From: a virus
Length of the DNA stretch: 64,000 nucleotides
Reading direction: 5' to 3' (one strand)
Virus record (IMG/VR): IMGVR_UViG_3300038760_000071
Location: 16,260 to 80,259 of that record
Shown: positions 1 through 64,000 of the stretch, in pieces
Layout: every line of letters starts with the position of its first letter
Numbering within the stretch: the stretch's first letter is position 1
Position numbers and translations under genes: made by a program
Notes under the pieces: generated by a model
Databases searched by the model: none
The model's input: only the letters and a program-made list of their open reading frames with translations
What the model was told of the DNA's origin: nothing

Positions 1-2
1 CC

Positions 3-1550
3 TTCGATATCATCAAAAAACTCATAACCATCTAATAACAGGTTTAGTACAGTATTATTTGTTTTCTCCTCTAAAGGTTTTAGAGGTTGGGCTTTAAATA
101 ATGCATACTCATTACCATATGGATCAAACTGGTATTTGTCTATTATACCCTCTTCATACAAATCTGTAAAATTTAAATTGTAACTTAGCTCATTTAAAAT
201 TGATAACTCATCAGAGTCCCGCTCTTTAGTGTTATATGGCTCAAATGTTGTTGTTTTGTGAGTAATATAGGGGTCACCTGATGCTATACCACTAGATGCA
301 TTTCGAATATTCTTTCTATTATCAATCTTAAATGTAACTGGATAAGCACTTTGCGGATTAACCGTAACATTACCATACAATTCCGGGTCTGGAAAAATAT
401 AAACTTTATTATTTTCTAGATCCTCTACATTAATTGTATATGTATAATTATCTGCATTTAGCTTGAAGAGCCCTATATTATCAGGTTCGAAAAATATACC
501 AACATCTCGCAATAAGCGTATTTCATTACTTTCTACAGTTGCTGTATCTGCAGTTTGTAGGTTTAATAGGTTATTTGTAGGTGTATCTGCTTGTATTAGT
601 AATCCAGAGGTAGGTGGGAATGATGTGGTATCTATATAATAGATGTCAGTACCGATATATTTCTCTAGTAACCTTCTCTTAAGAGCATATATTTTTGATT
701 GACTGCACCCATCTATAGTGTTGTTGTTAATGAGTGTATTAAGTGGATTCTCCGGATTACATATTGGGTCAAATGTATTAATTGTTAGTTTGGGCGGGTT
801 AATACTAAATGATCTTATACTTTCTAGAAAGCTAGTAGATGTTAAAGCATCTATTGCATCCGGGTCTAAAAAATATTTTGATTCAATATCATTAATATTA
901 CTATCATATATCTCTTCGCGAAGACCATCATCTGTTGTTGTTCTCGGTAAATCAAAATAGTTGCTATATACATCAATATATTCTTCTATATCTATATTAA
1001 AATTTGCAGCAATTGTATCTACATCATATGTCTTAGAATGTAATGTATCTTCCGCGGTAATTACAAAGTTATATATGTTGTCAAAAATTGCTTTCTCTAC
1101 ACCAGTTTTACTACCTTTAATTTTATTACGCTCAATTACATATTTGCTTTCATCCCGCTTCTTTTTATAAAACAGAGCTATATCTTTTAGTTTGTTTGCA
1201 AAAAAAGGAATCGCGATGTCTAAATCAGCAGGGTCGTTAAAGTTAATTTTCTGTAAGAATCGTTTTTCGCTCTCAGTAGTATAATTAACTACTATTTCTT
1301 GAATAAACTCCTTATAATAGTTTTTAAATTGCGTGAGTTGCTCTGCCTTAGATCCGCCCTGTTTTGAATACCAGAGTTTTAAATATTTGTTATAGAAGGA
1401 GCTATATTCCTCTGGAGTATAGTCAACACGTGTATATGTAATGAAATCGAGAAATGATAGTGGTGCAATACTATCTCGAATATCATCTTGAGGTGTTGAG
1501 TTAATAATAGAAAACCCAACCTCAACCGTTTTATAATTTTCACCTGCCAT
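3..1550 (-). CDS. Large virion/baseplate structural protein, partial (runs off the window's left end)
   Basis: Minus-strand ATG at 1550 (MAGENYKTVEVGFSIINSTP...) preceded by TAAATA; absent from the ORF track, presumably because no stop falls inside the window; follows the baseplate genes. Confidence 0.55.
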   Translation of the reverse strand, partial: MAGENYKTVEVGFSIINSTPQDDIRDSIAPLSFLDFITYTRVDYTPEEYSSFYNKYLKLWYSKQGGSKAEQLTQFKNYYKEFIQEIVVNYTTESEKRFLQKINFNDPADLDIAIPFFANKLKDIALFYKKKRDESKYVIERNKIKGSKTGVEKAIFDNIYNFVITAEDTLHSKTYDVDTIAANFNIDIEEYIDVYSNYFDLPRTTTDDGLREEIYDSNINDIESKYFLDPDAIDALTSTSFLESIRSFSINPPKLTINTFDPICNPENPLNTLINNNTIDGCSQSKIYALKRRLLEKYIGTDIYYIDTTSFPPTSGLLIQADTPTNNLLNLQTADTATVESNEIRLLRDVGIFFEPDNIGLFKLNADNYTYTINVEDLENNKVYIFPDPELYGNVTVNPQSAYPVTFKIDNRKNIRNASSGIASGDPYITHKTTTFEPYNTKERDSDELSILNELSYNLNFTDLYEEGIIDKYQFDPYGNEYALFKAQPLKPLEEKTNNTVLNLLLDGYEFFDDIE

Positions 1551-1563
1551 TGTTATTATTTAT

Positions 1564-3642
1564 TTAAAATAATTCTAACCCATCATATAAAGCATTAGCT
1601 AATATGTTTGATACAATACCGTTGTCTTTTGACCAATCATTGTAAGAAGTTAAATTACGTGTTAGTGTGTTGTTAGGATCATTAAAGTTGATAACAGAAT
1701 CTACTACCAAACGATCACTAGAAGCCATTTCATAAAAATTATATATATCAAATATGTCTTTACCACCACCAGATAGTAATGGCCAGCCCCAAGTTTCATT
1801 ATAATCACTTAGTATATAGTAGTCTGTGCTAAGGTCAGTTCTAATGGTTGGAGGATTTGAAGCACTAAGGGGCAAATATGTGTTAATCTGAATATACTTA
1901 CCGCTATATTTTTCGAACGCTACTATATTGTTGCCTGGTACAGCACTAGAATTGAGAGTTAGTGTACTACCCAAATTTGTACCGTAGTATTCATTATTTG
2001 CATATCCAAATGTTAAATAATTTTCTTGATTTATATTATACTCACCAAACAAGCGAGATTTACTAATTGAGAGTAGATCAATTAACCTAGACAGTTTTGA
2101 TGGTATAGAGAATTTATTTAAAGATGCTACATCTAGACTTTTTAAGATTGCTGATAGTTGATCAATATTAGCATAGTCAATTATTGTATTATTATTTTGA
2201 AAGTTTTTAATCTTCTCATATGTGCTCTTACCAATACTATCTTGAGCAGAACTCAAATCACCAAATATTGAACCAATAAAATCATTCATTAATATAGTGG
2301 TATCAGTAAAGAGTGGTTGTATAGCAACATCTTTAAAAACATCTGTAAAATCAATATCTTCCCCTTGCTTGGCTATAATATAATAGCTACTAGGATATAC
2401 TGTAAATGTGTTACTAGTACCGGTGATCATGTTACTATCATATAAATAGTTTGCTGACAAATACACATTTTCAAGGGTTGCTGTATTTGTTGTTGTGAAT
2501 GTACCTTTATAAAATCCTCCTATGTCTAGATCGGCTAGATCTAAAAAATTGGATGTGAAAACGGTATTATAATTTGTGGTACCATCTGTTAGCACAATAT
2601 TTAGCGGTGAGCTAGGAACTGCACTTAGAAGCGGCATGTTTTTCTGAGTAAAATACTCACTATCTTTAACTCTCACCACAAATGCAATTTTAGTGTTTGC
2701 AAATTTGGTATCATTTATATTAAAGATGTTAAGTTGTGATCCTTCACCATCTACACCATTAGATGAGAATACCAAGCTATCATATGATGTATTTTCTACA
2801 ATATTTGCAGATATACCATAGGTAGTGGTGTTAGCAGATTCAAATATACTACTCTCTTCAAAACCAAATAATAGATTATATTGTCCAGTTACATCACTCT
2901 TAAAATATGTGGTTGCCAAGCCTGATATTCCGGCAAAAACAGCACCTGAGGCAGTTGCAGAGGTGTGAACTAATTCTTTTGAATCTGTTAATTTAACATA
3001 TATATCTGTATCTACGGTCGTGATAGTATCCACTTGTATAGGCTCAATAATACCATTTGTTGTTAAGTATTGGAAAAAAGTAAAGTTGGGGTATACGTGC
3101 CCGTATGTCTTACCCGCTAACCCCTGGGCAAAGTAACCGTAGTTGTAATCATTACCACTAGATATATAGGGAGTAATGGTGGGCGATGTACCTGTTGATG
3201 TAGTTCTCGCCGAGTTATATCGCTCAATAGTTATTGGGTTCTTGAGTTGACCTGTTTTATGATTTATATCTGCATTTGATGAAATTTGAAGCTTATCTTC
3301 CACGTAATCAAATATATCAATATTGGTAGAAAATATATTATGATAACTAATACCATCACCATCATATAGATAACATGTTACTTTGTATTGACCTGGTTTA
3401 GAGTACGCATGTGTAGCTGAGATTTGCTTTGATATGGTACCATCTCCAAAATCCCACCTCAGAGTTTTATTTGAAATAAACTTCTCAATACCATCATTTA
3501 AGACAGGTTTAAAATAGAGTGGTGTGATAGGTAACGCGTAGCTGCTATAGGCTTGCGTGCCAGTATAATTCTCTACATAGAAAAAGTTATATAATAAACT
3601 AAAATCACCAGAGTTATCTAATTGTATAGCATTGAGTGCCAT
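1564..3642 (-). CDS. PKD-domain baseplate/tail structural protein
   Basis: WDFGDG...HAYSKPGQYKVT PKD signature; next to the gp6-like gene. Confidence 0.6.
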   Translation of the reverse strand: MALNAIQLDNSGDFSLLYNFFYVENYTGTQAYSSYALPITPLYFKPVLNDGIEKFISNKTLRWDFGDGTISKQISATHAYSKPGQYKVTCYLYDGDGISYHNIFSTNIDIFDYVEDKLQISSNADINHKTGQLKNPITIERYNSARTTSTGTSPTITPYISSGNDYNYGYFAQGLAGKTYGHVYPNFTFFQYLTTNGIIEPIQVDTITTVDTDIYVKLTDSKELVHTSATASGAVFAGISGLATTYFKSDVTGQYNLLFGFEESSIFESANTTTYGISANIVENTSYDSLVFSSNGVDGEGSQLNIFNINDTKFANTKIAFVVRVKDSEYFTQKNMPLLSAVPSSPLNIVLTDGTTNYNTVFTSNFLDLADLDIGGFYKGTFTTTNTATLENVYLSANYLYDSNMITGTSNTFTVYPSSYYIIAKQGEDIDFTDVFKDVAIQPLFTDTTILMNDFIGSIFGDLSSAQDSIGKSTYEKIKNFQNNNTIIDYANIDQLSAILKSLDVASLNKFSIPSKLSRLIDLLSISKSRLFGEYNINQENYLTFGYANNEYYGTNLGSTLTLNSSAVPGNNIVAFEKYSGKYIQINTYLPLSASNPPTIRTDLSTDYYILSDYNETWGWPLLSGGGKDIFDIYNFYEMASSDRLVVDSVINFNDPNNTLTRNLTSYNDWSKDNGIVSNILANALYDGLELF

Positions 3643-3658
3643 ATATTAATATTTAATA

Positions 3659-5485
3659 TTACAATCTCTGAATGGTAATTTTATTGGCTATATTTGTAAT
3701 CTCGTAGAAATAAGCAAACTCAAAATCATTTAATTTGTAGTTTCTATTAACAACTATATTATCTTCGCGCCGATAGCTAGGATTCCACACGACAAAGCTT
3801 AAATTCGATACTGACACATTTCCATTGACTGTCTCTATACCTGTAATGCCATCAATCGCAAAAATATCTTGTGCGATACTAGATGTATCAACAACATCAC
3901 CTAGCTCCACATTTGCAAAATATTTTTTAAATATATTCGATATAGATGTTTTAATAGTATAATCATTACTAGCAGTATTAGTATCGATAATTATCTTAAG
4001 ATACGAGTTATTAATAATATTATCAACATTATCAGCTGCTAATGAACTAGTAACACCAAAACTAAAAGCCTTAAATATTGGGTCCGACATCACAACATTA
4101 TGTGTAATATCCTTCTTATCATGACAAAAATCCGCTATCAGTTGTTTTTGCGACGGGTTTAAAAAGTTCGGTAATTGACCATTAATAATGGGTTGATTTG
4201 CTGGTAATGTGTATACATACACATTATTAAAATTAGTTGATGTTGAAAAATCAACCTGACTAGTTAATATCCTACCATTATCATTTGGTGTCTGTAACCC
4301 TATCCGCTTATAGTATGATAGGACCTTGCTAGTATAATCATCATTTGATATAACCTTTACTTTTTTTGTTATATTATTAAAATGTCTATTAATTTGAGCT
4401 GTATAGTCATTAATGGTTACTAACCGATTTTGAGTAGAGAATATCTTAGGCGCATTTAGTCTAATATTATCAACAGTCTCAGCTTTTTTAATCGGAGTCG
4501 ATCCAAAGTTGTTATCAACTAATAAATCACTAAGCTGTTCTGGACCTACCAACCTGGTATTGCTATCATATATATAATTTTTTATCGCGTTAAATACTGG
4601 TGAGGTATAAAGGTTGAACTTCTGGTCTCTAAGTATATTTTTACCAACAACACCCAACTGATTATCAGATACCATATAAAAAATAACTATATTTTGGCCG
4701 GTTGCTAATTGTTTACCGTTATTACCATTACCAAATTTAAACTCGTAATTACCACTTGAGTTAAACTGCTTTTCGTAATAATTGCATCCTGTATCTACGA
4801 GAAATAGTGATGTTGTCTCGATCCATTCTTCCCATGCCCCTGTATCAGCATGTTGTGTATATATACGAAATGCATTATCTGATATAAATTTACGATCATC
4901 AATATTGCTAACACTCTCAACAACTTGTTGTGAGGTATATCGATCAATGAGGGTTAATATCTCATATGGTTCACCGCTAGCAGTAAATGTTGCTTCTTTA
5001 AGTGTGCCTTCAAACAAAATATCAGTATCAATTGATACTGCTTCAGTAGTGGCTACCGTCTTTTGAAAAATAATATCGTCTAAAACATAGTAGTTGACAC
5101 CTGCCACCGGAACATATGAAAACCTAGGTAGGGTGTATAGCTCTTGCGATAAGTTTGCTGCAGATAGGCTAAAGTTAATTATTGACGTTTGATCACCTAG
5201 AGGCTTGTAACCAATATTTGACACAAGCTTGTTCATATTTTCATACAATGTAGCGGTGGTAAATGTTGATTCGTTTGAGGTGGTGTTTAGATAAAACAGC
5301 AAAACATGATACATGTACGCAACTACATCAATAAAGGCACTAAAATTAGATCCCTCGAAGTTTTGATCTGTAAATGTACCGTTTTCATTTAATCTTTCGA
5401 TTATCAGGCTTTTGAGCGACTCCGCATCAAAGCTAAGATAGGCATTTTTCGGTAATTTATAATCTGTTAAATTTTCTAAACTCAT
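3659..5485 (-). CDS. Baseplate wedge subunit, T4 gp6-like
   Basis: FTDQNFEGSNFS, ESTFTTA, FGNG and APKIFSTQNRLVTINDY motifs typical of gp6/baseplate J. Confidence 0.85.
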   Translation of the reverse strand: MSLENLTDYKLPKNAYLSFDAESLKSLIIERLNENGTFTDQNFEGSNFSAFIDVVAYMYHVLLFYLNTTSNESTFTTATLYENMNKLVSNIGYKPLGDQTSIINFSLSAANLSQELYTLPRFSYVPVAGVNYYVLDDIIFQKTVATTEAVSIDTDILFEGTLKEATFTASGEPYEILTLIDRYTSQQVVESVSNIDDRKFISDNAFRIYTQHADTGAWEEWIETTSLFLVDTGCNYYEKQFNSSGNYEFKFGNGNNGKQLATGQNIVIFYMVSDNQLGVVGKNILRDQKFNLYTSPVFNAIKNYIYDSNTRLVGPEQLSDLLVDNNFGSTPIKKAETVDNIRLNAPKIFSTQNRLVTINDYTAQINRHFNNITKKVKVISNDDYTSKVLSYYKRIGLQTPNDNGRILTSQVDFSTSTNFNNVYVYTLPANQPIINGQLPNFLNPSQKQLIADFCHDKKDITHNVVMSDPIFKAFSFGVTSSLAADNVDNIINNSYLKIIIDTNTASNDYTIKTSISNIFKKYFANVELGDVVDTSSIAQDIFAIDGITGIETVNGNVSVSNLSFVVWNPSYRREDNIVVNRNYKLNDFEFAYFYEITNIANKITIQRL

Positions 5486-5574
5486 AGTGAACCTGCTATC
5501 TATATTTATGCCGGAAGTTACTGATTGCCGATAAGGATAGTCTAAAGCATAACCATCTTTATATTAGCTCCTAG

Positions 5575-6060
5575 CTAAACAACAACATACCCTTCTTTAT
5601 TTAGCGTGGCGTTGAACGATAAATTGTAAATATCTAGTGTTGGTATAGAATACTCTATTTCTATTATATACGTATTATCGTCAGGACTACCTTCAATTAA
5701 AACTGATTTTAGTGTTATTCTAGGCTCCTGCTTTCCTAAATTTTCATATATAGCAACAGCGATAAAATATGCCGTTGTTTGTGTTATCGACTCAAATAAA
5801 TAGCTTCGAAGATCTAGCCCAAATAGGGGATTTAATAGTTTTTGTCCGGGAGTGGTTGTTAAAATATTTTTAACAGAGTTAATTACCGCACGACCATCTT
5901 GTAACTCGTTTAAATCTCTAGGCTCTTGTGTTGAATATAGTTCAGGTCTATTAAATTTAGATAAGTTTAAATCAAATTTAATATCCTTATATAGATATCC
6001 CTGCTCTAGAGTTTTTTTCTCTAAAGTGTTTTGCTCGATATTGTCTAATCTTATTGCCAT
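5575..6060 (-). CDS. Baseplate wedge subunit, T4 gp25-like
   Basis: SVKNILTTTPGQKLLNPLFGLDLRSYLFE and QEPRI motifs. Confidence 0.9.
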   Translation of the reverse strand: MAIRLDNIEQNTLEKKTLEQGYLYKDIKFDLNLSKFNRPELYSTQEPRDLNELQDGRAVINSVKNILTTTPGQKLLNPLFGLDLRSYLFESITQTTAYFIAVAIYENLGKQEPRITLKSVLIEGSPDDNTYIIEIEYSIPTLDIYNLSFNATLNKEGYVVV

Positions 6061-6135
6061 TAACTTTGTACCCTTCCATAGTAGTTTTTATAACGTGTAT
6101 GTGGCATATGTATATTTAGTCTGTATACTATATGA

Positions 6136-6399
6136 ATGGAAATAAAAGCGCATAGAACGGAAGAGGTGATGGTCACAGTTAAGCCGACAAATGTAATTAA
6201 ATCCCTACAAATAGAATTCTTTAAAGCGATCAATATCTCATCAGATTCTACTATTGTGGATGGTAGTTGGGTTGTAGAAGAGAGTATCCACCCATCTGGA
6301 AATTGGACACGTGATGTTACAAGTCGTGATGCTACTTCAAATGAGCAGAATATATACAAAAGTTTAAAACAGTTAGAACAAAATTGGTTGAAGCTGTAA
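6136..6399 (+). CDS. Hypothetical protein
   Basis: 87-aa ORF filling the intergenic gap. Confidence 0.5.
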   Translation: MEIKAHRTEEVMVTVKPTNVIKSLQIEFFKAINISSDSTIVDGSWVVEESIHPSGNWTRDVTSRDATSNEQNIYKSLKQLEQNWLKL

Positions 6400-6448
6400 A
6401 ATATGTAATAAATGCTATATAATTTTTTATTATTGTATAAATAATTGT

Positions 6449-7027
6449 ATGGCTAAAAAGAAAAGATTTTTACCTCTACTCGAATCCTACATGCGTAGAT
6501 ACGAACGTGGAGGTTTTTTAGTAGGTGATATTTTTAAATTTAATGGAAACTTTAAATCGAGTGATGATTATAAGCAGTTAGGTCAAAATGTTAAGGATCT
6601 AATTGATCAAATAAATGACTCAGGATTACATATACATGTAGTTAATATTAGGGATGAGAATCCACAACGCTACCCAGCTGGTGATGACGGTGCGTTACTA
6701 CCGATATTAGATATTGCGTTAAGCACTAGTGGTGGGCGTACATCTCACCATGTATCAATCCCCTGTAGCTTAGGTACACCTATTAGCTATGCTCCTAACC
6801 TACCCCCTATCCCCGACTCTCTAAGACGTAAAGATAAAGTTAATATCAAGCCTGAGGAGTTAGAGCAGGATGAAGAGAATTTAGCAAATAAGACAGATAA
6901 GGGTGATGGTGTATTGTCTCAGTCGAGAATATCTTTACCTACTACAAACAGTAGTATACCGTCTGATCCAGCTACACCATCAGCTGATGTACATTCGTAC
7001 ACTAAGGACTATTTGACTGGTCTATAG
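6449..7027 (+). CDS. Hypothetical late protein
   Basis: 192-aa ORF directly after TATAAATA (6436-6443). Confidence 0.6.
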   Translation: MAKKKRFLPLLESYMRRYERGGFLVGDIFKFNGNFKSSDDYKQLGQNVKDLIDQINDSGLHIHVVNIRDENPQRYPAGDDGALLPILDIALSTSGGRTSHHVSIPCSLGTPISYAPNLPPIPDSLRRKDKVNIKPEELEQDEENLANKTDKGDGVLSQSRISLPTTNSSIPSDPATPSADVHSYTKDYLTGL

Positions 7028-7957
7028 AGCTTTCTCTAGATTAATCCAACAGGCAAAGGCGTTAATTTCTTTGTCTAAGACATGCGCAGACTTATATAAA
7101 TGGTCCGCGATGATCGCGATCATCTCCTTCTTCTTAAGATCAGCTATATCTTGTATATAAATGTGATTTAGGAAGTGAGTTAACAGCGTGTCGTAATCAC
7201 CTTGAAACCTACCTTCATTTTCAATTAAGTGTTTTCTAAGACTAAGTGTATCGGTTAACTTAGATAGAATTGTGTCAAGTAGTTCAGTATCTGCTGAACA
7301 GGTATCGATACATAACTCACCATCAATTACACTTTTCTGTAATTCGTTTATAGTTTTTCTAAGATCGGGGAAATATACCTTAACTAACTGAACAAATTTC
7401 TTCTTCTGCTCATCACTAATAATGACATTCTCTTGCTGAAGTATGTTATAGCATCGCTTAACAGCGTTTTCAATAGCCGGTTTAAGTTCTAGAGATTGAC
7501 ATCTAGATTGAAGAGCTGGAATTATTTTATGCTTGTAATTTGCGGTTAATATAAACCTACAATACTTAGCAAATGATTCCATAGTGTTCCGTAGCGCTTG
7601 CTGGGCTTGTGAGGTTAGACCATCTGCTTCATCTAAAATAATTACTTTAACCTTACCATCAAATGATTTGGTCTGCGCAAAATTTGTTATTTTATAACGA
7701 ATAGTATCGATACCAGATTCATCAGATGCATTAAGATACATGTAATTGCATTTGAGAATATCATTTACGATAACTCGAGCAGTAGTTGTCTTACCTGTAC
7801 CGGGCGCCCCGGTAAACAATAAGTTAGGAATCTCGCCTTTTATATTACGCAATACCCTAGACGACTGATCATCTAAAACTAATTCATCTAGATTTGTCGG
7901 GCGGTAAGCTTCACACCAAATCCCCTTAAAGTCTAATTTATTAATTTTATTATCCAT
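7022..7957 (-). CDS. Sliding-clamp loader ATPase subunit (gp44/RFC-like)
   Basis: YRP, GAPGTGKTT Walker A, NASD, DEAD Walker B and LQSRC motifs. Confidence 0.95.
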   Translation of the reverse strand: MDNKINKLDFKGIWCEAYRPTNLDELVLDDQSSRVLRNIKGEIPNLLFTGAPGTGKTTTARVIVNDILKCNYMYLNASDESGIDTIRYKITNFAQTKSFDGKVKVIILDEADGLTSQAQQALRNTMESFAKYCRFILTANYKHKIIPALQSRCQSLELKPAIENAVKRCYNILQQENVIISDEQKKKFVQLVKVYFPDLRKTINELQKSVIDGELCIDTCSADTELLDTILSKLTDTLSLRKHLIENEGRFQGDYDTLLTHFLNHIYIQDIADLKKKEMIAIIADHLYKSAHVLDKEINAFACWINLEKAL

Positions 7958-8001
7958 TGTATATTATATCGAAATTATCGTTTATGTTCCTTTAAATTTA
8001 A

Positions 8002-8424
8002 TTAGTTACCTGAAGAACCAAACCCCTTATCGCCCCTCTCACTATCGCTGATATCACCCTCAATGCAGATCACCGGGTGATTCTGATAAACCACGAACTG
8101 CGCAATTCGATCTCCAGCTGTTATTTGATAATCCGTGTCTGTTAAATTGTATAACTTTACACCTGCATCAGAACGATAACCTTCATCGATAATACCTGGG
8201 TGTGGTAAAATACCATGTTTAAAGCCAAGCCCCGAACGGCCTTCAATCTTAACCCAAAAGCCGGGTTCGATATATGCAAATTTTAGCCCAACATCAACTA
8301 CAGCTGATCCTCGAGCAGGAATTGTAATATCAACGACTGATGTTACATCCAACCCTGTATCATTACTATGGTTTTTTGTTGGAATTACAGCTTTATCGGT
8401 TGTCTTTTTAAATTTAATTACCAT
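8002..8424 (-). CDS. dut: dUTPase
   Basis: GLD, RSGLG, GIIDEGYR, GDRIAQ and RGDKGFGSSG motifs. Confidence 0.95.
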   Translation of the reverse strand: MVIKFKKTTDKAVIPTKNHSNDTGLDVTSVVDITIPARGSAVVDVGLKFAYIEPGFWVKIEGRSGLGFKHGILPHPGIIDEGYRSDAGVKLYNLTDTDYQITAGDRIAQFVVYQNHPVICIEGDISDSERGDKGFGSSGN

Positions 8425-8479
8425 ATGCTATATTATATGATATATTGCCAAAAAATCAATAATAAGATTAAATATATGT

Positions 8480-8926
8480 ATGGCTAGTGAAATTGATACT
8501 GCGGTAAATGATATTATCACACAAATCAAGGATCATAAGAACGCTGCGAATACATCAACAACAGTAGATTCTATACCAGATATTAATAACTTGGAAGAAT
8601 TTATTATACAAAAGACTAGCACGCTTATTAATAGATCAGTTGATATGGTAGAAGATGTTAAAGATTATATATCCTCAGCGCCAGAAAATAGGGATGTTGC
8701 ATCGTTGGCCGAGCTTATAAGAGCTTCATCATCAGCTATTGACACACTATCAAAAATTCATACTTCAAGAGAACAAAATAAAAATAGAATAGAGGTTAAG
8801 GAAATTGATATTAAATCAAAAGAAAGGCTTAATGTTATTGATAATCAAACTAAGGTTCTTTTATCTAGGGATGATGTGTTGCAGGTACTTATGGGTAATG
8901 ATGGTAATATAATTGATATTGATTAA
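8480..8926 (+). CDS. Putative terminase small subunit (gp16-like)
   Basis: 148-aa helical protein whose SAPENRDVASLAELI...TLSKIH and SRDDVLQVL patterns resemble T4-like gp16; TAAATA upstream. Confidence 0.45.
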   Translation: MASEIDTAVNDIITQIKDHKNAANTSTTVDSIPDINNLEEFIIQKTSTLINRSVDMVEDVKDYISSAPENRDVASLAELIRASSSAIDTLSKIHTSREQNKNRIEVKEIDIKSKERLNVIDNQTKVLLSRDDVLQVLMGNDGNIIDID

Positions 8927-10830
8927 TCACTTACACCTACCGGAGTCCGCGGATCCGCCGTCCCTACCGTCCCCGACTCGGCAGTTACACTGTTTAACTG
9001 ATTCTTTATCTGGTTTATATCACCAATACATATTTTAATCTCAATATTACGCTTATCATGAATGGGTACAAGCGCTTCCCACCCAGCGTCCGCAAATATT
9101 TTATCTTGAGCTTTTATTAGTTCAGTCTCCTTGATTTCCGTTTCTCTATCTCTTGCGAAACTTGTCCTTTGTTTCCCACTTATACTACCAAATAAATGTT
9201 TGTGTGCCGCAGGTGTGAAATCAACATTATTTTTTCTTTGTTCGTTGCGATCAACCATTTTAAATAATTTCCAGGCTGCATTATTGTTACCCACTATTCG
9301 TGCCGCTACAAAACTTTTATTTTTTTTACCTAACTCTTTAAAACTACCTCCTATAAATCCAGGGCCTGTTAAACTATCCCACAACCTTCTACTGACCGCT
9401 ACCCCGTCATTAAAGATTTTATCTTGTTGTATTTGCTCAAACGCCTCAGAGCTTAGCTCATGATGATAACCATTTTTAAATTTATTTACAATATATTGAA
9501 CATCTGGAAGCGGTGCACCAGTGTTGTCTAGCGCAGCCGCTAGTCCATTTAACTGATCAGCACTGCTAATAATATCTGATGGACACATTTTAATACTATC
9601 ACCAAAACAACCGGTGCCAGACATTGTTAAATCATCCCCCTCCTTCCCGGTTCTGTCTGTAGTAAGGTTATCAACATAAAATGTCTTTGCTTCTGTATCA
9701 ATGAACCCTGCAAATACTGAATAATTGCCGGCTCCCGTGTTAGATGTAGGTAGAGATAAGGATTCAGATATGAATGTATCGCCTTCTGCTATAATTTTAG
9801 GGTTACTAGGCCTCTGAGAAATGGCATCTTTAAGCCTCTCTTCCCCAGTGGTTGTATTCTCAAATACACCAACAGGATCAGTTTCATACTGTATACCATT
9901 ATACTGGTGGGTTTGAACAGTCATTGGAGAACTCAAATTATCCTCATATGGATTATATCTATAAGAGTGTTGAAACTTATCAAAGCATCCACCCATCTTA
10001 CCCTTAATTTGTGTTAATATAGCGCTACCAGCTGCTGAATAATCATAATAGGATTTTATATCTGGAGTATACCTATACATCTTGCTAGTATCTCTCATTG
10101 AACTACCATTTTGAGCGAGTTTAATAAGTTCTTTAATATCCTTTTTACCTGCTAGTATAGCTTGTGTATTGCCTATTGCTTTTTGAGTTACCTGTGTAAT
10201 ATCTGTTAATGCGTTTTGAAATACTGCTGGTATCTTATTGTAAACAGCTTGATCTAACCCATTAATAATATTTGTAAATGTTCCAGATAGTGTACCAACG
10301 CCGAAGGTGTTTCTATCTGTTTTAGTTGACGCCGGTTGTGATAATCTACCTATACTATCAGAGGTTGCTGAGAAAATATTACAAGGAGAGTTTAAACAAT
10401 CTGCTAACGCGGTATTTAGCTTATTTTGGAACGAATCTCTAAACCCCGATCTACCTGCCACACCAACTGCAATACCCCCTACCGTGTCATCTGCATTACT
10501 TGAAGCATAGTTAGCGGGATTTGCAAACCTATCATGTAATTCCCCTATTACACTACTAAATATAACAGGGATGTTTACCATTTTGTCCACATAAAAATTA
10601 GTAGTGCTCCAATCTATAAACCCACTACTCAGTGTTAATAATTCAGTTACATCATACGCAGCTTGGAGATTACCATTAATTGCTTTATTAAAATTGATAG
10701 CTATATCTAAATCTACCTGTAGGTCCGGATCCTCCACAAATTCACAGAATGGTGTGTTATGCTTTAGATAGTCTTTGCTAATAGCAATACCAAAAAGCTT
10801 TTCATGTAAATTGTTGCCATATATGACCAT
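8923..10830 (-). CDS. Putative baseplate hub/tail-associated protein
   Basis: 635-aa ORF in the tail module after a late promoter; no diagnostic motif recognised. Confidence 0.4.
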   Translation of the reverse strand: MVIYGNNLHEKLFGIAISKDYLKHNTPFCEFVEDPDLQVDLDIAINFNKAINGNLQAAYDVTELLTLSSGFIDWSTTNFYVDKMVNIPVIFSSVIGELHDRFANPANYASSNADDTVGGIAVGVAGRSGFRDSFQNKLNTALADCLNSPCNIFSATSDSIGRLSQPASTKTDRNTFGVGTLSGTFTNIINGLDQAVYNKIPAVFQNALTDITQVTQKAIGNTQAILAGKKDIKELIKLAQNGSSMRDTSKMYRYTPDIKSYYDYSAAGSAILTQIKGKMGGCFDKFQHSYRYNPYEDNLSSPMTVQTHQYNGIQYETDPVGVFENTTTGEERLKDAISQRPSNPKIIAEGDTFISESLSLPTSNTGAGNYSVFAGFIDTEAKTFYVDNLTTDRTGKEGDDLTMSGTGCFGDSIKMCPSDIISSADQLNGLAAALDNTGAPLPDVQYIVNKFKNGYHHELSSEAFEQIQQDKIFNDGVAVSRRLWDSLTGPGFIGGSFKELGKKNKSFVAARIVGNNNAAWKLFKMVDRNEQRKNNVDFTPAAHKHLFGSISGKQRTSFARDRETEIKETELIKAQDKIFADAGWEALVPIHDKRNIEIKICIGDINQIKNQLNSVTAESGTVGTADPRTPVGVSD

Positions 10831-10838
10831 ATTATTAT

Positions 10839-12464
10839 TTATGGGTTATTATTACCGCCTAGTAAAATTGATGATGGTCCACCATCATCAGATGCATCTT
10901 GTACCGGCAAGCCGGCATCATTAGTAGAGGGGGGTAGGGGGGGTAGATCCATTTTAGTCTGGGTTTCCGATTGCTGGGGACCTCGTGTGGCTCCATTACT
11001 AGGCGTAGTGGCTGGAGCTACGTCGTTCCTAGAAGCTGCCACCGGCAAAGCCGGGACAGTGCTTACACTACTTGGCTGTACCTCTCCGCGACCAATTAAG
11101 CGGACAGCTGTTATTTCATTTGTATAATTCCCCCCGGTAAATATATGTTTAACCTCTATTATATACCATATATCACTCAATCGATCTTTTGAACTACCAA
11201 AAGCCTCTCCACCTTTAATTGTTATAAACTTACCAGCTTTTCTATAAATTTTACCTTCCACATTTAATACTATTGTTTCATTTAAGAGGATAAAGCTTTT
11301 GAGCACTTTATTTAGCGCTCGACACTCCATAGTTTTTCGATTACCTGGTTCTGACCCCTCAAATAATTGAACAAACGCTTTTTGCTCTGCTTTAGGTATT
11401 TGAGGTATATTACTAGCAAATCCACCTAGCACGTGCTTACTAAAGTTATCTACATAATATGAATGATATGTAAAATTATGTAGATAACTCGTTAAGTCAG
11501 CTGCCTCATCTCCCACTGTTTTACCGGTAAAGCTATACTTACCCCAAATATTTTGGCGAATTGTTTTATAATCTGGTTTAATTAAATTATACTGCTCTAC
11601 CTTATTATACAAACTACTATTACCACCAGAGTCATCAGCATCAGTAATTATAAATTCTTCTTGATATATGTCTGCATGGTCTTTATCAACATTATTATTA
11701 TAATCCTCAATAAACTCTCGAGCAGCATCATCAATAATAGGTGTTAATGTGAGACGTCTCTCATTGTCTTCATTATTATGGAATTTTAATAGCGGGGGGA
11801 TCGGCGCGTTTACACCACCAAATACGAAACTATTATACAATTTATAAATAACATCGTATATACTATCCTCTATCTGCCATATGTTCGATATTTCTAGTGT
11901 ATTCGAATTGGACAAAATAAATTTATCAGGGTCGTTATTAATAAAATATGCAATGTTCTTCTTCCTAGCCCAAACATTTACAAGAGTTGCTATTAAGAGT
12001 GGAGCTTGTTCTATCTTGTTAATACCTTCTAGTATATCTACAGCGGATGACTTCTTAAGTAGAGCAGGTATAGCCTCTTCAAATTTATAAATACTGCTTT
12101 TATTTGCAACATTTGTTGACATGTCCGCATTTGTCTCGAGCAGGCTTAAAAAACTAATATTACTAACTACCTTGTCATTAACAATATCTTCTAACTGTGA
12201 ATCAGTAATATCAATTGATAGGTACATCGTTTTATCTGCATACTTAGTAATGCCAATTTTATCGAGTATCTGATGATAGTTGTTATATGTCACAACACCT
12301 ACTAGCCCCATATTGATTAACGAATCGGTAATTTCTAGATATCTAATACTATTAAGTTCTAGAGGGAATGGATCACCAACTTCATTACCGCCCTCGTCAG
12401 TAGATACAGCTATAAGATTAATGTCAAAATCTAAAGTTGTACCTTGATTATCAGTCCTGTTCAT
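10839..12464 (-). CDS. Baseplate hub protein (gp27/gpD-like)
   Basis: C-terminal AGKFITI...WYIIEVKHIF...YTNEITAVR hub signature; Pro-rich tail. Confidence 0.6.
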   Translation of the reverse strand: MNRTDNQGTTLDFDINLIAVSTDEGGNEVGDPFPLELNSIRYLEITDSLINMGLVGVVTYNNYHQILDKIGITKYADKTMYLSIDITDSQLEDIVNDKVVSNISFLSLLETNADMSTNVANKSSIYKFEEAIPALLKKSSAVDILEGINKIEQAPLLIATLVNVWARKKNIAYFINNDPDKFILSNSNTLEISNIWQIEDSIYDVIYKLYNSFVFGGVNAPIPPLLKFHNNEDNERRLTLTPIIDDAAREFIEDYNNNVDKDHADIYQEEFIITDADDSGGNSSLYNKVEQYNLIKPDYKTIRQNIWGKYSFTGKTVGDEAADLTSYLHNFTYHSYYVDNFSKHVLGGFASNIPQIPKAEQKAFVQLFEGSEPGNRKTMECRALNKVLKSFILLNETIVLNVEGKIYRKAGKFITIKGGEAFGSSKDRLSDIWYIIEVKHIFTGGNYTNEITAVRLIGRGEVQPSSVSTVPALPVAASRNDVAPATTPSNGATRGPQQSETQTKMDLPPLPPSTNDAGLPVQDASDDGGPSSILLGGNNNP

Positions 12465-12834
12465 TATTATTTAACTTTGATAAAATATTTGATATATACT
12501 CAGGTTTAATAAATTTGTATGATTTACCAGCTTTAGCTTTAAAGATATATTCTGGGTCATTTAATAAAAATATAATCCACCAAAGACTTATAGTTTTATA
12601 AAATCTGTGAGAGAGAGTAGTCCATGGTATATCCACTGCTAATGTCTGTACATCAAATACCTCCTTATTAATATACTCCGGAAAGATAATTTTGTCTAGA
12701 GTGTTATAAAAATAAAAGGATTTATCTTTATTTTCAATTAAATTGACATTAAAAATACTTTCATACAGCTCAGCGCTAAGTTTATTTAACTGCTCTATGT
12801 TATTCTGCTTTTTACCTGTAATTATTGTACTCAT
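12451..12834 (-). CDS. Baseplate wedge protein, gp53-like (LysM-like)
   Basis: WTTLSHRFYKTISLWWIIFLLN pattern. Confidence 0.7.
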   Translation of the reverse strand: MSTIITGKKQNNIEQLNKLSAELYESIFNVNLIENKDKSFYFYNTLDKIIFPEYINKEVFDVQTLAVDIPWTTLSHRFYKTISLWWIIFLLNDPEYIFKAKAGKSYKFIKPEYISNILSKLNNNEQD

Positions 12835-12835
12835 A

Positions 12836-13933
12836 TTACGACCCTAATCTTACACCATTGTTTATCCATTCTGCTGTAAAGTAGTCACTTACCATTAGGT
12901 TAGCATAGTCAGCAAGTAGTGAATTAAATGTTAACGAAACTGTATAAGCATCCGGTATGGGCACTCTAACAGACTTAGCACTAACATCCTCCCCTTTCAA
13001 ATGTGGGAGAAAAACATTTTTGTATCGAACAGTGCCTTTAAAATCTACAGTCATATTACTTATATAAGAATAGGGGAAGGCGCAAATACCAGGTAAATTT
13101 ATTGAATATATTTTAGGTGGAGCAGTTCTAGCGAAACTAGTTTTATATGGCTTGTTTTGAAACGCTAATAACCATAACAGCTCATAGTTAAGTTGATATG
13201 ATTTTAGTGTGCCCCTATCAACAGTATTAAAGAGTGGGAAGTTAATAGTAATGCTTTTACCGGAATCCTCAAATTCATAATACTGTGGCTTCTGTATATA
13301 TACACCTGGCTGAGCTATAAATGCAACATTTGCAATGTCTTCTACCACCTCCATACCTTTACTAATAACACTCTGTAGTCCTGAGTTACTACCTCCTGTA
13401 CTCCAAGTATTTGTAAGACTCGGCATATTATCAAAATGAGGGAAGGCGTATTGAAACCCTGTTTTTTCGGTAAGATATATACCAATTAATGATTTAAGAT
13501 TTGAGTTTGATAAAATACTACCATCTGAACTAGCTTTTATATCCTTAAGAAGACTCTTAACCTTGCTTACCGAATTTTCTATAACATCCAAATTAATACT
13601 TTTCAACAGACTTGTTACGGTTGGTGATACGGTATCAACAGTCCTACTAATAGTAGATATATAGTATATAGCTCCAGATATAATTGAACTGTATTGCTGC
13701 TCTCGCTCAATTATACAGGCTTTAGGAACCCGTTGAAGCGCGCCTGATGTAGCTTTAGCACCAGAATACCAAGCAAAATTATCCACGACATTTATAATCT
13801 TTTTAGGCTTCAAGCGAAGCTGTGGATCTGTATTATGTGTTGTACTGGCTAAGGTTTCATCTCCACCAAAAGAGGCTAAAGCATCATTTGTCTTAACGTT
13901 TGATTTGGTAATATCTATTAACAAGGTACTCAT
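12836..13933 (-). CDS. Baseplate-tail tube cap/initiator (gp48-like)
   Basis: PPKIYSI...YISNMTVDF...PDAYTVSLTF tube-fold C-terminus; synteny. Confidence 0.55.
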   Translation of the reverse strand: MSTLLIDITKSNVKTNDALASFGGDETLASTTHNTDPQLRLKPKKIINVVDNFAWYSGAKATSGALQRVPKACIIEREQQYSSIISGAIYYISTISRTVDTVSPTVTSLLKSINLDVIENSVSKVKSLLKDIKASSDGSILSNSNLKSLIGIYLTEKTGFQYAFPHFDNMPSLTNTWSTGGSNSGLQSVISKGMEVVEDIANVAFIAQPGVYIQKPQYYEFEDSGKSITINFPLFNTVDRGTLKSYQLNYELLWLLAFQNKPYKTSFARTAPPKIYSINLPGICAFPYSYISNMTVDFKGTVRYKNVFLPHLKGEDVSAKSVRVPIPDAYTVSLTFNSLLADYANLMVSDYFTAEWINNGVRLGS

Positions 13934-13934
13934 A

Positions 13935-15767
13935 TTATGATGATGGGGCTAGACTATATGCATTAGTAAAATCGTCTCTAATATCCAAATTACGTACTAT
14001 CGGTGCTGTATTATCCTTAATTTTTGTAGGGCTATTTGAACTATTCTTTAATTCACGTGATGGTTTATTATTAAGATTTGCCTTCCCTATCTCAACCAGT
14101 CTAATTATGTTAGTTGATATAATATTAAGTGTATTAAGCTGTTGTTGATTAATTTCCTTTACTAAATTATTTACCTGCAAATTATCTGTTACTACCGGCT
14201 GTTTCGTGTTCGCAGACGCCTGGTCTTGACGTATTTTGGCTTGCTTCTGCCTCTCTGATGCATCTTTCTTCCGGAGGAACTCATTCCGCTGAGTCAGACC
14301 GTCAGGTGAGAGAATATCATCAGCACCACCATCTAAAAATGGAATAAACTTAGTAACACTATTAATCGCCCAATCTCGTATTTCTTTGATCTTCTTAGGT
14401 ACAATTTCTCTAACTCGTTTCCATACTTTATTAAGAATGTCGCTCCAGCTATCACCAGACCCACCGGTGATGTAATCGCGAACTTTTTCCGCTTTATTAC
14501 TTAACAAGCTTGTTAGTAAGTTAATGCCACCTCCTACAAGGTCACTTAACCCCTTACCACCCACAAATGCCAAAATTGAAGAGCCAAACATCTTCAACCC
14601 ACCAGACAGGTCGCCATTATAAAATAATTTTAATGCCTTGCCCACCTGTATAAGACCCCCAATCACAGGGATATATTCTAATTTTGGGCCCAACGTTGTA
14701 CTAATAGCAGATGCTATATAACTAAGAAAGCCTTGTTTCGGCTGCCCAGTGCCAGCCTTCTTTTCCTCCTTTGCTTTATACATATCATACAACAGTAATC
14801 CACCATCTATAAGGGATGATGCAACCCACCCGGCAGCTGGTATAAAATCTAGTATTGCAGATATTAGCTCAAAAGTTGCAGGTATATAATCTTTATCCTT
14901 AAACCTTTTATAAGCAAATCCTAAACCTATCAACCCACCTATATACGGTACAAATTTTAATTTCTTGAGTAGTGGTCCACCTATACCCCTTAAAGCGCCT
15001 TTCAATACATCGAACAGCCCCGAACCTGCTGCCTTCGCTCCCGTTAATAAACTACCCCCCTTCTTTGCAACCCCTTCCAGTCCCTCTACAAAAGATTTTA
15101 CCAATTTATTTCCGTTTAAAAAGGTACGTATGCCGGCAAACGCGTCTGCAATTGCAGACGTTATCGAGGGTATTATTTTACCTATAGTACGTAACATTAC
15201 ATCTATAGCGGTAAATGCGTTTGTGAACAGGGTTTTAACTGTTTTTAACATGTCACCTAATTTAGGCACCATCTTAGCTATAAACCTACCGACAGGGCCT
15301 AGAGCCTCAAACATTGCCCCAGCAACGGCAACGATGCCGAGTGCACCTAGTGCTAGTGCTAATAGCTTTGGACAAGATGAATTATCAGCTTCCTTAGACT
15401 GAACTTGATTTAATTTACCTACCTCTGCAACTTTACCTACGTTAGATGCTTTGAGGCTATCAGCCTCCGGTCCTTTAGGCATTATAACATCTTTTAAAAT
15501 AGTAAATATTGATCTATACCTCTTCCTATCACTATCTGATAACACTGAGTTGGTATCACCCATAGTTTGTAGCTTATCAGATATCTTATCAAGGGTCACC
15601 TGTTGCCCGGTTAGTAGCGCTATTAGTTGTGTCTCATCACTCCTACCACCATCCGGAATTACACCTTTTGCGGAGTCGTTTACATTGCCACGCTTTTCAC
15701 CCAGACACTCTAGAAAGTTACCTACATATGATTTCTTTGGTGATTTTGATGTACTATCTACGGCCAC
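13935..15767 (-). CDS. Tape-measure/gp29-like tail protein
   Basis: Long Gly/Leu/Ala-rich amphipathic helices with repeated KLKFVPYIGGLI / KLEYIPVIGGLI; position in the tail module. Confidence 0.55.
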   Translation of the reverse strand: MAVDSTSKSPKKSYVGNFLECLGEKRGNVNDSAKGVIPDGGRSDETQLIALLTGQQVTLDKISDKLQTMGDTNSVLSDSDRKRYRSIFTILKDVIMPKGPEADSLKASNVGKVAEVGKLNQVQSKEADNSSCPKLLALALGALGIVAVAGAMFEALGPVGRFIAKMVPKLGDMLKTVKTLFTNAFTAIDVMLRTIGKIIPSITSAIADAFAGIRTFLNGNKLVKSFVEGLEGVAKKGGSLLTGAKAAGSGLFDVLKGALRGIGGPLLKKLKFVPYIGGLIGLGFAYKRFKDKDYIPATFELISAILDFIPAAGWVASSLIDGGLLLYDMYKAKEEKKAGTGQPKQGFLSYIASAISTTLGPKLEYIPVIGGLIQVGKALKLFYNGDLSGGLKMFGSSILAFVGGKGLSDLVGGGINLLTSLLSNKAEKVRDYITGGSGDSWSDILNKVWKRVREIVPKKIKEIRDWAINSVTKFIPFLDGGADDILSPDGLTQRNEFLRKKDASERQKQAKIRQDQASANTKQPVVTDNLQVNNLVKEINQQQLNTLNIISTNIIRLVEIGKANLNNKPSRELKNSSNSPTKIKDNTAPIVRNLDIRDDFTNAYSLAPSS

Positions 15768-15775
15768 ATAAATAT

Positions 15776-16507
15776 TTAGTCACTAGATAAGAGACTAACA
15801 TCTATTTCTACTAGAGCACCATCTTCAAATGTTAGATAATCATTACATTTTGTCTTAACATCAACAATAAAATCAAGTATAATATTATTAAGCTTTAATG
15901 GTAACCTCTCTATAACTGATTTTTTTTCATAAACACTGATATCATTAAAATCTAGCGTTATTTCTCCTATTTCGACAGATTGAACATATTTCATAATCTC
16001 ATATGTTAGCAATAGACTTACCGTATCTGTCTTTTTTTGATCATCAGACAACTTATTTAATTCCGCCACCAATCTTTTGCATATAGAAGTATCTGTTGTG
16101 AGGGTAGGTATTCGTAAATTGCATGTAATATTATCGCTTGTTACAGATTGAGTTTCAGTAAATGAATTGTAATCGATATCTTTCAATTCATTTAAATCAT
16201 ACTGTTTGTCTTTAATTGTAATGTGATCTTTAAGAGATAACTTTCTCAAATTAATAATAATAACCGGCTTATCAACGATATTAAATTCAATAGATTCCTT
16301 ACAATTATTAACTATAAATTCATTATAAAGAATATTACTATTAATAATACCAGTAACACCTTCAAACGCTGTTCTAAGTAATTGCTTTTGCTGATTAACG
16401 TTAAACAGATCAAATTCTATACTCTTATTAATAGATGGTACATGTACTACCGCAACTGTGTTATCACCAGTCTTTTCGAGCTCAGTTAGAAATTCTTTAA
16501 TATCCAC
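15776..16507 (-). CDS. Baseplate hub assembly protein (gp26-like)
   Basis: VPSINKSIEF..FNVNQQKQLL N-terminus and IERLP motif. Confidence 0.6.
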   Translation of the reverse strand: MDIKEFLTELEKTGDNTVAVVHVPSINKSIEFDLFNVNQQKQLLRTAFEGVTGIINSNILYNEFIVNNCKESIEFNIVDKPVIIINLRKLSLKDHITIKDKQYDLNELKDIDYNSFTETQSVTSDNITCNLRIPTLTTDTSICKRLVAELNKLSDDQKKTDTVSLLLTYEIMKYVQSVEIGEITLDFNDISVYEKKSVIERLPLKLNNIILDFIVDVKTKCNDYLTFEDGALVEIDVSLLSSD

Positions 16508-16528
16508 ATTATGTATTTATTAATACAT

Positions 16529-17329
16529 CTAGTTTTTCAACTCTTTATTTTCATTGTGAATCGTCTTATTATGTATGTTTAAAAATATCTTAGACTCTAT
16601 AGGTGATAAATTGTAGAATGTATTTGTACCTGGTAATATTTTCTGGAAGAACATGTATATTAATTCATAATAGGATTTTATATCTACCCTATATATGTTT
16701 GAGATAAATTGCATAACACCATTACCTACTATATCAACCTTTATCTCCTCAATACCAAATTGATCATTTTGCTGTATAATTGTAATATTAAGCAGCTCGT
16801 TAGATATATTATCTAAAAATTTATTAATTATAGTGAATACATTAGCTGGTAGTTTACTCATAACCTGATTTTGTTCAGACACAGTTAAGTCTTTAAATTC
16901 TACTCGCTTATTATTAATAGTAATAAATTTAATAACCGATGTTAATAGATCGTCAATATCCTCGAAGAATGAGCAATTTGGTATACCTAAGCCTATTGTA
17001 AGATTGTCTACCACTATCTCCGTATCTAAATCTTTAAAGTTAGATTCCAGCTTCTCTAAAACTGTATCTAAGCTAATATCCACATTCTTACCATCTTTTG
17101 TTGTGAACGATAATGTCTCGCCAACAAACAACATCCTCACATATATCAACATATAAAATCTATCATAAATATCAAGATCTTTATCTAAATATAACTCCTC
17201 AAATAATTCATTTAACCCAACTAAATCATTATTTTCACAAAACTTTATAATATTTATATATTCCTTATTCTTAAGTTCGCGAACTCGCCGCTTTTTATTA
17301 CTTGGGAGAGTTATTTCTGCTGTAAACAT
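16529..17329 (-). CDS. Baseplate hub assembly protein (gp26/gp51-like)
   Basis: LPSNKK.RVREL, DRFYMLIYVR..FVGETL and MSKLP motifs; resembles the adjacent gene. Confidence 0.55.
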   Translation of the reverse strand: MFTAEITLPSNKKRRVRELKNKEYINIIKFCENNDLVGLNELFEELYLDKDLDIYDRFYMLIYVRMLFVGETLSFTTKDGKNVDISLDTVLEKLESNFKDLDTEIVVDNLTIGLGIPNCSFFEDIDDLLTSVIKFITINNKRVEFKDLTVSEQNQVMSKLPANVFTIINKFLDNISNELLNITIIQQNDQFGIEEIKVDIVGNGVMQFISNIYRVDIKSYYELIYMFFQKILPGTNTFYNLSPIESKIFLNIHNKTIHNENKELKN

Positions 17330-18078
17330 TATGAGGTGCGGCTAACCCCTTCAACTGTTACAGCACCTCTACTAATATCCTTTATTGTGTAATGTGAGAA
17401 GATAAATGATACGGTCTTAACTAGTTCATCGAAGCTTAAATCATTATAACTAATCTTATCAGCCTCAATATTTGTAGGAGCGCAATCTTTAAACGTTAGT
17501 TGCTTGCGAGCTTTATATTCTACTTGTGGTCTAGTTAGTTTTTGCGACGACGCCACCTTATTTTTATAAGATCCCTGTGCGCGTGAGTATAAGGTAGCTA
17601 CTATATTACATTTAATAGGTGCCTCATCATCTTCAATAAGCCCTTTATACGAGCATGCAACTACCCACGGTCGTATAAAGAAATCAATTATATCTCTATT
17701 TGTCTCTAGGAACGATATATCAATCTTATTACTCGAGCCATAATCAGATCGCCTATCACCAACATACCCGGAACCGAATCCACCTGACCCTGGAACTGGC
17801 GCAGTAGTTACACTAAATTCTTCAGCGGGGAAGGATATAGCTTGAGCTAACAAATACCCAACACCGGTTTGATTATCTGTTTGATTATCTATTAACTTAC
17901 TATCAACAGTCCAGACTTGTGGCTCATATAGGTTTACCCAATATGAAATATTGGAACCAAGCTTCGTCATACTAGTACCATCCGTGGTACTAAAGTCTAA
18001 TGTCCATAAAAATTTTAGCGGGATGTCATTATCCCAATCCTGGAATAACTTTAGTCTAGATAGAACTGGCTGTGGCAC
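17329..18078 (-). CDS. Tail tube-like/baseplate tube initiator (gp54-like)
   Basis: Tube-fold pattern ISFLET...FIRPW...FKDCAP...VSFIF; next to the tube gene. Confidence 0.6.
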   Translation of the reverse strand: MPQPVLSRLKLFQDWDNDIPLKFLWTLDFSTTDGTSMTKLGSNISYWVNLYEPQVWTVDSKLIDNQTDNQTGVGYLLAQAISFPAEEFSVTTAPVPGSGGFGSGYVGDRRSDYGSSNKIDISFLETNRDIIDFFIRPWVVACSYKGLIEDDEAPIKCNIVATLYSRAQGSYKNKVASSQKLTRPQVEYKARKQLTFKDCAPTNIEADKISYNDLSFDELVKTVSFIFSHYTIKDISRGAVTVEGVSRTS

Positions 18079-18090
18079 TTAATTATTTAA

Positions 18091-18627
18091 TCACCTAACC
18101 TTGTTATAAAAGTGATAAGCTACTGTAGCTTTAACTTCAACAGTTTCACCGGTACCACCAGATATGTTATATTCTATACCTTCAATGTTACGTAGAGAGG
18201 CTCCAACCAGTTTATATTCAGCAATAGGCTCTAGATCTTTATCAAGTTGCGCTAGGTGGATAAAGAAATCATCATCTGGGGTACCAAACTCCCCTGTAGA
18301 TGTAGTGTCATCAAATAGAGCTCTAGATGCATCCTCAAAGTAATTTCTGAGTTCACTTTTTGCATCTAAGAAGAATGTTAAATTATAACCTTCTGAACCT
18401 GGATACTTAACACTACCTGGTATATTAAAGTCGAGTCCCATATAAGGAGCTGCAACATTTGTAATAGTTCTACCTGGTAATGCTGCAGTCTTAACATATA
18501 CCAACTCATTCTCTGTTAAAGCAGGAACACCCTGTAGTTGCAGCTGCGTTAACCTGAAGAGAAAATCACGACTAAAGTCACGATCTGCGGCAACGCGATA
18601 AAAGTTTTGAATCGATTGATTGACCAT
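18091..18627 (-). CDS. Tail tube protein (gp19-like)
   Basis: KTAALPGRTI...PYMG...IPG pattern; directly downstream of the sheath. Confidence 0.85.
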   Translation of the reverse strand: MVNQSIQNFYRVAADRDFSRDFLFRLTQLQLQGVPALTENELVYVKTAALPGRTITNVAAPYMGLDFNIPGSVKYPGSEGYNLTFFLDAKSELRNYFEDASRALFDDTTSTGEFGTPDDDFFIHLAQLDKDLEPIAEYKLVGASLRNIEGIEYNISGGTGETVEVKATVAYHFYNKVR

Positions 18628-18711
18628 AATAATATTTATGTCCTTCAGCTAAATTTACTGAGATGATGATTACATTTTAGTAAAATATTTTAGTATGAAG
18701 GTCATTACAAT

Positions 18712-18742
18712 AAAAAGCCGTGGCCTTTTAAGGCCACGGCTT
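18712..18742 (-). terminator. Rho-independent terminator/hairpin between sheath and tube genes
   Basis: Perfect 12-bp stem AAGCCGTGGCCT-ttta-AGGCCACGGCTT with a T-run on the minus strand. Confidence 0.75.
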
Positions 18743-18785
18743 GGAGGGAAGAAATTATACACCAATAATAATTTCTTCCGAGGGA

Positions 18786-21137
18786 TTACCCACCGATGAT
18801 CTCCTCAAAGTTTGCATCCGTAGAGGTGGCGTAGAAATTCACCAATATAAATTCTGCTGTACGTACCGGTTTTAGATATATATCTACAACCAACTCATTC
18901 TGGTCAATAACAGTAGGTGTATTGTTACGTTCATCACAAACAATAATATAATCATATAGACCATCATCCGCTTTAACTCTCTCAAAGAATGGAGTTAATG
19001 TATTAACAACACGTGTTCTTGTGAATAGTGTATTATTCTCAAACAAGAAATACTGCATTGTGCGCTTTGTAATCTTTTCCAAGTAGATGAATGTTCTTCG
19101 AACATTGATTCTATCAAACGCACTAGGCTTTCTAAGAAGGGTCTTTTGTCCAAAGAATACATTACCTTGATCTGCGAGAGTTGTAATAGGGTTTAAATTT
19201 GATGTATATAAATCATCTCGCTGTCTCTGGTTTGGTGAGAGTGCAATATCACTAGCATCTGTTATAATACCTCTATTTAAACCAGCCGGCGCACCCCATG
19301 GGCCGATCTGAGCATCTGTACTAGCCATTTTAGCGGAAGCGAAGCCAGACGGTGGTACATACACATATAAACCGGAGTAGTTGTCATACACCTTCATATA
19401 GTTCGCGTAGACAGTTGCATATGAAGTGTTTGCTAGCTCAAACTGATGTCTTAATGCCCAATATGCATGAACATAAAAGTTTTTAGTTTTATCATCTTGA
19501 ATTTTGTTATCCTTACCAGTTACTACGATCTGTCTAATCGGGTCTGCAATATATAGAATATCACCTCTACCACCATCTTTAACAGGTCCACAGAAAGTAG
19601 CAAACTTATTAAAGATTGTAGTATATGCTGTCCTAGCTTTTGTACCTGTAGCATTTAGATCATTTGATGTTCTTAGAGCTTCGATAGATGTAGTTGTACG
19701 AGTATCATCATAACCATACCCGGAGAGCGAAGCACTTGCTGTTTGGTTATATGTCCATATGGAACCAATACCACCCTCAGCAATAATATCAATATTAAAT
19801 TTCCTATCATTCCTGATTCGATCAAGCGCGCGATCCAGTTTCTGTGGAATGTTGCCGGCTACCTTTGTCTCTAAGTTTGTTTCACCATAAGCACCTAACG
19901 CATATATTGAATCAGCCGTCCCAATGGCATTAATCGCGTCGGTCATAAAGGATCCGTCGGCGTATCCAGCACCAACAATCGATGATAAAATATTGCCATT
20001 TGTAAAATTATCAGATAAGGATTGAGTTAAAACTCTCAATTTCGTTCTAGGGGTACCATCAGAATTAAGCTTAACACCACTTATCTGATCAGACAAAAAC
20101 GGGTTAACAATAATATCAATATTTCTAGAGTCATTCTCAACATTTTCTAAGAAGTAGTTAATTGGTGCACCACCATTATCGGAATTACGTTGTCTATAAT
20201 AACCGATTGACCCATTATAACCTTCCTCTAATAGATAATCTAGTCTGTTTGCCTCTTTAGAGAAAACAGATTGTCTAAGCTTAAAGACTCCAATATTGAG
20301 AGCGTCATCAAATTCTCTAGTGGAAATGTCATAACCAGTGATTCGATCCTCCATCACTTGTGAGATGGAGTTTGTCGCCGGGTTATCGCCAAACTCTGGT
20401 GTAGCTGATAGAGCAAATTCCAACCTACTGGTTGGCACTGTTGTATATGAATCAATACCAGATACACTAGCAGACTGTGTTACTGTCTCAACACTTAGGA
20501 TAGACTCAAAAGCACGTGCTGGGTTAATATTAGTATTATCTGCAATACCTAAATAATATCCATTAAACTGACCATCAATAACAGTCTGAGATTTGTTAAC
20601 TACAATTAAAGCTGCACCTGATAAGGCTGTAAGCGTTTTCCAACTGGTAGGGGCGGTGGCTGCTGAACCCCAACCGACAGGAAATAGCTCACCACTTTTA
20701 AGTTGTAAGTATTCCTGCTCTGTAATATTATATTGTTTAGGTGCACCTAAGAAATAAGAGCCTGCGCTTACAGTAAAGTTTTGTGTAGCTACTTCTGCAG
20801 TTCTATCATAACCCTTGGCGGGGTATGCTAAAACACTGTAATAAGAACCAAACCCGTCACCACCGGCCTCACCATATGGTAATCGATTAACTAGCAAACT
20901 ACCTGTAGAGTTTAGTGCTGCTCTAGCAGTATGATAAAAGTATCTCTCAGCCGGTGTTCTCGGTGATCCGTAAATTTGCTCAAATTCAGTAATATTGCTC
21001 ACCCCAACTACTTCATCTGTTGGACCTTGGTTCGCAAACCCGGTAATGTAGGTAGTTGTACCCTGTGAAACAGTTCTTAGGGAGAGATCACTTTCTCGGA
21101 TCTCAACCCCTGGCGATTGTATTGTGCGCTTGGACAT
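18786..21137 (-). CDS. Contractile tail sheath protein (gp18-like)
   Basis: SPGVEIRESD N-terminus; PWGAPAGLNRG, GQKTL, FDRINVRR, VCDERNNTP and KPVRTAEFI motifs. Confidence 0.95.
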   Translation of the reverse strand: MSKRTIQSPGVEIRESDLSLRTVSQGTTTYITGFANQGPTDEVVGVSNITEFEQIYGSPRTPAERYFYHTARAALNSTGSLLVNRLPYGEAGGDGFGSYYSVLAYPAKGYDRTAEVATQNFTVSAGSYFLGAPKQYNITEQEYLQLKSGELFPVGWGSAATAPTSWKTLTALSGAALIVVNKSQTVIDGQFNGYYLGIADNTNINPARAFESILSVETVTQSASVSGIDSYTTVPTSRLEFALSATPEFGDNPATNSISQVMEDRITGYDISTREFDDALNIGVFKLRQSVFSKEANRLDYLLEEGYNGSIGYYRQRNSDNGGAPINYFLENVENDSRNIDIIVNPFLSDQISGVKLNSDGTPRTKLRVLTQSLSDNFTNGNILSSIVGAGYADGSFMTDAINAIGTADSIYALGAYGETNLETKVAGNIPQKLDRALDRIRNDRKFNIDIIAEGGIGSIWTYNQTASASLSGYGYDDTRTTTSIEALRTSNDLNATGTKARTAYTTIFNKFATFCGPVKDGGRGDILYIADPIRQIVVTGKDNKIQDDKTKNFYVHAYWALRHQFELANTSYATVYANYMKVYDNYSGLYVYVPPSGFASAKMASTDAQIGPWGAPAGLNRGIITDASDIALSPNQRQRDDLYTSNLNPITTLADQGNVFFGQKTLLRKPSAFDRINVRRTFIYLEKITKRTMQYFLFENNTLFTRTRVVNTLTPFFERVKADDGLYDYIIVCDERNNTPTVIDQNELVVDIYLKPVRTAEFILVNFYATSTDANFEEIIGG

Positions 21138-21188
21138 AAAATTATTTATGGTATTTTACACAATAATTGCTAGTTTCTAAAACCTTAT

Positions 21189-21764
21189 TTATAAATTAAG
21201 CAATTTAGTATGTAACTGAGAATAAACAAAAGTCATAGAAGTGTTTATTTCGGCTGCGTCTCTGTAATTATACGCAATATTACCCAAAACTGTAGGAAAT
21301 GCTTTAGTGTATGTAAACTGTATTCGTTTGTTTTCATACTCATCAACACCATATATTGTCATATCAGTCTGATAGTTACTATATTCACTACTAACAAGAT
21401 TATCAGCATCATACAGACCCGTTTTATCATCATGCATTAAATCTAACCATTTATATATTACCCAATAGTTATTAAACTCGTTATCAACTGTAAAGTCGAT
21501 AGTAACCGGTGGGTAAGCATCTCTAGCATGTGACGATTGATAGAGGGTATTCCCCGCGTAAGGTATTTTCATAGCAGGTACAACTAGCTCTGGAACAACA
21601 GTACCATAAATTGAAAATTGGAATGAATCTTCAGAAACATTAAATGATGCCCGAGTATCTCTTTTCTGAACTTTACGTAATGCTAGTGGTAGCTGGAAAA
21701 CCATTATAAATTTGTCTATCCGGCCCTTATTGAGTAGGGATTGTTTATTTACATTTGTAGGCAT
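21189..21764 (-). CDS. Tail completion/tube terminator-like protein (gp3-like)
   Basis: FTVDNEFNNYWVIYKWL and YTKAFPT motifs. Confidence 0.6.
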   Translation of the reverse strand: MPTNVNKQSLLNKGRIDKFIMVFQLPLALRKVQKRDTRASFNVSEDSFQFSIYGTVVPELVVPAMKIPYAGNTLYQSSHARDAYPPVTIDFTVDNEFNNYWVIYKWLDLMHDDKTGLYDADNLVSSEYSNYQTDMTIYGVDEYENKRIQFTYTKAFPTVLGNIAYNYRDAAEINTSMTFVYSQLHTKLLNL

Positions 21765-21772
21765 AATAATAT

Positions 21773-23266
21773 TTATGCTAAAGGCTCATATCCAAACATT
21801 GATAGCTCATTCATATCATCTTGAGCTTGATCAGCACCCATACCGAAAACTATAGGCGGTAAGCAAGAATTATTATCACCCACTATTTCATTATCTAAAT
21901 ATAAAGATGTTGCATCTTCAAAATATTGAATACCGAAATCCATTTGTTCAATAGTAGCAGGTTTACCTCGCTCATCTAGTTCCACAATTTCAAAAAATCT
22001 TTCTGTTATTTCTTTCTCTAGAATGAACAGAGCGTATAGCAATGACATCACTCTATCATCATGATGACTTCTCCTAGCCTTCCATGTACCGTTTGGCCAT
22101 CGAACAAAATTCTTAAGCTCAGTTAAAGTTTCTATATCATTAATCTGAACTGCTCGTACATCATTAATAAAATATCGCATGTTTAATACACCCTGATATT
22201 TTGTATTAGTATGAGCAATCATACCTAGCATTATATTTTTCCTATGAGCCGCTTTATTACCATATGATACAATTTTCTCATATCCCATATCATTCGCTAA
22301 CCTATCTACAACTTGTGCACCACAATTATTACGCTCAATTAATGCCAACGGCATGCCGTAGTTACGGAGAACAGAATATACCTTAGTTGCAAATTCAAGA
22401 GGAGGTATTTTATTGCTAGTATAACAAGCAACCTGCCGTATATCTTTAATATCTGTTATATCTAATATTTGTATACATGATGAGTCGGCACCAACACCCT
22501 CCGCTGTATCAACACCAGCAACATAAACACGTGATGGGTCTGCCTCTTCCCATATCTTATAATGACCATCATCTAAAATAATTTTTGGATCTCGAGTCTT
22601 AGAAACCATCTCCTCAAATAAATCATCATCAATTGATGATTCACCTGTTGATAAAAATTCGCAATTAAATTCTTGTCTCCACGCATCATTTGATCCAATT
22701 GCCTGTCTAGTAGATTTAACCCAATCATCATCTCTATCCGGCACTTCATGCCACATAATTTTATCATGCGCCCAGCCATTTTCACCATCCACTGCACCCT
22801 TATATAATGTATGAAATAGATTATCATTACCATTTGCGGTACTACATACAAATACCTTGGATTTCTTCGACGATGTAATTACTGGAAAAACTGACTTCCA
22901 AAACTCCTCAATTAGGTGAGTGTTATGGGAGAGAATACCGTTAGTATAATACTTATGCGTCCTCTCAACCTCAACAAAATCATAAACCTTCTCTTCACGA
23001 CCAATATCAATAATATCAACAACCTCACATAGACCATCTACAGTTTTAATTCTATGACCTATTGAATCACATGCAAGAATAACATCCCCAGCTGCATCAA
23101 TAAACCCATGGTTTTTAGATACGTGTATATAATCACCGTTATCTAAAACAACTTGAAATAGCTTCTTCTTTGAATATTCAGCAATACCCTTAAAGTCTCT
23201 CCAACCCTCATCTGTTTCTATTTCCCATTCATCATTAGGAATGAATCTTTCTATATCTTCTCGCAT
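21773..23266 (-). CDS. terL: Terminase large subunit, C-terminal fragment, with an N-terminal split-intein C part (IntC2, aa 1-115)
   Basis: ...VYDFVEVERTHKYYTNGILSHN|THLIEEFWKSVFPVITS; then STANG, QEFNCEF, GVDTAEG, IERNN and HDDRVMS motifs of gp17. Confidence 0.92.
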   Translation of the reverse strand: MREDIERFIPNDEWEIETDEGWRDFKGIAEYSKKKLFQVVLDNGDYIHVSKNHGFIDAAGDVILACDSIGHRIKTVDGLCEVVDIIDIGREEKVYDFVEVERTHKYYTNGILSHNTHLIEEFWKSVFPVITSSKKSKVFVCSTANGNDNLFHTLYKGAVDGENGWAHDKIMWHEVPDRDDDWVKSTRQAIGSNDAWRQEFNCEFLSTGESSIDDDLFEEMVSKTRDPKIILDDGHYKIWEEADPSRVYVAGVDTAEGVGADSSCIQILDITDIKDIRQVACYTSNKIPPLEFATKVYSVLRNYGMPLALIERNNCGAQVVDRLANDMGYEKIVSYGNKAAHRKNIMLGMIAHTNTKYQGVLNMRYFINDVRAVQINDIETLTELKNFVRWPNGTWKARRSHHDDRVMSLLYALFILEKEITERFFEIVELDERGKPATIEQMDFGIQYFEDATSLYLDNEIVGDNNSCLPPIVFGMGADQAQDDMNELSMFGYEPLA

Positions 23267-24426
23267 AAGTCTTCTTTTGTTATTATCTTAAAAGCATAAT
23301 CATTCTCTCTACACCACAATCGAGCTGCTTCAAACTTCGACTGATTCAAAGGTTGATTTACAAACTCACGTGGCTTTACCTCGTATAATACTTTATTTAC
23401 CTGATCACAAAAATCGACAATGTAAACTCGTTCCTTATTATCATATGTGTAAGGAATTCGAATTAATTCATAATCTAAATGAGGATTATTTTCATGAAAC
23501 ATTACCTCCCAACTACTACGATAATTATTAAGTCCAGTTAACTCTGAATATAACTTTTTATTGGAATATCTGTTGTTTGTATTTGGTGTAAATTCTCCGG
23601 TTAAAATCTTATTCCTCATAACATCGCTCATCTTTTTATATATTCCCCTAGCTCTATTTTTTTTTGTGAGTTTATCTCTCTTATCTTTTGTCCACGTCTT
23701 CTTATTTGACGTAGATATCTTGCTTTTTGTTGTTTCGCTATGATGGTATCCCCTACGAGATTTCACTCTCCGCTCTTTAACATCACCAGATTGCAAATAA
23801 GACAAATCACGATCCTTCCCAATAGTACTCAAAACATCACTAATACATCGCTTCTTACTACACGTTTTATTCAAGAAGAATGTATTCCTATTTTTAAAGC
23901 TGCAATAATCACCACATATACAGTATATTGAATCATTACACATACTTGCAAATTTATATTTAATATCCTCAATACCTTCTGTATGTTTAGATATATTGTG
24001 AATTAAGTCCTTATCATTTAGCAATGATGTATAGGCTGCTCGTTGAACATAGTCAGATAATCGTAGCATCGTCTCATCCGGAGGCATTGATATACCATCT
24101 TCAAAGATACCATCTTTTAATCTATCAATAAAGGATGCAATTGACTTTCCACTAAACGACACACCACCTTTAACATAGCCACGTTTATAGCTAATAAACT
24201 TCAAGTCTGGTAGGTAGTCGACATCATTAACTATATGATATAACTTTTGACCGAGTGGTAGCTCATCTAACGTAGGTGTATCTCTATAATACTCATTTAT
24301 AAAATTATAAACCTTCTCACCATCTTCGTATTTATCATACCATGCTCTATAATATGAGTTTTTATTAAGCTTCTTATCCTCAAAGAAATCAACTATACAT
24401 GACTGCATATAACGTTTATCGATCAT
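23251..24426 (-). CDS. Free-standing homing endonuclease (NUMOD3-like DNA-binding + TnsA-like PD-(D/E)XK domain)
   Basis: HHSETTKSKISTSNK and YRSSWE...YELIRIPY...YIVDF...EVKP motifs; lies between the halves of split intein 2. Confidence 0.7.
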   Translation of the reverse strand: MIDKRYMQSCIVDFFEDKKLNKNSYYRAWYDKYEDGEKVYNFINEYYRDTPTLDELPLGQKLYHIVNDVDYLPDLKFISYKRGYVKGGVSFSGKSIASFIDRLKDGIFEDGISMPPDETMLRLSDYVQRAAYTSLLNDKDLIHNISKHTEGIEDIKYKFASMCNDSIYCICGDYCSFKNRNTFFLNKTCSKKRCISDVLSTIGKDRDLSYLQSGDVKERRVKSRRGYHHSETTKSKISTSNKKTWTKDKRDKLTKKNRARGIYKKMSDVMRNKILTGEFTPNTNNRYSNKKLYSELTGLNNYRSSWEVMFHENNPHLDYELIRIPYTYDNKERVYIVDFCDQVNKVLYEVKPREFVNQPLNQSKFEAARLWCRENDYAFKIITKEDLCEKI

Positions 24427-24434
24427 ATATTTAT

Positions 24435-24902
24435 TTATGTCTTTTGGATAATATTCTCAATACTTCTTGTGACTATCTCCCCTGTATTTTTATTACGTAG
24501 CCTTACTGTAGTATCTTTAGACACACACTCAATGAAAGCCATCTCATCAATCACTAAGCATTGATGACTTAATACACCGTTAGCGTAATATGTATGAGTT
24601 TTCTCAACTTCTAGCAGCTCGTATACTTTACTATCATCAGTGTAAGTGGCAATATCGGTAATTTCAATACCACCATATAATTTATTTTTAATTAAAAGAT
24701 CTTTTGCATAAACGATCTCCTCGTTTTCTGCTAACAGTTTATGTAGAGGTGTACATATTAACTCTTTATCACTAGAGAGTGTGAGTTTAATTTTTGAAGG
24801 GTTACTACCGATTATAAGCCCTTTAAAGTCTCTGAAACCGTCGTTTGTTAGTACTTGATATTTGCTATTTTTAAAGCATTTATATTTTGTTAAGTCTGCC
24901 AT
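24435..24902 (-). CDS. terL: Terminase large subunit middle fragment: IntC1 (114 aa) + 11-aa Walker B extein + IntN2 (30 aa)
   Basis: ...HTYYANGVLSHQ|CLVIDEMAFIE|CVSKDTTVRLRNKNTGEIVTRSIENIIQKT. Confidence 0.9.
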   Translation of the reverse strand: MADLTKYKCFKNSKYQVLTNDGFRDFKGLIIGSNPSKIKLTLSSDKELICTPLHKLLAENEEIVYAKDLLIKNKLYGGIEITDIATYTDDSKVYELLEVEKTHTYYANGVLSHQCLVIDEMAFIECVSKDTTVRLRNKNTGEIVTRSIENIIQKT

Positions 24903-24906
24903 CTTA

Positions 24907-25824
24907 CTATTTTATTTTTGTTTCGAGATTTGTACCTCTTTTTGGGAAGCATTTAGGACAAGCGGGTCTATGACCAATAGATAAATCATGATAAAATCTA
25001 GCGTCACACTCTTGACATACCCATTTATATTTTTTATACAGTGCAACTCCGTTATACGTCTCATCCAACTTAACGTTATAATCTGTCTCAATTTTAGAGA
25101 TTAATTTAACTTGCTTTGTAAAAATGGCGCGCTGCGTAATAGCCTCAGATTGCATTGGGTTATCTACACCATATTTTTCATTCAATGTCTTTCGAGCTTT
25201 ATTTTTATAATCTTCAGTCTGAAAAAAGTGATCAACACCGTATTTTAAGTTATTATGTTTAACTCGTGTTGTCTTAAGCTTAGATATATCGCTACACGTT
25301 TTATTACTCCATGTATTAATCACTTTACTTTTAAAATCCTCGCTCTGCTGGTATATCTCGCTCCCGTATTTCTCCTGGTTGGTTGCCTTACTATGTGATT
25401 GACCGGCTTTTGATTGCAACCAAGACGTTGCACCATATTTCTCTATATTAGTTAATTTAATCTCCTCAACATTATATTTATTACTACATTTACGACAACA
25501 AAACTTACCATACCCGGATTTAAAATCCCGGTATTTGAGAATACTATTACACTGCATGCATGTTGGTGTCTCTGATATATTATGACACACATTATACGCA
25601 TTACGAGCAAATGTTAACTCAGAGTCATATAGTTCATGTTGCTTTATAAATGTCACTTCATCACCGTGGAGATATTTCGGAAAAACCTTAGGTATATTTG
25701 TAAGCGTTAATAGTACACTATTCACATCCATAATAGTATTTATTACCCAATTGGGTAAAGCCACCGGTAAAGGTATTATATTTTTAATTGTCCAGGAATA
25801 TAGGAAGTAACTCCCCACCTTCAA
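24907..25824 (-). CDS. Homing-endonuclease-like protein with EKYG repeats and zinc ribbons, apparently lacking its nuclease domain
   Basis: Repeated EKYG/LKYGV units and CxxC pairs; ends just after CPKCFP; lies between the halves of split intein 1; true start may be downstream (MDVNSV). Confidence 0.55.
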   Translation of the reverse strand: MKVGSYFLYSWTIKNIIPLPVALPNWVINTIMDVNSVLLTLTNIPKVFPKYLHGDEVTFIKQHELYDSELTFARNAYNVCHNISETPTCMQCNSILKYRDFKSGYGKFCCRKCSNKYNVEEIKLTNIEKYGATSWLQSKAGQSHSKATNQEKYGSEIYQQSEDFKSKVINTWSNKTCSDISKLKTTRVKHNNLKYGVDHFFQTEDYKNKARKTLNEKYGVDNPMQSEAITQRAIFTKQVKLISKIETDYNVKLDETYNGVALYKKYKWVCQECDARFYHDLSIGHRPACPKCFPKRGTNLETKIK

Positions 25825-27478
25825 ATTCAGCTGCTAACTCCTCCATGGAGCAATCAAATGTTAACCCAGTTTCTTTATCTTTCAACGTTATTATTGTCTC
25901 CCCGTCGACACAGTTGACGGATTGGCCACGGGCTGCTGACCCGGTCGTAGTAGTAATACCTATACGAGAGCCATTCTCAAGGGTCATGGACGTTTTGGCA
26001 TATTCTTTAACAGGCGGCTTAAGCCAGTTAGGTAGTTCCTCATATGCCATCCGAACTCTTTGAAATATTTCAATCGCAGTAGCTTCTTTGTTAGCTACTA
26101 GCAATATTCGCTGATCTGCATTAAAGCATGCTTGCCAGAGGATATAAATTGTCATCATTGTCGAGTTGTGAGTAGGTATATACTGATTACCTGCGAGAAA
26201 TTGCGAATCTTCACTATCAACAGTTATACACCTAACAGGAACCGATTCAACAAGCTCTATATTCTTTATAAAGTGATACTGCCCCCTTATTTTAAAGTTA
26301 TGCTTCTTCTCTTGATGCTTTATTCTTTTCTGCTTAAACGATAATAGAGCTACATCTTCAATTGGTTTAAATGTTATAGATGAGCATGGCTTACATTCCA
26401 CACCATTAAGTGTCGGTATATAGTCTTTTAATGTAACCTTATACCCTAGACTTTCAGTTAACTGCTTTACCTGTCTAGTGAGATTCTTATTTGTGTTATA
26501 AAACTGACATGTACCTGCTTTATTTATATAGCCATCACTATCAACTAAACCTTGCAGTAACTGTAATCGTTGCTCTCTACTCGCTAACATATAATCAACG
26601 GGTATATGTTTATTATTGAGTAAGTTATTATGTCTTAATAACGAACTAAGACTCTTTGTTTGTATATCAGACTCAACAGTAGGGCGAATAAAATAATTTT
26701 TCGAATTGTAGTTTTTAATAATAAGCTTATCAAATTGCTCTATCTTATCAAATATTTTAATCTGTTCGTCTATATCTCTATGACCAACTGTTATTGTACC
26801 GGTAGCAGATGTACCATCACCTAACCACAAGCCTAGGACATAGGGATGTATAGGTAATTCTTTCTCTATACCCCCAACACCATTAATACATGTTGGTATT
26901 CTGTGATTAGGCTCAGGTCTCTTCTTACCACTATATAGTGTGTCTAAAATATCTCTTGTTGTCTTAACTGACCCACTACACTCCTTTCTACGATCACCCC
27001 TCGTCTGAGTAAACCATAAATGATCACCATCTGCAACTATCTCCTCCCCGTTATCAAATGTTACTTTATAACAGTCACGATCATATAATACATCATGCGC
27101 TTTTAAAACACTACACTGATCACCCTTATTATCGTATATAACATCACCAGATTTAATAGACCCCATATCCATCCACCCGGTTGGTGTTGGTATTGGTGTA
27201 TCTAATGCTAGTGCCTTACCTATCTGTCTACTTGCTAGCTGTATAAAGAATCGATTATCTCTCATCTTACGGATGGCTCGCTTTTGAGCAGGATATAGCT
27301 TAATAGTCTCACGCCCACGATCAAGATTAATAATATAGAAATAATTTTCAGCAAAATAGAGTATATTCTGACTCGCTTTCTTAAGCGCGTTCACTTGCGA
27401 TGTAGTATATTCACCTTTCCAGTTAACATTTGGTAGGTTTTTGTTACCCATGTAGAACATATTACTTTGCTGAGCCAT
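25784..27478 (-). CDS. terL: Terminase large subunit N-terminal fragment with a cis intein and a C-terminal split-intein N part (IntN1, last 42 aa)
   Basis: LYPAQ adenine-binding motif; Walker A SRQIGK|intein|ST; ends RGQSVN|CVDGETIITL... Confidence 0.92.
   Translation of the reverse strand: MAQQSNMFYMGNKNLPNVNWKGEYTTSQVNALKKASQNILYFAENYFYIINLDRGRETIKLYPAQKRAIRKMRDNRFFIQLASRQIGKALALDTPIPTPTGWMDMGSIKSGDVIYDNKGDQCSVLKAHDVLYDRDCYKVTFDNGEEIVADGDHLWFTQTRGDRRKECSGSVKTTRDILDTLYSGKKRPEPNHRIPTCINGVGGIEKELPIHPYVLGLWLGDGTSATGTITVGHRDIDEQIKIFDKIEQFDKLIIKNYNSKNYFIRPTVESDIQTKSLSSLLRHNNLLNNKHIPVDYMLASREQRLQLLQGLVDSDGYINKAGTCQFYNTNKNLTRQVKQLTESLGYKVTLKDYIPTLNGVECKPCSSITFKPIEDVALLSFKQKRIKHQEKKHNFKIRGQYHFIKNIELVESVPVRCITVDSEDSQFLAGNQYIPTHNSTMMTIYILWQACFNADQRILLVANKEATAIEIFQRVRMAYEELPNWLKPPVKEYAKTSMTLENGSRIGITTTTGSAARGQSVNCVDGETIITLKDKETGLTFDCSMEELAAEFEGGELLPIFLDN
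26165..27214 (-). mobile_element. 350-aa class-3 intein with LAGLIDADG endonuclease, inserted in the TerL Walker A motif
   Basis: Starts with Ala (ALALDTPIPTP); HLW in block B, VRCITV in block F, IPTHN|S end; LGLWLGDG and LQGLVDSDG LAGLIDADG motifs. Confidence 0.9.
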
Positions 27479-27511
27479 TGAAAATATTTATACCTAGACA
27501 TAAATAAATAT
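27479..27511. promoter_or_regulatory. Back-to-back T4-type late promoters
   Basis: TATAAATA on the minus strand before terL and CATAAATA on the plus strand before 27512; similar TAAATA boxes 5-8 nt before ATG at 3642, 6449, 10830, 18627, 21137, 21764, 28969, 52674 and 63144. Confidence 0.7.
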
Positions 27512-28513
27512 ATGTCTACAAAAGATTTAATGAATTTAGGTCAGGTATACGGTACAATATTTAACGACTTTAAAAAAACTATTGTCAAAGAAAGTACCGT
27601 GCCTAAAGGTGAAATTGGAAACGCGGATCTCGAGCAGAAAGGTGGTCCTGAAGAGACTGCCGGTTATAGCAGCGATAGAGTTGATATAGAAGATGAAGAT
27701 CAAAAAAGTAATGATTATAACATTAAAGGTCTTTCATACGGTAAGGGTAATAATCCAGGCAATACACAAAGCCCTCAACCAACTACAGGTGATGCTGCTC
27801 TATTAGGTATTGTAGGTGACGGAGACGAGGATGAGGAAGATACTAAAAATGATGAATATCCATATGAATGTGACTGTGGTGAAACGTGGAAGACAAAGGA
27901 CGCTGCATCGCAATGTAGTACTTGCCAGGGGCACAGTAATATACACGATGAGGATGAAGAAATTTTACATGAAACAGAGAAAATTGCGAGGAATGGACTA
28001 AATAATTTTATGAAGCGAAAATCAGTCTTTGATAAACTTTACGATAAGGTCATGGTTAGTGAAAACTTTGGTGAATTAGAACCCAGTGATCTTGACTCCC
28101 TCGGGTTAGATGACGCTGTACCAGATAGTGAACTAGGTGATGAAGGTGAAGATGGTGATGAAATCACCGTTACCCTTGATCGTTCAACAGCCCAAGCTTT
28201 ATGTGATGTATTGCAAGCAGCTATCGGGCATAGTGAAGATGGTGACGAAGATTTTGGTGCCGGTGATAGTGATGATGGGTTTGATGGGTTCGATGGTGAA
28301 GAGGATGAAGAGGGCGCACCAACCGCACTAAACACATCTTATAATGATGGAAAGTCCAATAAAGTTGGATCACTTAAAGCAAAAGGTGGGGCGACATTTA
28401 AAGGTACTAACATAAAGGTAGATACAGGCTCCACCCACTCCGGCAGCTATAATGATGGTAAAAATAACAAGGTTGGTAACCTCAAAACCAATCAATCAGC
28501 TTTCGAGCAGTAA
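27512..28513 (+). CDS. Acidic late protein, possible prohead core/scaffold
   Basis: Very D/E-rich; IVKES, ILHE and MVSE patterns; duplicated YNDGK.NKVG.LK at the C-terminus. Confidence 0.45.
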   Translation: MSTKDLMNLGQVYGTIFNDFKKTIVKESTVPKGEIGNADLEQKGGPEETAGYSSDRVDIEDEDQKSNDYNIKGLSYGKGNNPGNTQSPQPTTGDAALLGIVGDGDEDEEDTKNDEYPYECDCGETWKTKDAASQCSTCQGHSNIHDEDEEILHETEKIARNGLNNFMKRKSVFDKLYDKVMVSENFGELEPSDLDSLGLDDAVPDSELGDEGEDGDEITVTLDRSTAQALCDVLQAAIGHSEDGDEDFGAGDSDDGFDGFDGEEDEEGAPTALNTSYNDGKSNKVGSLKAKGGATFKGTNIKVDTGSTHSGSYNDGKNNKVGNLKTNQSAFEQ

Positions 28514-28534
28514 TACTAACATATAACACATAAT

Positions 28535-28570
28535 AAAAAAGGCCCGCTGGTGTGAATCAGCGGGCCTTTT
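28535..28570 (+). terminator. Rho-independent terminator (possibly bidirectional)
   Basis: AAAAAAGGCCCGCTG...CAGCGGGCCTTTT. Confidence 0.8.
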
Positions 28571-28585
28571 GTATTAAATATATAC

Positions 28586-28912
28586 ATGATTACCTTCCTA
28601 GAATATTTTAAAGGTGATAAATATATGAACCCTATGCAGAGATCTGGTAAGAATCTCTACGGTGGTGTAGATAGAAAGCACCAAAATAATGTAAAGAAGG
28701 AATATAATTCAAAATGCCCCCATGTTAACAACTTACTAAATGGTGGAGCAGCTCAAATAAAACTGATGGGTGCACCTCTTATGCAGACATTATCTTCATA
28801 TAATATGGACTATCAACCAGGTACAGTAAAGGTGCTAGGCAACTCCGGAGTTGAGGTTAAGATGTACGAAGACGGAGAAAGTAATCAATGTGGAATCTTG
28901 ACTAGACGATAA
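28586..28912 (+). CDS. Hypothetical late protein (possible internal head protein)
   Basis: MITFLEYF N-terminus; TAAATA upstream. Confidence 0.5.
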   Translation: MITFLEYFKGDKYMNPMQRSGKNLYGGVDRKHQNNVKKEYNSKCPHVNNLLNGGAAQIKLMGAPLMQTLSSYNMDYQPGTVKVLGNSGVEVKMYEDGESNQCGILTRR

Positions 28913-28968
28913 CATGGTATGCCTTGAATCTAGACTTATAAAGCAAGCCTGTAGCCATAAATAAATGT

Positions 28969-29745
28969 ATGCCTTGCAACTCTGCTCGAATTAATTGCAC
29001 GCCAGCTGAGATTTTTGCAGCTACTGCAATACCAGCATGTGGTAAGCTTGTCAATCCTGAGAATTTACAAGCAGAGCAGCTCATATATGATCAATCATAT
29101 AATGACTTAATTAATAATTTTGGCATTGGGGTACAATATTATATTAACCCATTCAACCTATCAGCAGCTAACCTACTATATGGTGAGGAACCAACAAAGG
29201 TATTTAGGGGTCCGATTGATATCCAAATGTATATAGAGTTAGATGAAAACTCTATTAATCTAAGTAAATTTGGTTTTGATGCTGCTGATGACTTTACAGG
29301 TTACGTACATATTGATACATTCACTACAGCGGCGTCTGCTATTTTTGACTATTCAAGTGTTGGTCAAGATATAGAGCCAAAATCAGGTGACCTTATTGTT
29401 ATGCAGTCGCTTAGCTGTGATAGACCAAACGGCCGAGGACCAAAAATATATGAGATTACTGAGCGAAGAGATGATGATATATCTTCAATTAATCCCATGC
29501 TTGGTCATTATGTGTATAGGTTAAGAGCTAAGCGATATGAATATTCGTTCGAACCTAACGCGCCAAAAGAGCCAGTAAACGATCAGATATATGAAAATGC
29601 ATTTTCTGGTGTACTCTCTACTAACATACCAGGAGATAGTGTATCTGAAAATAAAACATACACATGGGATATAAACGATGAATCTCAAGTTAACATATAT
29701 AACATGGATAACAACGATACAGACATATATGGATCTTACTACTAG
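28969..29745 (+). CDS. Neck/head-closure protein (gp14-like)
   Basis: LLYGEEP, LSKFGF, EPKSGDLI and YVYRLRAKRYEYS motifs. Confidence 0.8.
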   Translation: MPCNSARINCTPAEIFAATAIPACGKLVNPENLQAEQLIYDQSYNDLINNFGIGVQYYINPFNLSAANLLYGEEPTKVFRGPIDIQMYIELDENSINLSKFGFDAADDFTGYVHIDTFTTAASAIFDYSSVGQDIEPKSGDLIVMQSLSCDRPNGRGPKIYEITERRDDDISSINPMLGHYVYRLRAKRYEYSFEPNAPKEPVNDQIYENAFSGVLSTNIPGDSVSENKTYTWDINDESQVNIYNMDNNDTDIYGSYY

Positions 29746-29788
29746 CCTGTGTTTGAAAGAGGTATTATATTCTTAGGTTGAGCTAGCT

Positions 29789-30277
29789 TTAGTAATACTC
29801 ATGATCTTGTGACTTCTTCTGTGCATCTGCTGCTGGTTGTGGAGATGCTGTTGACTGTTTTAAAGGTGTTTTACCCTCTTTAGCCGGTTTTGTAGACATT
29901 TCTATCTGACCAGCATCATTCTTTTTGAATATAACGGGGGATTTAAATTCGACACCATCAGTATCTGTAACGTATACTGACCAGGTACCCGAGCCTGTTT
30001 GGGTGATATCGCCTGGTGATAATCCCCGTTTATCTAAAATATCTACAATTTTACGCTTCTCCGGTGTATTATACTCTTCTATGGAATGTGGGGCTCTAAG
30101 ATCGTTCCTAATATTATCAACTATACTTGCAGCTGTAGGCATTGCTGCTCTAGCTAATCTACTAGTAGCTCCTACACCTACTCTAGTAACTCCTTTAGCA
30201 ACTCCTTTAGCAACTCCTTTTAAAGTTGCAGCAAACCCCTCAGACGTCAACCGTAATAGTTCTTTTTGTGTTAACAT
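29789..30277 (-). CDS. Hypothetical late protein with (KGVA)3 repeat
   Basis: TAAATA upstream; 12-nt tandem repeat near 30190-30222. Confidence 0.55.
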   Translation of the reverse strand: MLTQKELLRLTSEGFAATLKGVAKGVAKGVTRVGVGATSRLARAAMPTAASIVDNIRNDLRAPHSIEEYNTPEKRKIVDILDKRGLSPGDITQTGSGTWSVYVTDTDGVEFKSPVIFKKNDAGQIEMSTKPAKEGKTPLKQSTASPQPAADAQKKSQDHEYY

Positions 30278-30286
30278 ATAGCTTAT

Positions 30287-31195
30287 TTAATCAACCAACG
30301 TATTTAAAATTGTAGCTGCATCATGTATTTCTGCAGATGTACTATACATACATTCATGAGGTAAGCCATTAAAGCTGTAATCATACAAATATGAATCAAC
30401 TGTACCTTCCGGATATTGCTTAGTTGGTACAATATTTGTATGAATATCATACCCAAACACAGCTGGCTGTGTTGCAACCCATGCAACAGTTGAAGGTAAG
30501 TTGAGCGCTGCAGCTGCATGTTGGAGTGAGGAATCGATTAATAATCTCTTGGTCGAAAACAATAATAAGCTGATTAAAATTTTCTTTGGTATAAGCTTAT
30601 CAACTCGCTGTACATGTTGCAGCTGAGGGTGAGCATCATGACATATATGTACTATATGATAATCTTTATGCAATTCATTTACAACCTGCTGAATAACAGT
30701 CGGGTGAATATCTCTCATCCAAGAATATGCATATTGTTGGCTACTCGCGGATGGTGCCGGGCCTCCGAATGGTTGTATAATAAGTATTGGTTTTCCAGCT
30801 GGGTTATTAATAAGCTTTAAAGCATCTTCTTGTTCTCTAAAATTGCATGTAATATCGGTAGTAGCTTCTTCACTCGATACATTAACTAAATTACACCATG
30901 TATTAATTAAATGATCATGCTTACATATATGTGATGTTTCTTTATACGGCTCATGCGCAAATATTTTAATATCTTTATTATAAATATAATCTTTATAAAA
31001 GTGAGGTACATTACCAATTTTAAATATTTTATAAACATCAGGGTTATTTAAGAAAATCTCTGGCCAAGCGCATACAATAATTATATCTCTGTCTTTATTC
31101 TCATGCTTGTAAGCTTTAACTACAGCTGTAGACATTATATGCTTACCGACGCCACCCTCTATATGAAATAGAGTGTATTTTTTATTTTCCATCAT
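30287..31195 (-). CDS. Glycosyltransferase, GT9/heptosyltransferase-like
   Basis: GGVGKHIM, IFLNNPDV and IDSSLQHAAAALNLPS motifs. Confidence 0.75.
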   Translation of the reverse strand: MMENKKYTLFHIEGGVGKHIMSTAVVKAYKHENKDRDIIIVCAWPEIFLNNPDVYKIFKIGNVPHFYKDYIYNKDIKIFAHEPYKETSHICKHDHLINTWCNLVNVSSEEATTDITCNFREQEDALKLINNPAGKPILIIQPFGGPAPSASSQQYAYSWMRDIHPTVIQQVVNELHKDYHIVHICHDAHPQLQHVQRVDKLIPKKILISLLLFSTKRLLIDSSLQHAAAALNLPSTVAWVATQPAVFGYDIHTNIVPTKQYPEGTVDSYLYDYSFNGLPHECMYSTSAEIHDAATILNTLVD

Positions 31196-31226
31196 ATATA
31201 TATATGATTAAATAATATATGGCAAC

Positions 31227-32531
31227 TTAGAGTGAAATTTTTAATGTGCCACCATCATTCCAAACAACTCCTTGTACACCTGGATCCGCCGTCGAGAGTG
31301 CTGCAGCACTTAACCACAATTTATTTGTATGTAACATGTCAGAGTCTGCTGAAGTAATTGTATTACCTATAATAAACGCGCAAGTATGCCATGGATTCAC
31401 AAGGTTATTGCTCCCCGTAACATAAGCTCCAATACCCTGAGCAACGTTGCTACACCCGCCTCCTATAGTAGAATGACTGCCAGTGATTATATTGTTCTCA
31501 CCACCACCAATAAAAGAATAGCACCCACTGGCAATGTTATTATATCCCCCTACTATAGTACTATAAGTATTTGGTGCGTTATTACTAGCTCCTCCACCTA
31601 CATAAGAAAACATCCCGGCAGCGCAATTGCACTCACCACCACCAACTGAACTCTGATCAGCACTCGCCACGTTACAATAGCCCCCAGCGACTGTTGAGTA
31701 ATTCCCATGTGATTGGTTCTTATAGCCTCCACCAATAGACGAATAATAATCCGTAGAGCAGTTTTGATGTCCACCTGCTACAGTAGATCTAAAGCAGGAA
31801 GATACATTATTGTATCCACCACCAACGACGGCACATGCGCCTGTAGCTTGATTAGTACTACCACCACCTACAAATGACTGCTCCCCGCTAGACGTATTGT
31901 TCAATCCACCTGCAATTGTACTGTGCGCACTTAGAGCGGTATTGCAATGACCACCTACAATACTACTAAACTCACCGGCAGCTCTATTATCACAACCCCC
32001 TCCAATAAATACATGCGCATTACAACTGTCATTACAAGTACCTCCTAATATACCCGAAAAATTACCACATTGTATACAATTATCACACCCACCCCCAATA
32101 ATTGAGCAACCACCGGTAAGGTCATTATTATAACCACCACCAACAAATGATGCGTTACCGTTTATATCATTATAATAACCTGCGATTACAGATGAATAAG
32201 TACCAGCATTGGAATTTGAATACCCTCCCTGTATACACGTTACTTGAAGTTCACCTTGAATGGTCTGCAACCCGGTAAATGTATTTGAAACATTTGTTGA
32301 AGCATAGGTTGCAGACCCAGCTGCAAAATTAGTATATGTATTCTCCCAATTACCTGATAAAGCTTCAAGCTCAGACGCTAAAACAAATGAACAACTACCG
32401 CTTGATAAAAAACTTGTGATTGAATTTAATGGAGCTCGTTTGGTTACACCTGATTGAACTACAGCAACTTGCTCACTACCTACAAGAGGTGATGTATACT
32501 GTGGTAAATCAGATATTTTAACTGTGGCCAT
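31227..32531 (-). CDS. Tail fibre/spike-like protein with Gly/Cys-rich 15-aa repeats
   Basis: Start reassigned to MATVKISDLP (32531, after TAAATA); many S-x-[VI]-GGG-xx-N repeats. Confidence 0.65.
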   Translation of the reverse strand: MATVKISDLPQYTSPLVGSEQVAVVQSGVTKRAPLNSITSFLSSGSCSFVLASELEALSGNWENTYTNFAAGSATYASTNVSNTFTGLQTIQGELQVTCIQGGYSNSNAGTYSSVIAGYYNDINGNASFVGGGYNNDLTGGCSIIGGGCDNCIQCGNFSGILGGTCNDSCNAHVFIGGGCDNRAAGEFSSIVGGHCNTALSAHSTIAGGLNNTSSGEQSFVGGGSTNQATGACAVVGGGYNNVSSCFRSTVAGGHQNCSTDYYSSIGGGYKNQSHGNYSTVAGGYCNVASADQSSVGGGECNCAAGMFSYVGGGASNNAPNTYSTIVGGYNNIASGCYSFIGGGENNIITGSHSTIGGGCSNVAQGIGAYVTGSNNLVNPWHTCAFIIGNTITSADSDMLHTNKLWLSAAALSTADPGVQGVVWNDGGTLKISL

Positions 32532-32578
32532 ATAAATATTTAGTTGCAATGTTGCAATTTTTGTATATAATATAATGT

Positions 32579-33295
32579 ATGTTAAAAGAAACAGATGTCC
32601 ATTTTGATGAAGCCTCTCATACCTACACGCACAAGACAGTAGGTAAGTTAACATCGGCAACAACGGTGTTAGGAAAATTTAAAAAACCATTTGATAGATA
32701 TTACCATGCTAGTAGAATTGCACAGAGAGAATGTGTTGCAGTTGAGTATGTTTTAGAGACATGGGAACATGAAAAGAATAAAGCTTGTGATCGGGGCACA
32801 CATATACATAAGCTACTTGAGGATTATATACGCTCCGGTGAAACAGAAGATCATTATAATTGGTTATATAAAGCATATAACAACGTTGTAGAGAGCTCTA
32901 TTGGTTCAATTGATAAAGTGTTATGTGAGAATATCGTACATAGTACTGAATTTAAGGTTGCAGGTATGGCAGATTTGATCTATAATATTAAAGGTGATAA
33001 GTTTATTGTCGGTGATTTCAAGACAAATAAAAAGTTTAATTTTAACTCACTATATGGTGAACACTTATTAGCCCCTGTAGATCATTTACAGAATTGTGAA
33101 TTTAATATTTATGGTCTACAGTTATCTTTATATGCATACATGTATGAAAAAATGACCGGGAAGAGATGCTCCAAATGTGTTATATTTTATCTTAAGGATA
33201 ATAATTTTATACCATACCATGTTAATTATATGAAAGCCGAAGTTGAATTGTTACTATCTAAATTTAACCAGCAGTATAATAACTCAGTAGCTTAA
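32579..33295 (+). CDS. PD-(D/E)XK exonuclease (Cas4/RecB-like)
   Basis: RGTHIH, AGMADL, GDFKT and QLSLYA motifs. Confidence 0.85.
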   Translation: MLKETDVHFDEASHTYTHKTVGKLTSATTVLGKFKKPFDRYYHASRIAQRECVAVEYVLETWEHEKNKACDRGTHIHKLLEDYIRSGETEDHYNWLYKAYNNVVESSIGSIDKVLCENIVHSTEFKVAGMADLIYNIKGDKFIVGDFKTNKKFNFNSLYGEHLLAPVDHLQNCEFNIYGLQLSLYAYMYEKMTGKRCSKCVIFYLKDNNFIPYHVNYMKAEVELLLSKFNQQYNNSVA

Positions 33296-33304
33296 GTAAA
33301 TCAA

Positions 33305-33508
33305 ATGAAAATACTTAACAAATATAATGATTCAATTGAAAACCTATACACTGCCTTAGACAAAGTTAGAGATGTACTAGACGGATTAGAGGATGAAGAG
33401 CTAGACTCTCTAACTGATAGGTTTATTGAACAGGTTGAAGATTGTATCAATGACGGTGAGGTAACATGTCATGAGCTCAAGGATTTTTTAGAAAATTATG
33501 AAGCATAA
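33305..33508 (+). CDS. Small acidic hypothetical protein
   Basis: 67-aa ORF in an operon-like run. Confidence 0.55.
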   Translation: MKILNKYNDSIENLYTALDKVRDVLDGLEDEELDSLTDRFIEQVEDCINDGEVTCHELKDFLENYEA

Positions 33509-34343
33509 CGTACTAATATTAGGAGGCGGGTATATTGGCACCCATTTATATAAAGTGTTAAATGTATCTAATACTGTTACAATATTAACTAAAAAGGATA
33601 TAAATTATAATAATAATTACTTCTTTAAAAAATACCTATCTAATAATAGTTATGACTATGTTATCAACTGTAGTGGATTTTGTGGTAAACCAAATGTAGA
33701 TCAGGCTGAGGTTGAGAAGGAGAAGTGTTGGGAGCTTAATGTAACGGGACCAACATCCGTTAATAGTATATGTCGTGAACTAAGCATACCGTATATCCAT
33801 GTATCCTCAGGATGTATATACACGGGGTATGATAAGCTGTGGACAGAGAAAGACGCACCCAACTTTGGTGTTTTTAATAATATATCTTCGTTTTACTCTA
33901 AATCTAAGCACGCATATGAGCTATCAAATAGTGATTATGGGCTAACTATTCGAATCCGGATGCCGTTTGATAATGATGTTACATGTAACAGATCTATTTT
34001 ATATAAGCTACTAAAATATAATAATATTATTGATTTTAGAAACTCAAAAACATATATACCTGATCTTTGTAGTTTCATTCAATCCTATATACTCCAAAAA
34101 AATAATAATACTGATATAATTAATTTTGTTAATCCGGATGCATTGTTTACTACAGAGGTGGTTGATTTACTAACTGAAGCCGGTAAGATTAATTATAAGT
34201 GGAAATATGTTAGTATGAGTGATCTAGATATTACAGCAGATAGGTCAAATTGTGTATTATCAACTACGAAATTAAAAGAGACATATAATTACACCCCGCT
34301 AACTGAAACAGCAGCTATTAGAAAATCTTTAAATTTACACTAA
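33498..34343 (+). CDS. NAD-dependent sugar epimerase/reductase (RmlD-like)
   Basis: GGGYIG, GKPNVDQAE, SSGCIY and YSKSK SDR motifs. Confidence 0.85.
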   Translation: MKHNVLILGGGYIGTHLYKVLNVSNTVTILTKKDINYNNNYFFKKYLSNNSYDYVINCSGFCGKPNVDQAEVEKEKCWELNVTGPTSVNSICRELSIPYIHVSSGCIYTGYDKLWTEKDAPNFGVFNNISSFYSKSKHAYELSNSDYGLTIRIRMPFDNDVTCNRSILYKLLKYNNIIDFRNSKTYIPDLCSFIQSYILQKNNNTDIINFVNPDALFTTEVVDLLTEAGKINYKWKYVSMSDLDITADRSNCVLSTTKLKETYNYTPLTETAAIRKSLNLH

Positions 34344-34391
34344 AACTAACAAAGTGCTGGCAATCAACAAAAAGTTAATTATATTAATATA

Positions 34392-34928
34392 ATGTATGAC
34401 CATGACCACAGTCTATATTACAGGCAACTTAAAGAGAAGGATCCAGACAAAACTATAGTTGCGTTCACGGGTGGAAACTTTGATTACATTCACTATGGCT
34501 ATGTTGTGACCTTCGAAGAAGCAAAGAGACATTGTGATAAGTTCATTGTTTTCTTGCAGAAAGACCCATCATCAACAAGATATACTAAGTATAAGCCTAT
34601 TGTACCATATTATGAGAGGTACAAAACATTAATGTCAATTAAGCATATTGATGAAGTATATATGTATCAAACTGAGAGTGAGCTGTATGATTTAATTAAA
34701 TTGTTTAAACCTGATATTAGAATACTCGGCGAAGATTATCTCGGTAAATCATTTACTGGAGATGATTTGCCACCTAAAGTAATTTATACCACTAGATCTC
34801 ATGAATGGTCTACAACAAAAATTAAAAATAGGATTGCTGCTATGACGTATGCACAAAATCCAGATATGTTTAAAGGTATAAATATTGATCAAATTAAAAA
34901 TAATAACTTCTCGAGTATAGAACAATAG
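34392..34928 (+). CDS. Cytidylyltransferase (TagD-like)
   Basis: GNFDYIHYGY (HxGH-like), LGEDY and RSHEWSTTKIK motifs. Confidence 0.85.
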   Translation: MYDHDHSLYYRQLKEKDPDKTIVAFTGGNFDYIHYGYVVTFEEAKRHCDKFIVFLQKDPSSTRYTKYKPIVPYYERYKTLMSIKHIDEVYMYQTESELYDLIKLFKPDIRILGEDYLGKSFTGDDLPPKVIYTTRSHEWSTTKIKNRIAAMTYAQNPDMFKGINIDQIKNNNFSSIEQ

Positions 34929-34931
34929 AGT

Positions 34932-35900
34932 ATGAAAAGATATCTAGTAACAGGTGGCTGCGGTTTCATTGGCTCATACGTGGTGGAAAAATTATTAAAA
35001 GATGAAAATAATTTTATCACCGTTATCGATAAAATGGGTATAGGTTCATCACCAGATAATATTATAAATGGGCATCCAAGAGTAAATTATATCTTTAGAG
35101 ATATTGCAACTGGGGATATTGCAGCTGCAATACCATCAGGCAAGATGGATTATGTGATACATCTAGCAGCAGAGTCACATGTTGATCGATCAATTGAAGA
35201 GTCCTCACCGTTTGTGCAAAGTAACGTAGCCGGTACAGTTAATATATTGAATTATGTTAAAGACGTTGGTTCTAGAATGGTTCATGTTTCTACTGACGAG
35301 GTGTATGGTCATCTAAATCTTACTTCACCACCTTTTAGAGAGAGTGACTCCCTCCAGCCAAGATCACCATATGCAGCATCTAAAGCATCCTCTGATTTGT
35401 TTGTTCAATCATACTTTAAAACATATAATATTGATGTATCCATTACAAGGTGTTGTAATAATTATGGTCCACGACAGCATCATGAGAAGCTGATACCTAC
35501 TATTATTAGATCAATTATATCTGGTAAAAAGGTTCCTATATATGGGAATGGTATGAATATACGAGAATGGATCCATGCAAAAGATCATGCTGCAGCAATA
35601 ATAGAGGTACTATATATGAATGCTCCTGGCACAGTTTTTAATATACCAGGATCAAAACACCTAACCAATATTGATATTACTAAAAAAATTATTGAAATAG
35701 TAGAGAAACAATTACCGTCTATAAAGAGAGACGGGGACGATTATATTGAATTTGTAGTAGATAGGCTCGGGCATGATTTTAGATATGCAGTCGCGACACA
35801 ATATAATCTACAAGCAGTTGAATATCAGCAAGAGTTTTGTCTTGAAGATACGGTTGCACATTATCTTAAAAAATATAGTGAATTAAAACAAATACTTTAA
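34932..35900 (+). CDS. rmlB: dTDP-glucose 4,6-dehydratase
   Basis: GGCGFIGS, AAESHVDRS, STDEVYG, YAASK and DRLGHDFRY motifs. Confidence 0.92.
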   Translation: MKRYLVTGGCGFIGSYVVEKLLKDENNFITVIDKMGIGSSPDNIINGHPRVNYIFRDIATGDIAAAIPSGKMDYVIHLAAESHVDRSIEESSPFVQSNVAGTVNILNYVKDVGSRMVHVSTDEVYGHLNLTSPPFRESDSLQPRSPYAASKASSDLFVQSYFKTYNIDVSITRCCNNYGPRQHHEKLIPTIIRSIISGKKVPIYGNGMNIREWIHAKDHAAAIIEVLYMNAPGTVFNIPGSKHLTNIDITKKIIEIVEKQLPSIKRDGDDYIEFVVDRLGHDFRYAVATQYNLQAVEYQQEFCLEDTVAHYLKKYSELKQIL

Positions 35901-36377
35901 GATAAGATCGTCATCAGTTGGCGGGCTATCGCTATCATCTACCTCATCATCACCAACCTCTTGGTCATCTTGATACTCCTCGTAATATGAGTATATATCA
36001 TTCTCACTCCCCTCATCAAATATAGTCGTCGTGTCATCTGATGAGGGTTGATGCACTACATATTTGTCCTTAATGTCTGCAACTATAATTTTCTTAAGGA
36101 GTTTAGATTCGGTATTTTTTTTAGCTCTTGCAAGAAAATCCTTTACCTCGTTACTAGTAAATTTACCTTTAAGCTCAACAACAGGGTCCGTATAAGTTCC
36201 CCAAATATGAGTCGTTATATACTTTTTAGTAAGTGTGGCACAATCTCTAATAACAAAGTATGCCGCTTTCTTTTTAATTTCTACACCAATGTCTGGCTTT
36301 TCACTAGCCCTACACGCGGGGCTATATATTTTAGCAATAGGGTCTGAGCTATTTTCTAGAATTACCTCTTCGAACAT
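35883..36377 (-). CDS. Hypothetical protein with acidic tail
   Basis: 164-aa ORF; TAAATA upstream. Confidence 0.6.
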   Translation of the reverse strand: MFEEVILENSSDPIAKIYSPACRASEKPDIGVEIKKKAAYFVIRDCATLTKKYITTHIWGTYTDPVVELKGKFTSNEVKDFLARAKKNTESKLLKKIIVADIKDKYVVHQPSSDDTTTIFDEGSENDIYSYYEEYQDDQEVGDDEVDDSDSPPTDDDLILKYLF

Positions 36378-36484
36378 GAGTATATTTAGTGTCTAAGGAA
36401 AGGAACTCTGATATAATAGGTAATAGGTGTTGAACTAGCGTGTATGCCCCTTAAACTACGATAAGGAACTCTTATATAATTAAC

Positions 36485-36670
36485 ATGAAGAAAAAATTTC
36501 CACGGAAACCGTTTGAGTATGGGAAGTATCTAGTTGAGTATAGCGAGGATACTGAGGATATTCTCAGATTTCTAAAGGAAAAGTTGGATACTATAGAGGA
36601 AGCAAGATCGGCAAGGGACAAGCTTGTCGTTGAAGGATATTACAAACCAAAAATTAAAAAAGTCGGATGA
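36485..36670 (+). CDS. Hypothetical early protein
   Basis: Starts at a junction motif. Confidence 0.6.
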   Translation: MKKKFPRKPFEYGKYLVEYSEDTEDILRFLKEKLDTIEEARSARDKLVVEGYYKPKIKKVG

Positions 36671-37152
36671 TTATACTAACACCATCACTAGCAATTCAGA
36701 AAGTAACAGGCATTGATTTCGATACTCTAAGTAATATAATTACTTTAGTACTGGAGAAAAATTTCGATAGAGCATTTTACTATCGTGTGAATATTCACAA
36801 ATCACGTGACGTAGAACTCTCATCTGTAATTTTACATATTAATCAGCATTACCAGAGAGATTTTAAGATGTTACTATCACCTTATGATCATTTAAAGTAT
36901 AATGAGAATCTGAAGCATAACATTGGTACAATTCTCCATGAGATTAGACATATCATACAGCACACCCTCTTCCGGTACAAGGTAACTGCAACATTTGAGA
37001 CAAACGCGGAATACCACAATTCTACAGAGGAGGTTGATGCTAGAAATTTTGAAAAGCTTACAACTGTTATAACGAATTCATATAAACTCCTAGCGGAGAA
37101 TGCGCGACAAATATTCGAGAAAAACAACTTAGGAACTCTGATACAATTATAG
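36667..37152 (+). CDS. Putative zinc metallopeptidase
   Basis: ILHEIRHIIQ (HExxH) and EEVDAR motifs. Confidence 0.65.
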   Translation: MIILTPSLAIQKVTGIDFDTLSNIITLVLEKNFDRAFYYRVNIHKSRDVELSSVILHINQHYQRDFKMLLSPYDHLKYNENLKHNIGTILHEIRHIIQHTLFRYKVTATFETNAEYHNSTEEVDARNFEKLTTVITNSYKLLAENARQIFEKNNLGTLIQL

Positions 37153-37202
37153 AGTAGATTAGATAAACATAAACAATACAACTATAAACACAAATATATA
37201 TC

Positions 37203-38030
37203 ATGGGATTTTTTAACCAAATTACATCATTAGACGATATTCCGCAATTCAATGTCAAGAAGGTCAGCTTGTTCGATTCTATGCAAAGAAAAATTCCTGA
37301 CACTTACTCCTTGCAGAGAACAGATGATCACACACATCTAGGAATCGTTAAGGATAAGTACGTGCCTATTCAGCTTGAAGAGATGGTTGACATTATCGGT
37401 CGCGCTTCAGATAAAGTAGGGGATATCAACCACATCGGTTACACTGTTTCACGAGGTGGTAGGAAAGTGTTAATTCAGTCTGAGTTGAAGGAAACCATTA
37501 ACGTTGATGATGATTTGATCAAACCACTCTTTTATACTGTTATTGATAATACCGGGGGTGGTGCAAACAAGACAATCCCATCAACTATTCGTATTGCTTG
37601 TGATAACGCGTTTCATCTAATCAAGCAGAGTGGGGATAATAGTAATAGAGCTTTTCACAACCATTTATTCACCGGGCGAGTTGATCTAATGGCAGATAAT
37701 ATCATTAGTTCAATTAAAACCGCGAGAAATTTTACTTCTATTATAGAAAATTTAAAGGGAGTTAAGTTCTCACGTGATGAGATGGTTAAACTCACACAAC
37801 GATTGATACCAGTCCAGGAAAATGAATCAGTAAAACGAATGCACAAACGTGAGAAACTAGTTTCTCTATACGAGAGTGGTCGTGGAAATGTTGGTGAAAC
37901 AAAGTGGGATGCATTGAATGCAATCACGGAATTTGAAACTCATACAGGTAGGAAATCTCCTGAAAAGCTCATTCGGAATTTAACTATGCCAACTCTTTCG
38001 AAAACCGGTATTGGTATGCTATTGGCATAG
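37203..38030 (+). CDS. DUF932/DUF945-family phage protein
   Basis: LGIV..KYVPIQ, IRIACDNA and TKWDALNAITEFETH motifs. Confidence 0.8.
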   Translation: MGFFNQITSLDDIPQFNVKKVSLFDSMQRKIPDTYSLQRTDDHTHLGIVKDKYVPIQLEEMVDIIGRASDKVGDINHIGYTVSRGGRKVLIQSELKETINVDDDLIKPLFYTVIDNTGGGANKTIPSTIRIACDNAFHLIKQSGDNSNRAFHNHLFTGRVDLMADNIISSIKTARNFTSIIENLKGVKFSRDEMVKLTQRLIPVQENESVKRMHKREKLVSLYESGRGNVGETKWDALNAITEFETHTGRKSPEKLIRNLTMPTLSKTGIGMLLA

Positions 38031-38268
38031 AATGAATAAACATAGAATGTTATTAGCCGACCCAGAAATTCCAGGAGAGGGAGCATGTATAGATATAACA
38101 TGGTATTCAAAAAAACGTGATATAGTAGTTGAAAAAATAGATATATATTTTATAATTAATTATATATTCGGTAATAGTGTAATTGATAATATAGATAATG
38201 TAAGTTACACAATGTTTCTGAATGCAGCACTTAACGAACTTGAAGAAAATAAAAATAAATTAACTTAA
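38011..38268 (+). CDS. Hypothetical protein
   Basis: ORF in a co-directional run. Confidence 0.4.
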   Translation: MVCYWHRMNKHRMLLADPEIPGEGACIDITWYSKKRDIVVEKIDIYFIINYIFGNSVIDNIDNVSYTMFLNAALNELEENKNKLT

Positions 38269-38466
38269 ATAAAAATAATGTACACAGGAAAAATTGGCGA
38301 TCTAGAATTCATTCTAGAAAAAGATAATAAATGTAGAATTTGTGTCTATAATAAAGGTAGTGTTGATCCAATAGCATATATCGAGGTTAGCTCAGCTATC
38401 ACTGAAAAATCTTTTCATTATGAGATTATGGATTTTGTAGCGAAACATACTAGCTGATACCCGGGT

Positions 38467-39549
38467 ATGAAAATAGTAACTTGGATATCTAACAAAATTA
38501 GGAAGGCTGCCCGCTGGCTCCATGGATTCTTTACGAGCCTGTATATCACACCGGTACTCCAGGGATTCTTTACGAGCCTGTATATCACACCAGTCCTAGG
38601 ATCAGGTTCTGGATATCATACGAGTTCTCGGTATAATGATATTAAATTAATTCGTCATAACAATATTATTGGCAACGGCATGCACCGTACAGGTTGGCCT
38701 TGGGTACATGATAATCTCAAAACAATACACTCGAGTGAAGGTATTTTGTTTGACGATTTCTTTGAGCAGAATTTTTGCTATAAAGATAAACCAGACACAT
38801 ATACCGAGCCATGGTCCACAATTATTCATCACCCAGCAAATATACCGTCGTTCGGGAACCATAGAGAGCGTCTCGACATCGCGTTTGAATCTAAGGCCTT
38901 TAAAGATAGTGAACCATATTTAAAACTCGTCTTCGCGCTGTCTGACAGTCTTGCAGATTGGCTTAGAACTAAACTATCTTGTAAGGTCATATCCTTAAAA
39001 CATCCACAATTTTTAGATGTTAAGTCTACCTGGTTACCGGGTGAGGACAAGGAGGTATACCAGCTAGGATTTTATTTGAGAAACACAGCTTTATGTGATC
39101 AGATAAAACTCCCGGATGGGGTTACAGTTAAAAAGTTATGGAATAGTCTACCATGGCTGGAACCATACCATAATAAGGTCCAATCATATTGGGAAGCGAA
39201 GGGTAGAAAAACGCGACGTAATACAGAGTGTGTAAGTTTTGCAACACCGTCCAAGTATGATCAGATATTAAACACAAAAATTATTATTGCTGAATATTTT
39301 GAGGCGTCGGCATCAAATGTGGTGCTGGAATGTATATCTCATCACACCCCCCTTATTGTAAACAGGCTACCAGCATTTGAGCAGTATCTAGGAAAGGAAT
39401 ACCCACTATTTTACGATAACATTAATGAAATCCCGAGACTAATTGAACAAGCAGCTGAAGGCCACTTTTATCTAAAAACACTATCAACACGAGATCTGCA
39501 GATAGATTATTTTCTAAATAAGATTAAAGAAGAAATTTACAATATTTAA
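38467..39549 (+). CDS. Glycosyltransferase-like protein
   Basis: HRTGW, SASNVVLECI...TPLIVNRLPA..YLGKEYPLFY GT-B-like C-terminus; next to the sulfotransferase. Confidence 0.55.
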   Translation: MKIVTWISNKIRKAARWLHGFFTSLYITPVLQGFFTSLYITPVLGSGSGYHTSSRYNDIKLIRHNNIIGNGMHRTGWPWVHDNLKTIHSSEGILFDDFFEQNFCYKDKPDTYTEPWSTIIHHPANIPSFGNHRERLDIAFESKAFKDSEPYLKLVFALSDSLADWLRTKLSCKVISLKHPQFLDVKSTWLPGEDKEVYQLGFYLRNTALCDQIKLPDGVTVKKLWNSLPWLEPYHNKVQSYWEAKGRKTRRNTECVSFATPSKYDQILNTKIIIAEYFEASASNVVLECISHHTPLIVNRLPAFEQYLGKEYPLFYDNINEIPRLIEQAAEGHFYLKTLSTRDLQIDYFLNKIKEEIYNI

Positions 39550-39558
39550 TAAACTACT

Positions 39559-40227
39559 ATGAAATCTAAATATGCTATAGTGTGTGGAAGTAGATCAGGT
39601 TCTTCATATTTATGTGACCTGTTAAAATCAACAAACAGAGCTGGTGATCCAAAAGAATACTTTAACACTGATATAACCTTTGATCATTTAAGAAACGGCA
39701 AAGGTTATATCGATAGCATTGTTAATGGTACTAAAACAGAGAATGATGTTTTTGGAGTTAAGATCGTTGGTAAAAAACAATTGGCAGCATACGCAGAAAG
39801 CTCGTTAGATATTACCCACTGTGTTCTTTTAACACGACACGATACTATTGATCAAGCGATTTCCCGATATAAAGCGTGGAAGACAAATATCTGGCATTTT
39901 AAGGATGGTATGACATCCATTCCAAATATTGAATACTCTTATGGAGATATCAAATGGTGTTTAGATGAGGTTATTGACGAGAATAAATTTTACAAAACTT
40001 TATTAAAGGGCACAAATTACCTAGAAATTGTATATGAAGATGATTTATTAGAAAATCCCTCTCAAACAATTGTTTGTATTTTAGAACACCTAGGAATCTC
40101 TATAGAGGAACTTCCTGAACTAGTGTCAACTCAAATTATTTTTCGAAATGAGCAATCTAAACAGTGGAAGACAAAATTCATTCAAGAACTAAAATATAAA
40201 AAAACAGCTATAGATAATTATAGGTAG
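39559..40227 (+). CDS. Stf0-family sulfotransferase
   Basis: SRSGSSYLCDLL (PAPS loop), PKEYF, R...QAISRYKA and YEDDL motifs. Confidence 0.85.
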   Translation: MKSKYAIVCGSRSGSSYLCDLLKSTNRAGDPKEYFNTDITFDHLRNGKGYIDSIVNGTKTENDVFGVKIVGKKQLAAYAESSLDITHCVLLTRHDTIDQAISRYKAWKTNIWHFKDGMTSIPNIEYSYGDIKWCLDEVIDENKFYKTLLKGTNYLEIVYEDDLLENPSQTIVCILEHLGISIEELPELVSTQIIFRNEQSKQWKTKFIQELKYKKTAIDNYR

Positions 40228-40243
40228 ATAATAAATAGACTAC

Positions 40244-40579
40244 ATGAGTGAAGAATATCAACAACGACGAGCGTATGTTTCTAAAATTAAAAACAATAAA
40301 GCTCGAACATCAGCATCTAAAGAATACTTTCAATTGATCGTCGAAGATGGTGAGGCATATTTTTTCACCACAGTAGATTTTGACAGAGCTAAGAAGCGAG
40401 CAAATAAAAATTTAGAAGATATTATCGCGGTTGATTTTAATACTCAGAAACCAACTATTATTGAGAAGATTGTTAGAGTGACAGTAGCTGAAAAAAGTGT
40501 TGAGGTTGAGAAAGCTGTGAAGGCACGCCGGGATCGGAGAAGATTAACTCTACAGAAATCTTATAAATTAATTAAATAA
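40244..40579 (+). CDS. Hypothetical protein
   Basis: 111-aa ORF after TAAATA. Confidence 0.55.
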   Translation: MSEEYQQRRAYVSKIKNNKARTSASKEYFQLIVEDGEAYFFTTVDFDRAKKRANKNLEDIIAVDFNTQKPTIIEKIVRVTVAEKSVEVEKAVKARRDRRRLTLQKSYKLIK

Positions 40580-40586
40580 CTTTAAC

Positions 40587-40661
40587 GCGGGTGTAGCTCA
40601 GTGGTAGAGCCTCACGTTGCCAACGTGACTGTCATCGGTTCAAATCCGGTCACCCGCTCCA
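40587..40661 (+). tRNA. tRNA-Gly(GCC)
   Basis: GCGGGTG acceptor stem, TTGCCAA anticodon loop, GGTTCAAATCC T-arm, encoded CCA. Confidence 0.92.
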
Positions 40662-40861
40662 TTTAAAATGATATTAAAATATTTAAGAATTGGTTATATT
40701 AAATGTAGTATTAAAATTTTTATACTTAAATTAAGAATTAAGCTTAAATTCAGTCAACTAACAACATATCAAAAAAAACTAATTAAAGACTGTATAACTC
40801 AATATAACAACCTTTTTTAGTTGTAATCTAATTAATTGATGTTATATTATAAATATAACAT

Positions 40862-41635
40862 ATGACAAAACATATTATACTAACATTGTTGGCCGCTATA
40901 GCTACTGCTGCAGCGGGTGTAACTACCGGAAATCAACTATCTGTTGATACCGGTTATATTGAAAATAGTCTTACAGCGCCGAGCATCTCACTAGATGCAG
41001 CATTCACATCTCAAGAACTATGGCGAGGTGTGACTAGGGGGGATGATAGTACTCAAGTCTCCGCGTTTAGTAATATTACCTTTTCAAATAATATTAACAC
41101 ATACGCAGGTGTAACACTACGAAATACAGATGATACAGATTCTGAGTATATATTTACCGGTGGGGTAAGTAAAGACTTTAGTGCTCTAGGGCTTACTGGC
41201 ACCAGTTTAGGAGTAGTTTTTAACTATTACACAGAAGGTACAAGTGTTGTGGGTGATATTACTAGCGAAGTTGGTGTAATACTATCTCAACGATTTGATT
41301 GCTTTCTATTGGATAAAGCAGCTATTACGCAATACTTTACCATGGAAGGTGAAGGTCAGGGGTATGGTGAGCTGCAGCTAGTAAAGACTGTCAATATTTT
41401 AGGTTTAGATGTTGATCTCACTGGGGTTGTTGGTTATCTCGCTGATGAGAGTGAGCTTACTCATTCTCAATTAACAATTAGTACTGACTGTAAAACAGGT
41501 GTTAATGATTTAGTCGTTACACCGTTTGTAACTACTCTGTTCTCTTTAACAGATGACTCAAATGGTGCGCGTGGAATCTATTCAGGCGCAGAGGATGAGG
41601 TTGCAGTCGGATTCCAGATTGGTTATAAGTTTTAA
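40862..41635 (+). CDS. Outer-membrane beta-barrel protein with signal peptide
   Basis: Signal peptide, WRGV motif, alternating beta strands and C-terminal GFQIGYKF. Confidence 0.7.
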   Translation: MTKHIILTLLAAIATAAAGVTTGNQLSVDTGYIENSLTAPSISLDAAFTSQELWRGVTRGDDSTQVSAFSNITFSNNINTYAGVTLRNTDDTDSEYIFTGGVSKDFSALGLTGTSLGVVFNYYTEGTSVVGDITSEVGVILSQRFDCFLLDKAAITQYFTMEGEGQGYGELQLVKTVNILGLDVDLTGVVGYLADESELTHSQLTISTDCKTGVNDLVVTPFVTTLFSLTDDSNGARGIYSGAEDEVAVGFQIGYKF

Positions 41636-41654
41636 TTAAATATAAACCTTAATT

Positions 41655-41691
41655 ACCCCCCGTGTTTATATTATATAAACACGGGGGGTTT
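41655..41691 (+). terminator. Strong hairpin/terminator
   Basis: 16-bp perfect stem ACCCCCCGTGTTTATA-tta-TATAAACACGGGGGGT. Confidence 0.75.
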
Positions 41692-41756
41692 AGTTATTGG
41701 CTATTACATTGCATAATGTAATACTATATTATTTGGAACTTCAATATAATAGTAGT

Positions 41757-42158
41757 ATGGCTATTAACTTTAAGCGATTGGAGAAGATAACGAGAAGTCT
41801 TAAACCAATTTGCCAATCTGGCAAATCCTTTCACGCAACGTTTGTCTATAGAAAAAACAAGCTTGTATGTACCGCGTATAATAATTATAAAAAGCAACAC
41901 CCATATTATAAATTTGGTACTTACAAATCCACAAAACGGGGTAGTGTAAATTATATACCAGGTATACACTCAGAGGTAGCTGCATTACTAAAAATGGGTA
42001 GAGTAGACTGCTCAAATTTAACATTTATAAATGTTCGGATTGATAATTCGAATAATGTAGCGATCTCAAAGCCGTGTCCTAACTGTCAAAGACTGTTAGA
42101 TAGTATAGGTTATAAAAAAATATGGTATTATACTGGTAATAAATATATTTGCTGTTAA
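41757..42158 (+). CDS. Zn-dependent cytidine/dCMP-deaminase-fold protein
   Basis: HSEVAAL and SKPCPNC motifs; start reassigned to the ATG after a junction-motif variant. Confidence 0.75.
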   Translation: MAINFKRLEKITRSLKPICQSGKSFHATFVYRKNKLVCTAYNNYKKQHPYYKFGTYKSTKRGSVNYIPGIHSEVAALLKMGRVDCSNLTFINVRIDNSNNVAISKPCPNCQRLLDSIGYKKIWYYTGNKYICC

Positions 42159-42166
42159 ATATAGGT

Positions 42167-42631
42167 ATGGGTACAAATAATAGATTATCATGGTGGCGCC
42201 GCATCCAACGTTTCTTTAACTGGTATAGGTCACCATCACCGCCGCGATATATATCACCATCACTTACGTCATCATCGACGCAGGTTATATCACCATCATC
42301 GACACCATCATTGACACCATCATTGACACCACCATCATCGACCCCGGTTATATCACCATCATCGACCCCGGTTATATCACCATCATTGACACCACCATCA
42401 TCGACCCCGGTTATATCACCATCAATGGCACACCCAATAGCACCACCATCGACGCCGGTACCGGCGATATCTACACCCATCTCACCAGTATTAGGTGCGT
42501 GTATTAATGAGATTACAAGTAGAACTACGGTAGGTGCATGTGCACATGAATCTGCTAGAGTATCTGTGCTAGGAGTTAATATACATAATTTGTCTAAGCA
42601 AAATACAGCTGGTTATAGTGACTGGTACTAA
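42167..42631 (+). CDS. Ser/Pro/Thr-rich repeat protein
   Basis: TAAATA then MGTNN; repeated SPSSTPVI/SPSLTP units. Confidence 0.45.
   Translation: MGTNNRLSWWRRIQRFFNWYRSPSPPRYISPSLTSSSTQVISPSSTPSLTPSLTPPSSTPVISPSSTPVISPSLTPPSSTPVISPSMAHPIAPPSTPVPAISTPISPVLGACINEITSRTTVGACAHESARVSVLGVNIHNLSKQNTAGYSDWY
42232..42480. repeat. Imperfect 12/24-nt tandem repeat (CACCATCATCGACCCCGGTTATAT)
   Basis: Directly visible repeat units. Confidence 0.85.
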
Positions 42632-42661
42632 CACTTTAATTATAAAATAGTTGATTTAAAC

Positions 42662-43114
42662 ATGGTTAAATGTTATAATTTAACAATGACTAAATTATTA
42701 TATTTTACATTAATTGTAGTAATACTATATACAAACACAGGTTGTGTTGATACAGTATATGCTGCACCACCTGCATCTAACACGCGTGTAGTAAATGCTA
42801 GAATTACATATTACTGTGGCCGTGATAAGTGGGGATCCCGTGTAGCGTGTCCAAAGACGATAAGAGCAAATCGAGGGTTAACTGTAGCGGCACATCCCGA
42901 TTTTAAATTTGGACAGAAAATTTATATCCCAAAGCTCAAGAACATTATTGGGGATGGTTATTTCAATGTACAGGATAGGGGAAGCGCTGTTACGTCCCGG
43001 CTCGCATCAAAAGGTAAGGCATATGTGTTTGATGTATATGTTAGCTCGTATAATGAGCTAAAGCGGAATTCTCGTAAGCTGCCAATGTATATGGACGTGC
43101 ACATCTCTCGATAA
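42662..43114 (+). CDS. 3D-domain (MltA/Stationary-phase-survival-like) cell-wall hydrolase
   Basis: ITYY, TVAAHPDFKFG, VQDRGSAV and FDVYV motifs; N-terminal hydrophobic segment. Confidence 0.75.
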   Translation: MVKCYNLTMTKLLYFTLIVVILYTNTGCVDTVYAAPPASNTRVVNARITYYCGRDKWGSRVACPKTIRANRGLTVAAHPDFKFGQKIYIPKLKNIIGDGYFNVQDRGSAVTSRLASKGKAYVFDVYVSSYNELKRNSRKLPMYMDVHISR

Positions 43115-43137
43115 AGGAACTCTTATATAATAATAAT

Positions 43138-43383
43138 ATGACTTGTAAATGTGGTAGAAAAATTGAACAACCAAGGGTAGAATTTAGTTTGAAGAACTGT
43201 GCTGCATGCGCTCATGCGCAGCCTGATGTTCCCAAGCTTAAAGGTGTTTTAAGATATGCTCATAAGACAGGGGCCGAGATTCAAATTATGTCTGAAGAAT
43301 GTTTTAACTCGCAAAAAATATATTGGACCCCTCAGGGAGCTAGGAGCGCAGTTAAAAACTTCTCTAAGAATATTAGTTGCTAA
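43138..43383 (+). CDS. Zinc-finger protein
   Basis: CKCG...R...CAAC; starts at a junction motif. Confidence 0.6.
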   Translation: MTCKCGRKIEQPRVEFSLKNCAACAHAQPDVPKLKGVLRYAHKTGAEIQIMSEECFNSQKIYWTPQGARSAVKNFSKNISC

Positions 43384-43605
43384 ATTAATACTATACCATT
43401 ATAATAGATATATGAGCGAAATTATTAAATCAATGCCATCAAATAAAGCATGGTTAAGTAACTACGATAGAGCGTTTCTTAAATTGACTCCTAAAGATTG
43501 GGCGAAGTTGGAAGATGTAGAGTGTACAAGTTCATTAACCCGTAAAATGTCTTTTAAAGAGTTTCAAAATCTTATACTAGGGGGTGTTGTATAGATAATT
43601 ACAAT

Positions 43606-44241
43606 ATGGGAATACAAAATAATACAGTCGAACTATTAGGTTATTATGGAAGCGATGAAATTATCGCTTGTAGCGCTTGGACATCAACATCAAGAAAACT
43701 TACCAATGAAAAGAGAGAACGGATTCCTAAACTCATCGATATGCTCTGGCGAGAAGGGCACCACACGCCCTTTGAAAAAGCTACATGTCACTTTCTTGTT
43801 AATTGTGATATTGCTAGTCATATTCATCTACTCAAGCATCGCGTTGCTTCTATTAATGCTGAATCAGCTAGATATAAAGAGTTAAAGGAGGACAAATATT
43901 ACATTCCAACTGACTGGAGCAATAAATGGAGAGAGAAATTAGAACAGTTTAACAAGGATGCAAACAACCTCTACCATGAATGCTTAGAAGAGCTTGAACC
44001 AGAGATTGGTAGGAAAAGATCTAAAGAATCGGCTAGATTTTTTAAACCATATGCATCACAAATACAGGCAGATATTATGTTTAACTTTAGATCGTTTGCA
44101 AACTTTTTAAAGTTACGTAATAATGAACACTCACAACTTGAGATTAGAGAAATTGCTCAACAGATGATAACCCTAGTTGAAAATATTGAAGGTAATCCAT
44201 TTAAACATACAATTACATCATGGAAACAACATTTAAATTAA
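43606..44241 (+). CDS. thyX: Flavin-dependent thymidylate synthase
   Basis: GHHTPFE, LLKHRVASINAESARY and LKLRNNEHSQLEIRE motifs. Confidence 0.92.
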   Translation: MGIQNNTVELLGYYGSDEIIACSAWTSTSRKLTNEKRERIPKLIDMLWREGHHTPFEKATCHFLVNCDIASHIHLLKHRVASINAESARYKELKEDKYYIPTDWSNKWREKLEQFNKDANNLYHECLEELEPEIGRKRSKESARFFKPYASQIQADIMFNFRSFANFLKLRNNEHSQLEIREIAQQMITLVENIEGNPFKHTITSWKQHLN

Positions 44242-44456
44242 AAGGTTATTGTAGGGTAGTATCTGCAGATGATACAGAGAGAAAAAATTGGTTAGATGTT
44301 CCACGTGCACCTGAGTTTGAAACGTATGCAGGTGCACAGCGATATTATATAGAAACTACTGCTAGCGGCGTCGATACTAGACGCTGGGATATGTTTGAAC
44401 AGGTTGCTATATTTGAAGAGAGTGAATCAAGCAAATTTATGGCAACTATATCCTAG
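44220..44456 (+). CDS. Hypothetical protein
   Basis: 78-aa ORF overlapping the end of thyX. Confidence 0.45.
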   Translation: METTFKLKGYCRVVSADDTERKNWLDVPRAPEFETYAGAQRYYIETTASGVDTRRWDMFEQVAIFEESESSKFMATIS

Positions 44457-44508
44457 TACTGACATAAAATAGTTTTACATTCAAAATAATTTTTAATATA
44501 ATAATATT

Positions 44509-45027
44509 ATGCAAGTATATTTTATTGCTGACCCTCATCTGGGTCATACAAATATTAATAAATTTAGATGGATAAATGAGCCCTTCACTAACGATGATCT
44601 TATTCTCCGTCACTGGCGCATGCTGCCTAAAAAGAGTCTAATATATGTTCTCGGGGATGTGGCGTTTAATGATAAATCTCTTTTACAGTTAGTCGACATG
44701 CCCGGTAGAAAAATTCTAATATCAGGCAACCATGATGATATGACATCACAGGGAGCGCAAAGAGAGGTTTTTGAGTCTGTATACGGGTTCTTAAGATATA
44801 AGGGAATGTGGGTGTCTCATGCCCCTGTTCATCCAGATACAATCCTACAGTCGCGATGCTTTGTAAATATTCATGGACATACTCATAAAGATGAGCCGAG
44901 TTCTGATCTCTATTTCTCTGTGGATCCTGAGGTTCTAATGAGCAAAGGATTGAAACCGTTTGTGACTCTTGAGAAAATGCAGGAGCATATAAAGGGGTAT
45001 ATACCAAATACACAAAAGGAACTTTGA
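44509..45027 (+). CDS. Calcineurin-like metallophosphoesterase
   Basis: ADPHLGH, LGDVA, GNHD, SHAP and IHGHTH motifs; stop lies within a junction motif. Confidence 0.9.
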   Translation: MQVYFIADPHLGHTNINKFRWINEPFTNDDLILRHWRMLPKKSLIYVLGDVAFNDKSLLQLVDMPGRKILISGNHDDMTSQGAQREVFESVYGFLRYKGMWVSHAPVHPDTILQSRCFVNIHGHTHKDEPSSDLYFSVDPEVLMSKGLKPFVTLEKMQEHIKGYIPNTQKEL

Positions 45028-45040
45028 TATAATATAGGAG

Positions 45041-45223
45041 ATGAGAGTACAACTAACTAAAGAAGAAAAGGATTATGCAATCCGTAACAATATCTCGTTT
45101 GCAGATATGAGTGATTTCGTCTCAGATAAAGTTATGGAAGATGAAGTTATGAGATCTTGGGAAATTATTAAAAATCGAGATGCATTCGATTATAGCTATA
45201 CACAATTCTTCCCACGCAAGTAA
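45041..45223 (+). CDS. Hypothetical early protein
   Basis: Starts at a junction motif. Confidence 0.55.
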   Translation: MRVQLTKEEKDYAIRNNISFADMSDFVSDKVMEDEVMRSWEIIKNRDAFDYSYTQFFPRK

Positions 45224-45284
45224 CATCGTAGGAAGGAACTCTGTTATAATAAAGAGTAGAAAGAAACCTTAACACATATAACCT

Positions 45285-45647
45285 GTGAATATTCTTCATA
45301 TTATTCTAATTACTAGCTCTACCACACTTACTGTAATGGGTCGACCCCCTAAAAAGGCGTTTAAGCAACCAACCTTGCCTCAGGGAGAGAGATATATCTC
45401 CAGTGCACTGCTTGGTGTTGCATCCGGTGACCCCGGCTTGATAGTAGTTACCGTGTCTCCCACGGAGACGACACGTAGTGCACGTACTAGCACAGCTGTA
45501 GTATTACCGACCCAAACAGCGCTCGCGAGCAGACGCGCACGTGCTAAGGCGAGGTTAGAGCGAGCGTCTAAAATCAATCGAAAAATCATATCTGAGGTAG
45601 GCTGGTCACCAGAAGCAGAATTCCAAAAACTTGATGATGCGCGATGA
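45285..45647 (+). CDS. Hypothetical basic protein
   Basis: Follows a junction motif; start uncertain. Confidence 0.4.
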   Translation: MNILHIILITSSTTLTVMGRPPKKAFKQPTLPQGERYISSALLGVASGDPGLIVVTVSPTETTRSARTSTAVVLPTQTALASRRARAKARLERASKINRKIISEVGWSPEAEFQKLDDAR

Positions 45648-45715
45648 GCGAGTGAATCTCAAAAGGAAATCTGATATAATAATAGAGTAGAAAGAAACAT
45701 TAACAACCTTATAGA

Positions 45716-46621
45716 ATGAACTTAATTGAAGAAAGCACAGCGTTTACTAAAGTTTCAGATATTAACATCCCGTCGACGTTTTATAACCGAATGAAGACCG
45801 GTATTGCGGAATTTGACATGATCTTCGGTGAAGGTATTTTACCTGGATCCTCAGCTACTATGACAGCTCAACCCGGGAGTGGTAAGACTACACTACTACT
45901 TCAATTATTGGAGACTTTAACTAGTCAAGGATACGCTACAGGATACGCTTCCGGAGAAGAAAATATGTATCAGTTAGCTTATACTTGTAAACGATTACAT
46001 GTTGAGAATGTTCAAATTGCAAACGAAACTAATATTGATACCTTAGCAAATGCTATGGAGAACCTCGATATTTTGGTTGTGGATTCATTCCAAGCTCTAA
46101 CAACTACAACAAAGAAGAATTCTCGTGAGCTTGAGAGGTACGCGGTATCAACTCTATGTAAAAGAGCTAAAGAAACAGAGTGTACCTTAATTTTTGTACT
46201 ACACCTTACACAGGCTGGTAAGCTTAAGGGATCAACACTCATTCCTCATTCCGTTGATGTTAATATTCAGATTACACACGACACGGAATCAGAAGATGAG
46301 AACACGAGAATTATTTCTACTTACAAAAATCGATTTGGAGCTACAGTTGATATTGAGGCGACGATTGGTAGTGGTGGATTTACTCTATCCGGGAAGAAAA
46401 AGGTTGAGAAAGGTAAGTCGAAAAAATCTCGTAAGGCTGAACTGCTCGATAATATTCTTAAGCTTGATCCACCGATCATTACTAAGGCTAGTATTATGAA
46501 ACTATTTTCCCTTACTGGGTCACAAGCCTACTTAGCTCTTAAAGAGCTTACTGATAGTGGTAAGTTAATTAAGTATGGTCGCGGTAGTGTCACAACATTT
46601 AAAAAAACATTGATAAGTTAA
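45716..46621 (+). CDS. RadA/Sms-like RecA-family ATPase with a C-terminal HTH-like domain
   Basis: TGIAEFDMIFGEGILPGS, PGSGKTT, SGEE, VVDSFQ and KNRFG motifs. Confidence 0.85.
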   Translation: MNLIEESTAFTKVSDINIPSTFYNRMKTGIAEFDMIFGEGILPGSSATMTAQPGSGKTTLLLQLLETLTSQGYATGYASGEENMYQLAYTCKRLHVENVQIANETNIDTLANAMENLDILVVDSFQALTTTTKKNSRELERYAVSTLCKRAKETECTLIFVLHLTQAGKLKGSTLIPHSVDVNIQITHDTESEDENTRIISTYKNRFGATVDIEATIGSGGFTLSGKKKVEKGKSKKSRKAELLDNILKLDPPIITKASIMKLFSLTGSQAYLALKELTDSGKLIKYGRGSVTTFKKTLIS

Positions 46622-46782
46622 TCAATAACCTATAGTAACTCCTATATAATAATATTATGAACAACCGAGATCGTTTACTATTTTTAGTTGAATTTCTAAT
46701 TACTTGTACTATTATATATGGTGTTATATATATTATGTATGGTGTTATAGCAACCGGCTTGAAGCCTTAATATAATAATAGA

Positions 46783-46947
46783 ATGAAGAAGCCACTTAAG
46801 GTTAAGAGAGTTAAGCGCAACACAATGGAGGTCCGTAATTTGACTAGACATACGGTAACACCACCTACATTTTCATTTAAAGATAAGAAAAAAGCTGCTA
46901 ACAGAAAGGCATGCAGAAAGCGAAATTATGAGAGAGACAGAGATTAG
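46783..46947 (+). CDS. Small basic protein (54 aa)
   Basis: MKKPLKVKRV...PPTFSFKDKKKAANRKACRK; TATAAT just upstream; below the ORF-track cutoff. Confidence 0.5.
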   Translation: MKKPLKVKRVKRNTMEVRNLTRHTVTPPTFSFKDKKKAANRKACRKRNYERDRD

Positions 46948-47203
46948 TCGGGAGTTATTAGAAACAAATCCTTTGCTGTGGATTAAAGAGAAGGATAAAA
47001 TATACTTAAAAGGTACAAATGTACAGGATTTAAATTCAGATGGAGTCGTGCAGAGTATTGTTAGTGAAGATGGTAGCTGGTTTGTTAATGTTGAAACAGA
47101 AGCAGGAGAATCAATTCATGTTAATTTAAGTGATGTTATTAGTGTTAAGATATTTAAAGATACACCTGACGCAAATAGTACAACCGGCACTTTATCTGTC
47201 TAA
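46928..47203 (+). CDS. Hypothetical protein
   Basis: 91-aa ORF. Confidence 0.45.
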   Translation: MRETEISRELLETNPLLWIKEKDKIYLKGTNVQDLNSDGVVQSIVSEDGSWFVNVETEAGESIHVNLSDVISVKIFKDTPDANSTTGTLSV

Positions 47204-47242
47204 TTACCTGAACGCATATTAACCACTAACAAATAAAATAAA

Positions 47243-47944
47243 ATGAAACCCGAAACTATTTCAAATATGTCAATTAAAATTGCTGGTCATGTCCTATTAT
47301 GGTACAGTGTTTGTGTTGTAGTATACTGCTCATGGGCATATATTACAAAAGGTGAACGTGAGGTAAGAGGCAAACAATGGGAGTTAAGACAACTACCAAT
47401 AGCACCAGCTGTATCTCAATCTAGGAGGGATGAGGATGTAGGTGATAATGCATTTAATACAAGCCTGCTCGGGTATAATGAAAATGAGTATTTAGATAGT
47501 CGCCCATTACAGGAAGGGTATAAGCAGGTCGATCTAGAGTGGGGTTGTTCTGAAGATGAACTTAAAGAGCTGTTCCGCGTTATTAAGAAAAATATACCCG
47601 ACCGCAAAACTCAAGCATGGTGCGCGGCAGTAACATATGTGGAATCTCGAGGTCGACCACATCTTATTGGTGATAAGTCGTCTAGCGGATCATATGGTGG
47701 GTGGCAGATTAATAAGAAATATCACCCTGAAATTATTAATGATATGGGTAATGACTGGGATGATTATGAAATGAATCTACTTGGGTTTCTATCTGTTATC
47801 CAGAAACAAGCGCAGTGGCGTGAAGGTCGTGATGATTATCACGGAATGTCTAGCTATTATAATGCGGGTGGGTCATGGGATACAGACGGCAAGGTGTATG
47901 CAGATCTGGTGATGAACGCGATGAGCTCAATTTTAGAGTCATAA
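47243..47944 (+). CDS. Membrane-anchored lytic transglycosylase (SLT-like)
   Basis: N-terminal TM segment; VESRG, SYGGWQIN and YYNAG motifs. Confidence 0.75.
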   Translation: MKPETISNMSIKIAGHVLLWYSVCVVVYCSWAYITKGEREVRGKQWELRQLPIAPAVSQSRRDEDVGDNAFNTSLLGYNENEYLDSRPLQEGYKQVDLEWGCSEDELKELFRVIKKNIPDRKTQAWCAAVTYVESRGRPHLIGDKSSSGSYGGWQINKKYHPEIINDMGNDWDDYEMNLLGFLSVIQKQAQWREGRDDYHGMSSYYNAGGSWDTDGKVYADLVMNAMSSILES

Positions 47945-47980
47945 GTGTAGATAACAAAGGAACTCTGATATAATAATAGT

Positions 47981-48208
47981 ATGATCACCTCATGTAAGCG
48001 ATACAGAACCAAAGTTGAATTCTGTAATAGAGTAGATGCGGTATGTGCATATTTTAACACACAGCAGGAAGCGGTTGATCATCTGCACGCGTGGTCAGAT
48101 AAACAAAAAGGTTATTCCGTTGAGCATATTGAAATAACTACCGTTAATGGTAACTCTTCAAGGCTAGTTTCGGAGTGGTGGAATCGTGATTGCTGCCCGG
48201 GACATTGA
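47981..48208 (+). CDS. Hypothetical early protein
   Basis: Starts at a canonical junction motif. Confidence 0.6.
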   Translation: MITSCKRYRTKVEFCNRVDAVCAYFNTQQEAVDHLHAWSDKQKGYSVEHIEITTVNGNSSRLVSEWWNRDCCPGH

Positions 48209-48221
48209 TTAATAACTAGAT

Positions 48222-48428
48222 ATGGAGTTTGCAGATAGAGCACATATTGTACAATTTAAAAACCATTGCAACGTATGGATAACAGAAACAGTTGAGTTAG
48301 AGCCCGAGCCGGCGTTCCGCCGCGCAAGTTACTTATTACAATTTGAATATAATATAGTGAGAGTTATAACACCAGATGGTATAGTAATTGAAGACGAAGA
48401 TATTGACATGTCAGGCTATATATTTTAA
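48222..48428 (+). CDS. Hypothetical protein
   Basis: Tightly packed co-directional ORF. Confidence 0.5.
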   Translation: MEFADRAHIVQFKNHCNVWITETVELEPEPAFRRASYLLQFEYNIVRVITPDGIVIEDEDIDMSGYIF

Positions 48429-48431
48429 AAA

Positions 48432-48734
48432 ATGAAAAACACATTATATATTTTGAGGGGCCCGGACGAAGATGCTCGGGCCAAATACATTCACAAACGC
48501 AAATTTAAATGTTGCTTTGAGGTAAAGAAAGTTGATGAGGAGATGCAGAGAACGGTTGAAGGTGTGTTAAAGGCAGGTAAAAACAAAACTGTAGTCGTCT
48601 CCAGTACATTTGATCAATTCTATATAATGGCACCCTATCTAGCGCTCGGTAGGAAGTACCAATATGATATCGAGGTGTTAAGACTACCTCATCTAAAAGG
48701 CAACCAATACGGGGGCGAGATATATGTTTGCTAG
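48432..48734 (+). CDS. Degenerate P-loop kinase-like protein
   Basis: LYILRGP and VVVSSTF...MAPYL resemble phage AAA_33 kinases, but the GKS/T motif is missing. Confidence 0.4.
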   Translation: MKNTLYILRGPDEDARAKYIHKRKFKCCFEVKKVDEEMQRTVEGVLKAGKNKTVVVSSTFDQFYIMAPYLALGRKYQYDIEVLRLPHLKGNQYGGEIYVC

Positions 48735-48852
48735 CTACACTGCTACTAGTGTATACAGATGCATGAGTGCTTAAGTTGGGTTGTAAATATAGAGGAAATA
48801 TTACCTGTTAACGAATATAGCTTGCAGGTAAAAAATTAGCAAATTAATTATT

Positions 48853-49065
48853 ATGGCAGATATAGACTGGGGAATGGCGATTGATCAATACGAGCACGGA
48901 TATGGCGAGGAGGGCAGCGGTTCTTACGGGTGGGGCGAGAAGAGATGTAAGTTCTGCGGGAAGGGATTTCTGCACTGGGAGCAGCGAGATGATAGGTGGG
49001 TATTAGTTAATGGTCGTGGGGAGACTCATAAGTGTATTAAACCTCAGGGAACAACATCTCCCTAG
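48853..49065 (+). CDS. Small Zn-ribbon protein
   Basis: CKFCG...W...W...HKC. Confidence 0.55.
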   Translation: MADIDWGMAIDQYEHGYGEEGSGSYGWGEKRCKFCGKGFLHWEQRDDRWVLVNGRGETHKCIKPQGTTSP

Positions 49066-49154
49066 CTAGCTCAATAACATCACATGCATACCAACTTACC
49101 ATATTAATACAGCTAACAGGTAGATTAAATTGTATCTAGGCATATATAGTATTA

Positions 49155-49379
49155 ATGGGGGGCACTGACAATGAATTTACTGAGAAGAGCCGTAAAGCAT
49201 TTCAACAATGGTATGAGGATGATTCACTACCATTGGAACACTCAAATTGGTTCCGGAGAGATGAAGATATGGACTATATAATCAATCACGTTGATGCAGC
49301 ATGGAGAGGGTGGCATGCAGCATATAATCATGTAGTAGATACAGAGTACAATAATTTTAAACAACAAGAAGAGCTTTAA
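49155..49379 (+). CDS. Hypothetical protein
   Basis: FQQW...AWRGW.A pattern seen in phage ORFs. Confidence 0.5.
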   Translation: MGGTDNEFTEKSRKAFQQWYEDDSLPLEHSNWFRRDEDMDYIINHVDAAWRGWHAAYNHVVDTEYNNFKQQEEL

Positions 49380-49603
49380 GGAGACTCATGACAGCACACC
49401 ATAGGCAACAACTACTATTTAGTAATATTTTTCAAGTAGCTAGCAATATAAACGAAATAGTAGCTGGTAGTTTTTCCGGTCACCTCATTTGGTCTGAGAT
49501 TTATAACAACACTACTGATTTAATACCTAGTAGGCTCGTCTCAAACCGGGGTGAAGCGTTTAATATAACACAACCTGAAAGGGAACTCCTATATAATATA
49601 TAT

Positions 49604-49876
49604 ATGAGCGTCGTCGGTTGGATAATCAAATGGACATGTGGGTTAGTGTTGCTGATAACCACTCTCATCTGGATAACAGGCTGGTTAATTTTGATCTGGG
49701 CCACCATCGGCTTGAATCCCATAGAAGTGCGTCCGGATAACTCCCAACCTATACAACACTCTGTAGAGTATAATGCAGAGGTAGAGATAATATCCCCTGT
49801 TATTGTAGGTGCACCTAAGAAAAGCAAAGTATCAAACATTTACAACAACCCTAAACTACCACCAAGAAAGAACTAA
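49604..49876 (+). CDS. Membrane protein
   Basis: ATG after a junction-motif variant; hydrophobic Trp-rich segment. Confidence 0.5.
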   Translation: MSVVGWIIKWTCGLVLLITTLIWITGWLILIWATIGLNPIEVRPDNSQPIQHSVEYNAEVEIISPVIVGAPKKSKVSNIYNNPKLPPRKN

Positions 49877-50066
49877 TATGAAAAATAATATCAAAAAATT
49901 AATTAAACGCTTCCGCAATAAGAGGGAGTCAGTATATGGACCAGCTATATTCCATGTAAGGCCTTGGCTAGATAAAGAAGTTGATGAGCAATTGCACAAA
50001 AGAGCTTTTAAATTGTGGTAGACCGTAGGCCTAGAAACAATTACTGATCTTAGATTTATTCAAGAC

Positions 50067-50255
50067 ATGCAAATCACAGGAGACCATAATATATCCACTA
50101 AACTTAGAAATAGTATCACCGATTTACATTTGCGTGTGGCTGATAAGGTATATGAACATGTTACAGAAGAGGTTTGGTACGATACCCGTTCTAATGTTTG
50201 GCACACTGTACTGGTTAGCGTTCGAGACAGCATACGTGATGTGTTAGACAGATGA
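50067..50255 (+). CDS. Trp/Val tetrad-repeat microprotein (diverged)
   Basis: EEVWYDTRSNVW...SVRDSIRDV. Confidence 0.55.
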   Translation: MQITGDHNISTKLRNSITDLHLRVADKVYEHVTEEVWYDTRSNVWHTVLVSVRDSIRDVLDR

Positions 50256-50494
50256 AAGTAGGGAACATATATAATACAGATATGAAAGTAGGTGATATAT
50301 CTTATGAGATACGTAATAAAATGCAGGGCGAAGTGGGGTTTGAGTTGTGGGATAAGGTATTGTGCGAGGTAGGAGATGATGTATGGGATGAGGTCTGGCA
50401 AGAGGTCTGGCATGAGGTGGGGCGATCGGTGAGGTTTGGGCTAAAGGATGTGATAGATTATAATGTAGGGAACTCTAGCATAATAAGGTTATGA
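50252..50494 (+). CDS. Trp/Val tetrad-repeat microprotein
   Basis: DDVWDEVWQEVWHEV. Confidence 0.65.
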   Translation: MKVGNIYNTDMKVGDISYEIRNKMQGEVGFELWDKVLCEVGDDVWDEVWQEVWHEVGRSVRFGLKDVIDYNVGNSSIIRL

Positions 50495-50679
50495 TTTTAA
50501 AGGAGGTAAGATATAAAGTATGGAACAAAATATGGCGTAAGGTAGAGAATGAGGCTCGGCAAACGATACAGGGTAAGGTAATACACGAGCTTTGGAATGA
50601 AGTAGAGGATGCGGTAGAGTATAGCCACTACATAGCAGATACGGTAGAAGATAAGATAAGAAACTCTACCATAACATAG
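50491..50679 (+). CDS. Trp/Val tetrad-repeat microprotein
   Basis: KVWNKIWRKV; ends in a junction-motif variant (RNSTIT). Confidence 0.65.
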   Translation: MILKEVRYKVWNKIWRKVENEARQTIQGKVIHELWNEVEDAVEYSHYIADTVEDKIRNSTIT

Positions 50680-50681
50680 AT

Positions 50682-50852
50682 ATGAATTTAACTAGTATAT
50701 GGTGTGAGGTAGAGGATGAGGTAGAGGATGGGGTAGAGGAAGAGGTATGGCGTGAGGCATGGCGCGCGGTGGAGCATAAGGTATGGTATGAGGCCACTCA
50801 TGAGATGAGAAGTACGGTAAGAGATAGGGTAAGGAACTCTGATATAATATAG
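50682..50852 (+). pseudogene. Disrupted tetrad-repeat microprotein copy
   Basis: ATGAATTTAACTAG start like its paralogs, but the frame stops early; repeat units continue to the next motif. Confidence 0.5.
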
Positions 50853-50884
50853 ATATGGAATGAGGTAGAAGATGCTGTATAGAT

Positions 50885-51073
50885 ATGAATTTAGAAGAGT
50901 TTAGGTATGAGATAGGGAACAAAATACGGCACAAGTTACAGCATGCGGCTTATTATAAGTTAGTGAGTAGTATAAGGGGTGAAGTAGGGCATGAGATATC
51001 AAGCAAGGTAAGGGTTGAGGTATGGGGCAAGGTATGTAATAAGGTAGAACATGCGGTATGTAATAAGGTATAG
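50885..51073 (+). CDS. Trp/Val tetrad-repeat microprotein
   Basis: MNL start; EVWGKVCNKV. Confidence 0.65.
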   Translation: MNLEEFRYEIGNKIRHKLQHAAYYKLVSSIRGEVGHEISSKVRVEVWGKVCNKVEHAVCNKV

Positions 51074-51105
51074 CATGCGGGTTGGGCGAACAGCTTTAAC
51101 ATAAT

Positions 51106-51330
51106 ATGAGTATGGGAATAGATATGAATTTAGCTGGAGTAAGGAGAGAGTTGGTGGCCAAAGTAAGGCATGAGTTGCGGGGTGAGATAAGGAGTATGGT
51201 GAAGGATGAGGTATGGGGTGAGGTAAGAGATAACATATGGAGTGGGGTAGAGAACGAGATATGGAATGAGGTAAGGCGTAATGTATGGAACAGGGCATGG
51301 AATGAGGTGAGGAGCTCTAATATAATATAG
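51106..51330 (+). CDS. Trp/Val tetrad-repeat microprotein
   Basis: Likely start at MNL (51124); ends RSSNII within the motif. Confidence 0.65.
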   Translation: MSMGIDMNLAGVRRELVAKVRHELRGEIRSMVKDEVWGEVRDNIWSGVENEIWNEVRRNVWNRAWNEVRSSNII

Positions 51331-51332
51331 AT

Positions 51333-51527
51333 ATGAGAGTAGATCAGATATCGTATGAGCTGTGTAGTAAAATGCAGGTAGAGTTAGGGGCTAAGTTATG
51401 GGATAAAGTATTGAGTAGGGTAGAAGATGCTGTATGGAGTGAGGTATGGGTTAAGGTAGAAGATGCTGTATGGGGTGAGGTTTGGGATAAGGTAGAGCGT
51501 AAGGTAAGGAACTCTAATATAATATAG
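51333..51527 (+). CDS. Trp/Val tetrad-repeat microprotein
   Basis: N-terminus paralogous to the 50282 copy; ends RNSNII. Confidence 0.7.
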   Translation: MRVDQISYELCSKMQVELGAKLWDKVLSRVEDAVWSEVWVKVEDAVWGEVWDKVERKVRNSNII

Positions 51528-51529
51528 AT

Positions 51530-51880
51530 ATGAATTTGAATGAGATACAGTGTAAGGTGGAGGATAAGGTATGGGATGAGATCTGGGATAAGGTATGGGA
51601 TGAGATCTGGGATGAGGTAAGGGGTGAGGTAGGGGATAAGGTATGGGGTGAGATATGGGATGAAGTATGGGGTGAGGTAGAGGTTAAGGTAAGGGATGAA
51701 GTATGGGATGAAGTATGGGATGAAGTATGGGATGGGGTATATGATATCATCTGGGGTGAGGTATATGATAACATATTGAATGAGATATGGGATAAGGTAA
51801 GGTGGGGAGTAGAAGATAAGGTAAGGGGTGAGGTATTTGATAAGGTAGGGCGTAAGATAAGGAACTCTAATATAATATAG
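51530..51880 (+). CDS. Trp/Val tetrad-repeat microprotein (longest copy)
   Basis: (V/I)W(D/G)(E/K) units; ends RNSNII. Confidence 0.7.
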   Translation: MNLNEIQCKVEDKVWDEIWDKVWDEIWDEVRGEVGDKVWGEIWDEVWGEVEVKVRDEVWDEVWDEVWDGVYDIIWGEVYDNILNEIWDKVRWGVEDKVRGEVFDKVGRKIRNSNII

Positions 51881-51882
51881 AT

Positions 51883-52119
51883 ATGAATAAGGTATGGGAT
51901 AAGGTAGGGGATGAGATGGAGGATAAGATAAGGGATAAGGTAAGGGATGAGGTATGGGGTGAGGTAGAGCGTAAGGTATGGGGTGAGGTAAGGGATAAGG
52001 TAAGGTATAAAGTAAGGGATGAGGTATGGGGTGAGATAAAGTGTAAAGTATTTAATAAGGTAGAAGATGCTGTATGGGGTGAGATATGGGATGAGGTAAG
52101 GAACTCTGATATAATATAG
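51883..52119 (+). CDS. Trp/Val tetrad-repeat microprotein
   Basis: Ends RNSDII. Confidence 0.7.
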   Translation: MNKVWDKVGDEMEDKIRDKVRDEVWGEVERKVWGEVRDKVRYKVRDEVWGEIKCKVFNKVEDAVWGEIWDEVRNSDII

Positions 52120-52121
52120 AT

Positions 52122-52319
52122 ATGAATTTGAATACGAAGATAGGGTATAAGATATGGAATGAGGTAAGGCGTAATGTATGGAACAGGGCATGGAATGAGG
52201 TATGGTACGAGGTAAGGGATGAGGTAAGAGAAGAAGTATGGGGTAAGGTAAGGTATGAGGTAGGGGGTGAGGTAGGGGGTAAGGTAGAGCGTAAGATAAG
52301 GAACTCTGATATAATGTAG
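52122..52319 (+). CDS. Trp/Val tetrad-repeat microprotein
   Basis: Ends RNSDIM; shares a ~50-nt block with the 51106 copy. Confidence 0.7.
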   Translation: MNLNTKIGYKIWNEVRRNVWNRAWNEVWYEVRDEVREEVWGKVRYEVGGEVGGKVERKIRNSDIM

Positions 52320-52321
52320 AT

Positions 52322-52471
52322 ATGAATTTGAATGAGGTAGGGAGTGAGGTATGGGGTGAGGTAGAGCGTAAGGTAAGGGATAAGGTAGAAGATGCTGTAT
52401 GGGGTGAGATATGGGATAAGGTAAGGGATAAGGTAAGGTATAAGATAGGTAACACTGATATATCGATATAA
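52322..52471 (+). CDS. Trp/Val tetrad-repeat microprotein (49 aa)
   Basis: MNLNEVGSEVWGEVERKVRDKV...; below the ORF-track cutoff. Confidence 0.6.
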   Translation: MNLNEVGSEVWGEVERKVRDKVEDAVWGEIWDKVRDKVRYKIGNTDISI

Positions 52472-52673
52472 ATTTGAATACGAAGATAGGGTATGGGGTA
52501 TGTAATAAGGTAGAGTTTAGTAAAGTTATAGTAAATTTATAAAAACGTATAATAATGGTGGATGGTTAAGAGATGGCTAAGTTATTAACTATAAACATGC
52601 TATAACTAAAAGGTGAGGTGTATAAATGTTTAAATACAGAAATAGTTAGAGATCATCTAAATATAAATAGAGT

Positions 52674-53354
52674 ATGAAAAAATATGTAAGAAGATACCCG
52701 ACAAAATACCGATATAATCAAATGGGATTATCGAAAGAGACAGGCTATTTTAAATACGTGGATGTTAATATATGTGCTGGATGCGCGGTAGCGAGCGCGT
52801 GTCAATCTCTATTAGATGTGCGTGGATACAATGCAATAGGTGACTATGCTCTAGGAATATATGAGCGCGCGAAGAAAGCGATCGGATCTCAGAGAACCGG
52901 TCTTCGAATATATCCCGCAGTGACTGAAGCAATATATACATTCAATGAAGAGAAGCGATATATAGATATTACAGCTACTAAGTTGGCGCCGCGAAGTAAG
53001 TCTCTGAGAGATCATCTACTCAATAATGGCACCGCGGTCGCTGGATTCCGATGGTATGAAGGTATGATGTATCCTACACCTATTATCCCACCAAATACTC
53101 CATGGTATCGTCGTATATGGTACCATCTCAGAGCCCCACGATATGCATCAGCCTCCGGAGACATTGCAGGTTATCATGCAGCAGCCGTGATGGGTGTAGA
53201 TGATCATAAGCAAGCATTTGTAATACAGAACTCATACGGGTTAGGCTACGGTAATAAAGGCAATGTCTATATGAAGTATGATGACTTCGACGCATCATGC
53301 GTCCAAGCTTATGGTTTTGACACTGTGGAGGAAAGAAAAGGAACTCTGATATAA
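52674..53354 (+). CDS. Papain-like (C1) cysteine peptidase
   Basis: CAGCAVA, YHAAAVMG and IQNSYG catalytic motifs; TATAAATA upstream; ends KGTLI within the motif. Confidence 0.8.
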   Translation: MKKYVRRYPTKYRYNQMGLSKETGYFKYVDVNICAGCAVASACQSLLDVRGYNAIGDYALGIYERAKKAIGSQRTGLRIYPAVTEAIYTFNEEKRYIDITATKLAPRSKSLRDHLLNNGTAVAGFRWYEGMMYPTPIIPPNTPWYRRIWYHLRAPRYASASGDIAGYHAAAVMGVDDHKQAFVIQNSYGLGYGNKGNVYMKYDDFDASCVQAYGFDTVEERKGTLI

Positions 53355-53361
53355 TATAGAT

Positions 53362-54039
53362 ATGATGAAACAGAAAGCTCCGATACTAAGCGCGGTTACC
53401 GCGCCGCGGCGATGGGTGACGAGGAATAATCTCAAACTAAATATGAATCGTCTAGCAGTGTTGTTGTTTTTTGCAACATTCGCTAACCAGTGGTCGATCG
53501 GTCAATCAGTTAAACTGGCTTGGGACGCTAGCGAAGATGAACGTGTAACAAGCTACCAAGTGAGGTATGGCACTTCAAGTAGCGTCCATCCATCGATGGT
53601 CGACGTGGGGAAAAACACCACAGCAACCATTACGGGCTTATCCTTCAGTGTTGATTACTACTTTGTGGTGTATGCTCTCACCGCTTCAGGCCTGATAAGC
53701 CTACCGTCTAACGAAGTCTATACCATCGTAGAGCCGCCGCCTTCATCGCGCGCCTATATAGGCTATCATATACGGATTCAGACGTCAGGGGAGTTTGAAC
53801 TCCAGCAGTCTGTAGACATGGTTAACTGGATTACGGTAAAGCAGGCAAGTGACTATTTGGATATAGTGATTCCAACCTCAGGTGTACACCGATCCTTTTA
53901 CCGAGTCACGCCATGGAACGGAGAAACTCTCTTCGAAGGTAGGTCATTTTACATTAACCAAACTAACTCGAGTGTAGACGATCATAAGCAAGCATTTGTA
54001 ATTCAGAACTCATACGGCTTCGACACAAAGGAACTCTGA
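53362..54039 (+). CDS. Secreted fibronectin type III domain protein
   Basis: VKLAWDAS...YQVRYGT...TITGL...YYFVVYA...SLPSNEV. Confidence 0.8.
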   Translation: MMKQKAPILSAVTAPRRWVTRNNLKLNMNRLAVLLFFATFANQWSIGQSVKLAWDASEDERVTSYQVRYGTSSSVHPSMVDVGKNTTATITGLSFSVDYYFVVYALTASGLISLPSNEVYTIVEPPPSSRAYIGYHIRIQTSGEFELQQSVDMVNWITVKQASDYLDIVIPTSGVHRSFYRVTPWNGETLFEGRSFYINQTNSSVDDHKQAFVIQNSYGFDTKEL

Positions 54040-54051
54040 TATAATATAGAT

Positions 54052-54384
54052 ATGAAAGCAACCGGTGCACGTTTTAAAGTACGGCATAAATTATGGAATA
54101 GGGTCAGGGGATCGATACAGAGTGGTGTGTGGGAAGAGGTAAAGAAGGCCGTCCAGGACCTGGTACATAATAGAATACCGAACAAGGTTCAGAACAAGGT
54201 ACAGAATAAAGGCCATAATGAGATATATCATGATGTAGAAGATGATGTATGGAATAAGGTATATAAGAGGGTAGAAGATAAGGTATGGAATAATGTATGG
54301 AATAAGCTACATAATACTGGAATAGCCTCAACGAAAAAGGCACTCAAAAGGAACTCTGATATAATAGATATACAGAAGAGATAA
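54052..54384 (+). CDS. Tetrad-repeat protein (outlying paralog)
   Basis: DDVWNKVYKRVEDKVWNNVWNKL. Confidence 0.6.
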   Translation: MKATGARFKVRHKLWNRVRGSIQSGVWEEVKKAVQDLVHNRIPNKVQNKVQNKGHNEIYHDVEDDVWNKVYKRVEDKVWNNVWNKLHNTGIASTKKALKRNSDIIDIQKR

Positions 54385-54422
54385 TTAGTTGAACAATAGC
54401 AAACTTAGACTATAATATATAT

Positions 54423-54773
54423 ATGAGCAACCAACCTAACAAAACACCTGGCGTTATTCTACACGGTGAAGCAATGATCTTCCAATCTCCCATTCCAGAA
54501 GGAGCTACAGAGATCAAATCATCCTCCACTAATATGCACATCATTGCAGATTCTGAGACTACCGGTAACCACCACGTTATCGATACTGTGCCAGGTACTA
54601 AGTACTTTAAACACGGTGATACAATGTACATGGAGAACACAAATGAGACCCGTGTGAGGTGCGTTCTAGCTGATCGTCACGATGCTATTACACTTGATCC
54701 TGGTACGTGGGAGTTTGGAATTCAAAAAGAATTTGATCATCTAACTCAACAGTTACATAATGTAGCTGACTGA
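54423..54773 (+). CDS. Small beta protein of the QGDV/HGE...TGHxH type
   Basis: LHGEAMI, ADSETTGNHHVI, HDAITLDPGTW..QKEFD and VAD C-terminus. Confidence 0.6.
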   Translation: MSNQPNKTPGVILHGEAMIFQSPIPEGATEIKSSSTNMHIIADSETTGNHHVIDTVPGTKYFKHGDTMYMENTNETRVRCVLADRHDAITLDPGTWEFGIQKEFDHLTQQLHNVAD

Positions 54774-54780
54774 ATTAACC

Positions 54781-54854
54781 GCGGGTATAGCTTAATGGTA
54801 AAGCTGCAGCCTTCCAAGCTGACTATGTGAGTTCGATCCTCTCTACCCGCTCCA
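54781..54854 (+). tRNA. tRNA-Gly(TCC)
   Basis: GCGGGTA acceptor stem, CTTCCAA anticodon loop, GTTCGAT T-loop, CCA. Confidence 0.9.
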
Positions 54855-54873
54855 TTTAAATATATAATACATT

Positions 54874-55254
54874 ATGAGATATATAACCCTCGCGTTCCTG
54901 TTAGCTGTTACATCTATGGTATTAGCTGCCTGGCTCCTCATTGGTGAAGTAGGCTACTACGTAGTTGACATGTCACAATCTAAGTGGCCTAGACTATCAG
55001 ATAAACCAATCACAACTAACGTATTAATACCACTATTTAAGATTCATGTTTTAGGTGATGAAAAGGAAAAGTCCCGGTTTGAGGCTGTACCTGAAAGTAA
55101 GTATGTTACGTTAGGGTTTAATATTAAACCTAATACCATGGCGAATGGTGAGCCGGAGCCGATGGACAATGTTCCGGAGGAGGTTAGCGATAAACTCTCC
55201 TGGAGATATCTCCGCGGAGTGCCCCTACAAACTGACATTTCCCTGTTAAAATAA
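54874..55254 (+). CDS. Membrane-anchored hypothetical protein
   Basis: N-terminal hydrophobic helix. Confidence 0.5.
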   Translation: MRYITLAFLLAVTSMVLAAWLLIGEVGYYVVDMSQSKWPRLSDKPITTNVLIPLFKIHVLGDEKEKSRFEAVPESKYVTLGFNIKPNTMANGEPEPMDNVPEEVSDKLSWRYLRGVPLQTDISLLK

Positions 55255-55352
55255 TTCCCCTTACATAATAATAAATTAACTATAGTAACTATACTCATTA
55301 TCGTGATACATGCGACCCGTTTAGATAATTATCTATTACAATAAATATTAAT

Positions 55353-55640
55353 ATGGATAGCGAACTCGAACTGTGCTACAAGTCAACAACATTCTGTGAT
55401 GGTAATGGAGGTAGGTGTCTAAAGTTTAAAACATGCCCGCTAGCGCTAACAGATGATGTGCGTCAGAAAGCTGACCGCTGGTGGGTGGCTAATGGTGATT
55501 CTATAGATGAAGATGTTCCTTTAGCAATTTTTAATGCTCCGCGGAAGTTGGATTGTTATGAGCCGCCTATTAAAGTGCCGGTGCCGGCACCATCCGATGA
55601 AGCTGATGACTCGAACACTGAGAAAGGAACTCTCATATAA
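55353..55640 (+). CDS. Cys-rich hypothetical protein
   Basis: TAAATA upstream; ends KGTLI within the motif. Confidence 0.55.
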   Translation: MDSELELCYKSTTFCDGNGGRCLKFKTCPLALTDDVRQKADRWWVANGDSIDEDVPLAIFNAPRKLDCYEPPIKVPVPAPSDEADDSNTEKGTLI

Positions 55641-55676
55641 TAAGAGAGTAGAAACAATACTAACCAGATACAAGAG

Positions 55677-56645
55677 ATGAAAAAGATTACTAAAATGACC
55701 GAGGAGGAGCATGCGAAAATGCCTGAGTATGTAGAGAAGTGGATCAAGATCGGGACTGATACTACCCGGCTGGATCCAGCTACCACGGAGAAGATTGTTA
55801 ATAACATTCGAAACCTGATTGATATGGAGCCGGGTGTACCGTGTTTGATTGTCGATAACCCTATTGAGGCTTGGGTAATGTCATACCTATCTCTTAAGCA
55901 AGGTGTGGCTATAGAGGATTTACATTCTGAGATGGTAAGTATCTTTAATGGTAACCCGAAGAAGTACGACGTCCCACGATGTGAACTTCCATGGATGACT
56001 GGATCGTTCTTTGCCTCTACGTTTGCCTTTTACGACTTTATGATTGAAGAGCTTGGTGTAGAGTTAGAGAAAGAGCTCTGGACAAAGTATAAGATATGGG
56101 AAGCTTCGTCCTGTCTTGGGTGTGTATATCCTCTAGATAGTTGTACGATCGTTAGTCAAAAGCCTAAGACCGTCTTCCTACAAGATGGCAAGCTTCATAA
56201 GGACGGTGAGCCAGCTCTAACATATGATGGTTTAGGTGAGTTAGTGATCTGGTCGTTAAATGGTGTTGAGGTACCGGAGTGGCTCGCTAAGACGTCCGCG
56301 CAGGATCTTACACTAGATGATTATAGCAAACTAGATAACGCGGACGTTAAAGCTGAGTTCGTACGTAAGGTTGGTATTGAGCGCTTTATTGATCAGGGTA
56401 AGATAGTCGATTCATTCAACGAGTATGATATTGCTACTCATGAGTGGTGGCACAAGTCTGAGTACGAGCTCGTAGATATGAACTCGTTGTTTAGTACATT
56501 AGACTACGCACCATATCTTAAGATGGTTAATCAGACAACTGGCATTTTCCATATGGAGGGTGTGTCGCCATCATGTCGAACAGTTGGTGAAGCTCTTAAA
56601 GAGCGCTTCGGTGGTAAGGATTTCGTTATCAACTCAATCGCCTAA
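55677..56645 (+). CDS. DUF6745-like protein
   Basis: W...G...AFYDF, CVYPLD...VSQKP...GKLHKDGEPAL.Y...WSLNGVEVP and NADVK..IGIERF motifs. Confidence 0.7.
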   Translation: MKKITKMTEEEHAKMPEYVEKWIKIGTDTTRLDPATTEKIVNNIRNLIDMEPGVPCLIVDNPIEAWVMSYLSLKQGVAIEDLHSEMVSIFNGNPKKYDVPRCELPWMTGSFFASTFAFYDFMIEELGVELEKELWTKYKIWEASSCLGCVYPLDSCTIVSQKPKTVFLQDGKLHKDGEPALTYDGLGELVIWSLNGVEVPEWLAKTSAQDLTLDDYSKLDNADVKAEFVRKVGIERFIDQGKIVDSFNEYDIATHEWWHKSEYELVDMNSLFSTLDYAPYLKMVNQTTGIFHMEGVSPSCRTVGEALKERFGGKDFVINSIA

Positions 56646-56669
56646 AAGGAACTCTGATATAATAATAGT

Positions 56670-56903
56670 ATGACGCAATTAACTATAGACCATGACATTA
56701 CTACTCTCAATAAGCTGCAGCTCGAGCAGTTAGTTGTGAGCTTCCAACAACTCGCCACTGAAGGGTCGGTGGGTATGGTCGAGGAGGGTATTATTCTCCC
56801 AGAGCAAGCTAATATGGTTAGTAACTACTTAGTAGAAGCTATCAATATCGCTGCGCTCGAGCTGCGACGTGATGCTCTAATCGACGCTCTTAATCGCGAT
56901 TAG
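56670..56903 (+). CDS. Hypothetical early protein
   Basis: Starts at a junction motif. Confidence 0.6.
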   Translation: MTQLTIDHDITTLNKLQLEQLVVSFQQLATEGSVGMVEEGIILPEQANMVSNYLVEAINIAALELRRDALIDALNRD

Positions 56904-56973
56904 AGCATATGAGCTAATTAAAATAATTAGTTGCTTTTAATTAAAACTACATTATAATATATAAACAATTTAC

Positions 56974-57049
<76 letters not shown>

Positions 57050-57190
57050 TTTAAATCAAATAAGACACAACTTAATAACGTATTAATATGCAATTATTGA
57101 CTTCAATATTTACCATAATTGGTATAATCAATGTAACGGGGGCCCTTGTAATTGGTATACTCTTTCTTCTAGAATATATTAGTATGAAGG

Positions 57191-57391
57191 GTGAAGAGGG
57201 AGATGAATAGATTATATATCATTAGCATCGTGTTATTATTACCCAGCTGTGCTAGCAATCCACAAAGTCCTTCATTACTGGATCAATACCGAGCAGTGAA
57301 AGACTTACTGGGGCTCTATGATAGAAACATCACACCAGCAGAAGCCACCCCGGACGAGCCTATATGGCTCCCTCGATATGAGACGCCCTAA
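57191..57391 (+). CDS. Putative lipoprotein
   Basis: Hydrophobic signal with LLPSC lipobox-like motif. Confidence 0.5.
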   Translation: MKREMNRLYIISIVLLLPSCASNPQSPSLLDQYRAVKDLLGLYDRNITPAEATPDEPIWLPRYETP

Positions 57392-57458
57392 TAGCTTAAC
57401 TGGATAAAGCATCGTGCTTCTAACGCGATCGATGGGGGTTCGAGTCCCTCTTAGGGTA
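57385..57458 (+). tRNA. tRNA-Arg(TCT)
   Basis: GCCCTAA/TTAGGGT acceptor, TCGTG-CTTCTAA-CGCGA anticodon arm, GGTTCGAGTCC T-arm; no encoded CCA. Confidence 0.85.
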
Positions 57459-57469
57459 TTATAATTTAT

Positions 57470-57658
57470 ATGAAAATTAACTTAGAGCAGGACGAAATTG
57501 ACTTTATTACAGAGTGTATCGAAACACGAATCGTTAACGATGCATCGCGTACAGATGTACCTATAGAGTATATTAATATTATCGAGTCATGGAGGGCTGA
57601 GGGGCAGATGATCTTAGCTAAGCTTGAGAGATGTGAAGACAGTAAAAAGGAACATTGA
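57470..57658 (+). CDS. Hypothetical protein
   Basis: Stop supplied by a motif variant (KEH*). Confidence 0.55.
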   Translation: MKINLEQDEIDFITECIETRIVNDASRTDVPIEYINIIESWRAEGQMILAKLERCEDSKKEH

Positions 57659-57670
57659 TATAATATTGGT

Positions 57671-58030
57671 ATGAAGACATATAGCAATTTAGGAGATCCA
57701 AATGTAGTCGTTATTAACATTACTATTTTGGAGGTATATAAACACCTCGCGGCAGCTCTATTCGATATGGGGGTTGACGGCGGAGGAAGCCTCTTCGGCA
57801 AACATCTAGCAGAATGTTATGAGGGACTTAAGTCGCTACCAGATCTAGAGAACGAGGAGTTGACCGAGGCTAGCGAAAAAGCGAGAGGGCGCGTTCGTAA
57901 GTTGTTTACTGATGGTAATACAATGCTAATGATTCCCAATTGGGATGAGTCGTGTAAAACAGAGCTTCGTATTACTAATTCAAAAGGAGTTTCAGTGTTA
58001 GTATTAGTAGATGGAGAACTTAATTGTTAA
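57671..58030 (+). CDS. Hypothetical early protein
   Basis: Starts at a junction motif. Confidence 0.6.
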   Translation: MKTYSNLGDPNVVVINITILEVYKHLAAALFDMGVDGGGSLFGKHLAECYEGLKSLPDLENEELTEASEKARGRVRKLFTDGNTMLMIPNWDESCKTELRITNSKGVSVLVLVDGELNC

Positions 58031-58322
58031 CATGGATCGCCCTAACGAGATACTCAACCCGATTATCCGAGAGATAGCTGAATATTATGAGATGTCCATC
58101 GGGTGGGATAAGTCTCAAGACTCAGCCTGGTTGAGATGCACCATCACACATGAGGATATGGGTAAGCATTTCTACTGGACTAGTGATGGTAGATGTAGTA
58201 GTAGGAGATCGTTTGAGCTGTTTATGGACAAGCTTCAAGAGTTCTTTATCGAAGTTGGGGAAGAATTCAGCCCCGTGGGGCTGATCAGCCCCGTGCCGAA
58301 AGACACCGGCGCGCCGTGGTAG
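58011..58322 (+). CDS. Hypothetical protein
   Basis: Co-directional ORF. Confidence 0.5.
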   Translation: MENLIVNMDRPNEILNPIIREIAEYYEMSIGWDKSQDSAWLRCTITHEDMGKHFYWTSDGRCSSRRSFELFMDKLQEFFIEVGEEFSPVGLISPVPKDTGAPW

Positions 58323-58350
58323 GGAAAAGGAAACCTGATATAATATTATT

Positions 58351-58512
58351 ATGGAAGAAATTAAAAAAGAATTGTTTGATAAGATGAGTTATGATGTTAG
58401 TAATGGATTTGGAAGGAAGGAGTTGAAGGAATGGTATGGAGAGGAGAATGTTAAGTTGTATTTAGAATATGGGAAGAAGAAGGATTTGTTTGAAGGTGAG
58501 TTGGAGGGGTAG
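58351..58512 (+). CDS. 53-aa early protein encoded without any cytosine
   Basis: MEEIKKELFDKMSYDVSNGFGRKELKEWYGEENVKLYLEYGKKKDLFEGELEG; starts at a junction motif. Confidence 0.7.
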   Translation: MEEIKKELFDKMSYDVSNGFGRKELKEWYGEENVKLYLEYGKKKDLFEGELEG

Positions 58513-58544
58513 GTTTTAAAAAGGAAATCTGATATAATAATAGT

Positions 58545-58811
58545 ATGCAAGTAATTAATAAAGAAAGTAAGATGAAAGAAGTAGTTGTTGTTGGATATGA
58601 GGAGATTGGATTCGAGTTTAGTTTATGTGATGAGTTATATGAAGATGGGTGTGGAAAAGATATTGAAGGTAGGTTTTTAGATGTAGAATTTTTAAAGATT
58701 ATGTTTGACAGTAGGTTGGAGAATGAAGAGGATACATCTAAAATTGATAAGATTGATGATATGTTAGTAAGTATTAAGGATTTGAATAATGAAGTGTTAG
58801 TTGAGTTTTAA
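58545..58811 (+). CDS. Acidic early protein, C-depleted gene
   Basis: Starts at a junction motif; 5 C in 267 nt by manual count. Confidence 0.7.
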   Translation: MQVINKESKMKEVVVVGYEEIGFEFSLCDELYEDGCGKDIEGRFLDVEFLKIMFDSRLENEEDTSKIDKIDDMLVSIKDLNNEVLVEF

Positions 58812-58891
58812 TAAGTAAGGGGGAGGAGTTCCGAAAGGAACGAACCGGGGGGAGTTAGTTAAAAAGGAAACCTGATATAATAAATAATAGT

Positions 58892-59092
58892 ATGAAAGTA
58901 ATTAATAAAGAAAGTAAGATGAAGAGAGAAGAAGTTGTTAAGTTGGTTGAAGATTGTAATAAGAAGTTGAGAGAGTTGCGTAAGTTGTATATGAATGATT
59001 TTTTAGATGATGAAGGAGATGAGATTGTTGAGAACTTTTTTTATGAAGTGAGGGATTTGGTTGAGGAGGATTGGGCTTCAGAGGATTATTAG
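58892..59092 (+). CDS. Acidic early protein, C-depleted gene; paralog of 63144-63389
   Basis: 4 C in 201 nt by manual count; DCNKKLRELRKLYMNDFLDDEGD. Confidence 0.7.
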   Translation: MKVINKESKMKREEVVKLVEDCNKKLRELRKLYMNDFLDDEGDEIVENFFYEVRDLVEEDWASEDY

Positions 59093-59124
59093 GTTTTAAA
59101 AAGGAAACCTGATATAATAATAGT

Positions 59125-59403
59125 ATGAACAAATTAACATATAAGACACCAACAGCAAGAGACGTTAAAGTAGCATTCACCGCACTTGGGCATGATGTTA
59201 CAGATGCGCGCACCTTTAATGATCCTCGGAAATTCGGACGCCGAATCAAGCTTACAACAACTGTAGCATCAGCTGATCTAAACAATGTATCTGAGCTGCT
59301 AGTGAAGATGTTTCCAACATATAAATTTAATGTGAGTGAGTGTACCAATGCAGGATTAAGTTGCTATAACTACACCTCAGTACAGTGCCTTTTAACCAAG
59401 TAG
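59125..59403 (+). CDS. Hypothetical early protein
   Basis: Starts at a junction motif. Confidence 0.6.
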   Translation: MNKLTYKTPTARDVKVAFTALGHDVTDARTFNDPRKFGRRIKLTTTVASADLNNVSELLVKMFPTYKFNVSECTNAGLSCYNYTSVQCLLTK

Positions 59404-59435
59404 GACAAAACCAAAACAAACAAACAAACAAACAT

Positions 59436-59645
59436 ATGAAACGTAATAAAGAATGGCTCGCTAACAAGAACGCAACTAAGAATCCTAAGTTGTTTAACGT
59501 TAACATCTATCGTGATGCATCTGGTGAACTGCACCTTGTCGGTGGAGACACGGAAGTATATGATAAGCGCACTCAGGAATGGATGCCAGTTAACACACGA
59601 GCATTTGGCAATATGATTAATAGCCAAGGGATTCATACAGCATAA
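59436..59645 (+). CDS. Hypothetical protein
   Basis: MKRNKEW start after an A/C-rich leader. Confidence 0.55.
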   Translation: MKRNKEWLANKNATKNPKLFNVNIYRDASGELHLVGGDTEVYDKRTQEWMPVNTRAFGNMINSQGIHTA

Positions 59646-59751
59646 GGTAAGACGTCCTGAGCATGACATAAAACTGCTCCGTGTATAGCCCGGACGCACG
59701 TTAAAGATACCCGGGCACACTTTTAAATTGGAAATCTGATATAATAATAGT

Positions 59752-60003
59752 ATGAGCGATATAAACGAGTTAGTTGAGTTATTTGAAGATGCAGTGTATG
59801 AAAGACCATCAGAAAGAGATAGTGTATGTGAAGTTACTACTGCAATAGGGTATAGTTGTTTAGAGCACTTCCTAGATGATAATCCAGGCGCATGCGAGAA
59901 GATTCTGGAATTTATCACTGATCATTGCAAACTCTATGTTGAGTCGAACGCAGATGAGCCAGCATTCAAAGAGTTTGTAGGTGATGGTGAAGAGAGATAT
60001 TAA
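59752..60003 (+). CDS. Hypothetical acidic early protein
   Basis: Junction motif at start; LEHFLDDNPGACEKILEFI. Confidence 0.65.
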   Translation: MSDINELVELFEDAVYERPSERDSVCEVTTAIGYSCLEHFLDDNPGACEKILEFITDHCKLYVESNADEPAFKEFVGDGEERY

Positions 60004-60025
60004 GGAACTCTGATATAATATTAGT

Positions 60026-60205
60026 ATGAGCAAATTACAAAACGACATGTATCAACGAATTGATGGGCTAGTAAATATCAAATTGGTCGACGAATTTATC
60101 GACCAATTTGCGGCGATCTGCACTGATGTACAGAATGAAGAGCCATTTGAAACTGCAGATGTTATCAAATATCTCACAGCAAGGATGCAAGAAACGGAAC
60201 TCTGA
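60026..60205 (+). CDS. Hypothetical early protein (59 aa)
   Basis: Starts at one junction motif and stops in the next (TEL*). Confidence 0.6.
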   Translation: MSKLQNDMYQRIDGLVNIKLVDEFIDQFAAICTDVQNEEPFETADVIKYLTARMQETEL

Positions 60206-60217
60206 TATAATAATAAT

Positions 60218-60523
60218 ATGAAGATGATCAAATTAGGTAAATTTAAATTAGTGTTTGGCCAAATTGGCAATTGCATTACTAACATCCTCCACGTGAAGCT
60301 GCACAAGCTCATGGCTGGTAAGAAGACTGTTAAGGTTGGATGGCGTGGTAGTGATTGGGATGAGCTCGATGCTAGTATTACACTCAACAAGTGGTACGTA
60401 CCGATCAGCGCTACCTGGAATTCAACAAAACTAGCCAAGCGATTTGGCACACCATTTGAAGCTCCGTTCGGCACGTATCATGTCTGGGACTCAAAACTTC
60501 TCGGAGAACATATCGAACTCTAA
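60218..60523 (+). CDS. Hypothetical early protein
   Basis: Starts at a junction motif. Confidence 0.55.
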   Translation: MKMIKLGKFKLVFGQIGNCITNILHVKLHKLMAGKKTVKVGWRGSDWDELDASITLNKWYVPISATWNSTKLAKRFGTPFEAPFGTYHVWDSKLLGEHIEL

Positions 60524-60543
60524 ACCACAACACATACAACATA

Positions 60544-60858
60544 ATGAACAAAGTCCTATTACTACTAGTATTGTTAATTGTCAACGCGACCGCTGCTGAG
60601 AACGTTGTGAAGTTGGAAGCAGGTATGAACCAGAAAGAGCGGGTCCAGCTCCGCTTAGCTCGAGCGCGCATGCCAGAGATTACCAAGTACTCTCCAGCAT
60701 GGTTTAACGTCACCCGTACTGAAGCTGTATCCATCTCGACCGGGGCACGTGTACGTTGTGCAGTAGTTCGTCTCCGCTCCAATGGAGCTGTATACAAGAC
60801 AATCTTATTCAAGCCCTTCCAAGCGTCGGTGCTAGAGTATTGGAATCCATCCGAATGA
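60544..60858 (+). CDS. Secreted hypothetical protein
   Basis: Signal peptide MNKVLLLLVLLIVNATAA. Confidence 0.55.
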   Translation: MNKVLLLLVLLIVNATAAENVVKLEAGMNQKERVQLRLARARMPEITKYSPAWFNVTRTEAVSISTGARVRCAVVRLRSNGAVYKTILFKPFQASVLEYWNPSE

Positions 60859-61097
60859 CCGGGAGCAACCAACCACACCTCCCCATACTCGTTTTGCTTA
60901 TAGCATTAATGAACTTGGTACTTAGCGCAGCGAATGGAGTTATTGGCGTTTGGTATTCATCTAGCGCGTTGGTAATGGCAACACATATATGTATGTCATT
61001 TATTGGGCTAGGCGGAGTAGCTCTATGCACCTATGCAATTCTTAAGAAGTAAATAAGCGAGCTCAAAAATCAAAAGGAACTCTGATATAATATTAAT

Positions 61098-61274
61098 ATG
61101 AAGATACCAGCATATGAACAAGCAGAAATTGTTAAGCGTCTAGACGCTGATCCGCGATTGAAACGTCTAGTACAGGAGGCGACTGAGAGATGTGGTCACG
61201 AGTTAGGACTAGATGATGTTGTAGATATTCAGAATAGGTTCGAACAACGCTCCCTGATCATGATCAACCAATAG
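61098..61274 (+). CDS. Hypothetical early protein (58 aa)
   Basis: MKIPAYEQAEIV...; starts at a junction motif. Confidence 0.55.
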   Translation: MKIPAYEQAEIVKRLDADPRLKRLVQEATERCGHELGLDDVVDIQNRFEQRSLIMINQ

Positions 61275-61298
61275 AAGGAAACCTGATATAATAATAGT

Positions 61299-61520
61299 AT
61301 GCAGGAAGACAAATTAGAAGTTGGGTGTGAAGTGTTAACATCAGATGGTACCATTCATAGTATTGTATCAGTAGAATTTGGTGAAGCATGGGCTGAGTGG
61401 AAGAATGATGTAAGGCCATACTGGGAGATAGAATGGCCTTATACAGTAGGAATAGTTGGAAGTCCAGAAGTGGTAGCAGTAACTTGGCCACTCCGGAGCC
61501 CAGTATCACGAATCAAATAA
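61299..61520 (+). CDS. Hypothetical early protein
   Basis: Starts at a junction motif. Confidence 0.6.
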   Translation: MQEDKLEVGCEVLTSDGTIHSIVSVEFGEAWAEWKNDVRPYWEIEWPYTVGIVGSPEVVAVTWPLRSPVSRIK

Positions 61521-61563
61521 AATGCCACTAGTATTATAATATGGGAAAATTAAAAACTAACGG

Positions 61564-62466
61564 ATGAGGGTGATATCATCGAAGGAAGAAGCATCTAAAT
61601 ATGGCGCTCTAGATGATCCAGTAAAGATGTATTTCAAGCAGATGGGTAAAGCTCCTCTGCTGAACCGAGAGCAGGAGATTGAGATATCTAAGCGCATCGA
61701 GACAGCAGAGAGTAAGGCCATCATGATGAACGACAGCCCCGAGCGTCATCAGCATTGGATGCAGGAAGCGCAACGAGCCAAGACTGAGATGGTTGAAGCG
61801 AATCTCCGGTTGGTGATCTCCATTGCCAAGAAGTATATGAATCGTGGTCTACCGTTCCTCGATTTGATCCAGGAAGGTAACCTAGGGTTGATGAAGGCTG
61901 TGCGCAAGTTTGAGTATCGCCGCGGGTACAAATTCTCAACCTACGCCACGTGGTGGATTCGTCAGGCGATCACTAGCTCAATTGCCGACCAGTCAAGAAC
62001 GATTCGTATACCGATGCACGTGCTAGAGCTGATTAACAAACTTAGGCGCGTGGAGAAGCAGCTCGTACAGGAGTATGGTTACGAGCCAACCACTGAAGAG
62101 ATTGCTGCAGAGGTTCATCTACCAGTTGGGCGTGTACGTTCTGTCATGACAATGGCTCAACAGACCATCTCCCTTGAAGCACCCGTTGGTGGGAGTACTA
62201 CCACGTTTGGTGATTTCATTGAAGGTCATGCCGCTGAAGAGTCGGCAGAAGAGAATAGCTTATCACACCTCCATGATACAGTCCAACATGTGCTGAACAC
62301 TCTGACAGAGCGTGAGCGCGAGATCATAGTTCTTCGCTCCGGGTTGATCGATGGTCGCAGCTCCACCCTCGAGGAGGTAGGGAGACAATTTCAAGTCACG
62401 CGTGAGCGCATTCGTCAAATCGAAGCGAAGGCTCTCCGGAAGATGCGCGCGGTTATGCCACGCTAG
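61564..62466 (+). CDS. rpoD: RpoD-like group 1/2 sigma-70 factor
   Basis: [12 protein letters not shown] (region 1.2), [43 protein letters not shown] (region 2), [24 protein letters not shown] (region 4.2). Confidence 0.93.
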
Positions 62467-62494
62467 CAAAAAGGAAATCTGATATAATAATAGT

Positions 62495-62704
62495 ATGACG
62501 GAAGACAAATTAGCTCGATTGGTTAAAGAATATTTCAACGATGAACTCGAATGTGCCAAGGCAATGGCCAAGGACGAGGAGAAGGTCATTACCGATGATG
62601 CAAACTTCAAGCGAGATATCTATATAGATGCGATTGAAATGCTCATCGCTGACATCGATTCGATCCAACGCTGTGAAGAAGATTTCGAATATGTAACTAG
62701 CTAG
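62495..62704 (+). CDS. Hypothetical acidic early protein
   Basis: Starts at a junction motif. Confidence 0.6.
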   Translation: MTEDKLARLVKEYFNDELECAKAMAKDEEKVITDDANFKRDIYIDAIEMLIADIDSIQRCEEDFEYVTS

Positions 62705-62727
62705 AGGAACTCTGATATAATAATAGT

Positions 62728-62952
62728 ATGACCGATAAAGAAAAGAAGACACGTTTCATCTTAACACGCCGCCCAGAGTTGCTAGCTAAGATGACCAAAG
62801 AACAGCTCATCGCAGCACGTGAGCATGTACAAGAGATGGACAGTACAGCACTGTGGGAGTGTTGGGCAACACATTTCAAACCTCTGTATGAACATAAAGT
62901 AACTGGCGCACGTTTGTCCAGACCTATTGCAGACAAACGTACTAGTCTCTAA
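62728..62952 (+). CDS. Hypothetical early protein
   Basis: Starts at the last junction motif. Confidence 0.6.
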   Translation: MTDKEKKTRFILTRRPELLAKMTKEQLIAAREHVQEMDSTALWECWATHFKPLYEHKVTGARLSRPIADKRTSL

Positions 62953-63143
62953 CACACCCCCCTCAGAAAAGATGATGGCTCTCTCTACCACACCCTTCTC
63001 TGAGAGAGCGGGGTCTATAGACAACGGCGTTCGAGATTGCTGTATATATGAGAAGGGGGAAAAGTACCTGCACCCCATGGCTCCACAACCGATTTTTTTC
63101 GCGGAAACTTCTAAATATCGGTTAACCTTTTATAAATAATATT

Positions 63144-63389
63144 ATGAGAAACAAAGATCGGCTGATTTGGGAAGCATTTCAATCTAATAGTACGAGTAAG
63201 TTAAATAAAGAACAAACTAAAGAGTTGGTTAACGATTGTTATAAAAAGTTCAGAGAGTTAAATAGGTTGTATAAGCAAGATTTTTTAGATGAAGCCGGTG
63301 ATAACGTTGTTGAGGAGTTTTTATATGATTTGCATGCTTCGATTGAGTTGGATCTTGGCATTGCCACTCGGCCCCATCAACGCGGGTAG
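63144..63389 (+). CDS. Late protein, paralog of 58892-59092
   Basis: TATAAATA upstream; DCYKKFRELNRLYKQDFLDEAGD. Confidence 0.65.
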   Translation: MRNKDRLIWEAFQSNSTSKLNKEQTKELVNDCYKKFRELNRLYKQDFLDEAGDNVVEEFLYDLHASIELDLGIATRPHQRG

Positions 63390-63574
63390 GTTTAAAAGGT
63401 AAATCTGAATACCTGAAAACACTACCTAGGTAGTAAACAGAATTACAGTTAACTATAAACAATTAGGGTTGGGAGATCTAAAGGAGAGCGCACGTCACAT
63501 AGGTATTTCAGAAGTCTCGATGCCACACCATTTTTTCGCGAAATATCTTACCCCTACTATAAATAAATTTATAC

Positions 63575-63838
63575 ATGAGCGCAAAAGATTTACAGTACAT
63601 TAAAGAGGCCTGGGAAGGTATGAACTCGACGTCGAGTTCAAACTCGACCCCGGCTGAAACTGCCCACCAAGCAGCAGATAAGAGTGTTATTAATATCGAT
63701 GGGTGGGCCGAAGAGCTGGCTGATTCTCTGGGTGATGATTCTCTAGAATATTTTATTAACAACTTCGAGCTAGTTTCAGGTACCCTTATGGAAGCGTTAA
63801 AAGACGAGCATCAGTACCGGACTAGTCCGAGAGACTAA
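63575..63838 (+). CDS. Hypothetical late protein
   Basis: TATAAATA upstream; DLQYIKEAW N-terminus. Confidence 0.6.
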   Translation: MSAKDLQYIKEAWEGMNSTSSSNSTPAETAHQAADKSVINIDGWAEELADSLGDDSLEYFINNFELVSGTLMEALKDEHQYRTSPRD

Positions 63839-64000
63839 CTAACAAGACCCCGGATATTCTATTACCAGTGTAACCGGATATCCGGGTTGCTGATCTCTAG
63901 AGCTTCCGAATTTGGTAGATATCTTTATAACACTCGGGAAGAGGTAGTGCACTGGGAGCAATCGGAGTTTAGGGGTACCGGTGCATGAGGAGGCCGGGGC

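Follow-up and report, generated by a model that had tools for sequence, protein, structure and literature searches.

In the 64,000-nucleotide window analysed here, from an uncultured T4-like marine phage, the DNA-packaging enzyme (TerL) is encoded in three pieces with two split inteins, which carry opposite charge polarity. This raises the question of whether the reversed polarity has evolved to keep the two inteins apart. According to the original prediction, it would block both the pairing of IntN1 with IntC2, by which the middle piece is skipped, and the pairing of IntN2 with IntC1, by which the middle protein cyclises its own 11-residue peptide.

The three-piece terminase and its two split inteins

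All features of the locus lie on the minus strand (slashes in motifs mark intein-extein junctions):

25784..27478, minus strand: gene A, 564 aa, N-terminal part of TerL (ORF list, translation, Pfam LAGLIDADG_3 and Hom_end)
26165..27214, minus strand: cis intein in Walker A, 350 aa, contiguous, with LAGLIDADG endonuclease; site SRQIGK/A...THN/S
25787..25912, minus strand: IntN1, 42 aa, block A core of ~30 aa plus conserved tail GGELLPIFLDN
24907..25731, minus strand: H1, free-standing endonuclease-like gene (DUF7487; PHROG 3339 'homing endonuclease')
24902..24435, minus strand: gene B, IntC1 (114 aa) + CLVIDEMAFIE + IntN2
24561..24902, minus strand: IntC1, 114 aa, blocks B (TPLH), F and G, end SHQ with terminal Gln
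24528..24560, minus strand: 11-aa extein CLVIDEMAFIE, TerL Walker B motif with catalytic Glu
24438..24527, minus strand: IntN2, 30 aa
23251..24426, minus strand: H2, free-standing endonuclease gene, 391 aa, C-terminal TnsA-like domain (Pfam PF08722; PHROG 15427 'endonuclease')
22922..23266, minus strand: IntC2, 115 aa, block B SKNH, end SHN, +1 Thr
21773..22921, minus strand: C-terminal extein of TerL (THLIEEFW...), rest of the ATPase domain and RNaseH-like nuclease domain (Pfam Terminase_6C, Terminase_6N)

The limits of the region pointed out originally (22922-25912) coincide exactly with the IntC2 end and the IntN1 start. The split inteins occupy sites a (RGQSVN/C) and b (AFIE/T), with Walker B between them, while a further site, c (QEF/CEF), is uninterrupted in the window. 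When joined, the flanks RGQSVN + CLVIDEMAFIE + THLIEEFW match uninterrupted relatives (L032, L004) and Pfam terminase domains; the Walker B stretch, the sole contribution of gene B to the mature enzyme, is continuous in relatives, e.g., in L032 (..GQSINCLFIDEAAHIE..). In gene A, Walker A is split by the cis intein, for which motif inspection suggests class 3, given its Ala start and the Trp, Cys, and Thr at the class 3 WCT positions. IntN1, whose tail (12 of its 42 residues, beyond the ~30-aa core) is kept across the split clade of site a, continues in frame after ..ARGQSVN, the end of the gene A extein. The last codons of IntN1 overlap the next ORF only at the mechanical TTG start of the latter, the likely ATG being at 25731. 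Each pair of intein halves encloses a same-strand endonuclease gene, H1 at site a and H2 at site b. H1 is truncated, corresponding to residues 2-272 of its 558-aa homologue from L003; in relatives, this break contains a GIY-YIG gene or none. The layout of the locus is kept at 76-80% identity on independent contigs.

As judged from their sequences, inteins a and b are atypically split class 1 inteins of the AceL-TerL/GOS-TerL/Cat TerL family, and trans-splicing is predicted for both. The break follows block A, so that one ORF finishes with a short IntN and a later ORF of that strand begins with an IntC of at least 100 aa; blocks B, F, and G of the HINT fold are all on the large C-terminal fragment. 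The class 1 catalytic set is present, namely, Cys1 in both, TPLH (a) and SKNH (b), and SHQ/C and SHN/T; intein a deviates in its terminal Gln instead of Asn, as throughout its clade. The best sequence match for IntC1 is 6DSL_B CatC (E 7e-5), and an AF2 model of gene B (pLDDT 86.5) has 6DSL_B as its top Foldseek match (TM 0.84, rmsd 2.6 over 116 columns), making 6DSL the closest solved structure by sequence and by fold; the Pfam Intein_splicing match is under its cut-off. The two inteins are paralogs: identity is 32% between IntC1 and IntC2 and 33-36% between either of them and the IntC of site c, and IntN1 and IntN2 share 9 of 30 residues.

The layout of gene B was likened to SICLOPPS, and this holds for the domain order, i.e., IntC, a short Cys-led peptide, and IntN on one chain, an arrangement that recurs among the first 87 loci, 16 of which encode 18 such middle proteins. 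The 11-residue peptide would be long enough to close as in SICLOPPS, AF2 models the closed geometry, and in the model the IntC1 fold is completed by the non-cognate IntN2 at pLDDT 92-93. In SICLOPPS, however, both halves come from one intein, whereas those of gene B belong to two inteins that are ~30% identical, with the cognate partners of IntC1 and IntN2 on genes A and C. Cyclisation of gene B would be a side reaction rather than its function.

Charge matching between intein halves

Every charge count of the original prediction was reproduced by script at its coordinates. IntN1 has 11 D/E and 2 K in 42 aa (net -9) and the IntC1 head (first 30 aa) contains 6 K/R and 3 D (net +3; whole IntC1 -1); IntN2 has 6 K/R and 3 D/E in 30 aa (net +3) and the first 30 aa of IntC2 have 11 D/E and 4 K/R (net -7; whole IntC2 -11). 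Both off-target pairings in the window are like-charged, with -6 facing -7 for IntN1/IntC2 and +3 facing +3 for IntN2/IntC1. When the net charge of the first 30 residues of IntC is subtracted from that of the first 30 residues of IntN, the resulting polarity index comes to -9 (intein a) and +10 (intein b), against a family median of 0 and a 5-95% range of -7 to +10 (57 cluster representatives). A gap of at least 19 occurs in only 0.6% of random pairs, while a mere opposite sign occurs in 39%. Inteins a and b are opposite extremes of charge polarity in the AceL/GOS/Cat family.

Cognate matching extends to the family. The net charges of IntN and the IntC head anticorrelate (rho -0.50 in 85 sequence clusters, -0.44 in 58 clusters), also in cis forms (-0.48, n=17), and cognate halves have opposite signs in 33 of the 46 informative split clusters. 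Shared ancestry enters into these correlations: among phylogenetically independent pairs, the trend has the expected direction with p at least 0.125, in an underpowered comparison, and inside single insertion sites the net-charge correlation is mostly non-significant. The opposite charges proposed for the halves stand, in the window and in the family, as does the like charge of both off-target pairs in the window.

Six pairs of alignment columns carry complementary charges. The strongest is N11-C12 (r -0.74; site-centred -0.70; null minimum -0.30), with charge states reversing among R-E, K-Q, and E-K; all three occur together in the three inteins of a four-piece relative (L001). The others are N12-C10 (-0.60), N9-C14 (-0.60), N13-C12 (-0.57), N13-C21 (-0.54), and N14-C10 (-0.53). 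In three covarying pairs the positions sum to 23, as expected for an antiparallel strand pair, and both covarying segments are strands in the AF2 model. The pattern would fit one antiparallel strand pair, its contacts being read from covariation rather than coordinates. A score summed over the six pairs favours the cognate combinations in the window (+3 and +4, versus +1 and +1 for the off-target ones); its AUC of 0.71 is optimistic because the score was chosen and evaluated on the same data.

This complementarity is of another kind than that assumed originally. The premise that association is electrostatically driven was established for splits at the endonuclease site. DnaE-type inteins, with their electrostatically steered 'capture and collapse', are split there and have oppositely charged long strands; here the split follows block A, and the charge complementarity is on another strand pair. 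Atypically split inteins, including the AceL/GOS/Cat family, are described in PMC11923092 and PMC11766414 (both citing Stevens 2018) as relying more on hydrophobic contacts. They are also the cross-reactive ones in published panels (PMC7090010, PMC3443213), which makes cross-reaction a real risk.

Inheritance of polarity and competing explanations

Across relatives, polarity alternates along the gene at insertion sites P, a, b, and c, with mean charges of the first 30 residues of IntN/IntC of +1.7/-4.3, -2.6/+0.5, +1.75/-4.1, and -0.9/+2.6, respectively. Three supported clades correspond to site P, site b, and the split inteins at site a. Intein a has its polarity where it is the sole intein (L004-6, -5/+2), and a cis-splicing intein b has its own where intein a is lacking (L033, +2/-7); each polarity is therefore a trait of the insertion-site lineage, present in single-intein and cis-splicing relatives. 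Two same-polarity inteins can also share one gene: the middle proteins of L003 and L012 combine a basic IntC with an acidic IntN, as do those of clusters P0003, P0005 (9 sequences, 4 contigs), P0007, and P0010. Counted by lineage, 6 have like-charged and 2 oppositely charged cyclisation pairs, with 2 more undecided (p 0.145), while skipping pairs show no charge bias family-wide (5 like-charged, 4 opposite, 4 undecided). Charge mismatch of off-target pairs is not significant family-wide.

Weighing against the explanation favoured below, selection for charge mismatch between neighbours would also fit the extreme pair (beyond 99.4% of random pairs), the alternation from P to c, and the 6:2 trend.

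Lineage inheritance, same-polarity co-residence, and the lack of a significant mismatch count against an evolved orthogonality device. That the reversed polarity is the principal, selected device, with like charges repelling IntN1 from IntC2 and IntN2 from IntC1, is thus considered unlikely, even though both off-target pairs are like-charged, the pair is at the family extremes, polarity alternates over four sites, and 6 of 8 informative lineages have like-charged middle proteins. A barrier would be useful, since short-IntN inteins cross-react readily (PMC7090010, PMC3443213), and engineered charge swaps do yield orthogonal split inteins (Beyer 2020, as relayed in PMC11766414); the modelled fold of IntC1 with IntN2 likewise suggests no steric bar to pairing. 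However, perfect alternation over four sites has a 1 in 8 chance of arising at random, the 6:2 trend has p 0.145, the unbiased skipping pairs give no sign of it, and IntN1 K11 and K13 would pair well with IntC2 E12 and E10. The mainly hydrophobic association reported for the family (PMC11923092) also speaks against it. The claim that the reversal evolved to block skipping and cyclisation is not supported. A wider version, in which three- and four-piece phage terminases carry naturally orthogonal atypically split inteins, a small cross-strand charge code of IntN 9-14 and IntC 10-14 sets partners, and the alternation over P, a, b, and c reflects selection against neighbour pairing, is equally doubtful.

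Somewhat less likely still is that the inteins are not strictly orthogonal and that some cyclo-11-mer, IntC1-IntN2 dead-end complexes, or Walker-B-less terminase are formed and tolerated. Few functional terminase molecules would be needed per capsid, and cognate pairs would win kinetically. The IntN of GOS-TerL and AceL-TerL are interchangeable according to PMC11766414 (citing Bachmann and Mootz 2015), one atypical IntC spliced with IntN peptides of two other inteins (PMC3443213), IntN2 docks on IntC1 in the AF2 model, and same-polarity combinations persist in nature. Against this, TerL is essential, a Walker-B-less terminase could, by analogy with T4-type terminases, poison the pentameric motor, and the halves are only ~30% identical, with unrelated inteins usually orthogonal (15/16; PMC7090010). 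It is highly improbable that homing endonuclease insertions have destroyed the terminase, leaving the three genes as relics whose products no longer combine into a functional enzyme. H1 is itself truncated and the record is a fragment, about 38% complete, but the catalytic intein residues and the TerL motifs are all intact, the layout is conserved on independent contigs, and a cultured phage, Campylobacter phage CP21, carries a similar terminase with several inteins; the 80-kb record shows no further TerL, a weak argument in the same direction.

The explanation that is favoured, and considered reasonably probable, is that two paralogous split inteins assemble TerL, to which lineage-inherited polarity adds some discrimination on top of largely hydrophobic contacts. 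TerL would be assembled from three polypeptides by the split inteins at sites a and b, with a third, cis intein in Walker A, and each IntN would supply a short hairpin and a helix to complete the large IntC. Cognate recognition may rest partly on ion pairs formed across strands, linking IntN residues 9-14 to the first IntC strand, i.e., R9-E14, R11-E12, and K13-E10 in intein b, and D12/E14-K10 together with K11-Q12 in intein a. Together with flanking charged segments, these would produce the opposite net polarity, probably inherited per insertion-site lineage rather than acquired in response to co-residence, and this polarity probably adds some discrimination against both off-target pairings. 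Orthogonality would most likely be the sum of sequence-specific, largely hydrophobic contacts between halves that are ~30% identical, to which the conserved IntN tail of intein a may contribute.

Known systems and implications

AceL-TerL, GOS-TerL, and the consensus intein of these two, Cat (6DSL), share with inteins a and b the phage TerL host protein, the split right after block A, and the sizes of IntN (25-42 aa) and IntC (104-122 aa). They differ in that inteins a and b are at other TerL positions, flanking Walker B, that the last residue of intein a is Gln and its IntN bears a conserved tail of 12 aa, and that two such inteins reside on one protein (three in L001). The insertion point of AceL-TerL and GOS-TerL presumably resembles site c (QEF/CEF), and the Ser1/Cys+1 intein found at this third site in related contigs presumably resembles GOS-TerL. 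A cultured example is Campylobacter phage CP21 (NC_019507, CP21_125 to CP21_127), whose TerL inteins also belong to the AceL/GOS/Cat family. One cis intein interrupts its Walker A and another follows Walker B; in between, site a is occupied by a split intein whose gap contains an endonuclease-like gene, and the 8-aa extein CNIIVVDE separates this split intein from the second cis intein. Only one of its three inteins is split, so that CP21 has no IntC-extein-IntN middle protein; in its record, the pieces are annotated as separate terminase genes.

Inverting the charge pattern reportedly lowered cross-reaction in the charge-swapped orthogonal split inteins engineered by Shah et al. 2011. The same is described for the engineered inteins of Beyer et al. 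2020 (per PMC11766414). Such inteins are canonical or engineered splits tested at the bench, whereas inteins a and b are a natural, atypically split candidate pair. The fractured genes in the relevant passages of Dassa et al. 2009 (PMC2677866) have the same plan of N-part plus IntN, a free-standing endonuclease gene, and IntC plus C-part on one strand. These passages also list a terminase locus broken at an unusual point, with an IntC of 122 aa, and note that split inteins occur with either charge polarity. The genes described there are fractured in two, whereas here there are three pieces with a middle protein made of IntC and IntN of different inteins, and their charge analysis concerns inteins split at the endonuclease site, unlike inteins a and b.

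Overall, the original prediction is partly supported: the charges are real and probably help each half find its partner, yet they are inherited per lineage, and nothing shows that they evolved to keep the inteins apart. Short-IntN split inteins are preferred tools for attaching synthetic peptides to proteins, yet they are the most cross-reactive ones. An essential enzyme with two such inteins in nature, or three as in L001, offers ready-made candidate orthogonal pairs with IntN of ~30 aa, and N9-14 and C10-14 are defined, testable positions through which partner choice might be adjusted. One intein family has repeatedly colonised the ATPase centre of T4-type terminases, in cis and split form, making this centre a hot spot, and therefore multi-step splicing of an essential enzyme appears to be common in uncultured phages.

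Organization of the interrupted terminase locus

Within the window, the minus strand carries five adjacent genes (A, H1, B, H2 and C), and the large terminase TerL that they contain is interrupted by two split inteins, namely, intein a (IntN1 and IntC1) and intein b (IntN2 and IntC2).

Features of the locus (a slash in a motif here and below marks a splice junction)
27478..25784, minus strand: gene A, N-terminal portion of a large terminase of the T4 gp17 type, with IntN1 (42 aa) after the extein ..ARGQSVN
27214..26165, minus strand: contiguous cis intein of gene A (350 aa), in Walker A, with a LAGLIDADG endonuclease
25731-24907, minus strand: H1, endonuclease-like, truncated
24902..24435, minus strand: gene B (155 aa), composed of IntC1 (114 aa), the extein CLVIDEMAFIE and IntN2 (30 aa)
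Between genes B and C, minus strand: H2, with a TnsA-like endonuclease domain
23266..21773, minus strand: gene C, IntC2 (115 aa) followed by the remaining TerL from THLIEEFW

The 11-residue extein of gene B is the Walker B motif with its catalytic Glu. The Walker A intein starts with Ala (SRQIGK/ALALDTP), carries a Trp after the block B His (GDHLW) and a Cys in block F (VRCITVD), and ends in Thr-His-Asn; judged by these residues, it fits class 3 inteins with their WCT pattern, so that the terminase would need one cis-splicing and two trans-splicing reactions of two mechanistic classes. At the same break, the related locus L003 encodes a 558-aa protein whose residues 2-272 match H1 at 72% identity, and since the alignment ends there, H1 lacks its C-terminal half. 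In other relatives this break holds a GIY-YIG gene (L001, L004-7) or merely a 60-nt gap (L002), a sign that the gene between the intein halves has turned over. A divergent 333-aa ORF (27512-28513, plus strand) has very high contents of Asp, Glu and Gly, acidic low-complexity runs and a CxC...CxxC motif. The source record comes from an uncultured virus and is an 80-kb piece, about 38% complete; the closest counterpart of its tail sheath is in Pelagibacter phage HTVC008M (43% identity across a third of the protein). A megablast search of the locus against cultured phages gave no match.

IntC1 matches 6DSL_B, the C fragment of Cat, a consensus intein of the atypically split terminase type (E 7e-5). 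The AF2 model of gene B (pLDDT 86.5, pTM 0.79) has the same chain as its top structural match (TM 0.84), ahead of further inteins such as VidaL. Inteins a and b are paralogous, with IntC domains that are 32% identical and IntN peptides that have 9 of 30 residues in common. Dassa et al. 2009 (PMC2677866) already describe a terminase locus split at the same unusual point, with an IntC of 122 aa, as well as free-standing endonuclease genes between intein halves. The arrangement in the window is a variation on known kinds, the fractured gene and the atypically split TerL intein. In an incompletely covered literature that lacks most subscription journals, neither a natural protein with the IntC and IntN of two different split inteins nor a naturally occurring gene interrupted by two of them was found.

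Insertion sites of the intein family in TerL

Three IMG/VR scans with IntC alignments and one with gene B provided the 226 loci that were examined, out of at least 457 related stretches in IMG/VR. IntN peptides were called with an HMM and extein-context rules, replacing a regular expression that had given false pairs in L024, L029, L030 and L063. This yielded 213 copies of the intein family in TerL, corresponding to 126 unique IntN/IntC pairs and 85 clusters at 60% identity. Cis-splicing and split forms occupy six positions around the TerL ATPase centre.

Insertion sites, with site mean IntN/IntC charge
Site P: in Walker A; +1.7/-4.3
Site a: RGxSxN/C; -2.6/+0.5
Sites a2, a3: within or directly after Walker B
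Site b: AFIE/T; +1.75/-4.1
Site c: QEF/CEF; -0.9/+2.6

Every combination of sites is seen among close relatives: a alone (L004-7), b alone (L009), a and b (L002 and the window), a and c (L003 and L012; protein clusters P0003, P0005, P0007 and P0010), and a, b and c (L001, with a terminase in four pieces). Each of the three split inteins of L001 (393-6246) has a different gene between its halves. In the site-c intein of this locus, IntN starts with Ser (..QEFC/SCSEDT) and is combined with a +1 Cys, which makes up the rare Ser1/Cys+1 pair reported for GOS-TerL. The layout of gene B, with an IntC preceding an IntN, recurs in 18 proteins from 16 of the first 87 loci. The cultured Campylobacter phage CP21 (L087; NC_019507, 90462-94748) contains three inteins of this family in its terminase, in cis at P (Walker A), split at a with a 424-aa gene within the gap, and in cis at a3 (after Walker B); the extein between the latter two is 8 aa long (CNIIVVDE). 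In its record, the terminase appears as separate CDSs and the IntC region bears no annotation. Single ORFs of 865-900 aa in L024 (3807-6506) and L029 (4239-6833) open with a split site-P IntC, followed by two more cis inteins of the same family. In L024 these two lie on either side of an 11-aa stretch, CLFIDEAAHIE, which is the same Walker B extein that intein a and intein b bracket in the window; the a and b bracket therefore exists in an all-cis form too.

In the split site-a clade, IntN extends beyond its 30-aa core by a tail, which in intein a measures 12 aa (GGELLPIFL..; 25822-25787, minus strand) and of which the motif GG[ED][LI][LI]P[IV]F[LI].. is conserved among the homologues in L001-L018. 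The IntC of this clade begins with a conserved basic head, MADLxxYK. Both elements are absent from cis site-a inteins and may provide an additional zipper where the intein is broken. Throughout the split clade, the last intein residue is Gln (SHQ/C) instead of Asn.

Charge complementarity between IntN and IntC

A script recount reproduced the charges on which the original prediction was built: IntN1 is acidic (11 D/E and 2 K, net -9) and the first 30 aa of IntC1 are basic (6 K/R and 3 D, net +3), while IntN2 is basic (6 K/R and 3 D/E, net +3) and the first 30 aa of IntC2 are acidic (11 D/E and 4 K/R, net -7). A polarity index was obtained by subtracting the net charge of the first 30 IntC residues from that of the first 30 IntN residues. 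Intein a has an index of -9 and intein b one of +10, which places them at the 3.5th percentile and in the top 7% of 57 family cluster representatives. Random pairs that are merely opposite in sign are common (39%), whereas only 0.6% differ as much as a and b; the opposite polarity is therefore real and beyond chance expectation.

Charge complementarity is, to a moderate degree, a property of the family. The net charges of the first 30 residues of IntN and IntC are anticorrelated over 58 clusters (rho -0.44) and, in the enlarged set, over 85 clusters (rho -0.50, p 1e-6); split clusters have opposite signs in 33 cases, the same sign in 13 and a zero in 22. Members that splice in cis show the anticorrelation too (rho -0.48, n=17), and it therefore reflects contacts inside the fold and not an adaptation to splitting. 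Much of it lies between sites. Across the family (loci L001-L228), mean polarity (IntN/IntC head) alternates along the gene, being +/- at P, -/+ at a, +/- at b and -/+ at c, a perfect alternation with a 1-in-8 probability of arising by chance. Correlations inside single sites are mostly non-significant.

Stronger evidence comes from pairs of alignment columns. Six IntN-IntC column pairs are anticorrelated in charge, namely, N11-C12 (r -0.74; -0.70 when centred by site), N12-C10 and N9-C14 (both -0.60), N13-C12 (-0.57), N13-C21 (-0.54) and N14-C10 (-0.53), against a minimum of -0.30 in a shuffled null. True reversals are included, with R-E, K-Q and E-K states at N11-C12, and E-K versus K-D at N14-C10. 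Three of the six pairs have position numbers that add up to 23, as is characteristic of a single antiparallel strand pair, and the AF2 model of gene B shows both covarying segments as strands. From these patterns we infer that the covarying residues of IntN and IntC touch. Phylogenetically independent pairs go in the expected direction in both data sets, with low power. Summed over the six pairs, the score in the window is +3 and +4 for the cognate pairs and +1 for each off-target pair, a modest discrimination; family-wide, cognate and non-cognate pairs are separated with an AUC of only 0.71 on the same data that defined the score.

Polarity and partner specificity

The concern that the two inteins might cross-react is legitimate, given published cross-reactions of atypical inteins and the AF2 fold of gene B, which forms a complete intein domain with the non-cognate IntN2 (pLDDT 92-93 for residues 131-150). 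In a 16-intein panel, atypically split inteins took part in most cross-reactions (PMC7090010). One atypical IntC spliced with IntN peptides from two other inteins (PMC3443213), and the IntN fragments of GOS-TerL and AceL-TerL are interchangeable (PMC11766414). The SICLOPPS layout ascribed to gene B is right as to domain order and recurs widely, but the IntC1 and IntN2 halves are non-cognate. Nothing steric in the model, where the extein loop has a pLDDT of 69-72, forbids the geometry of cyclisation, which would be a side reaction. The AF2 fold is no measure of affinity, and because it is completed with a non-cognate IntN, AF2 monomer models cannot tell partners apart.

It is possible that the mirror-image polarity gives the two inteins a built-in orthogonality, as originally proposed, and in the window both off-target pairs, i.e., IntN1 with IntC2 (extein skipping) and IntN2 with IntC1 (cyclisation of the 11-mer), are indeed like-charged and score lower than the cognate ones. 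However, several findings speak against a dedicated mechanism. Each polarity is a trait of an insertion-site lineage, with P, b and the split form of a as supported clades: that of a is present in phages with intein a alone (L004-6, -5/+2), and that of b in cis-splicing b inteins of genes that lack intein a (L033, +2/-7). Inteins of the same polarity also co-reside (a and c in L003, L012 and L028; P and b in L033 and L036). In the middle proteins of L003 and L012, the IntC head is basic (+3) and the IntN on the same chain is acidic (-5 to -8), the very combination that orthogonality by charge would forbid. Over ten resolved lineages, the IntC head and IntN of the middle proteins are like-charged in six, opposite in two and undecided in two (p 0.145), and the skipping pairs are like-charged in five cases, opposite in four and undecided in four. 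For this split type, PMC11923092 and PMC11766414 (citing Stevens 2018) report a greater reliance of association on hydrophobic contacts. Character displacement, i.e., a stronger polarity where a and b co-reside, was rejected, as the copies in L004-6 (a alone) and L033 (cis b) are as polarised as those in the window. P and b, or a and c, were not recovered as sister clades in the IntC tree, whose deep branches lack resolution.

The charges in the window very probably contribute to cognate recognition through the strand-strand ion-pair pattern. The comparative data favour polarities that were each inherited from their own lineage, and a specificity that comes from the whole, largely hydrophobic interface.

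Follow-up and report, generated by a model that had tools for sequence, protein, structure and literature searches.

A repeated putative leaderless early promoter in the gene array of an uncultured marine T4-like myovirus

What is the role of a short sequence that occurs 35 times along an array of small viral genes? The question is raised by the IMG/VR record IMGVR_UViG_3300038760_000071, of which positions 16,260 to 80,259 (64,000 nt, here called the window) were analysed. The source is an uncultured marine, distantly T4-like myovirus. It is likely, in our view, that the repeat is a leaderless early promoter of this phage clade, fused to the start codon, and that its copies act as recombination patches, as in the promoter-early stem-loops (PeSLs) of T4-type phages.

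The repeated motif in the window

The motif was searched as GGAACTCTGATATAATA with at most 3 mismatches, the expectation being taken from shuffles. There are 35 matches, every one on the + strand, between 36402 and 62722; 0.45 were expected and no shuffle attained 35. No extra copies are present in the remaining 16 kb of the 80-kb record. The copies are listed in Table 1; they occur at one per 200-1500 bp in a single orientation. This agrees with the initial annotation, which had described a junction of about 28 bp repeated about 35 times at 36399-62730. The conserved block of about 28 bp extends from -3 to +24, counted from the first G, with the consensus AAA GGAAC TCT GATATAATA wwrGT ATG, and the 45 bases 5' of the block carry no information content. 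The alignment also bears out the earlier description of the motif as an extended -10 joined to a GGAA(C/A) box and to the ATG that follows. At the expected -35 location the motif alignment holds no information, and a scan for the -35/-10 consensus gave no enrichment (65 found vs 63.7 expected).

Table 1. Motif copies and associated features of the array (window coordinates; ATG offsets are counted from the first G)
Feature	Position	Strand	Remarks
Copy 1	36399..36426	+	TAG, not ATG, at +22; 63 nt 5' of copy 2
Motif copy	36462..36489	+	ATG at +20, ORF 36485-36670
Leadered-class copy (ATAGAGTAG...)	37129..37156	+	serves DUF932 gene 37203-38030; upstream ORF closes inside (TAG)
Motif copy	41732..41759	+	ATG +22, ORF 41757-42158 (dCMP-deaminase-like)
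Motif copy	43113..43140	+	ATG +22, ORF 43138-43383
Motif copy	45015..45043	+	ATG +23, ORF 45041-45223; upstream ORF 44509-45027 closes inside (TGA)
Leadered-class copy (AGAGTAGAAAGAAAC leader)	45232..45259	+	
Leadered-class copy	45662..45689	+	A-rich 29-nt leader, RecA-fold ATPase gene 45716-46621
GTAAC-variant copy	46632..46659	+	ATG +22, ORF 46657-46770
Motif copy	47956..47983	+	ATG +22, ORF 47981-48208
Motif copy	49579..49606	+	ATG +22, ORF 49604-49876
Copy, weakened -10 (GCATAAT)	50466..50493	+	ATG +22, ORF 50491-50679, tetrad-repeat family
Copy, 2-codon ORF, gene remnant and partial second motif end (TATAGATATG)	50830..50884	+	scar of a collapsed cassette; real ORF 50885-51073
Five copies (51311, 51508, 51861, 52100, 52300)	51308..52324	+	ATG +22 each; tandem tetrad-repeat paralogues
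Motif copy	53337..53364	+	ATG +22, ORF 53362-54039 (fn3 domain); upstream peptidase-like ORF closes inside (TAA)
Motif copy	54027..54054	+	ATG +22, ORF 54052-54384; upstream ORF closes inside (TGA)
Copy within ORF 54052-54384	54347..54374	+	translated as RNSDII; no ATG at +22
Leadered-class copy	55623..55650	+	29-nt leader, gene 55677-56645
Motif copy	56645..56672	+	ATG +22, ORF 56670-56903; tRNA-Met, tRNA-Arg downstream
Motif copy	57646..57673	+	ATG +22, ORF 57671-58030; indel 57490-57643 stops at 5' edge
Motif copy	58326..58353	+	ATG +22; left end of L205 cassette replacement
Motif copy	58520..58547	+	ATG +22, ORF 58545-58811
Motif copy	58863..58894	+	ATG +26, ORF 58892-59092
Motif copy	59100..59127	+	ATG +22; right end of L205 cassette replacement
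Motif copy	59727..59754	+	ATG +22, ORF 59752-60003; left end of X5 cassette loss
Motif copy	60001..60028	+	ATG +22, ORF 60026-60205; right end of X5 cassette loss
Motif copy	60193..60220	+	ATG +22, genes 60218-61052; L205 order-swap junction
Motif copy	61073..61100	+	ATG +22, ORF 61098-61274; L205 order-swap junction
Motif copy	61274..61301	+	ATG +22, ORF 61299-61520; L205 order-swap junction
RpoD-like sigma gene	61564-62466		3' of ORF 61299-61520
Motif copy	62470..62497	+	ATG +22, ORF 62495-62704
Final motif copy	62703..62730	+	ATG +22, ORF 62728-62952

Spacing to the start codon and stops inside the motif

In 26 of the 35 copies an ATG is located at +22 from the first G, and each opens an ORF of 37 aa or longer. 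It is absent from the other nine; three further copies have the ATG at +20, +23 or +26, and in four a conserved leader takes the place of the abutting ATG. In the 26 copies the A of the ATG is the seventh base past TATAAT and follows a T. The full record contains TATAAT-N6-ATG 28 times, with at most 4 occurrences of any other spacing. The late genes obey a like rule, TAAATA-N5-ATG (18 occurrences; 6 for N6 and at most 4 elsewhere). A Shine-Dalgarno sequence precedes almost no gene, including the genes without either box. T4 itself mostly uses Shine-Dalgarno leaders. The same holds for the comparator phage HTVC008M, in which AAGGAG is used and neither spacing peak is present.

Standard sigma-70 promoter geometry places the transcription start at the A of the motif ATG, the predicted +1, with the GGAAC box at -22..-18 and a perfect extended -10, TGnTATAAT, at -15..-7. 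The exact spacing between -10 and ATG therefore implies leaderless mRNAs, a consequence that the initial annotation did not draw, and the mRNAs of about 30 small early genes probably lack a leader. The 28-bp repeat would then be the early promoter of a clade of uncultured marine T4-like myoviruses, joined straight to the start codon, and each copy would fire a transcript that starts with AUG and is translated without a Shine-Dalgarno sequence. Leaderless genes whose start codon lies about 7 nt past a -10 box are known from Deinococcus (PMC4007540), mycobacteria (PMC4633059) and the verrucomicrobium Akkermansia, in which about 10% of the mapped transcription start sites are leaderless (PMC4782308). 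The RpoD-like sigma encoded in the array is 72-76% identical to Verrucomicrobiota RpoD. The array resembles these leaderless genes in its TATAAT-type box at a constant, short spacing from the ATG, the missing Shine-Dalgarno sequence and the ATG start. However, in this phage of the T4-like lineage the arrangement would apply to most genes, and in two promoter classes (early GGAAC/TATAAT, late TAAATA).

It is important to consider whether the boxes act in RNA and not in DNA, as signals for translation initiation, reinitiation or processing in long polycistronic early transcripts, an AU-rich box 5-6 nt before the AUG replacing the Shine-Dalgarno sequence. Both TATAATA and TAAATA lie at that location, terminators between the cassettes were not found, and the near absence of Shine-Dalgarno sequences even at genes without a box means that some independent internal initiation must exist. 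However, the boxes match to the letter the extended -10 (TGnTATAAT) and the T4 late-promoter box (TATAAATA), and they segregate with early genes (+ strand, small ORFans) versus late, structural genes. The spacing is exact to the nucleotide, and T(-1)A(+1) is typical of start sites, while the spacing of ribosome sites is normally loose. The invariant GGAAC, 18-22 nt upstream, has no anti-Shine-Dalgarno complementarity, and the bases from GGAAC to ATG vary without compensatory changes, so that no conserved hairpin bridges them. An RNA signal is considered quite improbable.

The motif also contains the ends of genes. In 14 of the 35 copies an upstream ORF (35 codons or more) terminates within it, by TGA at +7 (45027, 54039, 57658, 60205), TAA at +12 (53354, 55640) or TAG at +17 (51527, 51880, 52119, among others), which confirms the three kinds of ending noted in the initial annotation. 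The tetrad-repeat paralogues at 51308..52324 have a C-terminus, RNS(D/N)II-stop, that is encoded by the motif. The further claim of a stop in any frame applies to just nine copies, mainly of the ATATAG variant and mostly from one paralogue family; two frames are closed in 21. These values correspond to the expectation from composition (shuffles of the same composition, three frames closed 13% and two frames 56%; late-promoter regions, 4/18). The stops are a by-product of the AT-rich promoter and no designed device. Upstream ORFs often end in the promoter because it contains stop triplets, and the promoter lies within or just past the 3' end of the preceding gene because intergenic space is scant and a 5' UTR is apparently absent.

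Conservation in related phages and recognition of the putative promoter

The arrangement GGAAC-N5-TATAAT-N6-ATG is kept in nine related contigs (G001-G004, G006, G007, G009, G010 and L205), including the complete genomes G006 (221 kb) and G010 (184.5 kb). The ATG is found at +22 in 12/12 copies of G010, 26/33 of G001 and 31/50 of G006. The spacer bases differ among the copies of these contigs, and T(-1) and A(+1) are constant. The identity to the window is 85-96% for L205, a TARA relative, and just 65-86%, in a few short patches, for the related contigs. This suggests that the motif has been kept by function and not by recent copying. In G006 and G010 the same motif stands before early genes genome-wide, on both strands. 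It is thus a clade-wide general early promoter and not a device peculiar to the array, a point missing from the initial annotation.

By analogy, the position of GGAAC matches that of the Z-element at -22..-18, which is contacted by the β' zipper of the RNA polymerase core and can substitute for a -35 given a strong -10 (Yuzenkova et al. 2011, PMC3173786). The motif shares with -10/Z promoters a conserved 5-bp box at this position, 5 bp 5' of a consensus -10, and the lack of a -35. However, GGAAC is invariant here and only loosely resembles the tested Z-elements (AACCT, AACAT), for which that paper describes a loose consensus. Instead of the β' zipper, the reader of GGAAC could be a factor from the phage or the host.

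The promoter might accordingly belong to a phage-private class, read via the RpoD-like sigma, a MotA-like activator or a phage RNA polymerase and not by the unmodified host holoenzyme. Host promoters rarely show 25 conserved bases in a row with a box at -20, and the array encodes a sigma with regions 1.2, 2, 3 and 4. The pattern GGAAC-N5-TANAAT has no clear enrichment in five Verrucomicrobiota genomes (5 vs 2, 5 vs 0, 1 vs 1, 1 vs 2, 1 vs 1), and GGAAC may therefore need a phage factor. However, this sigma is absent from the complete G006 and has only a weak 159-aa match in G010, and both use the GGAAC promoter. Early genes need readers that are already present at infection, and the sigma gene itself sits behind a GGAAC copy. 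A search of G000, G006, G007 and G010 for a T7-type RNA polymerase domain was negative, which is weak evidence since the control of this search was also without a match. A -10/Z promoter, read by the core β' zipper and the host sigma, explains the box without a new factor. Recognition through a phage factor is considered unlikely.

Rearrangements at the motif and comparison with known systems

Comparison with the window shows two different cassettes in L205 in place of the three at 58354-59098. The homology stops after TATAATA of copy 58329 and restarts at the AAAAGGAAAC edge of copy 59103. The cassettes 60218-61047 and 61098-61274 are found in the opposite order, with three junctions within motif copies; both share ATGAAGAT 3' of the motif, which gives 35-40 bp of identity over the crossover. 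An additional cassette in L205 has its end at the 5' edge of copy 55623..55650. In a metagenome contig of run X5 the join 59746|60022 represents a precise motif-to-motif loss of gene 59752-60003. The motif footprint, 6.9% of the DNA, contains 7 of the 15 L205 endpoints and 10 of the 29 in total (P about 1e-5, or about 0.001-0.002 with all gene starts equally likely).

About half of the breakpoints are located outside the motif, among them the internal deletion 57689-57992 and the indels 49157-49307 and 55435-55539. The cassette 63103-63522 is bordered by another direct repeat, and a gene tail of 49 nt is duplicated (53194-53242 and 53972-54020). The initial annotation had predicted that gains and losses of cassettes would have their breakpoints in the motif. 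This holds for the swap, the replacement and the loss, which end inside copies, but not for this other half. Taken together, the breakpoints are not unrelated to the motif, and shuffling at the motif is supported by the comparison of these sequences.

Selection for intact genes alone would be able to concentrate surviving breakpoints at gene borders. The motif may then have no role in recombination, with illegitimate or microhomology events occurring anywhere and appearing clustered since the survivors keep genes and promoters intact. The off-motif endpoints, including the duplicated gene tail and the cassette flanked by another repeat, are consistent with this, as is the weaker enrichment once all gene starts are allowed. 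However, in the replacement and swap of L205 and in the loss of X5, homology ends within the repeat itself on both sides, beyond mere proximity to gene borders; the swapped cassettes are identical over the crossover; and the process has been demonstrated experimentally in PeSLs. Such an explanation is given a small chance. In the preferred reading, the repeats of about 30-40 bp (promoter and first codons) would be homology patches for the general recombination of the phage. Because the repeated copies would serve in this way, related phages could lose, replace and reorder promoter-plus-gene units, and we infer that the rearrangements arose by homologous recombination.

A more specialized device would be a dedicated capture platform, in which a specific recombinase (the RecA-fold ATPase or the DUF932 protein) uses the motif as an attachment site and moves circular cassettes, the stop, promoter and start forming a designed docking unit. 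The ends of the replacement, swap and precise loss within the motif and the common orientation of all copies would be expected of it, and mini-circles have been demonstrated for the PeSLs of RB49/phi1 (PMC2839356). The array also resembles integron arrays in its one-directional short unrelated single-gene cassettes, its repeated boundary site and the gain, loss and reordering. However, the array lacks an intI integrase, attI, attC hairpins and a common Pc promoter, and a separate promoter precedes each cassette. Among the array proteins that were searched for domains, neither an integrase nor another site-specific recombinase turned up. Inverted repeats and attC-like structures are missing from the motif, and upstream hairpins are not enriched (P = 0.30). 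A general promoter that heads early genes on both strands of two complete relatives, the off-motif breakpoints and the few three-frame stops, predicted by composition, also argue against such a platform, which is very improbable. The initial annotation had proposed integron-like shuffling without an integrase, driven by a RadA-like ATPase or the DUF932 protein. The genes between copies do behave as cassettes, but the defining parts of an integron are absent. Nothing ties either protein to shuffling, and the ATPase matches only DnaB/KaiC-like P-loop families.

Integron-like shuffling of promoter-bounded units without an integrase is already known in the PeSLs of the T4-type phages RB49/phi1, T4/PST and KVP40/nt-1, whose authors had drawn the integron analogy (Arbiol et al. 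2010, PMC2839356; Comeau et al. 2014, PMC4122927). The element described here is a putatively leaderless variant of PeSLs and not an integron. In both, a repeated strong early promoter flanks small ORFans in a hyperplastic region of a T4-like genome, and promoter-plus-gene units are inserted, deleted, replaced and reordered by exchange within the repeat, with no integrase. Unlike PeSLs, the array has no stem-loop or terminator part, and its promoter has GGAAC at -22..-18 in place of a -35. The array promoter also abuts the ATG, so that the unit brings along the ATG itself and, in many cases, the first codons, without a ribosome-binding leader.

The repeated element and its distance from the start codon

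The 17-mer GGAACTCTGATATAATA, with three mismatches allowed, is found in the window in 35 copies, all on the + strand between 36402 and 62722. Shuffled sequences give an expectation of 0.45 copies, and no shuffle reached 35. This bears out the initial annotation, which had described a junction repeated about 35 times. The whole record has 80,259 bp (CheckV, 38% complete), of which the window takes bases 16260-80259, and the other 16 kb hold no additional copy. Each copy is named here by the position of the first G of its GGAAC box, and offsets within the element are counted from that G.

In the aligned copies the information is confined to offsets -3 to +24 and corresponds to AAA, GGAAC, TCT, GATATAATA, four to five loosely kept bases and TATG. 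The 45 bases upstream of the copies are featureless in this alignment, and the position of a -35 hexamer is likewise blank. An extended -10 promoter of the sigma-70 type has TG at -15/-14 and a TATAAT-like hexamer at -12 to -7, and its -35 hexamer is dispensable. The motif matches the extended -10 consensus, TGnTATAAT, exactly. The TATAAT hexamer is invariant or nearly so, while T at -15 is present in 32 of the 35 copies and G at -14 in 25. Over 212 sites of the clade this G falls to 59%, which suggests that the TG of the predicted promoter is helpful but not required. A scan for canonical -35/-10 promoters showed no enrichment and did not pick up the motif.

The key feature of the element is its distance from the start codon. 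An ATG at offset +22 opens a reading frame of at least 37 codons in 26 of the 35 copies, and the motif-led starts are ATG. The A of this ATG, preceded by T, is the seventh base past the last T of TATAAT. The -10 hexamer is established to span -12 to -7, so that this A is the predicted +1 and transcripts should begin with AUG. Judged from the promoter spacing, transcription would start at the AUG itself, and the motif-led genes are probably translated without a leader. The -10-to-ATG spacing is a property of the whole genome and extends beyond the motif alone. The arrangement TATAAT-N6-ATG occurs 28 times in the genome and any other spacing at most 4 times; for the T4 late-promoter core TAAATA, N5-ATG occurs 18 times and N6-ATG 6 times, with at most 4 elsewhere. 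Almost no GGAG or AGGA box lies at Shine-Dalgarno distance in the 25 nt before about 90 reading frames. The same analysis of the comparator pelagiphage HTVC008M found AAGGAG before most genes, and both spacing peaks were missing. Two ordinary -35/-10 promoters of the window (Table) also place the ATG on the seventh base past the -10, and therefore the leaderless rule would hold without the GGAAC box.

Four copies without ATG at +22 are followed by a conserved A-rich leader resembling ATAGAGTAGAAAGAAAC, 29 nt long in two of the four cases. They head larger conserved genes coding for a DUF932 protein, a RecA-fold ATPase and a 322-residue protein. This second motif class (ATAGAGTAA...) is also found in the related contig G002, and its A-rich leader may be a candidate translational leader independent of Shine-Dalgarno pairing.

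It had also been proposed that the element closes every reading frame entering it. The gene endings quoted in support are correct: in 14 of the 35 copies an upstream reading frame of at least 35 codons stops inside the motif, with TGA at +7, TAA at +12 or TAG at +17. However, all three frames are closed in only 9 of the 35 copies and two frames in 21, compared with 13% and 56%, respectively, in sequences of the same composition. The late-promoter regions of the same phage have three closed frames in 4 cases out of 18. One paralogue family accounts for six of the 14 overlapping stops, which thus reflect a single origin.

Conservation in related phages and the GGAAC box

The phage is a distant T4-like myovirus, coding for a T4-like sheath, baseplate wedge and large terminase (in pieces). 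Among isolates its best matches, at only 35-43% protein identity, are to the pelagiphage HTVC008M, to cyanophages and to coliphages, and its DNA was found in seawater and marine metagenomes. Searched by megablast, the isolated-phage collection yielded no match to 24 kb of the array. A 37-nt motif query against isolated phages gave single chance matches only; the array is therefore found in no isolated phage.

Scanning IMG/VR for exact matches, and then the whole records, revealed one-directional arrays of the same element in related contigs: 33 sites in G001, 19 in G002, 25 in G003, 9 in G004, 22 in G007, 11 in G009, 50 in the scanned parts of the complete G006 (221 kb) and 12 in the complete G010 (184.5 kb, with terminal repeats). 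The motif is conserved over ten contigs, including the window's own record. The ATG lies at +22 in 26 of 33 sites of G001, 8 of 9 of G004, 31 of 50 of G006, 12 of 12 of G010 and 9 of 11 of G009. Over the 212 clade sites, free variation is seen in the five-base spacer from GGAAC to TATAAT and in the bases from TATAATA to the ATG; T(-1), A(+1) and the following T and G are conserved in 72-80% of sites. The related contigs share with the window only few short patches of 65-86% identity, and 13 of the 73 + strand reading frames of the array have a protein homologue in them. This suggests that the motif has been maintained by function and not by recent copying. In G006 the motif heads genes in two divergent early regions, and it would therefore be the general early promoter of the clade.

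The sigma factor encoded inside the array resembles RpoD (Table). Its identity is 72-76% with RpoD from Verrucomicrobiota metagenome-assembled genomes and at most 57% with that of most other phyla, which points to a probable verrucomicrobial host. Sigma proteins with 99% and 88% identity are encoded on further contigs. Two published observations fit a verrucomicrobial host: a T4-core myovirus in a single cell of marine Verrucomicrobia (PMC4611503) and a leaderless share of about 10% among the start sites of Akkermansia (PMC4782308). The complete relative G006 lacks this RpoD-like factor and uses the GGAAC promoter too, so that the promoter does not depend on it.

The GGAAC box is located at -22 to -18, 5 bp from the -10. 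Yuzenkova et al. described a Z-element at -22 to -18, AACCT in T7 A1 and AACAT in A2, which contacts the β' zipper of the core polymerase and replaces the -35 if the -10 is strong (PMC3173786). The position in these -10/Z promoters is identical and the -35 is absent, but GGAAC resembles AACCT and AACAT only loosely. A reader encoded by the phage is also possible, since five Verrucomicrobiota genomes show no clear enrichment of GGAAC-N5-TANAAT, with counts too low to tell, and the search for a T7-type RNA polymerase (PF00940), with no match in the window's phage, G006 and G010, was silent in the control genomes too. Other candidate roles were rejected. GGAAC is not a Shine-Dalgarno sequence, and its use as a box of that kind folded close to the AUG through a hairpin, on the model of T4 gene 38, is contradicted by intervening bases that vary without compensation. 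An ECF-type -35 should lie 16-17 bp from the -10, whereas GGAAC is separated from it by 5 bp; if a -10 were assumed 16 nt downstream, transcription would begin within the gene.

Exchange of cassettes at the element

Contigs of four marine metagenome runs were aligned to 44001-64000. A contig of run X5 passes from 59100-59746 directly to 60022, with the cassette 59752-60003 exactly missing and both ends of the loss inside motif copies 59730 and 60004. These copies have only an 11-base exact run in common within the 17-mer core, a run too short to produce the join artificially in a k=31 assembly. Of the other joints, some end at a motif copy or close to it (47957, 49570, 57644, 57684, 60040) and several lie away from it (45331/45551, 49156/49308, 49659/49836, 55435/55539). 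Several joints in the repeat region at 50.9-52.0 kb, as well as 51523>58560 and 55575>58519, were rejected, as the contigs align there to a different copy of the motif or of a paralogue.

The TARA Oceans contig L205, from a close relative, is 85-96% identical to 54347-63922, and its junctions were compared letter by letter. Contigs G001-G004 (65-86% in short patches) and L112 and L113 (41% protein identity) are too distant for such mapping. L205 carries an extra motif-led cassette, with its right end at the AAAGGAAC edge of copy 55626 and its left end in a gene tail. It lacks 57490-57643, a gap that ends at the 5' edge of copy 57649, and has an internal deletion of 57689-57992 unrelated to the motif. 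In place of the three cassettes at 58354-59098 there are two unrelated ones; homology ends right after TATAATA of copy 58329 and restarts at AAAAGGAAAC of copy 59103. Cassettes 60218-61047 and 61098-61274 stand in the opposite order, with three junctions inside motif copies. Both swapped cassettes start with ATGAAGAT, so that the sequences are identical over 35-40 bp at the crossover. The segment 61299-61520 is replaced together with the first codons of the sigma gene, which differ in L205. Finally, 63103-63522 is absent; on either side of this segment the window has another direct repeat, about 25 nt long and distinct from the motif. In L205 both copies of this repeat (GCTCCACA..ATTTTTTTCGCG) stand side by side where the segment is missing.

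The motif footprint makes up 6.9% of the DNA and contains 7 of the 15 L205 endpoints, or 10 of 29 when the metagenome events are included. This enrichment has P of about 1e-5, and of about 0.001-0.002 with every gene start equally eligible. The alternative considered in the initial annotation, breakpoints unrelated to the motif, is therefore not what the relatives display. Exchange at the motif is real, and it is not the sole route of change: about half of the endpoints are outside the motif. Homologous recombination probably caused these rearrangements. A 49-nt copy (94% identical) of the 3' part of a peptidase-like gene is found as the 3' terminus of the gene that follows (Table), and this chimeric tail is a remnant of a rearrangement without use of the motif.

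It is important to compare this element with the promoter-early stem-loop (PeSL) cassettes described in RB49/phi1, T4/PST and KVP40/nt-1 by Arbiol et al. and Comeau et al. (PMC2839356, PMC4122927), who already drew the integron comparison and noted the lack of an integrase. In both, a repeated early promoter of the sigma-70 type precedes small ORFans in the hyperplastic part of a T4-like genome, and relatives differ by indels, replacement and reordering with exchange points inside the repeat, as seen here in L205 and X5. Unlike PeSLs, this element has no stem-loop, carries the GGAAC box instead of a -35 and abuts the start codon. Sites for PeSL-type terminators are at chance level (9 found, 10.6 expected), and the 45 nt before each copy have a folding energy no different from random 45-mers (P = 0.30).

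The initial annotation had gone further and proposed integron-like gene capture. Its observation of the array is confirmed and its interpretation is supported in part: cassettes are exchanged at the motif, but the parts that define an integron are all missing. Each cassette has its own copy of the repeat, a predicted promoter that is not palindromic, and neither an attC-type hairpin signal nor intI was found. The array proteins scanned against Pfam and PHROGs, from a record covering 38% of the genome, contain no recombinase or integrase domain. Nothing ties the two suggested drivers to shuffling; the ATPase, called RadA-like, matches KaiC/DnaB-type P-loop families, and for the DUF932 protein no activity has been assigned. 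The most suitable description of the element is a probably leaderless form of the PeSL cassette that lacks the stem-loop and is built on a clade-specific early promoter of -10 plus GGAAC.

T4-type phages are the textbook case of promoter, leader and Shine-Dalgarno sequence. A much wider reading, which we consider rather doubtful, is that an entire clade of T4-like phages, abundant in the sea and probably infecting Verrucomicrobiota, would express nearly all genes, early and late, without leaders. Its early promoters would be natural -10/Z-type promoters, with the invariant GGAAC at -22 to -18 read by the β' zipper of the core polymerase in place of a -35, and the same 30-40 bp promoter-plus-AUG unit would act as transcription signal, translation signal and recombination module for gene shuffling. 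If this is true, a large virulent phage could run almost entirely on leaderless translation, with early and late promoters welded to the start codon, and the lineage would also be informative on the ribosomes of its uncultured host. To our knowledge, the -10/Z class is so far based on few engineered templates, and the GGAAC set would offer a large natural pool of candidates. The L205 comparison would carry PeSL-type shuffling to a distant marine branch, where a promoter-plus-start repeat would suffice, without a stem-loop, to swap small genes with expression intact. For annotation, gene starts in these phages could be called from the motif.

Other genes of the window

About a dozen tandem paralogues of 49-116 residues are built of 12-nt units encoding (V/I)-W-(D/G)-(E/K) tetrads, with GC skew up to 0.64. 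The promoter motif that heads each following gene supplies the codons of their conserved C-terminus RNS(D/N)II. Copy number and junctions in this region vary among metagenome contigs, and homologous repeats occur in G003.

Coordinates of features in the window
Feature	Position	Strand	Remark
Large terminase, over several ORFs	21773-27478	-	endonuclease-like and DnaB-type helicase-like matches between pieces
Auxiliary genes	33498-35900, 39559-40227, 43606-44241		RmlD-like and GDP-mannose-4,6-dehydratase-like sugar-nucleotide enzymes, Stf0-type sulfotransferase, ThyX
Motif copies with A-rich leader	37149-37175, 45252-45280, 45682-45715, 55643-55676		no ATG at +22
tRNA-Gly	40587-40661		GCC
tRNA-Gly	54781-54854		UCC
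tRNA-Met	56974-57049		CAU
tRNA-Arg	57385-57458		UCU
Ordinary promoter	44474-44511		TTTACA-17-TATAAT
Ordinary promoter	54389-54425		TTGAAC-16-TATAAT
RecA-fold ATPase	45716-46621
Tandem tetrad paralogues	50067-52471, 54052-54384	+
Spurious long ORF	51514-52455	-	in tetrad-repeat region
Peptidase-like gene	52674-53354		source of 49-nt copy
Gene with fn3 domain	53362-54039		ends in 49-nt copy
49-nt copy	53194-53242 / 53972-54020
RpoD-like sigma factor	61564-62466	+	300 aa; regions 1.2, 2, 3, 4; no region 1.1
Region of the direct repeat	63083-63545		around cassette 63103-63522
Gene in cassette 63103-63522	63144-63389		paralogue of 58913-59071

The gene in the cassette missing from L205 has a late-type TATAAATA box before its ATG. 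The four tRNA genes are scattered through the early array, and the tRNA-Met region is the best-conserved DNA in common with G002 and G003.

Follow-up and report, generated by a model that had tools for sequence, protein, structure and literature searches.

On sequence grounds, an array of small genes in an uncultured marine T4-like phage probably consists of versions of the tract found centrally in DUF6745 proteins that have become detached and are diversifying; these versions would work in trans with a DUF6745-type core. We analyzed a window of 64,000 nt (IMG/VR record IMGVR_UViG_3300038760_000071, positions 16,260 to 80,259), and all coordinates are those of the window. A preliminary description of this DNA had read the array as a diversifying peptide library that might decoy, sponge up or inhibit a host defence sensor. 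It missed that the repeat is the one in the middle tract of DUF6745 proteins and that the array adjoins a DUF6745 gene without this tract; because of both, a role with the core is better founded than the decoy reading.

The ORF list contains 12 intact + strand ORFs of 49–116 aa within 50067–52471 and at 54052–54384, 11 of them back-to-back and the twelfth apart (Table 1). The array also has two dead remnants. The building block is a 12-nt unit encoding (V/I)-(W/R/E/G)-(D/N/G)-(E/K). Tandem Repeats Finder reports 39.6 copies with a period of 12 at 51562–52035, and V/I recurs at a lag of four residues 122 times (mean 38 and maximum 55 in 1000 shuffles). Peaks of V/I pairs are confined to lags 4 and 8 (122 and 113), with 13 pairs at lag 5 and 8 at lag 7; a pentapeptide-repeat or heptad coiled-coil identity was rejected on this basis. 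Position 1 of the tetrad is V/I (entropy 0.76 bits in the window), position 2 is W (.35), R (.23), E (.16) or G (.08), position 3 is D (.32), N (.19) or G (.15) and position 4 is E (.39) or K (.32). Net charge of the mini-proteins spans −18 to +12. Every match of the mini-gene family profile in the 80-kb record falls within the span of these 12 ORFs. Non-adjacent copies have blocks in common: IWNEVRRNVWNRAWNEV occurs in both 51106–51330 and 52122–52319, and MKVGDISYE, MRVDQISYE and several VEDAVWGE are also present.

Much of the preliminary description is borne out by these data, namely the tandem array, the ORFs of 12-nt tetrad units, the blocks shared at a distance and the outlying copy at 54052, which matches the family profile. 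Its count of about 11 microproteins becomes 12 intact ORFs plus two remnants, and its label ‘Trp-rich’ is corrected to a Trp content of 2–11% of residues. The copy that it called disrupted, at 50682, is an intact ORF; the disrupted cassette is the one at 50833–50884.

Table 1. Mini-genes, remnants, junction copies and associated genes in the window
Feature	Coordinates	Strand	Remarks
Mini-gene 1, 62 aa, divergent member	50067..50255	+	No promoter motif upstream; stop overlaps next start; matches family profile (E 4.1e-7) though left out of its alignment
Mini-gene 2, 80 aa	50252..50494	+	Alternative start 50282 behind -10-like TATAAT; also recovered as library representative P0082
Mini-gene 3, 62 aa	50491..50679	+	Variant junction GGAACTCTAGCATAATA upstream; cassette missing from another seawater population (sample X5)
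Mini-gene 4, 56 aa, net charge −8	50682..50852	+	Degenerate junction CATAACATAG upstream
Dead cassette	50833..50884	+	Perfect junction motif, then ATG GAA TGA; out-of-frame fragment of WNEVEDAV block
Mini-gene 5, 62 aa	50885..51073	+	Without full promoter motif
Mini-gene 6, 74 aa	51106..51330	+	MNL start at 51124; IWNEVRRNVWNRAWNEV block
Mini-gene 7, 64 aa	51333..51527	+	N-terminus paralogous to that of mini-gene 2
Mini-gene 8, 116 aa, 13 Trp, net charge −18	51530..51880	+	Longest, most regular tetrad tract; cytosine 2.6%
Mini-gene 9, 78 aa	51883..52119	+	
Mini-gene 10, 65 aa	52122..52319	+	IWNEVRRNVWNRAWNEV block in common with mini-gene 6
Mini-gene 11, 49 aa	52322..52471	+	Last intact copy of the array
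Decayed copy of mini-gene 10 start	52460..52520	+	87% identical; ATG to ATA
Mini-gene 12, 110 aa, net charge +12	54052..54384	+	Outside array; perfect junction motif upstream; homologues P0001 and P0002 in other metagenomes
Junction example, GGAACTCTGATATAATA-TAGAT-ATG	52100..52124	+	Extended -10 TGnTATAAT; ATG 6 nt past -10 box
Further junction copies in the window	starts 50469, 50833, 51311, 51508, 51861, 52300, 53340, 54030, 54350	+	
Small conserved partner, 116 aa	54423..54773	+	Motifs HGE ... TGNHHV; 45% identical to syntenic G001 gene
DUF6745-type core, 322 aa	55677..56645	+	N- and C-terminal family parts, no tetrad tract

Homologous arrays occur in four other phages, with the same protein pattern in different codons. 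This phage writes the position-1 valine as GTA, whereas G001 and G006 use GTC and G009 uses GTG; the arginine codon is AGG, AGA or CGG depending on the array. Position 4 varies between phages (E/K, N, Q or K/E), and the V / W-R-G / D-N pattern is retained throughout. Entropy across the arrays is 0.4–0.9 bits at position 1 and 2.1–3.5 bits at positions 2 and 3. The MN(I/L/F)... start is also kept across phages, and the mini-genes of G001 and G006 are chained via ATGA overlaps. Since four phages keep the protein pattern in different codons, we conclude from sequence conservation that the array ORFs are real genes. This agrees with the translated microproteins of the preliminary description; a pure DNA satellite would lack such frame conservation in relatives. 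The helical peptides proposed there are also consistent with AlphaFold2, which predicts one long helix at residues 3–65 of a mini-protein (pLDDT 92, from a shallow alignment of 17 sequences). The position-3 residues D/N/G/S are atypical helix formers, which counts against a helix.

The mini-gene profile has 741 matches at E ≤1e-3 and 105 at E ≤1e-10 (best E 5e-49), E-values that are inflated by repetition in a short-repeat profile. Among the 150 best matches, 132 are proteins of 300–700 aa, and in the matched proteins the tetrad tract lies between an N-terminal part and the Pfam DUF6745 domain (PF20530, C-terminal to the tract in 8 of 10 top matches scanned). The fused tract is 90–330 aa long and is found inside hundreds of DUF6745 proteins. 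Its position 2 is R (.25), W (.21), G (.18) or E (.09), its position 3 D (.34), A (.17) or N (.13) and its position 4 Q (.35), S (.22) or E (.12). It resembles the mini-genes in its four-residue period, in its residue classes (V/I; W/R/G/E; D/A/N/S/G; polar), in highly significant profile matches and in a neighbourhood with the small HGE/TGNHH partner. It differs in being part of one polypeptide with the domain; here it is split into 12 small genes and lost from the core, and the mini-genes have their own N-terminal cap (MNL...) and, in most copies, a promoter-like signal. So simple a repeat might conceivably have arisen by convergence, but the neighbourhood evidence argues against it. Because the mini-genes (49–116 aa) have no DUF6745 match and the core has no tract, the mini-proteins are relatives of the DUF6745 tract and not members of the PF20530 domain family. 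Of 127 fused tracts, 46 run without a phase break, and the breaks show no preference for the mid-point. Uninterrupted fused tracts count against a simple account of the tract leaving and rejoining the core.

The core matches phrog_31813 (E 1.6e-12) and has no Pfam match at E ≤1; its G001 orthologue, 48% identical, scores exactly at the PF20530 cut-off of 27.0 bits. It aligns with fused homologues on both sides of the tract (34% identity to the fused protein P0003 across both flanks). The AlphaFold2 model of the core has pLDDT 90 and pTM 0.80; no solved relative of the fold was found, so the model gives no pointer to activity. The partner gene accompanies DUF6745 genes: it lies beside the core in G006, G007, G009 and G010, and occurs with DUF6745 genes in the bacterial loci L116–L118 and L121. 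Core, partner and mini-genes are neighbours in five phage records. Of seven phage records examined, all five with a repeat-less core have free arrays (G000, G001, G006, G009 and G010), and the two with fused cores, G007 (a complete genome) and G008, have no free copy. We found no paper on DUF6745 (PF20530; phrog_31813) or on this layout, and the family is uncharacterised.

The junction has the form GGAACTCTGATATAATA-N5-ATG and amounts to an extended -10 element with GGAAC ahead of it, abutting the start codon. There are 37 copies genome-wide (≤3 mismatches), between 36402 and 62706 and on the + strand only; the junction core has 16 matches versus 0.5 expected. Copies also lie 34 nt upstream of the core gene and 56 nt upstream of the partner gene. 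The motif is therefore not special to the array. The statement in the preliminary description that most copies have their own promoter motif applies to seven ORFs with a good motif; three have a degenerate one and two have none. No inverted repeat was found in the 28-nt junction and no terminator-like site between mini-genes, and a two-hexamer promoter scan does not pick up the junctions, the -35 hexamer being absent. The ATG sits at the expected transcription start of the signal, which would give a leaderless mRNA.

Slippage and unequal recombination, as proposed earlier, are supported. Turnover is fast, with mini-gene number and content differing between close relatives and between populations. 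A near-identical phage pair has 7 versus 2 mini-gene copies. In a contig from X5, 50470 is fused to 50662 across 13 shared nt, which is a junction-to-junction cassette deletion, and sample X4 has a 12-nt insertion polymorphism at 52507, within the decayed copy. The mosaic of shared blocks and the two dead remnants are further evidence. A search for a diversity-generating retroelement (DGR) gave no RVT_1 match in the 80-kb record (38% complete); the tetrad variation falls on T/A/G/C of the first codon position and is not adenine-specific. As a check on assembly, every part of the stretch is present in short contigs of three further seawater samples at ≥99% identity. This support is a piecewise tiling, with no contig of those samples spanning the array, and the cassette order rests on the one record.

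Several known systems invite comparison. Rhs/CdiA orphan modules and pilS cassettes are variable modules that lie in many copies beside a constant part and recombine; their exchange into the main gene takes place in the DNA, and most have no expression signals of their own. In contrast, each intact mini-gene is complete with start and stop and most have a promoter-like signal, so exchange would be at the protein level. In T4-type phages, promoter-early stem-loop (PeSL) cassettes are built on a short, conserved regulatory motif that recurs between variable small genes of early type in plastic parts of the genome, and have been proposed to mediate recombinational cassette shuffling (Arbiol et al., 2010, PMC2839356; Comeau et al., 2014, PMC4122927). 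The junction is similar in that it flanks variable small ORFs, all 37 copies preceding + strand genes, and marks the ends of the deletion from 50470 to 50662, which fits PeSL-type shuffling by recombination. It differs in lacking a -35 hexamer (extended -10 TGnTATAAT only), a stem-loop and a terminator, in abutting the start codon and in holding stops in all three frames. Mycobacteriophage proteins Tweety gp54, Che8 gp57 and PMC gp51 have 12-bp / tetrapeptide repeats in differing numbers (48, 26 and 15), with two variable positions including a G/W alternation; the authors infer selection for variation, and the function is not known (Pham et al., 2007, PMC2884959). That repeat, A-A-(G/W/Q)-(S/Y), lies inside one protein with no free-standing copies described, and the gp54-type protein has no Pfam match and no homology to DUF6745 (hhalign probability 0.1%).

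We weighed four other explanations. The helices might act alone on host proteins (defence sensors, for example), whether as decoys, sponges or inhibitors, with the DUF6745 neighbour reflecting only shared repeat ancestry. A promoter-like signal and a start for each copy would allow independent, abundant production, the range of net charge would suit many different targets, and the copies sit among small early-type genes, with mini-gene 12 and three G001 copies dispersed away from their arrays. However, in seven of seven records a repeat-less core goes with free arrays and a fused core with none, a strict pairing that is unexpected if the core is irrelevant. No credible match to defence or counter-defence models was found (best E 0.007, to a candidate family), leaving the earlier decoy idea unsupported, and we regard such stand-alone effectors as unlikely. 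Less likely still is a neutral or selfish expansion, in which a promoter-plus-repeat cassette multiplies by junction recombination and slippage and most copies are functionless. Consistent with it are the two dead remnants, the intact mini-genes with degenerate or no junctions alongside a perfect junction before the dead cassette at 50833, the copy-number difference between close relatives and the cassette missing in another population. Against it, 12 of 12 longer copies are open in the one frame that gives V-x-x-x, the sole out-of-frame fusion being a 28-nt stub; the protein pattern is kept, with different codons, across phages whose neighbouring proteins are 35–50% identical; and arrays persist in five phage records.

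The remaining two explanations take the reading frames as incidental or the array as misread. The coding strand of the array core is nearly C-free (2–5% C versus 16–18% elsewhere; GC skew +0.64) and seven good promoter-like motifs fall inside 2 kb, as might be expected if the array acted as G-rich nucleic acid, through structured or sponge transcripts or promoters that soak up RNA polymerase. We consider this very improbable: the protein pattern persists without these nucleotide features in the arrays of G001 (14% C, about ten genes behind one promoter) and G009 (CAA and CGG codons), the array has no match in Rfam, and translation of this frame is evident from the fused homologues. Least credible is that the array is an assembly artefact or that the true gene is a 313-aa antisense frame (51514–52455, − strand). 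Short-read assemblies do break at junction motifs, leaving the array unspanned in other samples, and much of the array variation (NGG codons, GTA/ATA, GAG/AAG) leaves the Pro, Tyr and Leu of the antisense frame unchanged. Yet the tiling in three other samples argues against an artefact, as do independently assembled relatives with the same kind of array. The antisense reading shifts between phages (LIPY to IIPD, LVPH or FIPD), meets 6–10 stops within relatives' tetrad units and has all promoter motifs on the opposite, + strand; we rejected this open frame as a by-product of the repeat.

Under our preferred explanation, detached tracts working with the core, the array would comprise separately transcribed early mini-genes, each encoding one long amphipathic helix of (V/I)-x-x-x tetrads. 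They lie opposite the structural module, among small promoter-driven genes, and this placement suggests a role in early infection. The junction may double as a recombination site at which cassettes are duplicated, deleted and shuffled, and the 12-nt units within them would change by slippage. The mini-proteins probably function in trans, together with the core that lacks the repeat and with its partner. The conserved V/I stripe would form a docking or packing seam, and the exposed surface, different in every copy, would be built from the variable positions 2 (W/R/E/G) and 3 (D/N/G). One core would therefore exist in about a dozen simultaneous versions, and may use many exchangeable parts.

The twelve tetrad ORFs are, with high confidence, coding genes that are homologous to the internal tetrad tract of DUF6745 proteins and linked in the genome to a gene of that type. 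Eleven of them stand back to back in the array and a twelfth lies outside it (Table), as the preliminary description had it. The frames set by their ATG codons also read as it proposed, in units of (V/I)-(W/R/E/G)-(D/N/G)-(E/K), and the repeated blocks it listed were found in the array sequence. Tandem Repeats Finder reports the 12-nt period (e.g. 39.6 copies over 51562–52035). In the mini-proteins V/I recurs at lag 4 in 122 pairs, where shuffled sequences average 38 and never exceed 55; there is no signal at lags 5 and 7. A family profile run over the whole 80-kb record found no copies beyond those in the array region and the outlying one.

Table. Features of the array region (window coordinates)
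Feature	Position	Strand	Remark
Mini-gene array	50067–52471	+	ORFs of 49–116 aa
Dead cassette	50833–50884	+	perfect junction, then ATG GAA TGA
Decayed copy	52460–52520	+	87% copy of the 52122–52319 start; ATG to ATA
Peptidase-like gene	52674–53354
Repeat block, family D6	53194–53242		inside the peptidase-like gene
FN3-domain gene	53362–54039
Repeat block, family D6	53972–54020		C-terminal end of the FN3-domain gene
Outlying mini-gene	54052–54384	+
Partner gene	54423–54773
tRNA gene	54781–54851	+	Rfam tRNA, 62.8 bits; directly 3' of the partner gene
ORF closed by the junction	55353–55640
Core gene (DUF6745 type)	55677–56645

Matches of the mini-proteins in Pfam, PHROGs, NCBIfam and PADLOC were weak and repeat-driven, and we dismissed them as composition matches. 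They include tape-measure phrog_1272 (E 2.6e-4), phrog_13002, GvpQ (far under its cut-off) and PDC-S32 (E 0.007). Rfam families as the identity of the array were rejected after an Rfam scan, and a DGR mechanism for its diversity was not supported.

With a profile built from 17 mini-proteins, a search of 1.84 billion representative proteins returned 741 matches with E ≤ 1e-3, 105 of them with E ≤ 1e-10; among the best 150, 132 are proteins of 300–700 aa. The tetrad tract in the best matches starts near residue 75 and is 88–328 aa long (median 160 aa), with Pfam DUF6745 (PF20530) C-terminal to it in 8 of the 10 top matches scanned. Residue use at the four positions of these fused tracts agrees with that of the window mini-proteins. 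The core aligns with the fused proteins at its N-terminus (LTxEQ..KW..GL.T...D, ..SPIEAW) and again from the FYDF helix, with only ~30 non-repeat residues where they carry the tract. It matches phrog_31813 and is 48% identical to its orthologue in G001, a related phage record. That orthologue attains the Pfam cut-off; the Pfam DUF6745 model gave no score on the window's own record. The partner (HGE ... TGNHHV) is syntenic as well. It has no PDB relative and no PHROG, and its Atlas matches are unnamed viral clusters only.

Related records were reached through the promoter motif (G001), the DUF6745 neighbour (G009 and G010) and a fused homologue (G006). In five phage records a repeat-less core and adjoining partner have free tetrad genes alongside: 12 copies in the phage studied here, at least 10 in an operon plus 3 dispersed in G001, 22 profile matches in the complete 47-kb genome G006, seven copies in G009 and two in G010. 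The tract lies within the core in G008 and in G007, the latter also a complete genome, and all profile matches there fall inside that single gene. Bacteria have fused genes with an adjacent partner as well: a Dehalococcoidia genome carries three to four paralogues, next to genes of phage type, and an Alphaproteobacteria genome has the arrangement too. In G001 the tetrad array and the partner are separated by a 483-aa gene (L113:2912–4384) of ~60% G+C in an otherwise 37% G+C record; this gene may have come recently from a cell, or the assembly may be chimeric there.

AlphaFold2 predicts a G001 mini-protein as a single helix (residues 3–65, pLDDT 92), from a shallow alignment. The core model (pLDDT 90, pTM 0.80) has N-terminal helices packed against a C-terminal domain and low confidence at residues ~90–110, the place of the tract in fused proteins. 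Foldseek found nothing in the PDB for this model at E 1e-3 or better, and the best VIA-align wide score was Z 5.1 over 69 residues. The sole match in a PDB sequence search with the core, the EEVG-repeat region of Pfs230, was rejected, with no fold or function assigned. Many fused tracts have no phase break at all, and the 127 examined show no preferred one at mid-tract, so a helical hairpin is not evident from sequence alone.

Many plus-strand genes of the window are preceded by a promoter-like junction motif. At three or fewer mismatches GGAACTCTGATATAATA occurs 37 times, on the plus strand only, between 36402 and 62706, and the 16-mer at the core of the junction has 16 matches against 0.5 expected. 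An ATG stands 5 nt past GGAACTCTGATATAATA in nearly all copies. The junction includes an extended -10 (TGnTATAAT), with exactly six bases from TATAAT to the ATG. Transcription would then, at the usual -10 spacing, start at the A of the ATG, and we infer that mRNAs from the junction may be leaderless. No -35 hexamer was found in the junction, and no stem-loop or terminator between mini-genes. ORFs of any of the three frames terminate in the motif (RNSDII* in the array; KGTLI* in the peptidase-like gene and a further ORF), and it is therefore a DNA-level signal. The preliminary description gave most mini-genes a promoter motif of their own. This holds for seven with a good junction and, in degenerate form, for three; two have none. 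In a junction subclass (45235, 45665 and 55626), to which the core gene belongs, a shared leader AGAGTAGAAAGAAAC... follows the motif instead of an ATG, so the same promoter-like signal appears in leaderless and leadered forms. Among published elements the PeSL cassette of T4-type phages (PMC2839356, PMC4122927) comes nearest, but two of its defining parts, the -35 box and the stem-loop, are absent here.

The source record, whose bases 16260–80259 make up the window, has 80,259 bp and a CheckV completeness of 38%. Small plus-strand genes run from ~36400 onward, and the minus strand carries a contractile-tail sheath and an intein-split T4-type large terminase. The sheath is closest to those of Pelagibacter, Methylophilales and Synechococcus T4-like myoviruses, and the public runs holding window sequence are seawater metagenomes. 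Megablast of 16 kb of the window against isolated phages gave no match, and the peptidase-like neighbour, used as a search handle, found no relatives.

Natural populations bear out the slippage and recombination first proposed for the array, showing both a one-unit indel and deletion of a whole cassette. Three further seawater samples cover the stretch at 99% identity or better, one with a 12-nt insertion at 52507. In a sample from another study, a joint 50470–50662 drops the cassette 50491–50679 from junction to junction; further rearranged joints occur there at low depth. Joints 50850–53333 in two samples (X3 and X4), with 21-nt sides, were rejected as overlaps inside the common junction motif. 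G009 and G010 have near-identical flanks and copy numbers of 7 vs 2. Within each genome the copies agree at position 4 and in the C-terminal tail (RNSDII in the window, KQYKSIK in G001, VRDQTMEKL in G006), which indicates concerted evolution. In other metagenomes the outlying mini-gene has homologues joined to pieces of different genes. P0001 begins with a thioredoxin-like WCGPC segment, and P0002 has an ACQSLL segment resembling that of the peptidase-like gene; these chimeras suggest that cassettes are shuffled between genes. A 49-nt block encoding VDDHKQAFVIQNSYG, 94% identical between its two copies (Table), resembles a scar left by recombination of neighbouring cassettes.

An open frame by itself is weak evidence here, because the consensus unit lacks stops in two of the sense frames and in every antisense frame; an antisense ORF of 313 aa is present. 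As a gene it was rejected: its in-register reading shifts from LIPY to IIPD, LVPH and FIPD, and stops interrupt it in relatives. The sense frame, whose conservation had been at issue, is kept in four other phages with different codons. All four (G001, G006, G009 and G010) have arrays of 43–110-aa ORFs with the same tetrad pattern, written with GTA for Val in the window, GTC in G001 and G006 and GTG in G009, and with AGG, AGA or CGG for Arg. Position 4 is E/K (GAG/AAG), N (AAT), Q (CAA) or K/E (AAA/GAA). Tetrad position 1 is near-fixed (0.4–0.9 bits) and positions 2 and 3 are highly variable (2.1–3.5 bits). ATGA overlaps chain the mini-genes in G001 and G006, and in G006 a GGAG ahead of the next start lies within conserved C-terminal codons. 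The tetrad frame also runs on into flanking domains in hundreds of longer proteins. From the relatives' codon use, the residue pattern, the ATGA chaining, the antisense stops and this continuity we conclude, on comparative grounds, that the sense ORFs are real genes; that the array is an artefact or an antisense gene is scarcely credible. Over 51000–52500, the core of the array, the coding strand has 2–5% C (neighbouring genes: 16–18%) and its GC skew is +0.64. The G001 array has 14% C, and the homologous arrays of G001 and G009 are not cytosine-depleted. A nucleic-acid role of the array is, in our view, very improbable. A second C-poor stretch lies at about 58000–59000.

Neutral expansion of cassettes, beside which the dead and decayed copies may be set, we regard as quite improbable. 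At position 2, W, R and G are the commonest residues in every array and in the fused proteins; their NGG codons are one first-position change apart and read as proline on the antisense strand, and mutational accessibility or selection may account for them. The closest published analogue, the variable tetrapeptide tract of phage protein Tweety gp54, has a G/W alternation resembling this choice, but homology was tested and rejected. The preliminary description saw the mini-proteins as possible decoys, sponges or inhibitors of a host defence sensor; we consider stand-alone decoys unlikely. On the best-supported reading the mini-genes would instead be detached, diversifying copies of the DUF6745 tract, working with the repeat-less core and the partner. 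We put the chance that the mini-proteins act in trans on the core a little below even. Protein-level combinatorial recognition, with a constant core and partner loaded with exchangeable, fast-evolving helices, is a doubtful further step. It would give a dozen helices per phage, and up to dozens in other phages, as a repertoire of binding specificities made early in infection, possibly against variable host defence or surface proteins.

Through the fission pattern, some twelve orphan micro-genes become linked to a single core and a single partner gene. The resulting three-component system is testable and predicts that the helices bind the core. Particular to the window array are the per-gene promoter-like, apparently leaderless junctions, which in natural populations also delimit the cassettes gained or lost, the extreme cytosine depletion of its mini-genes and the population-level indels. 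DUF6745 is widespread and mostly phage-borne. Nothing has been published on it, our literature search having found no paper mentioning the family, and few protein segments observed in these genomes vary as much as its four-residue tract. Combinatorial recognition, if true, would be a third phage route to receptor-like diversity, besides DGRs and cassette recombination. Such a repertoire would be a new principle of viral diversity generation and a source of simple helical binding modules.
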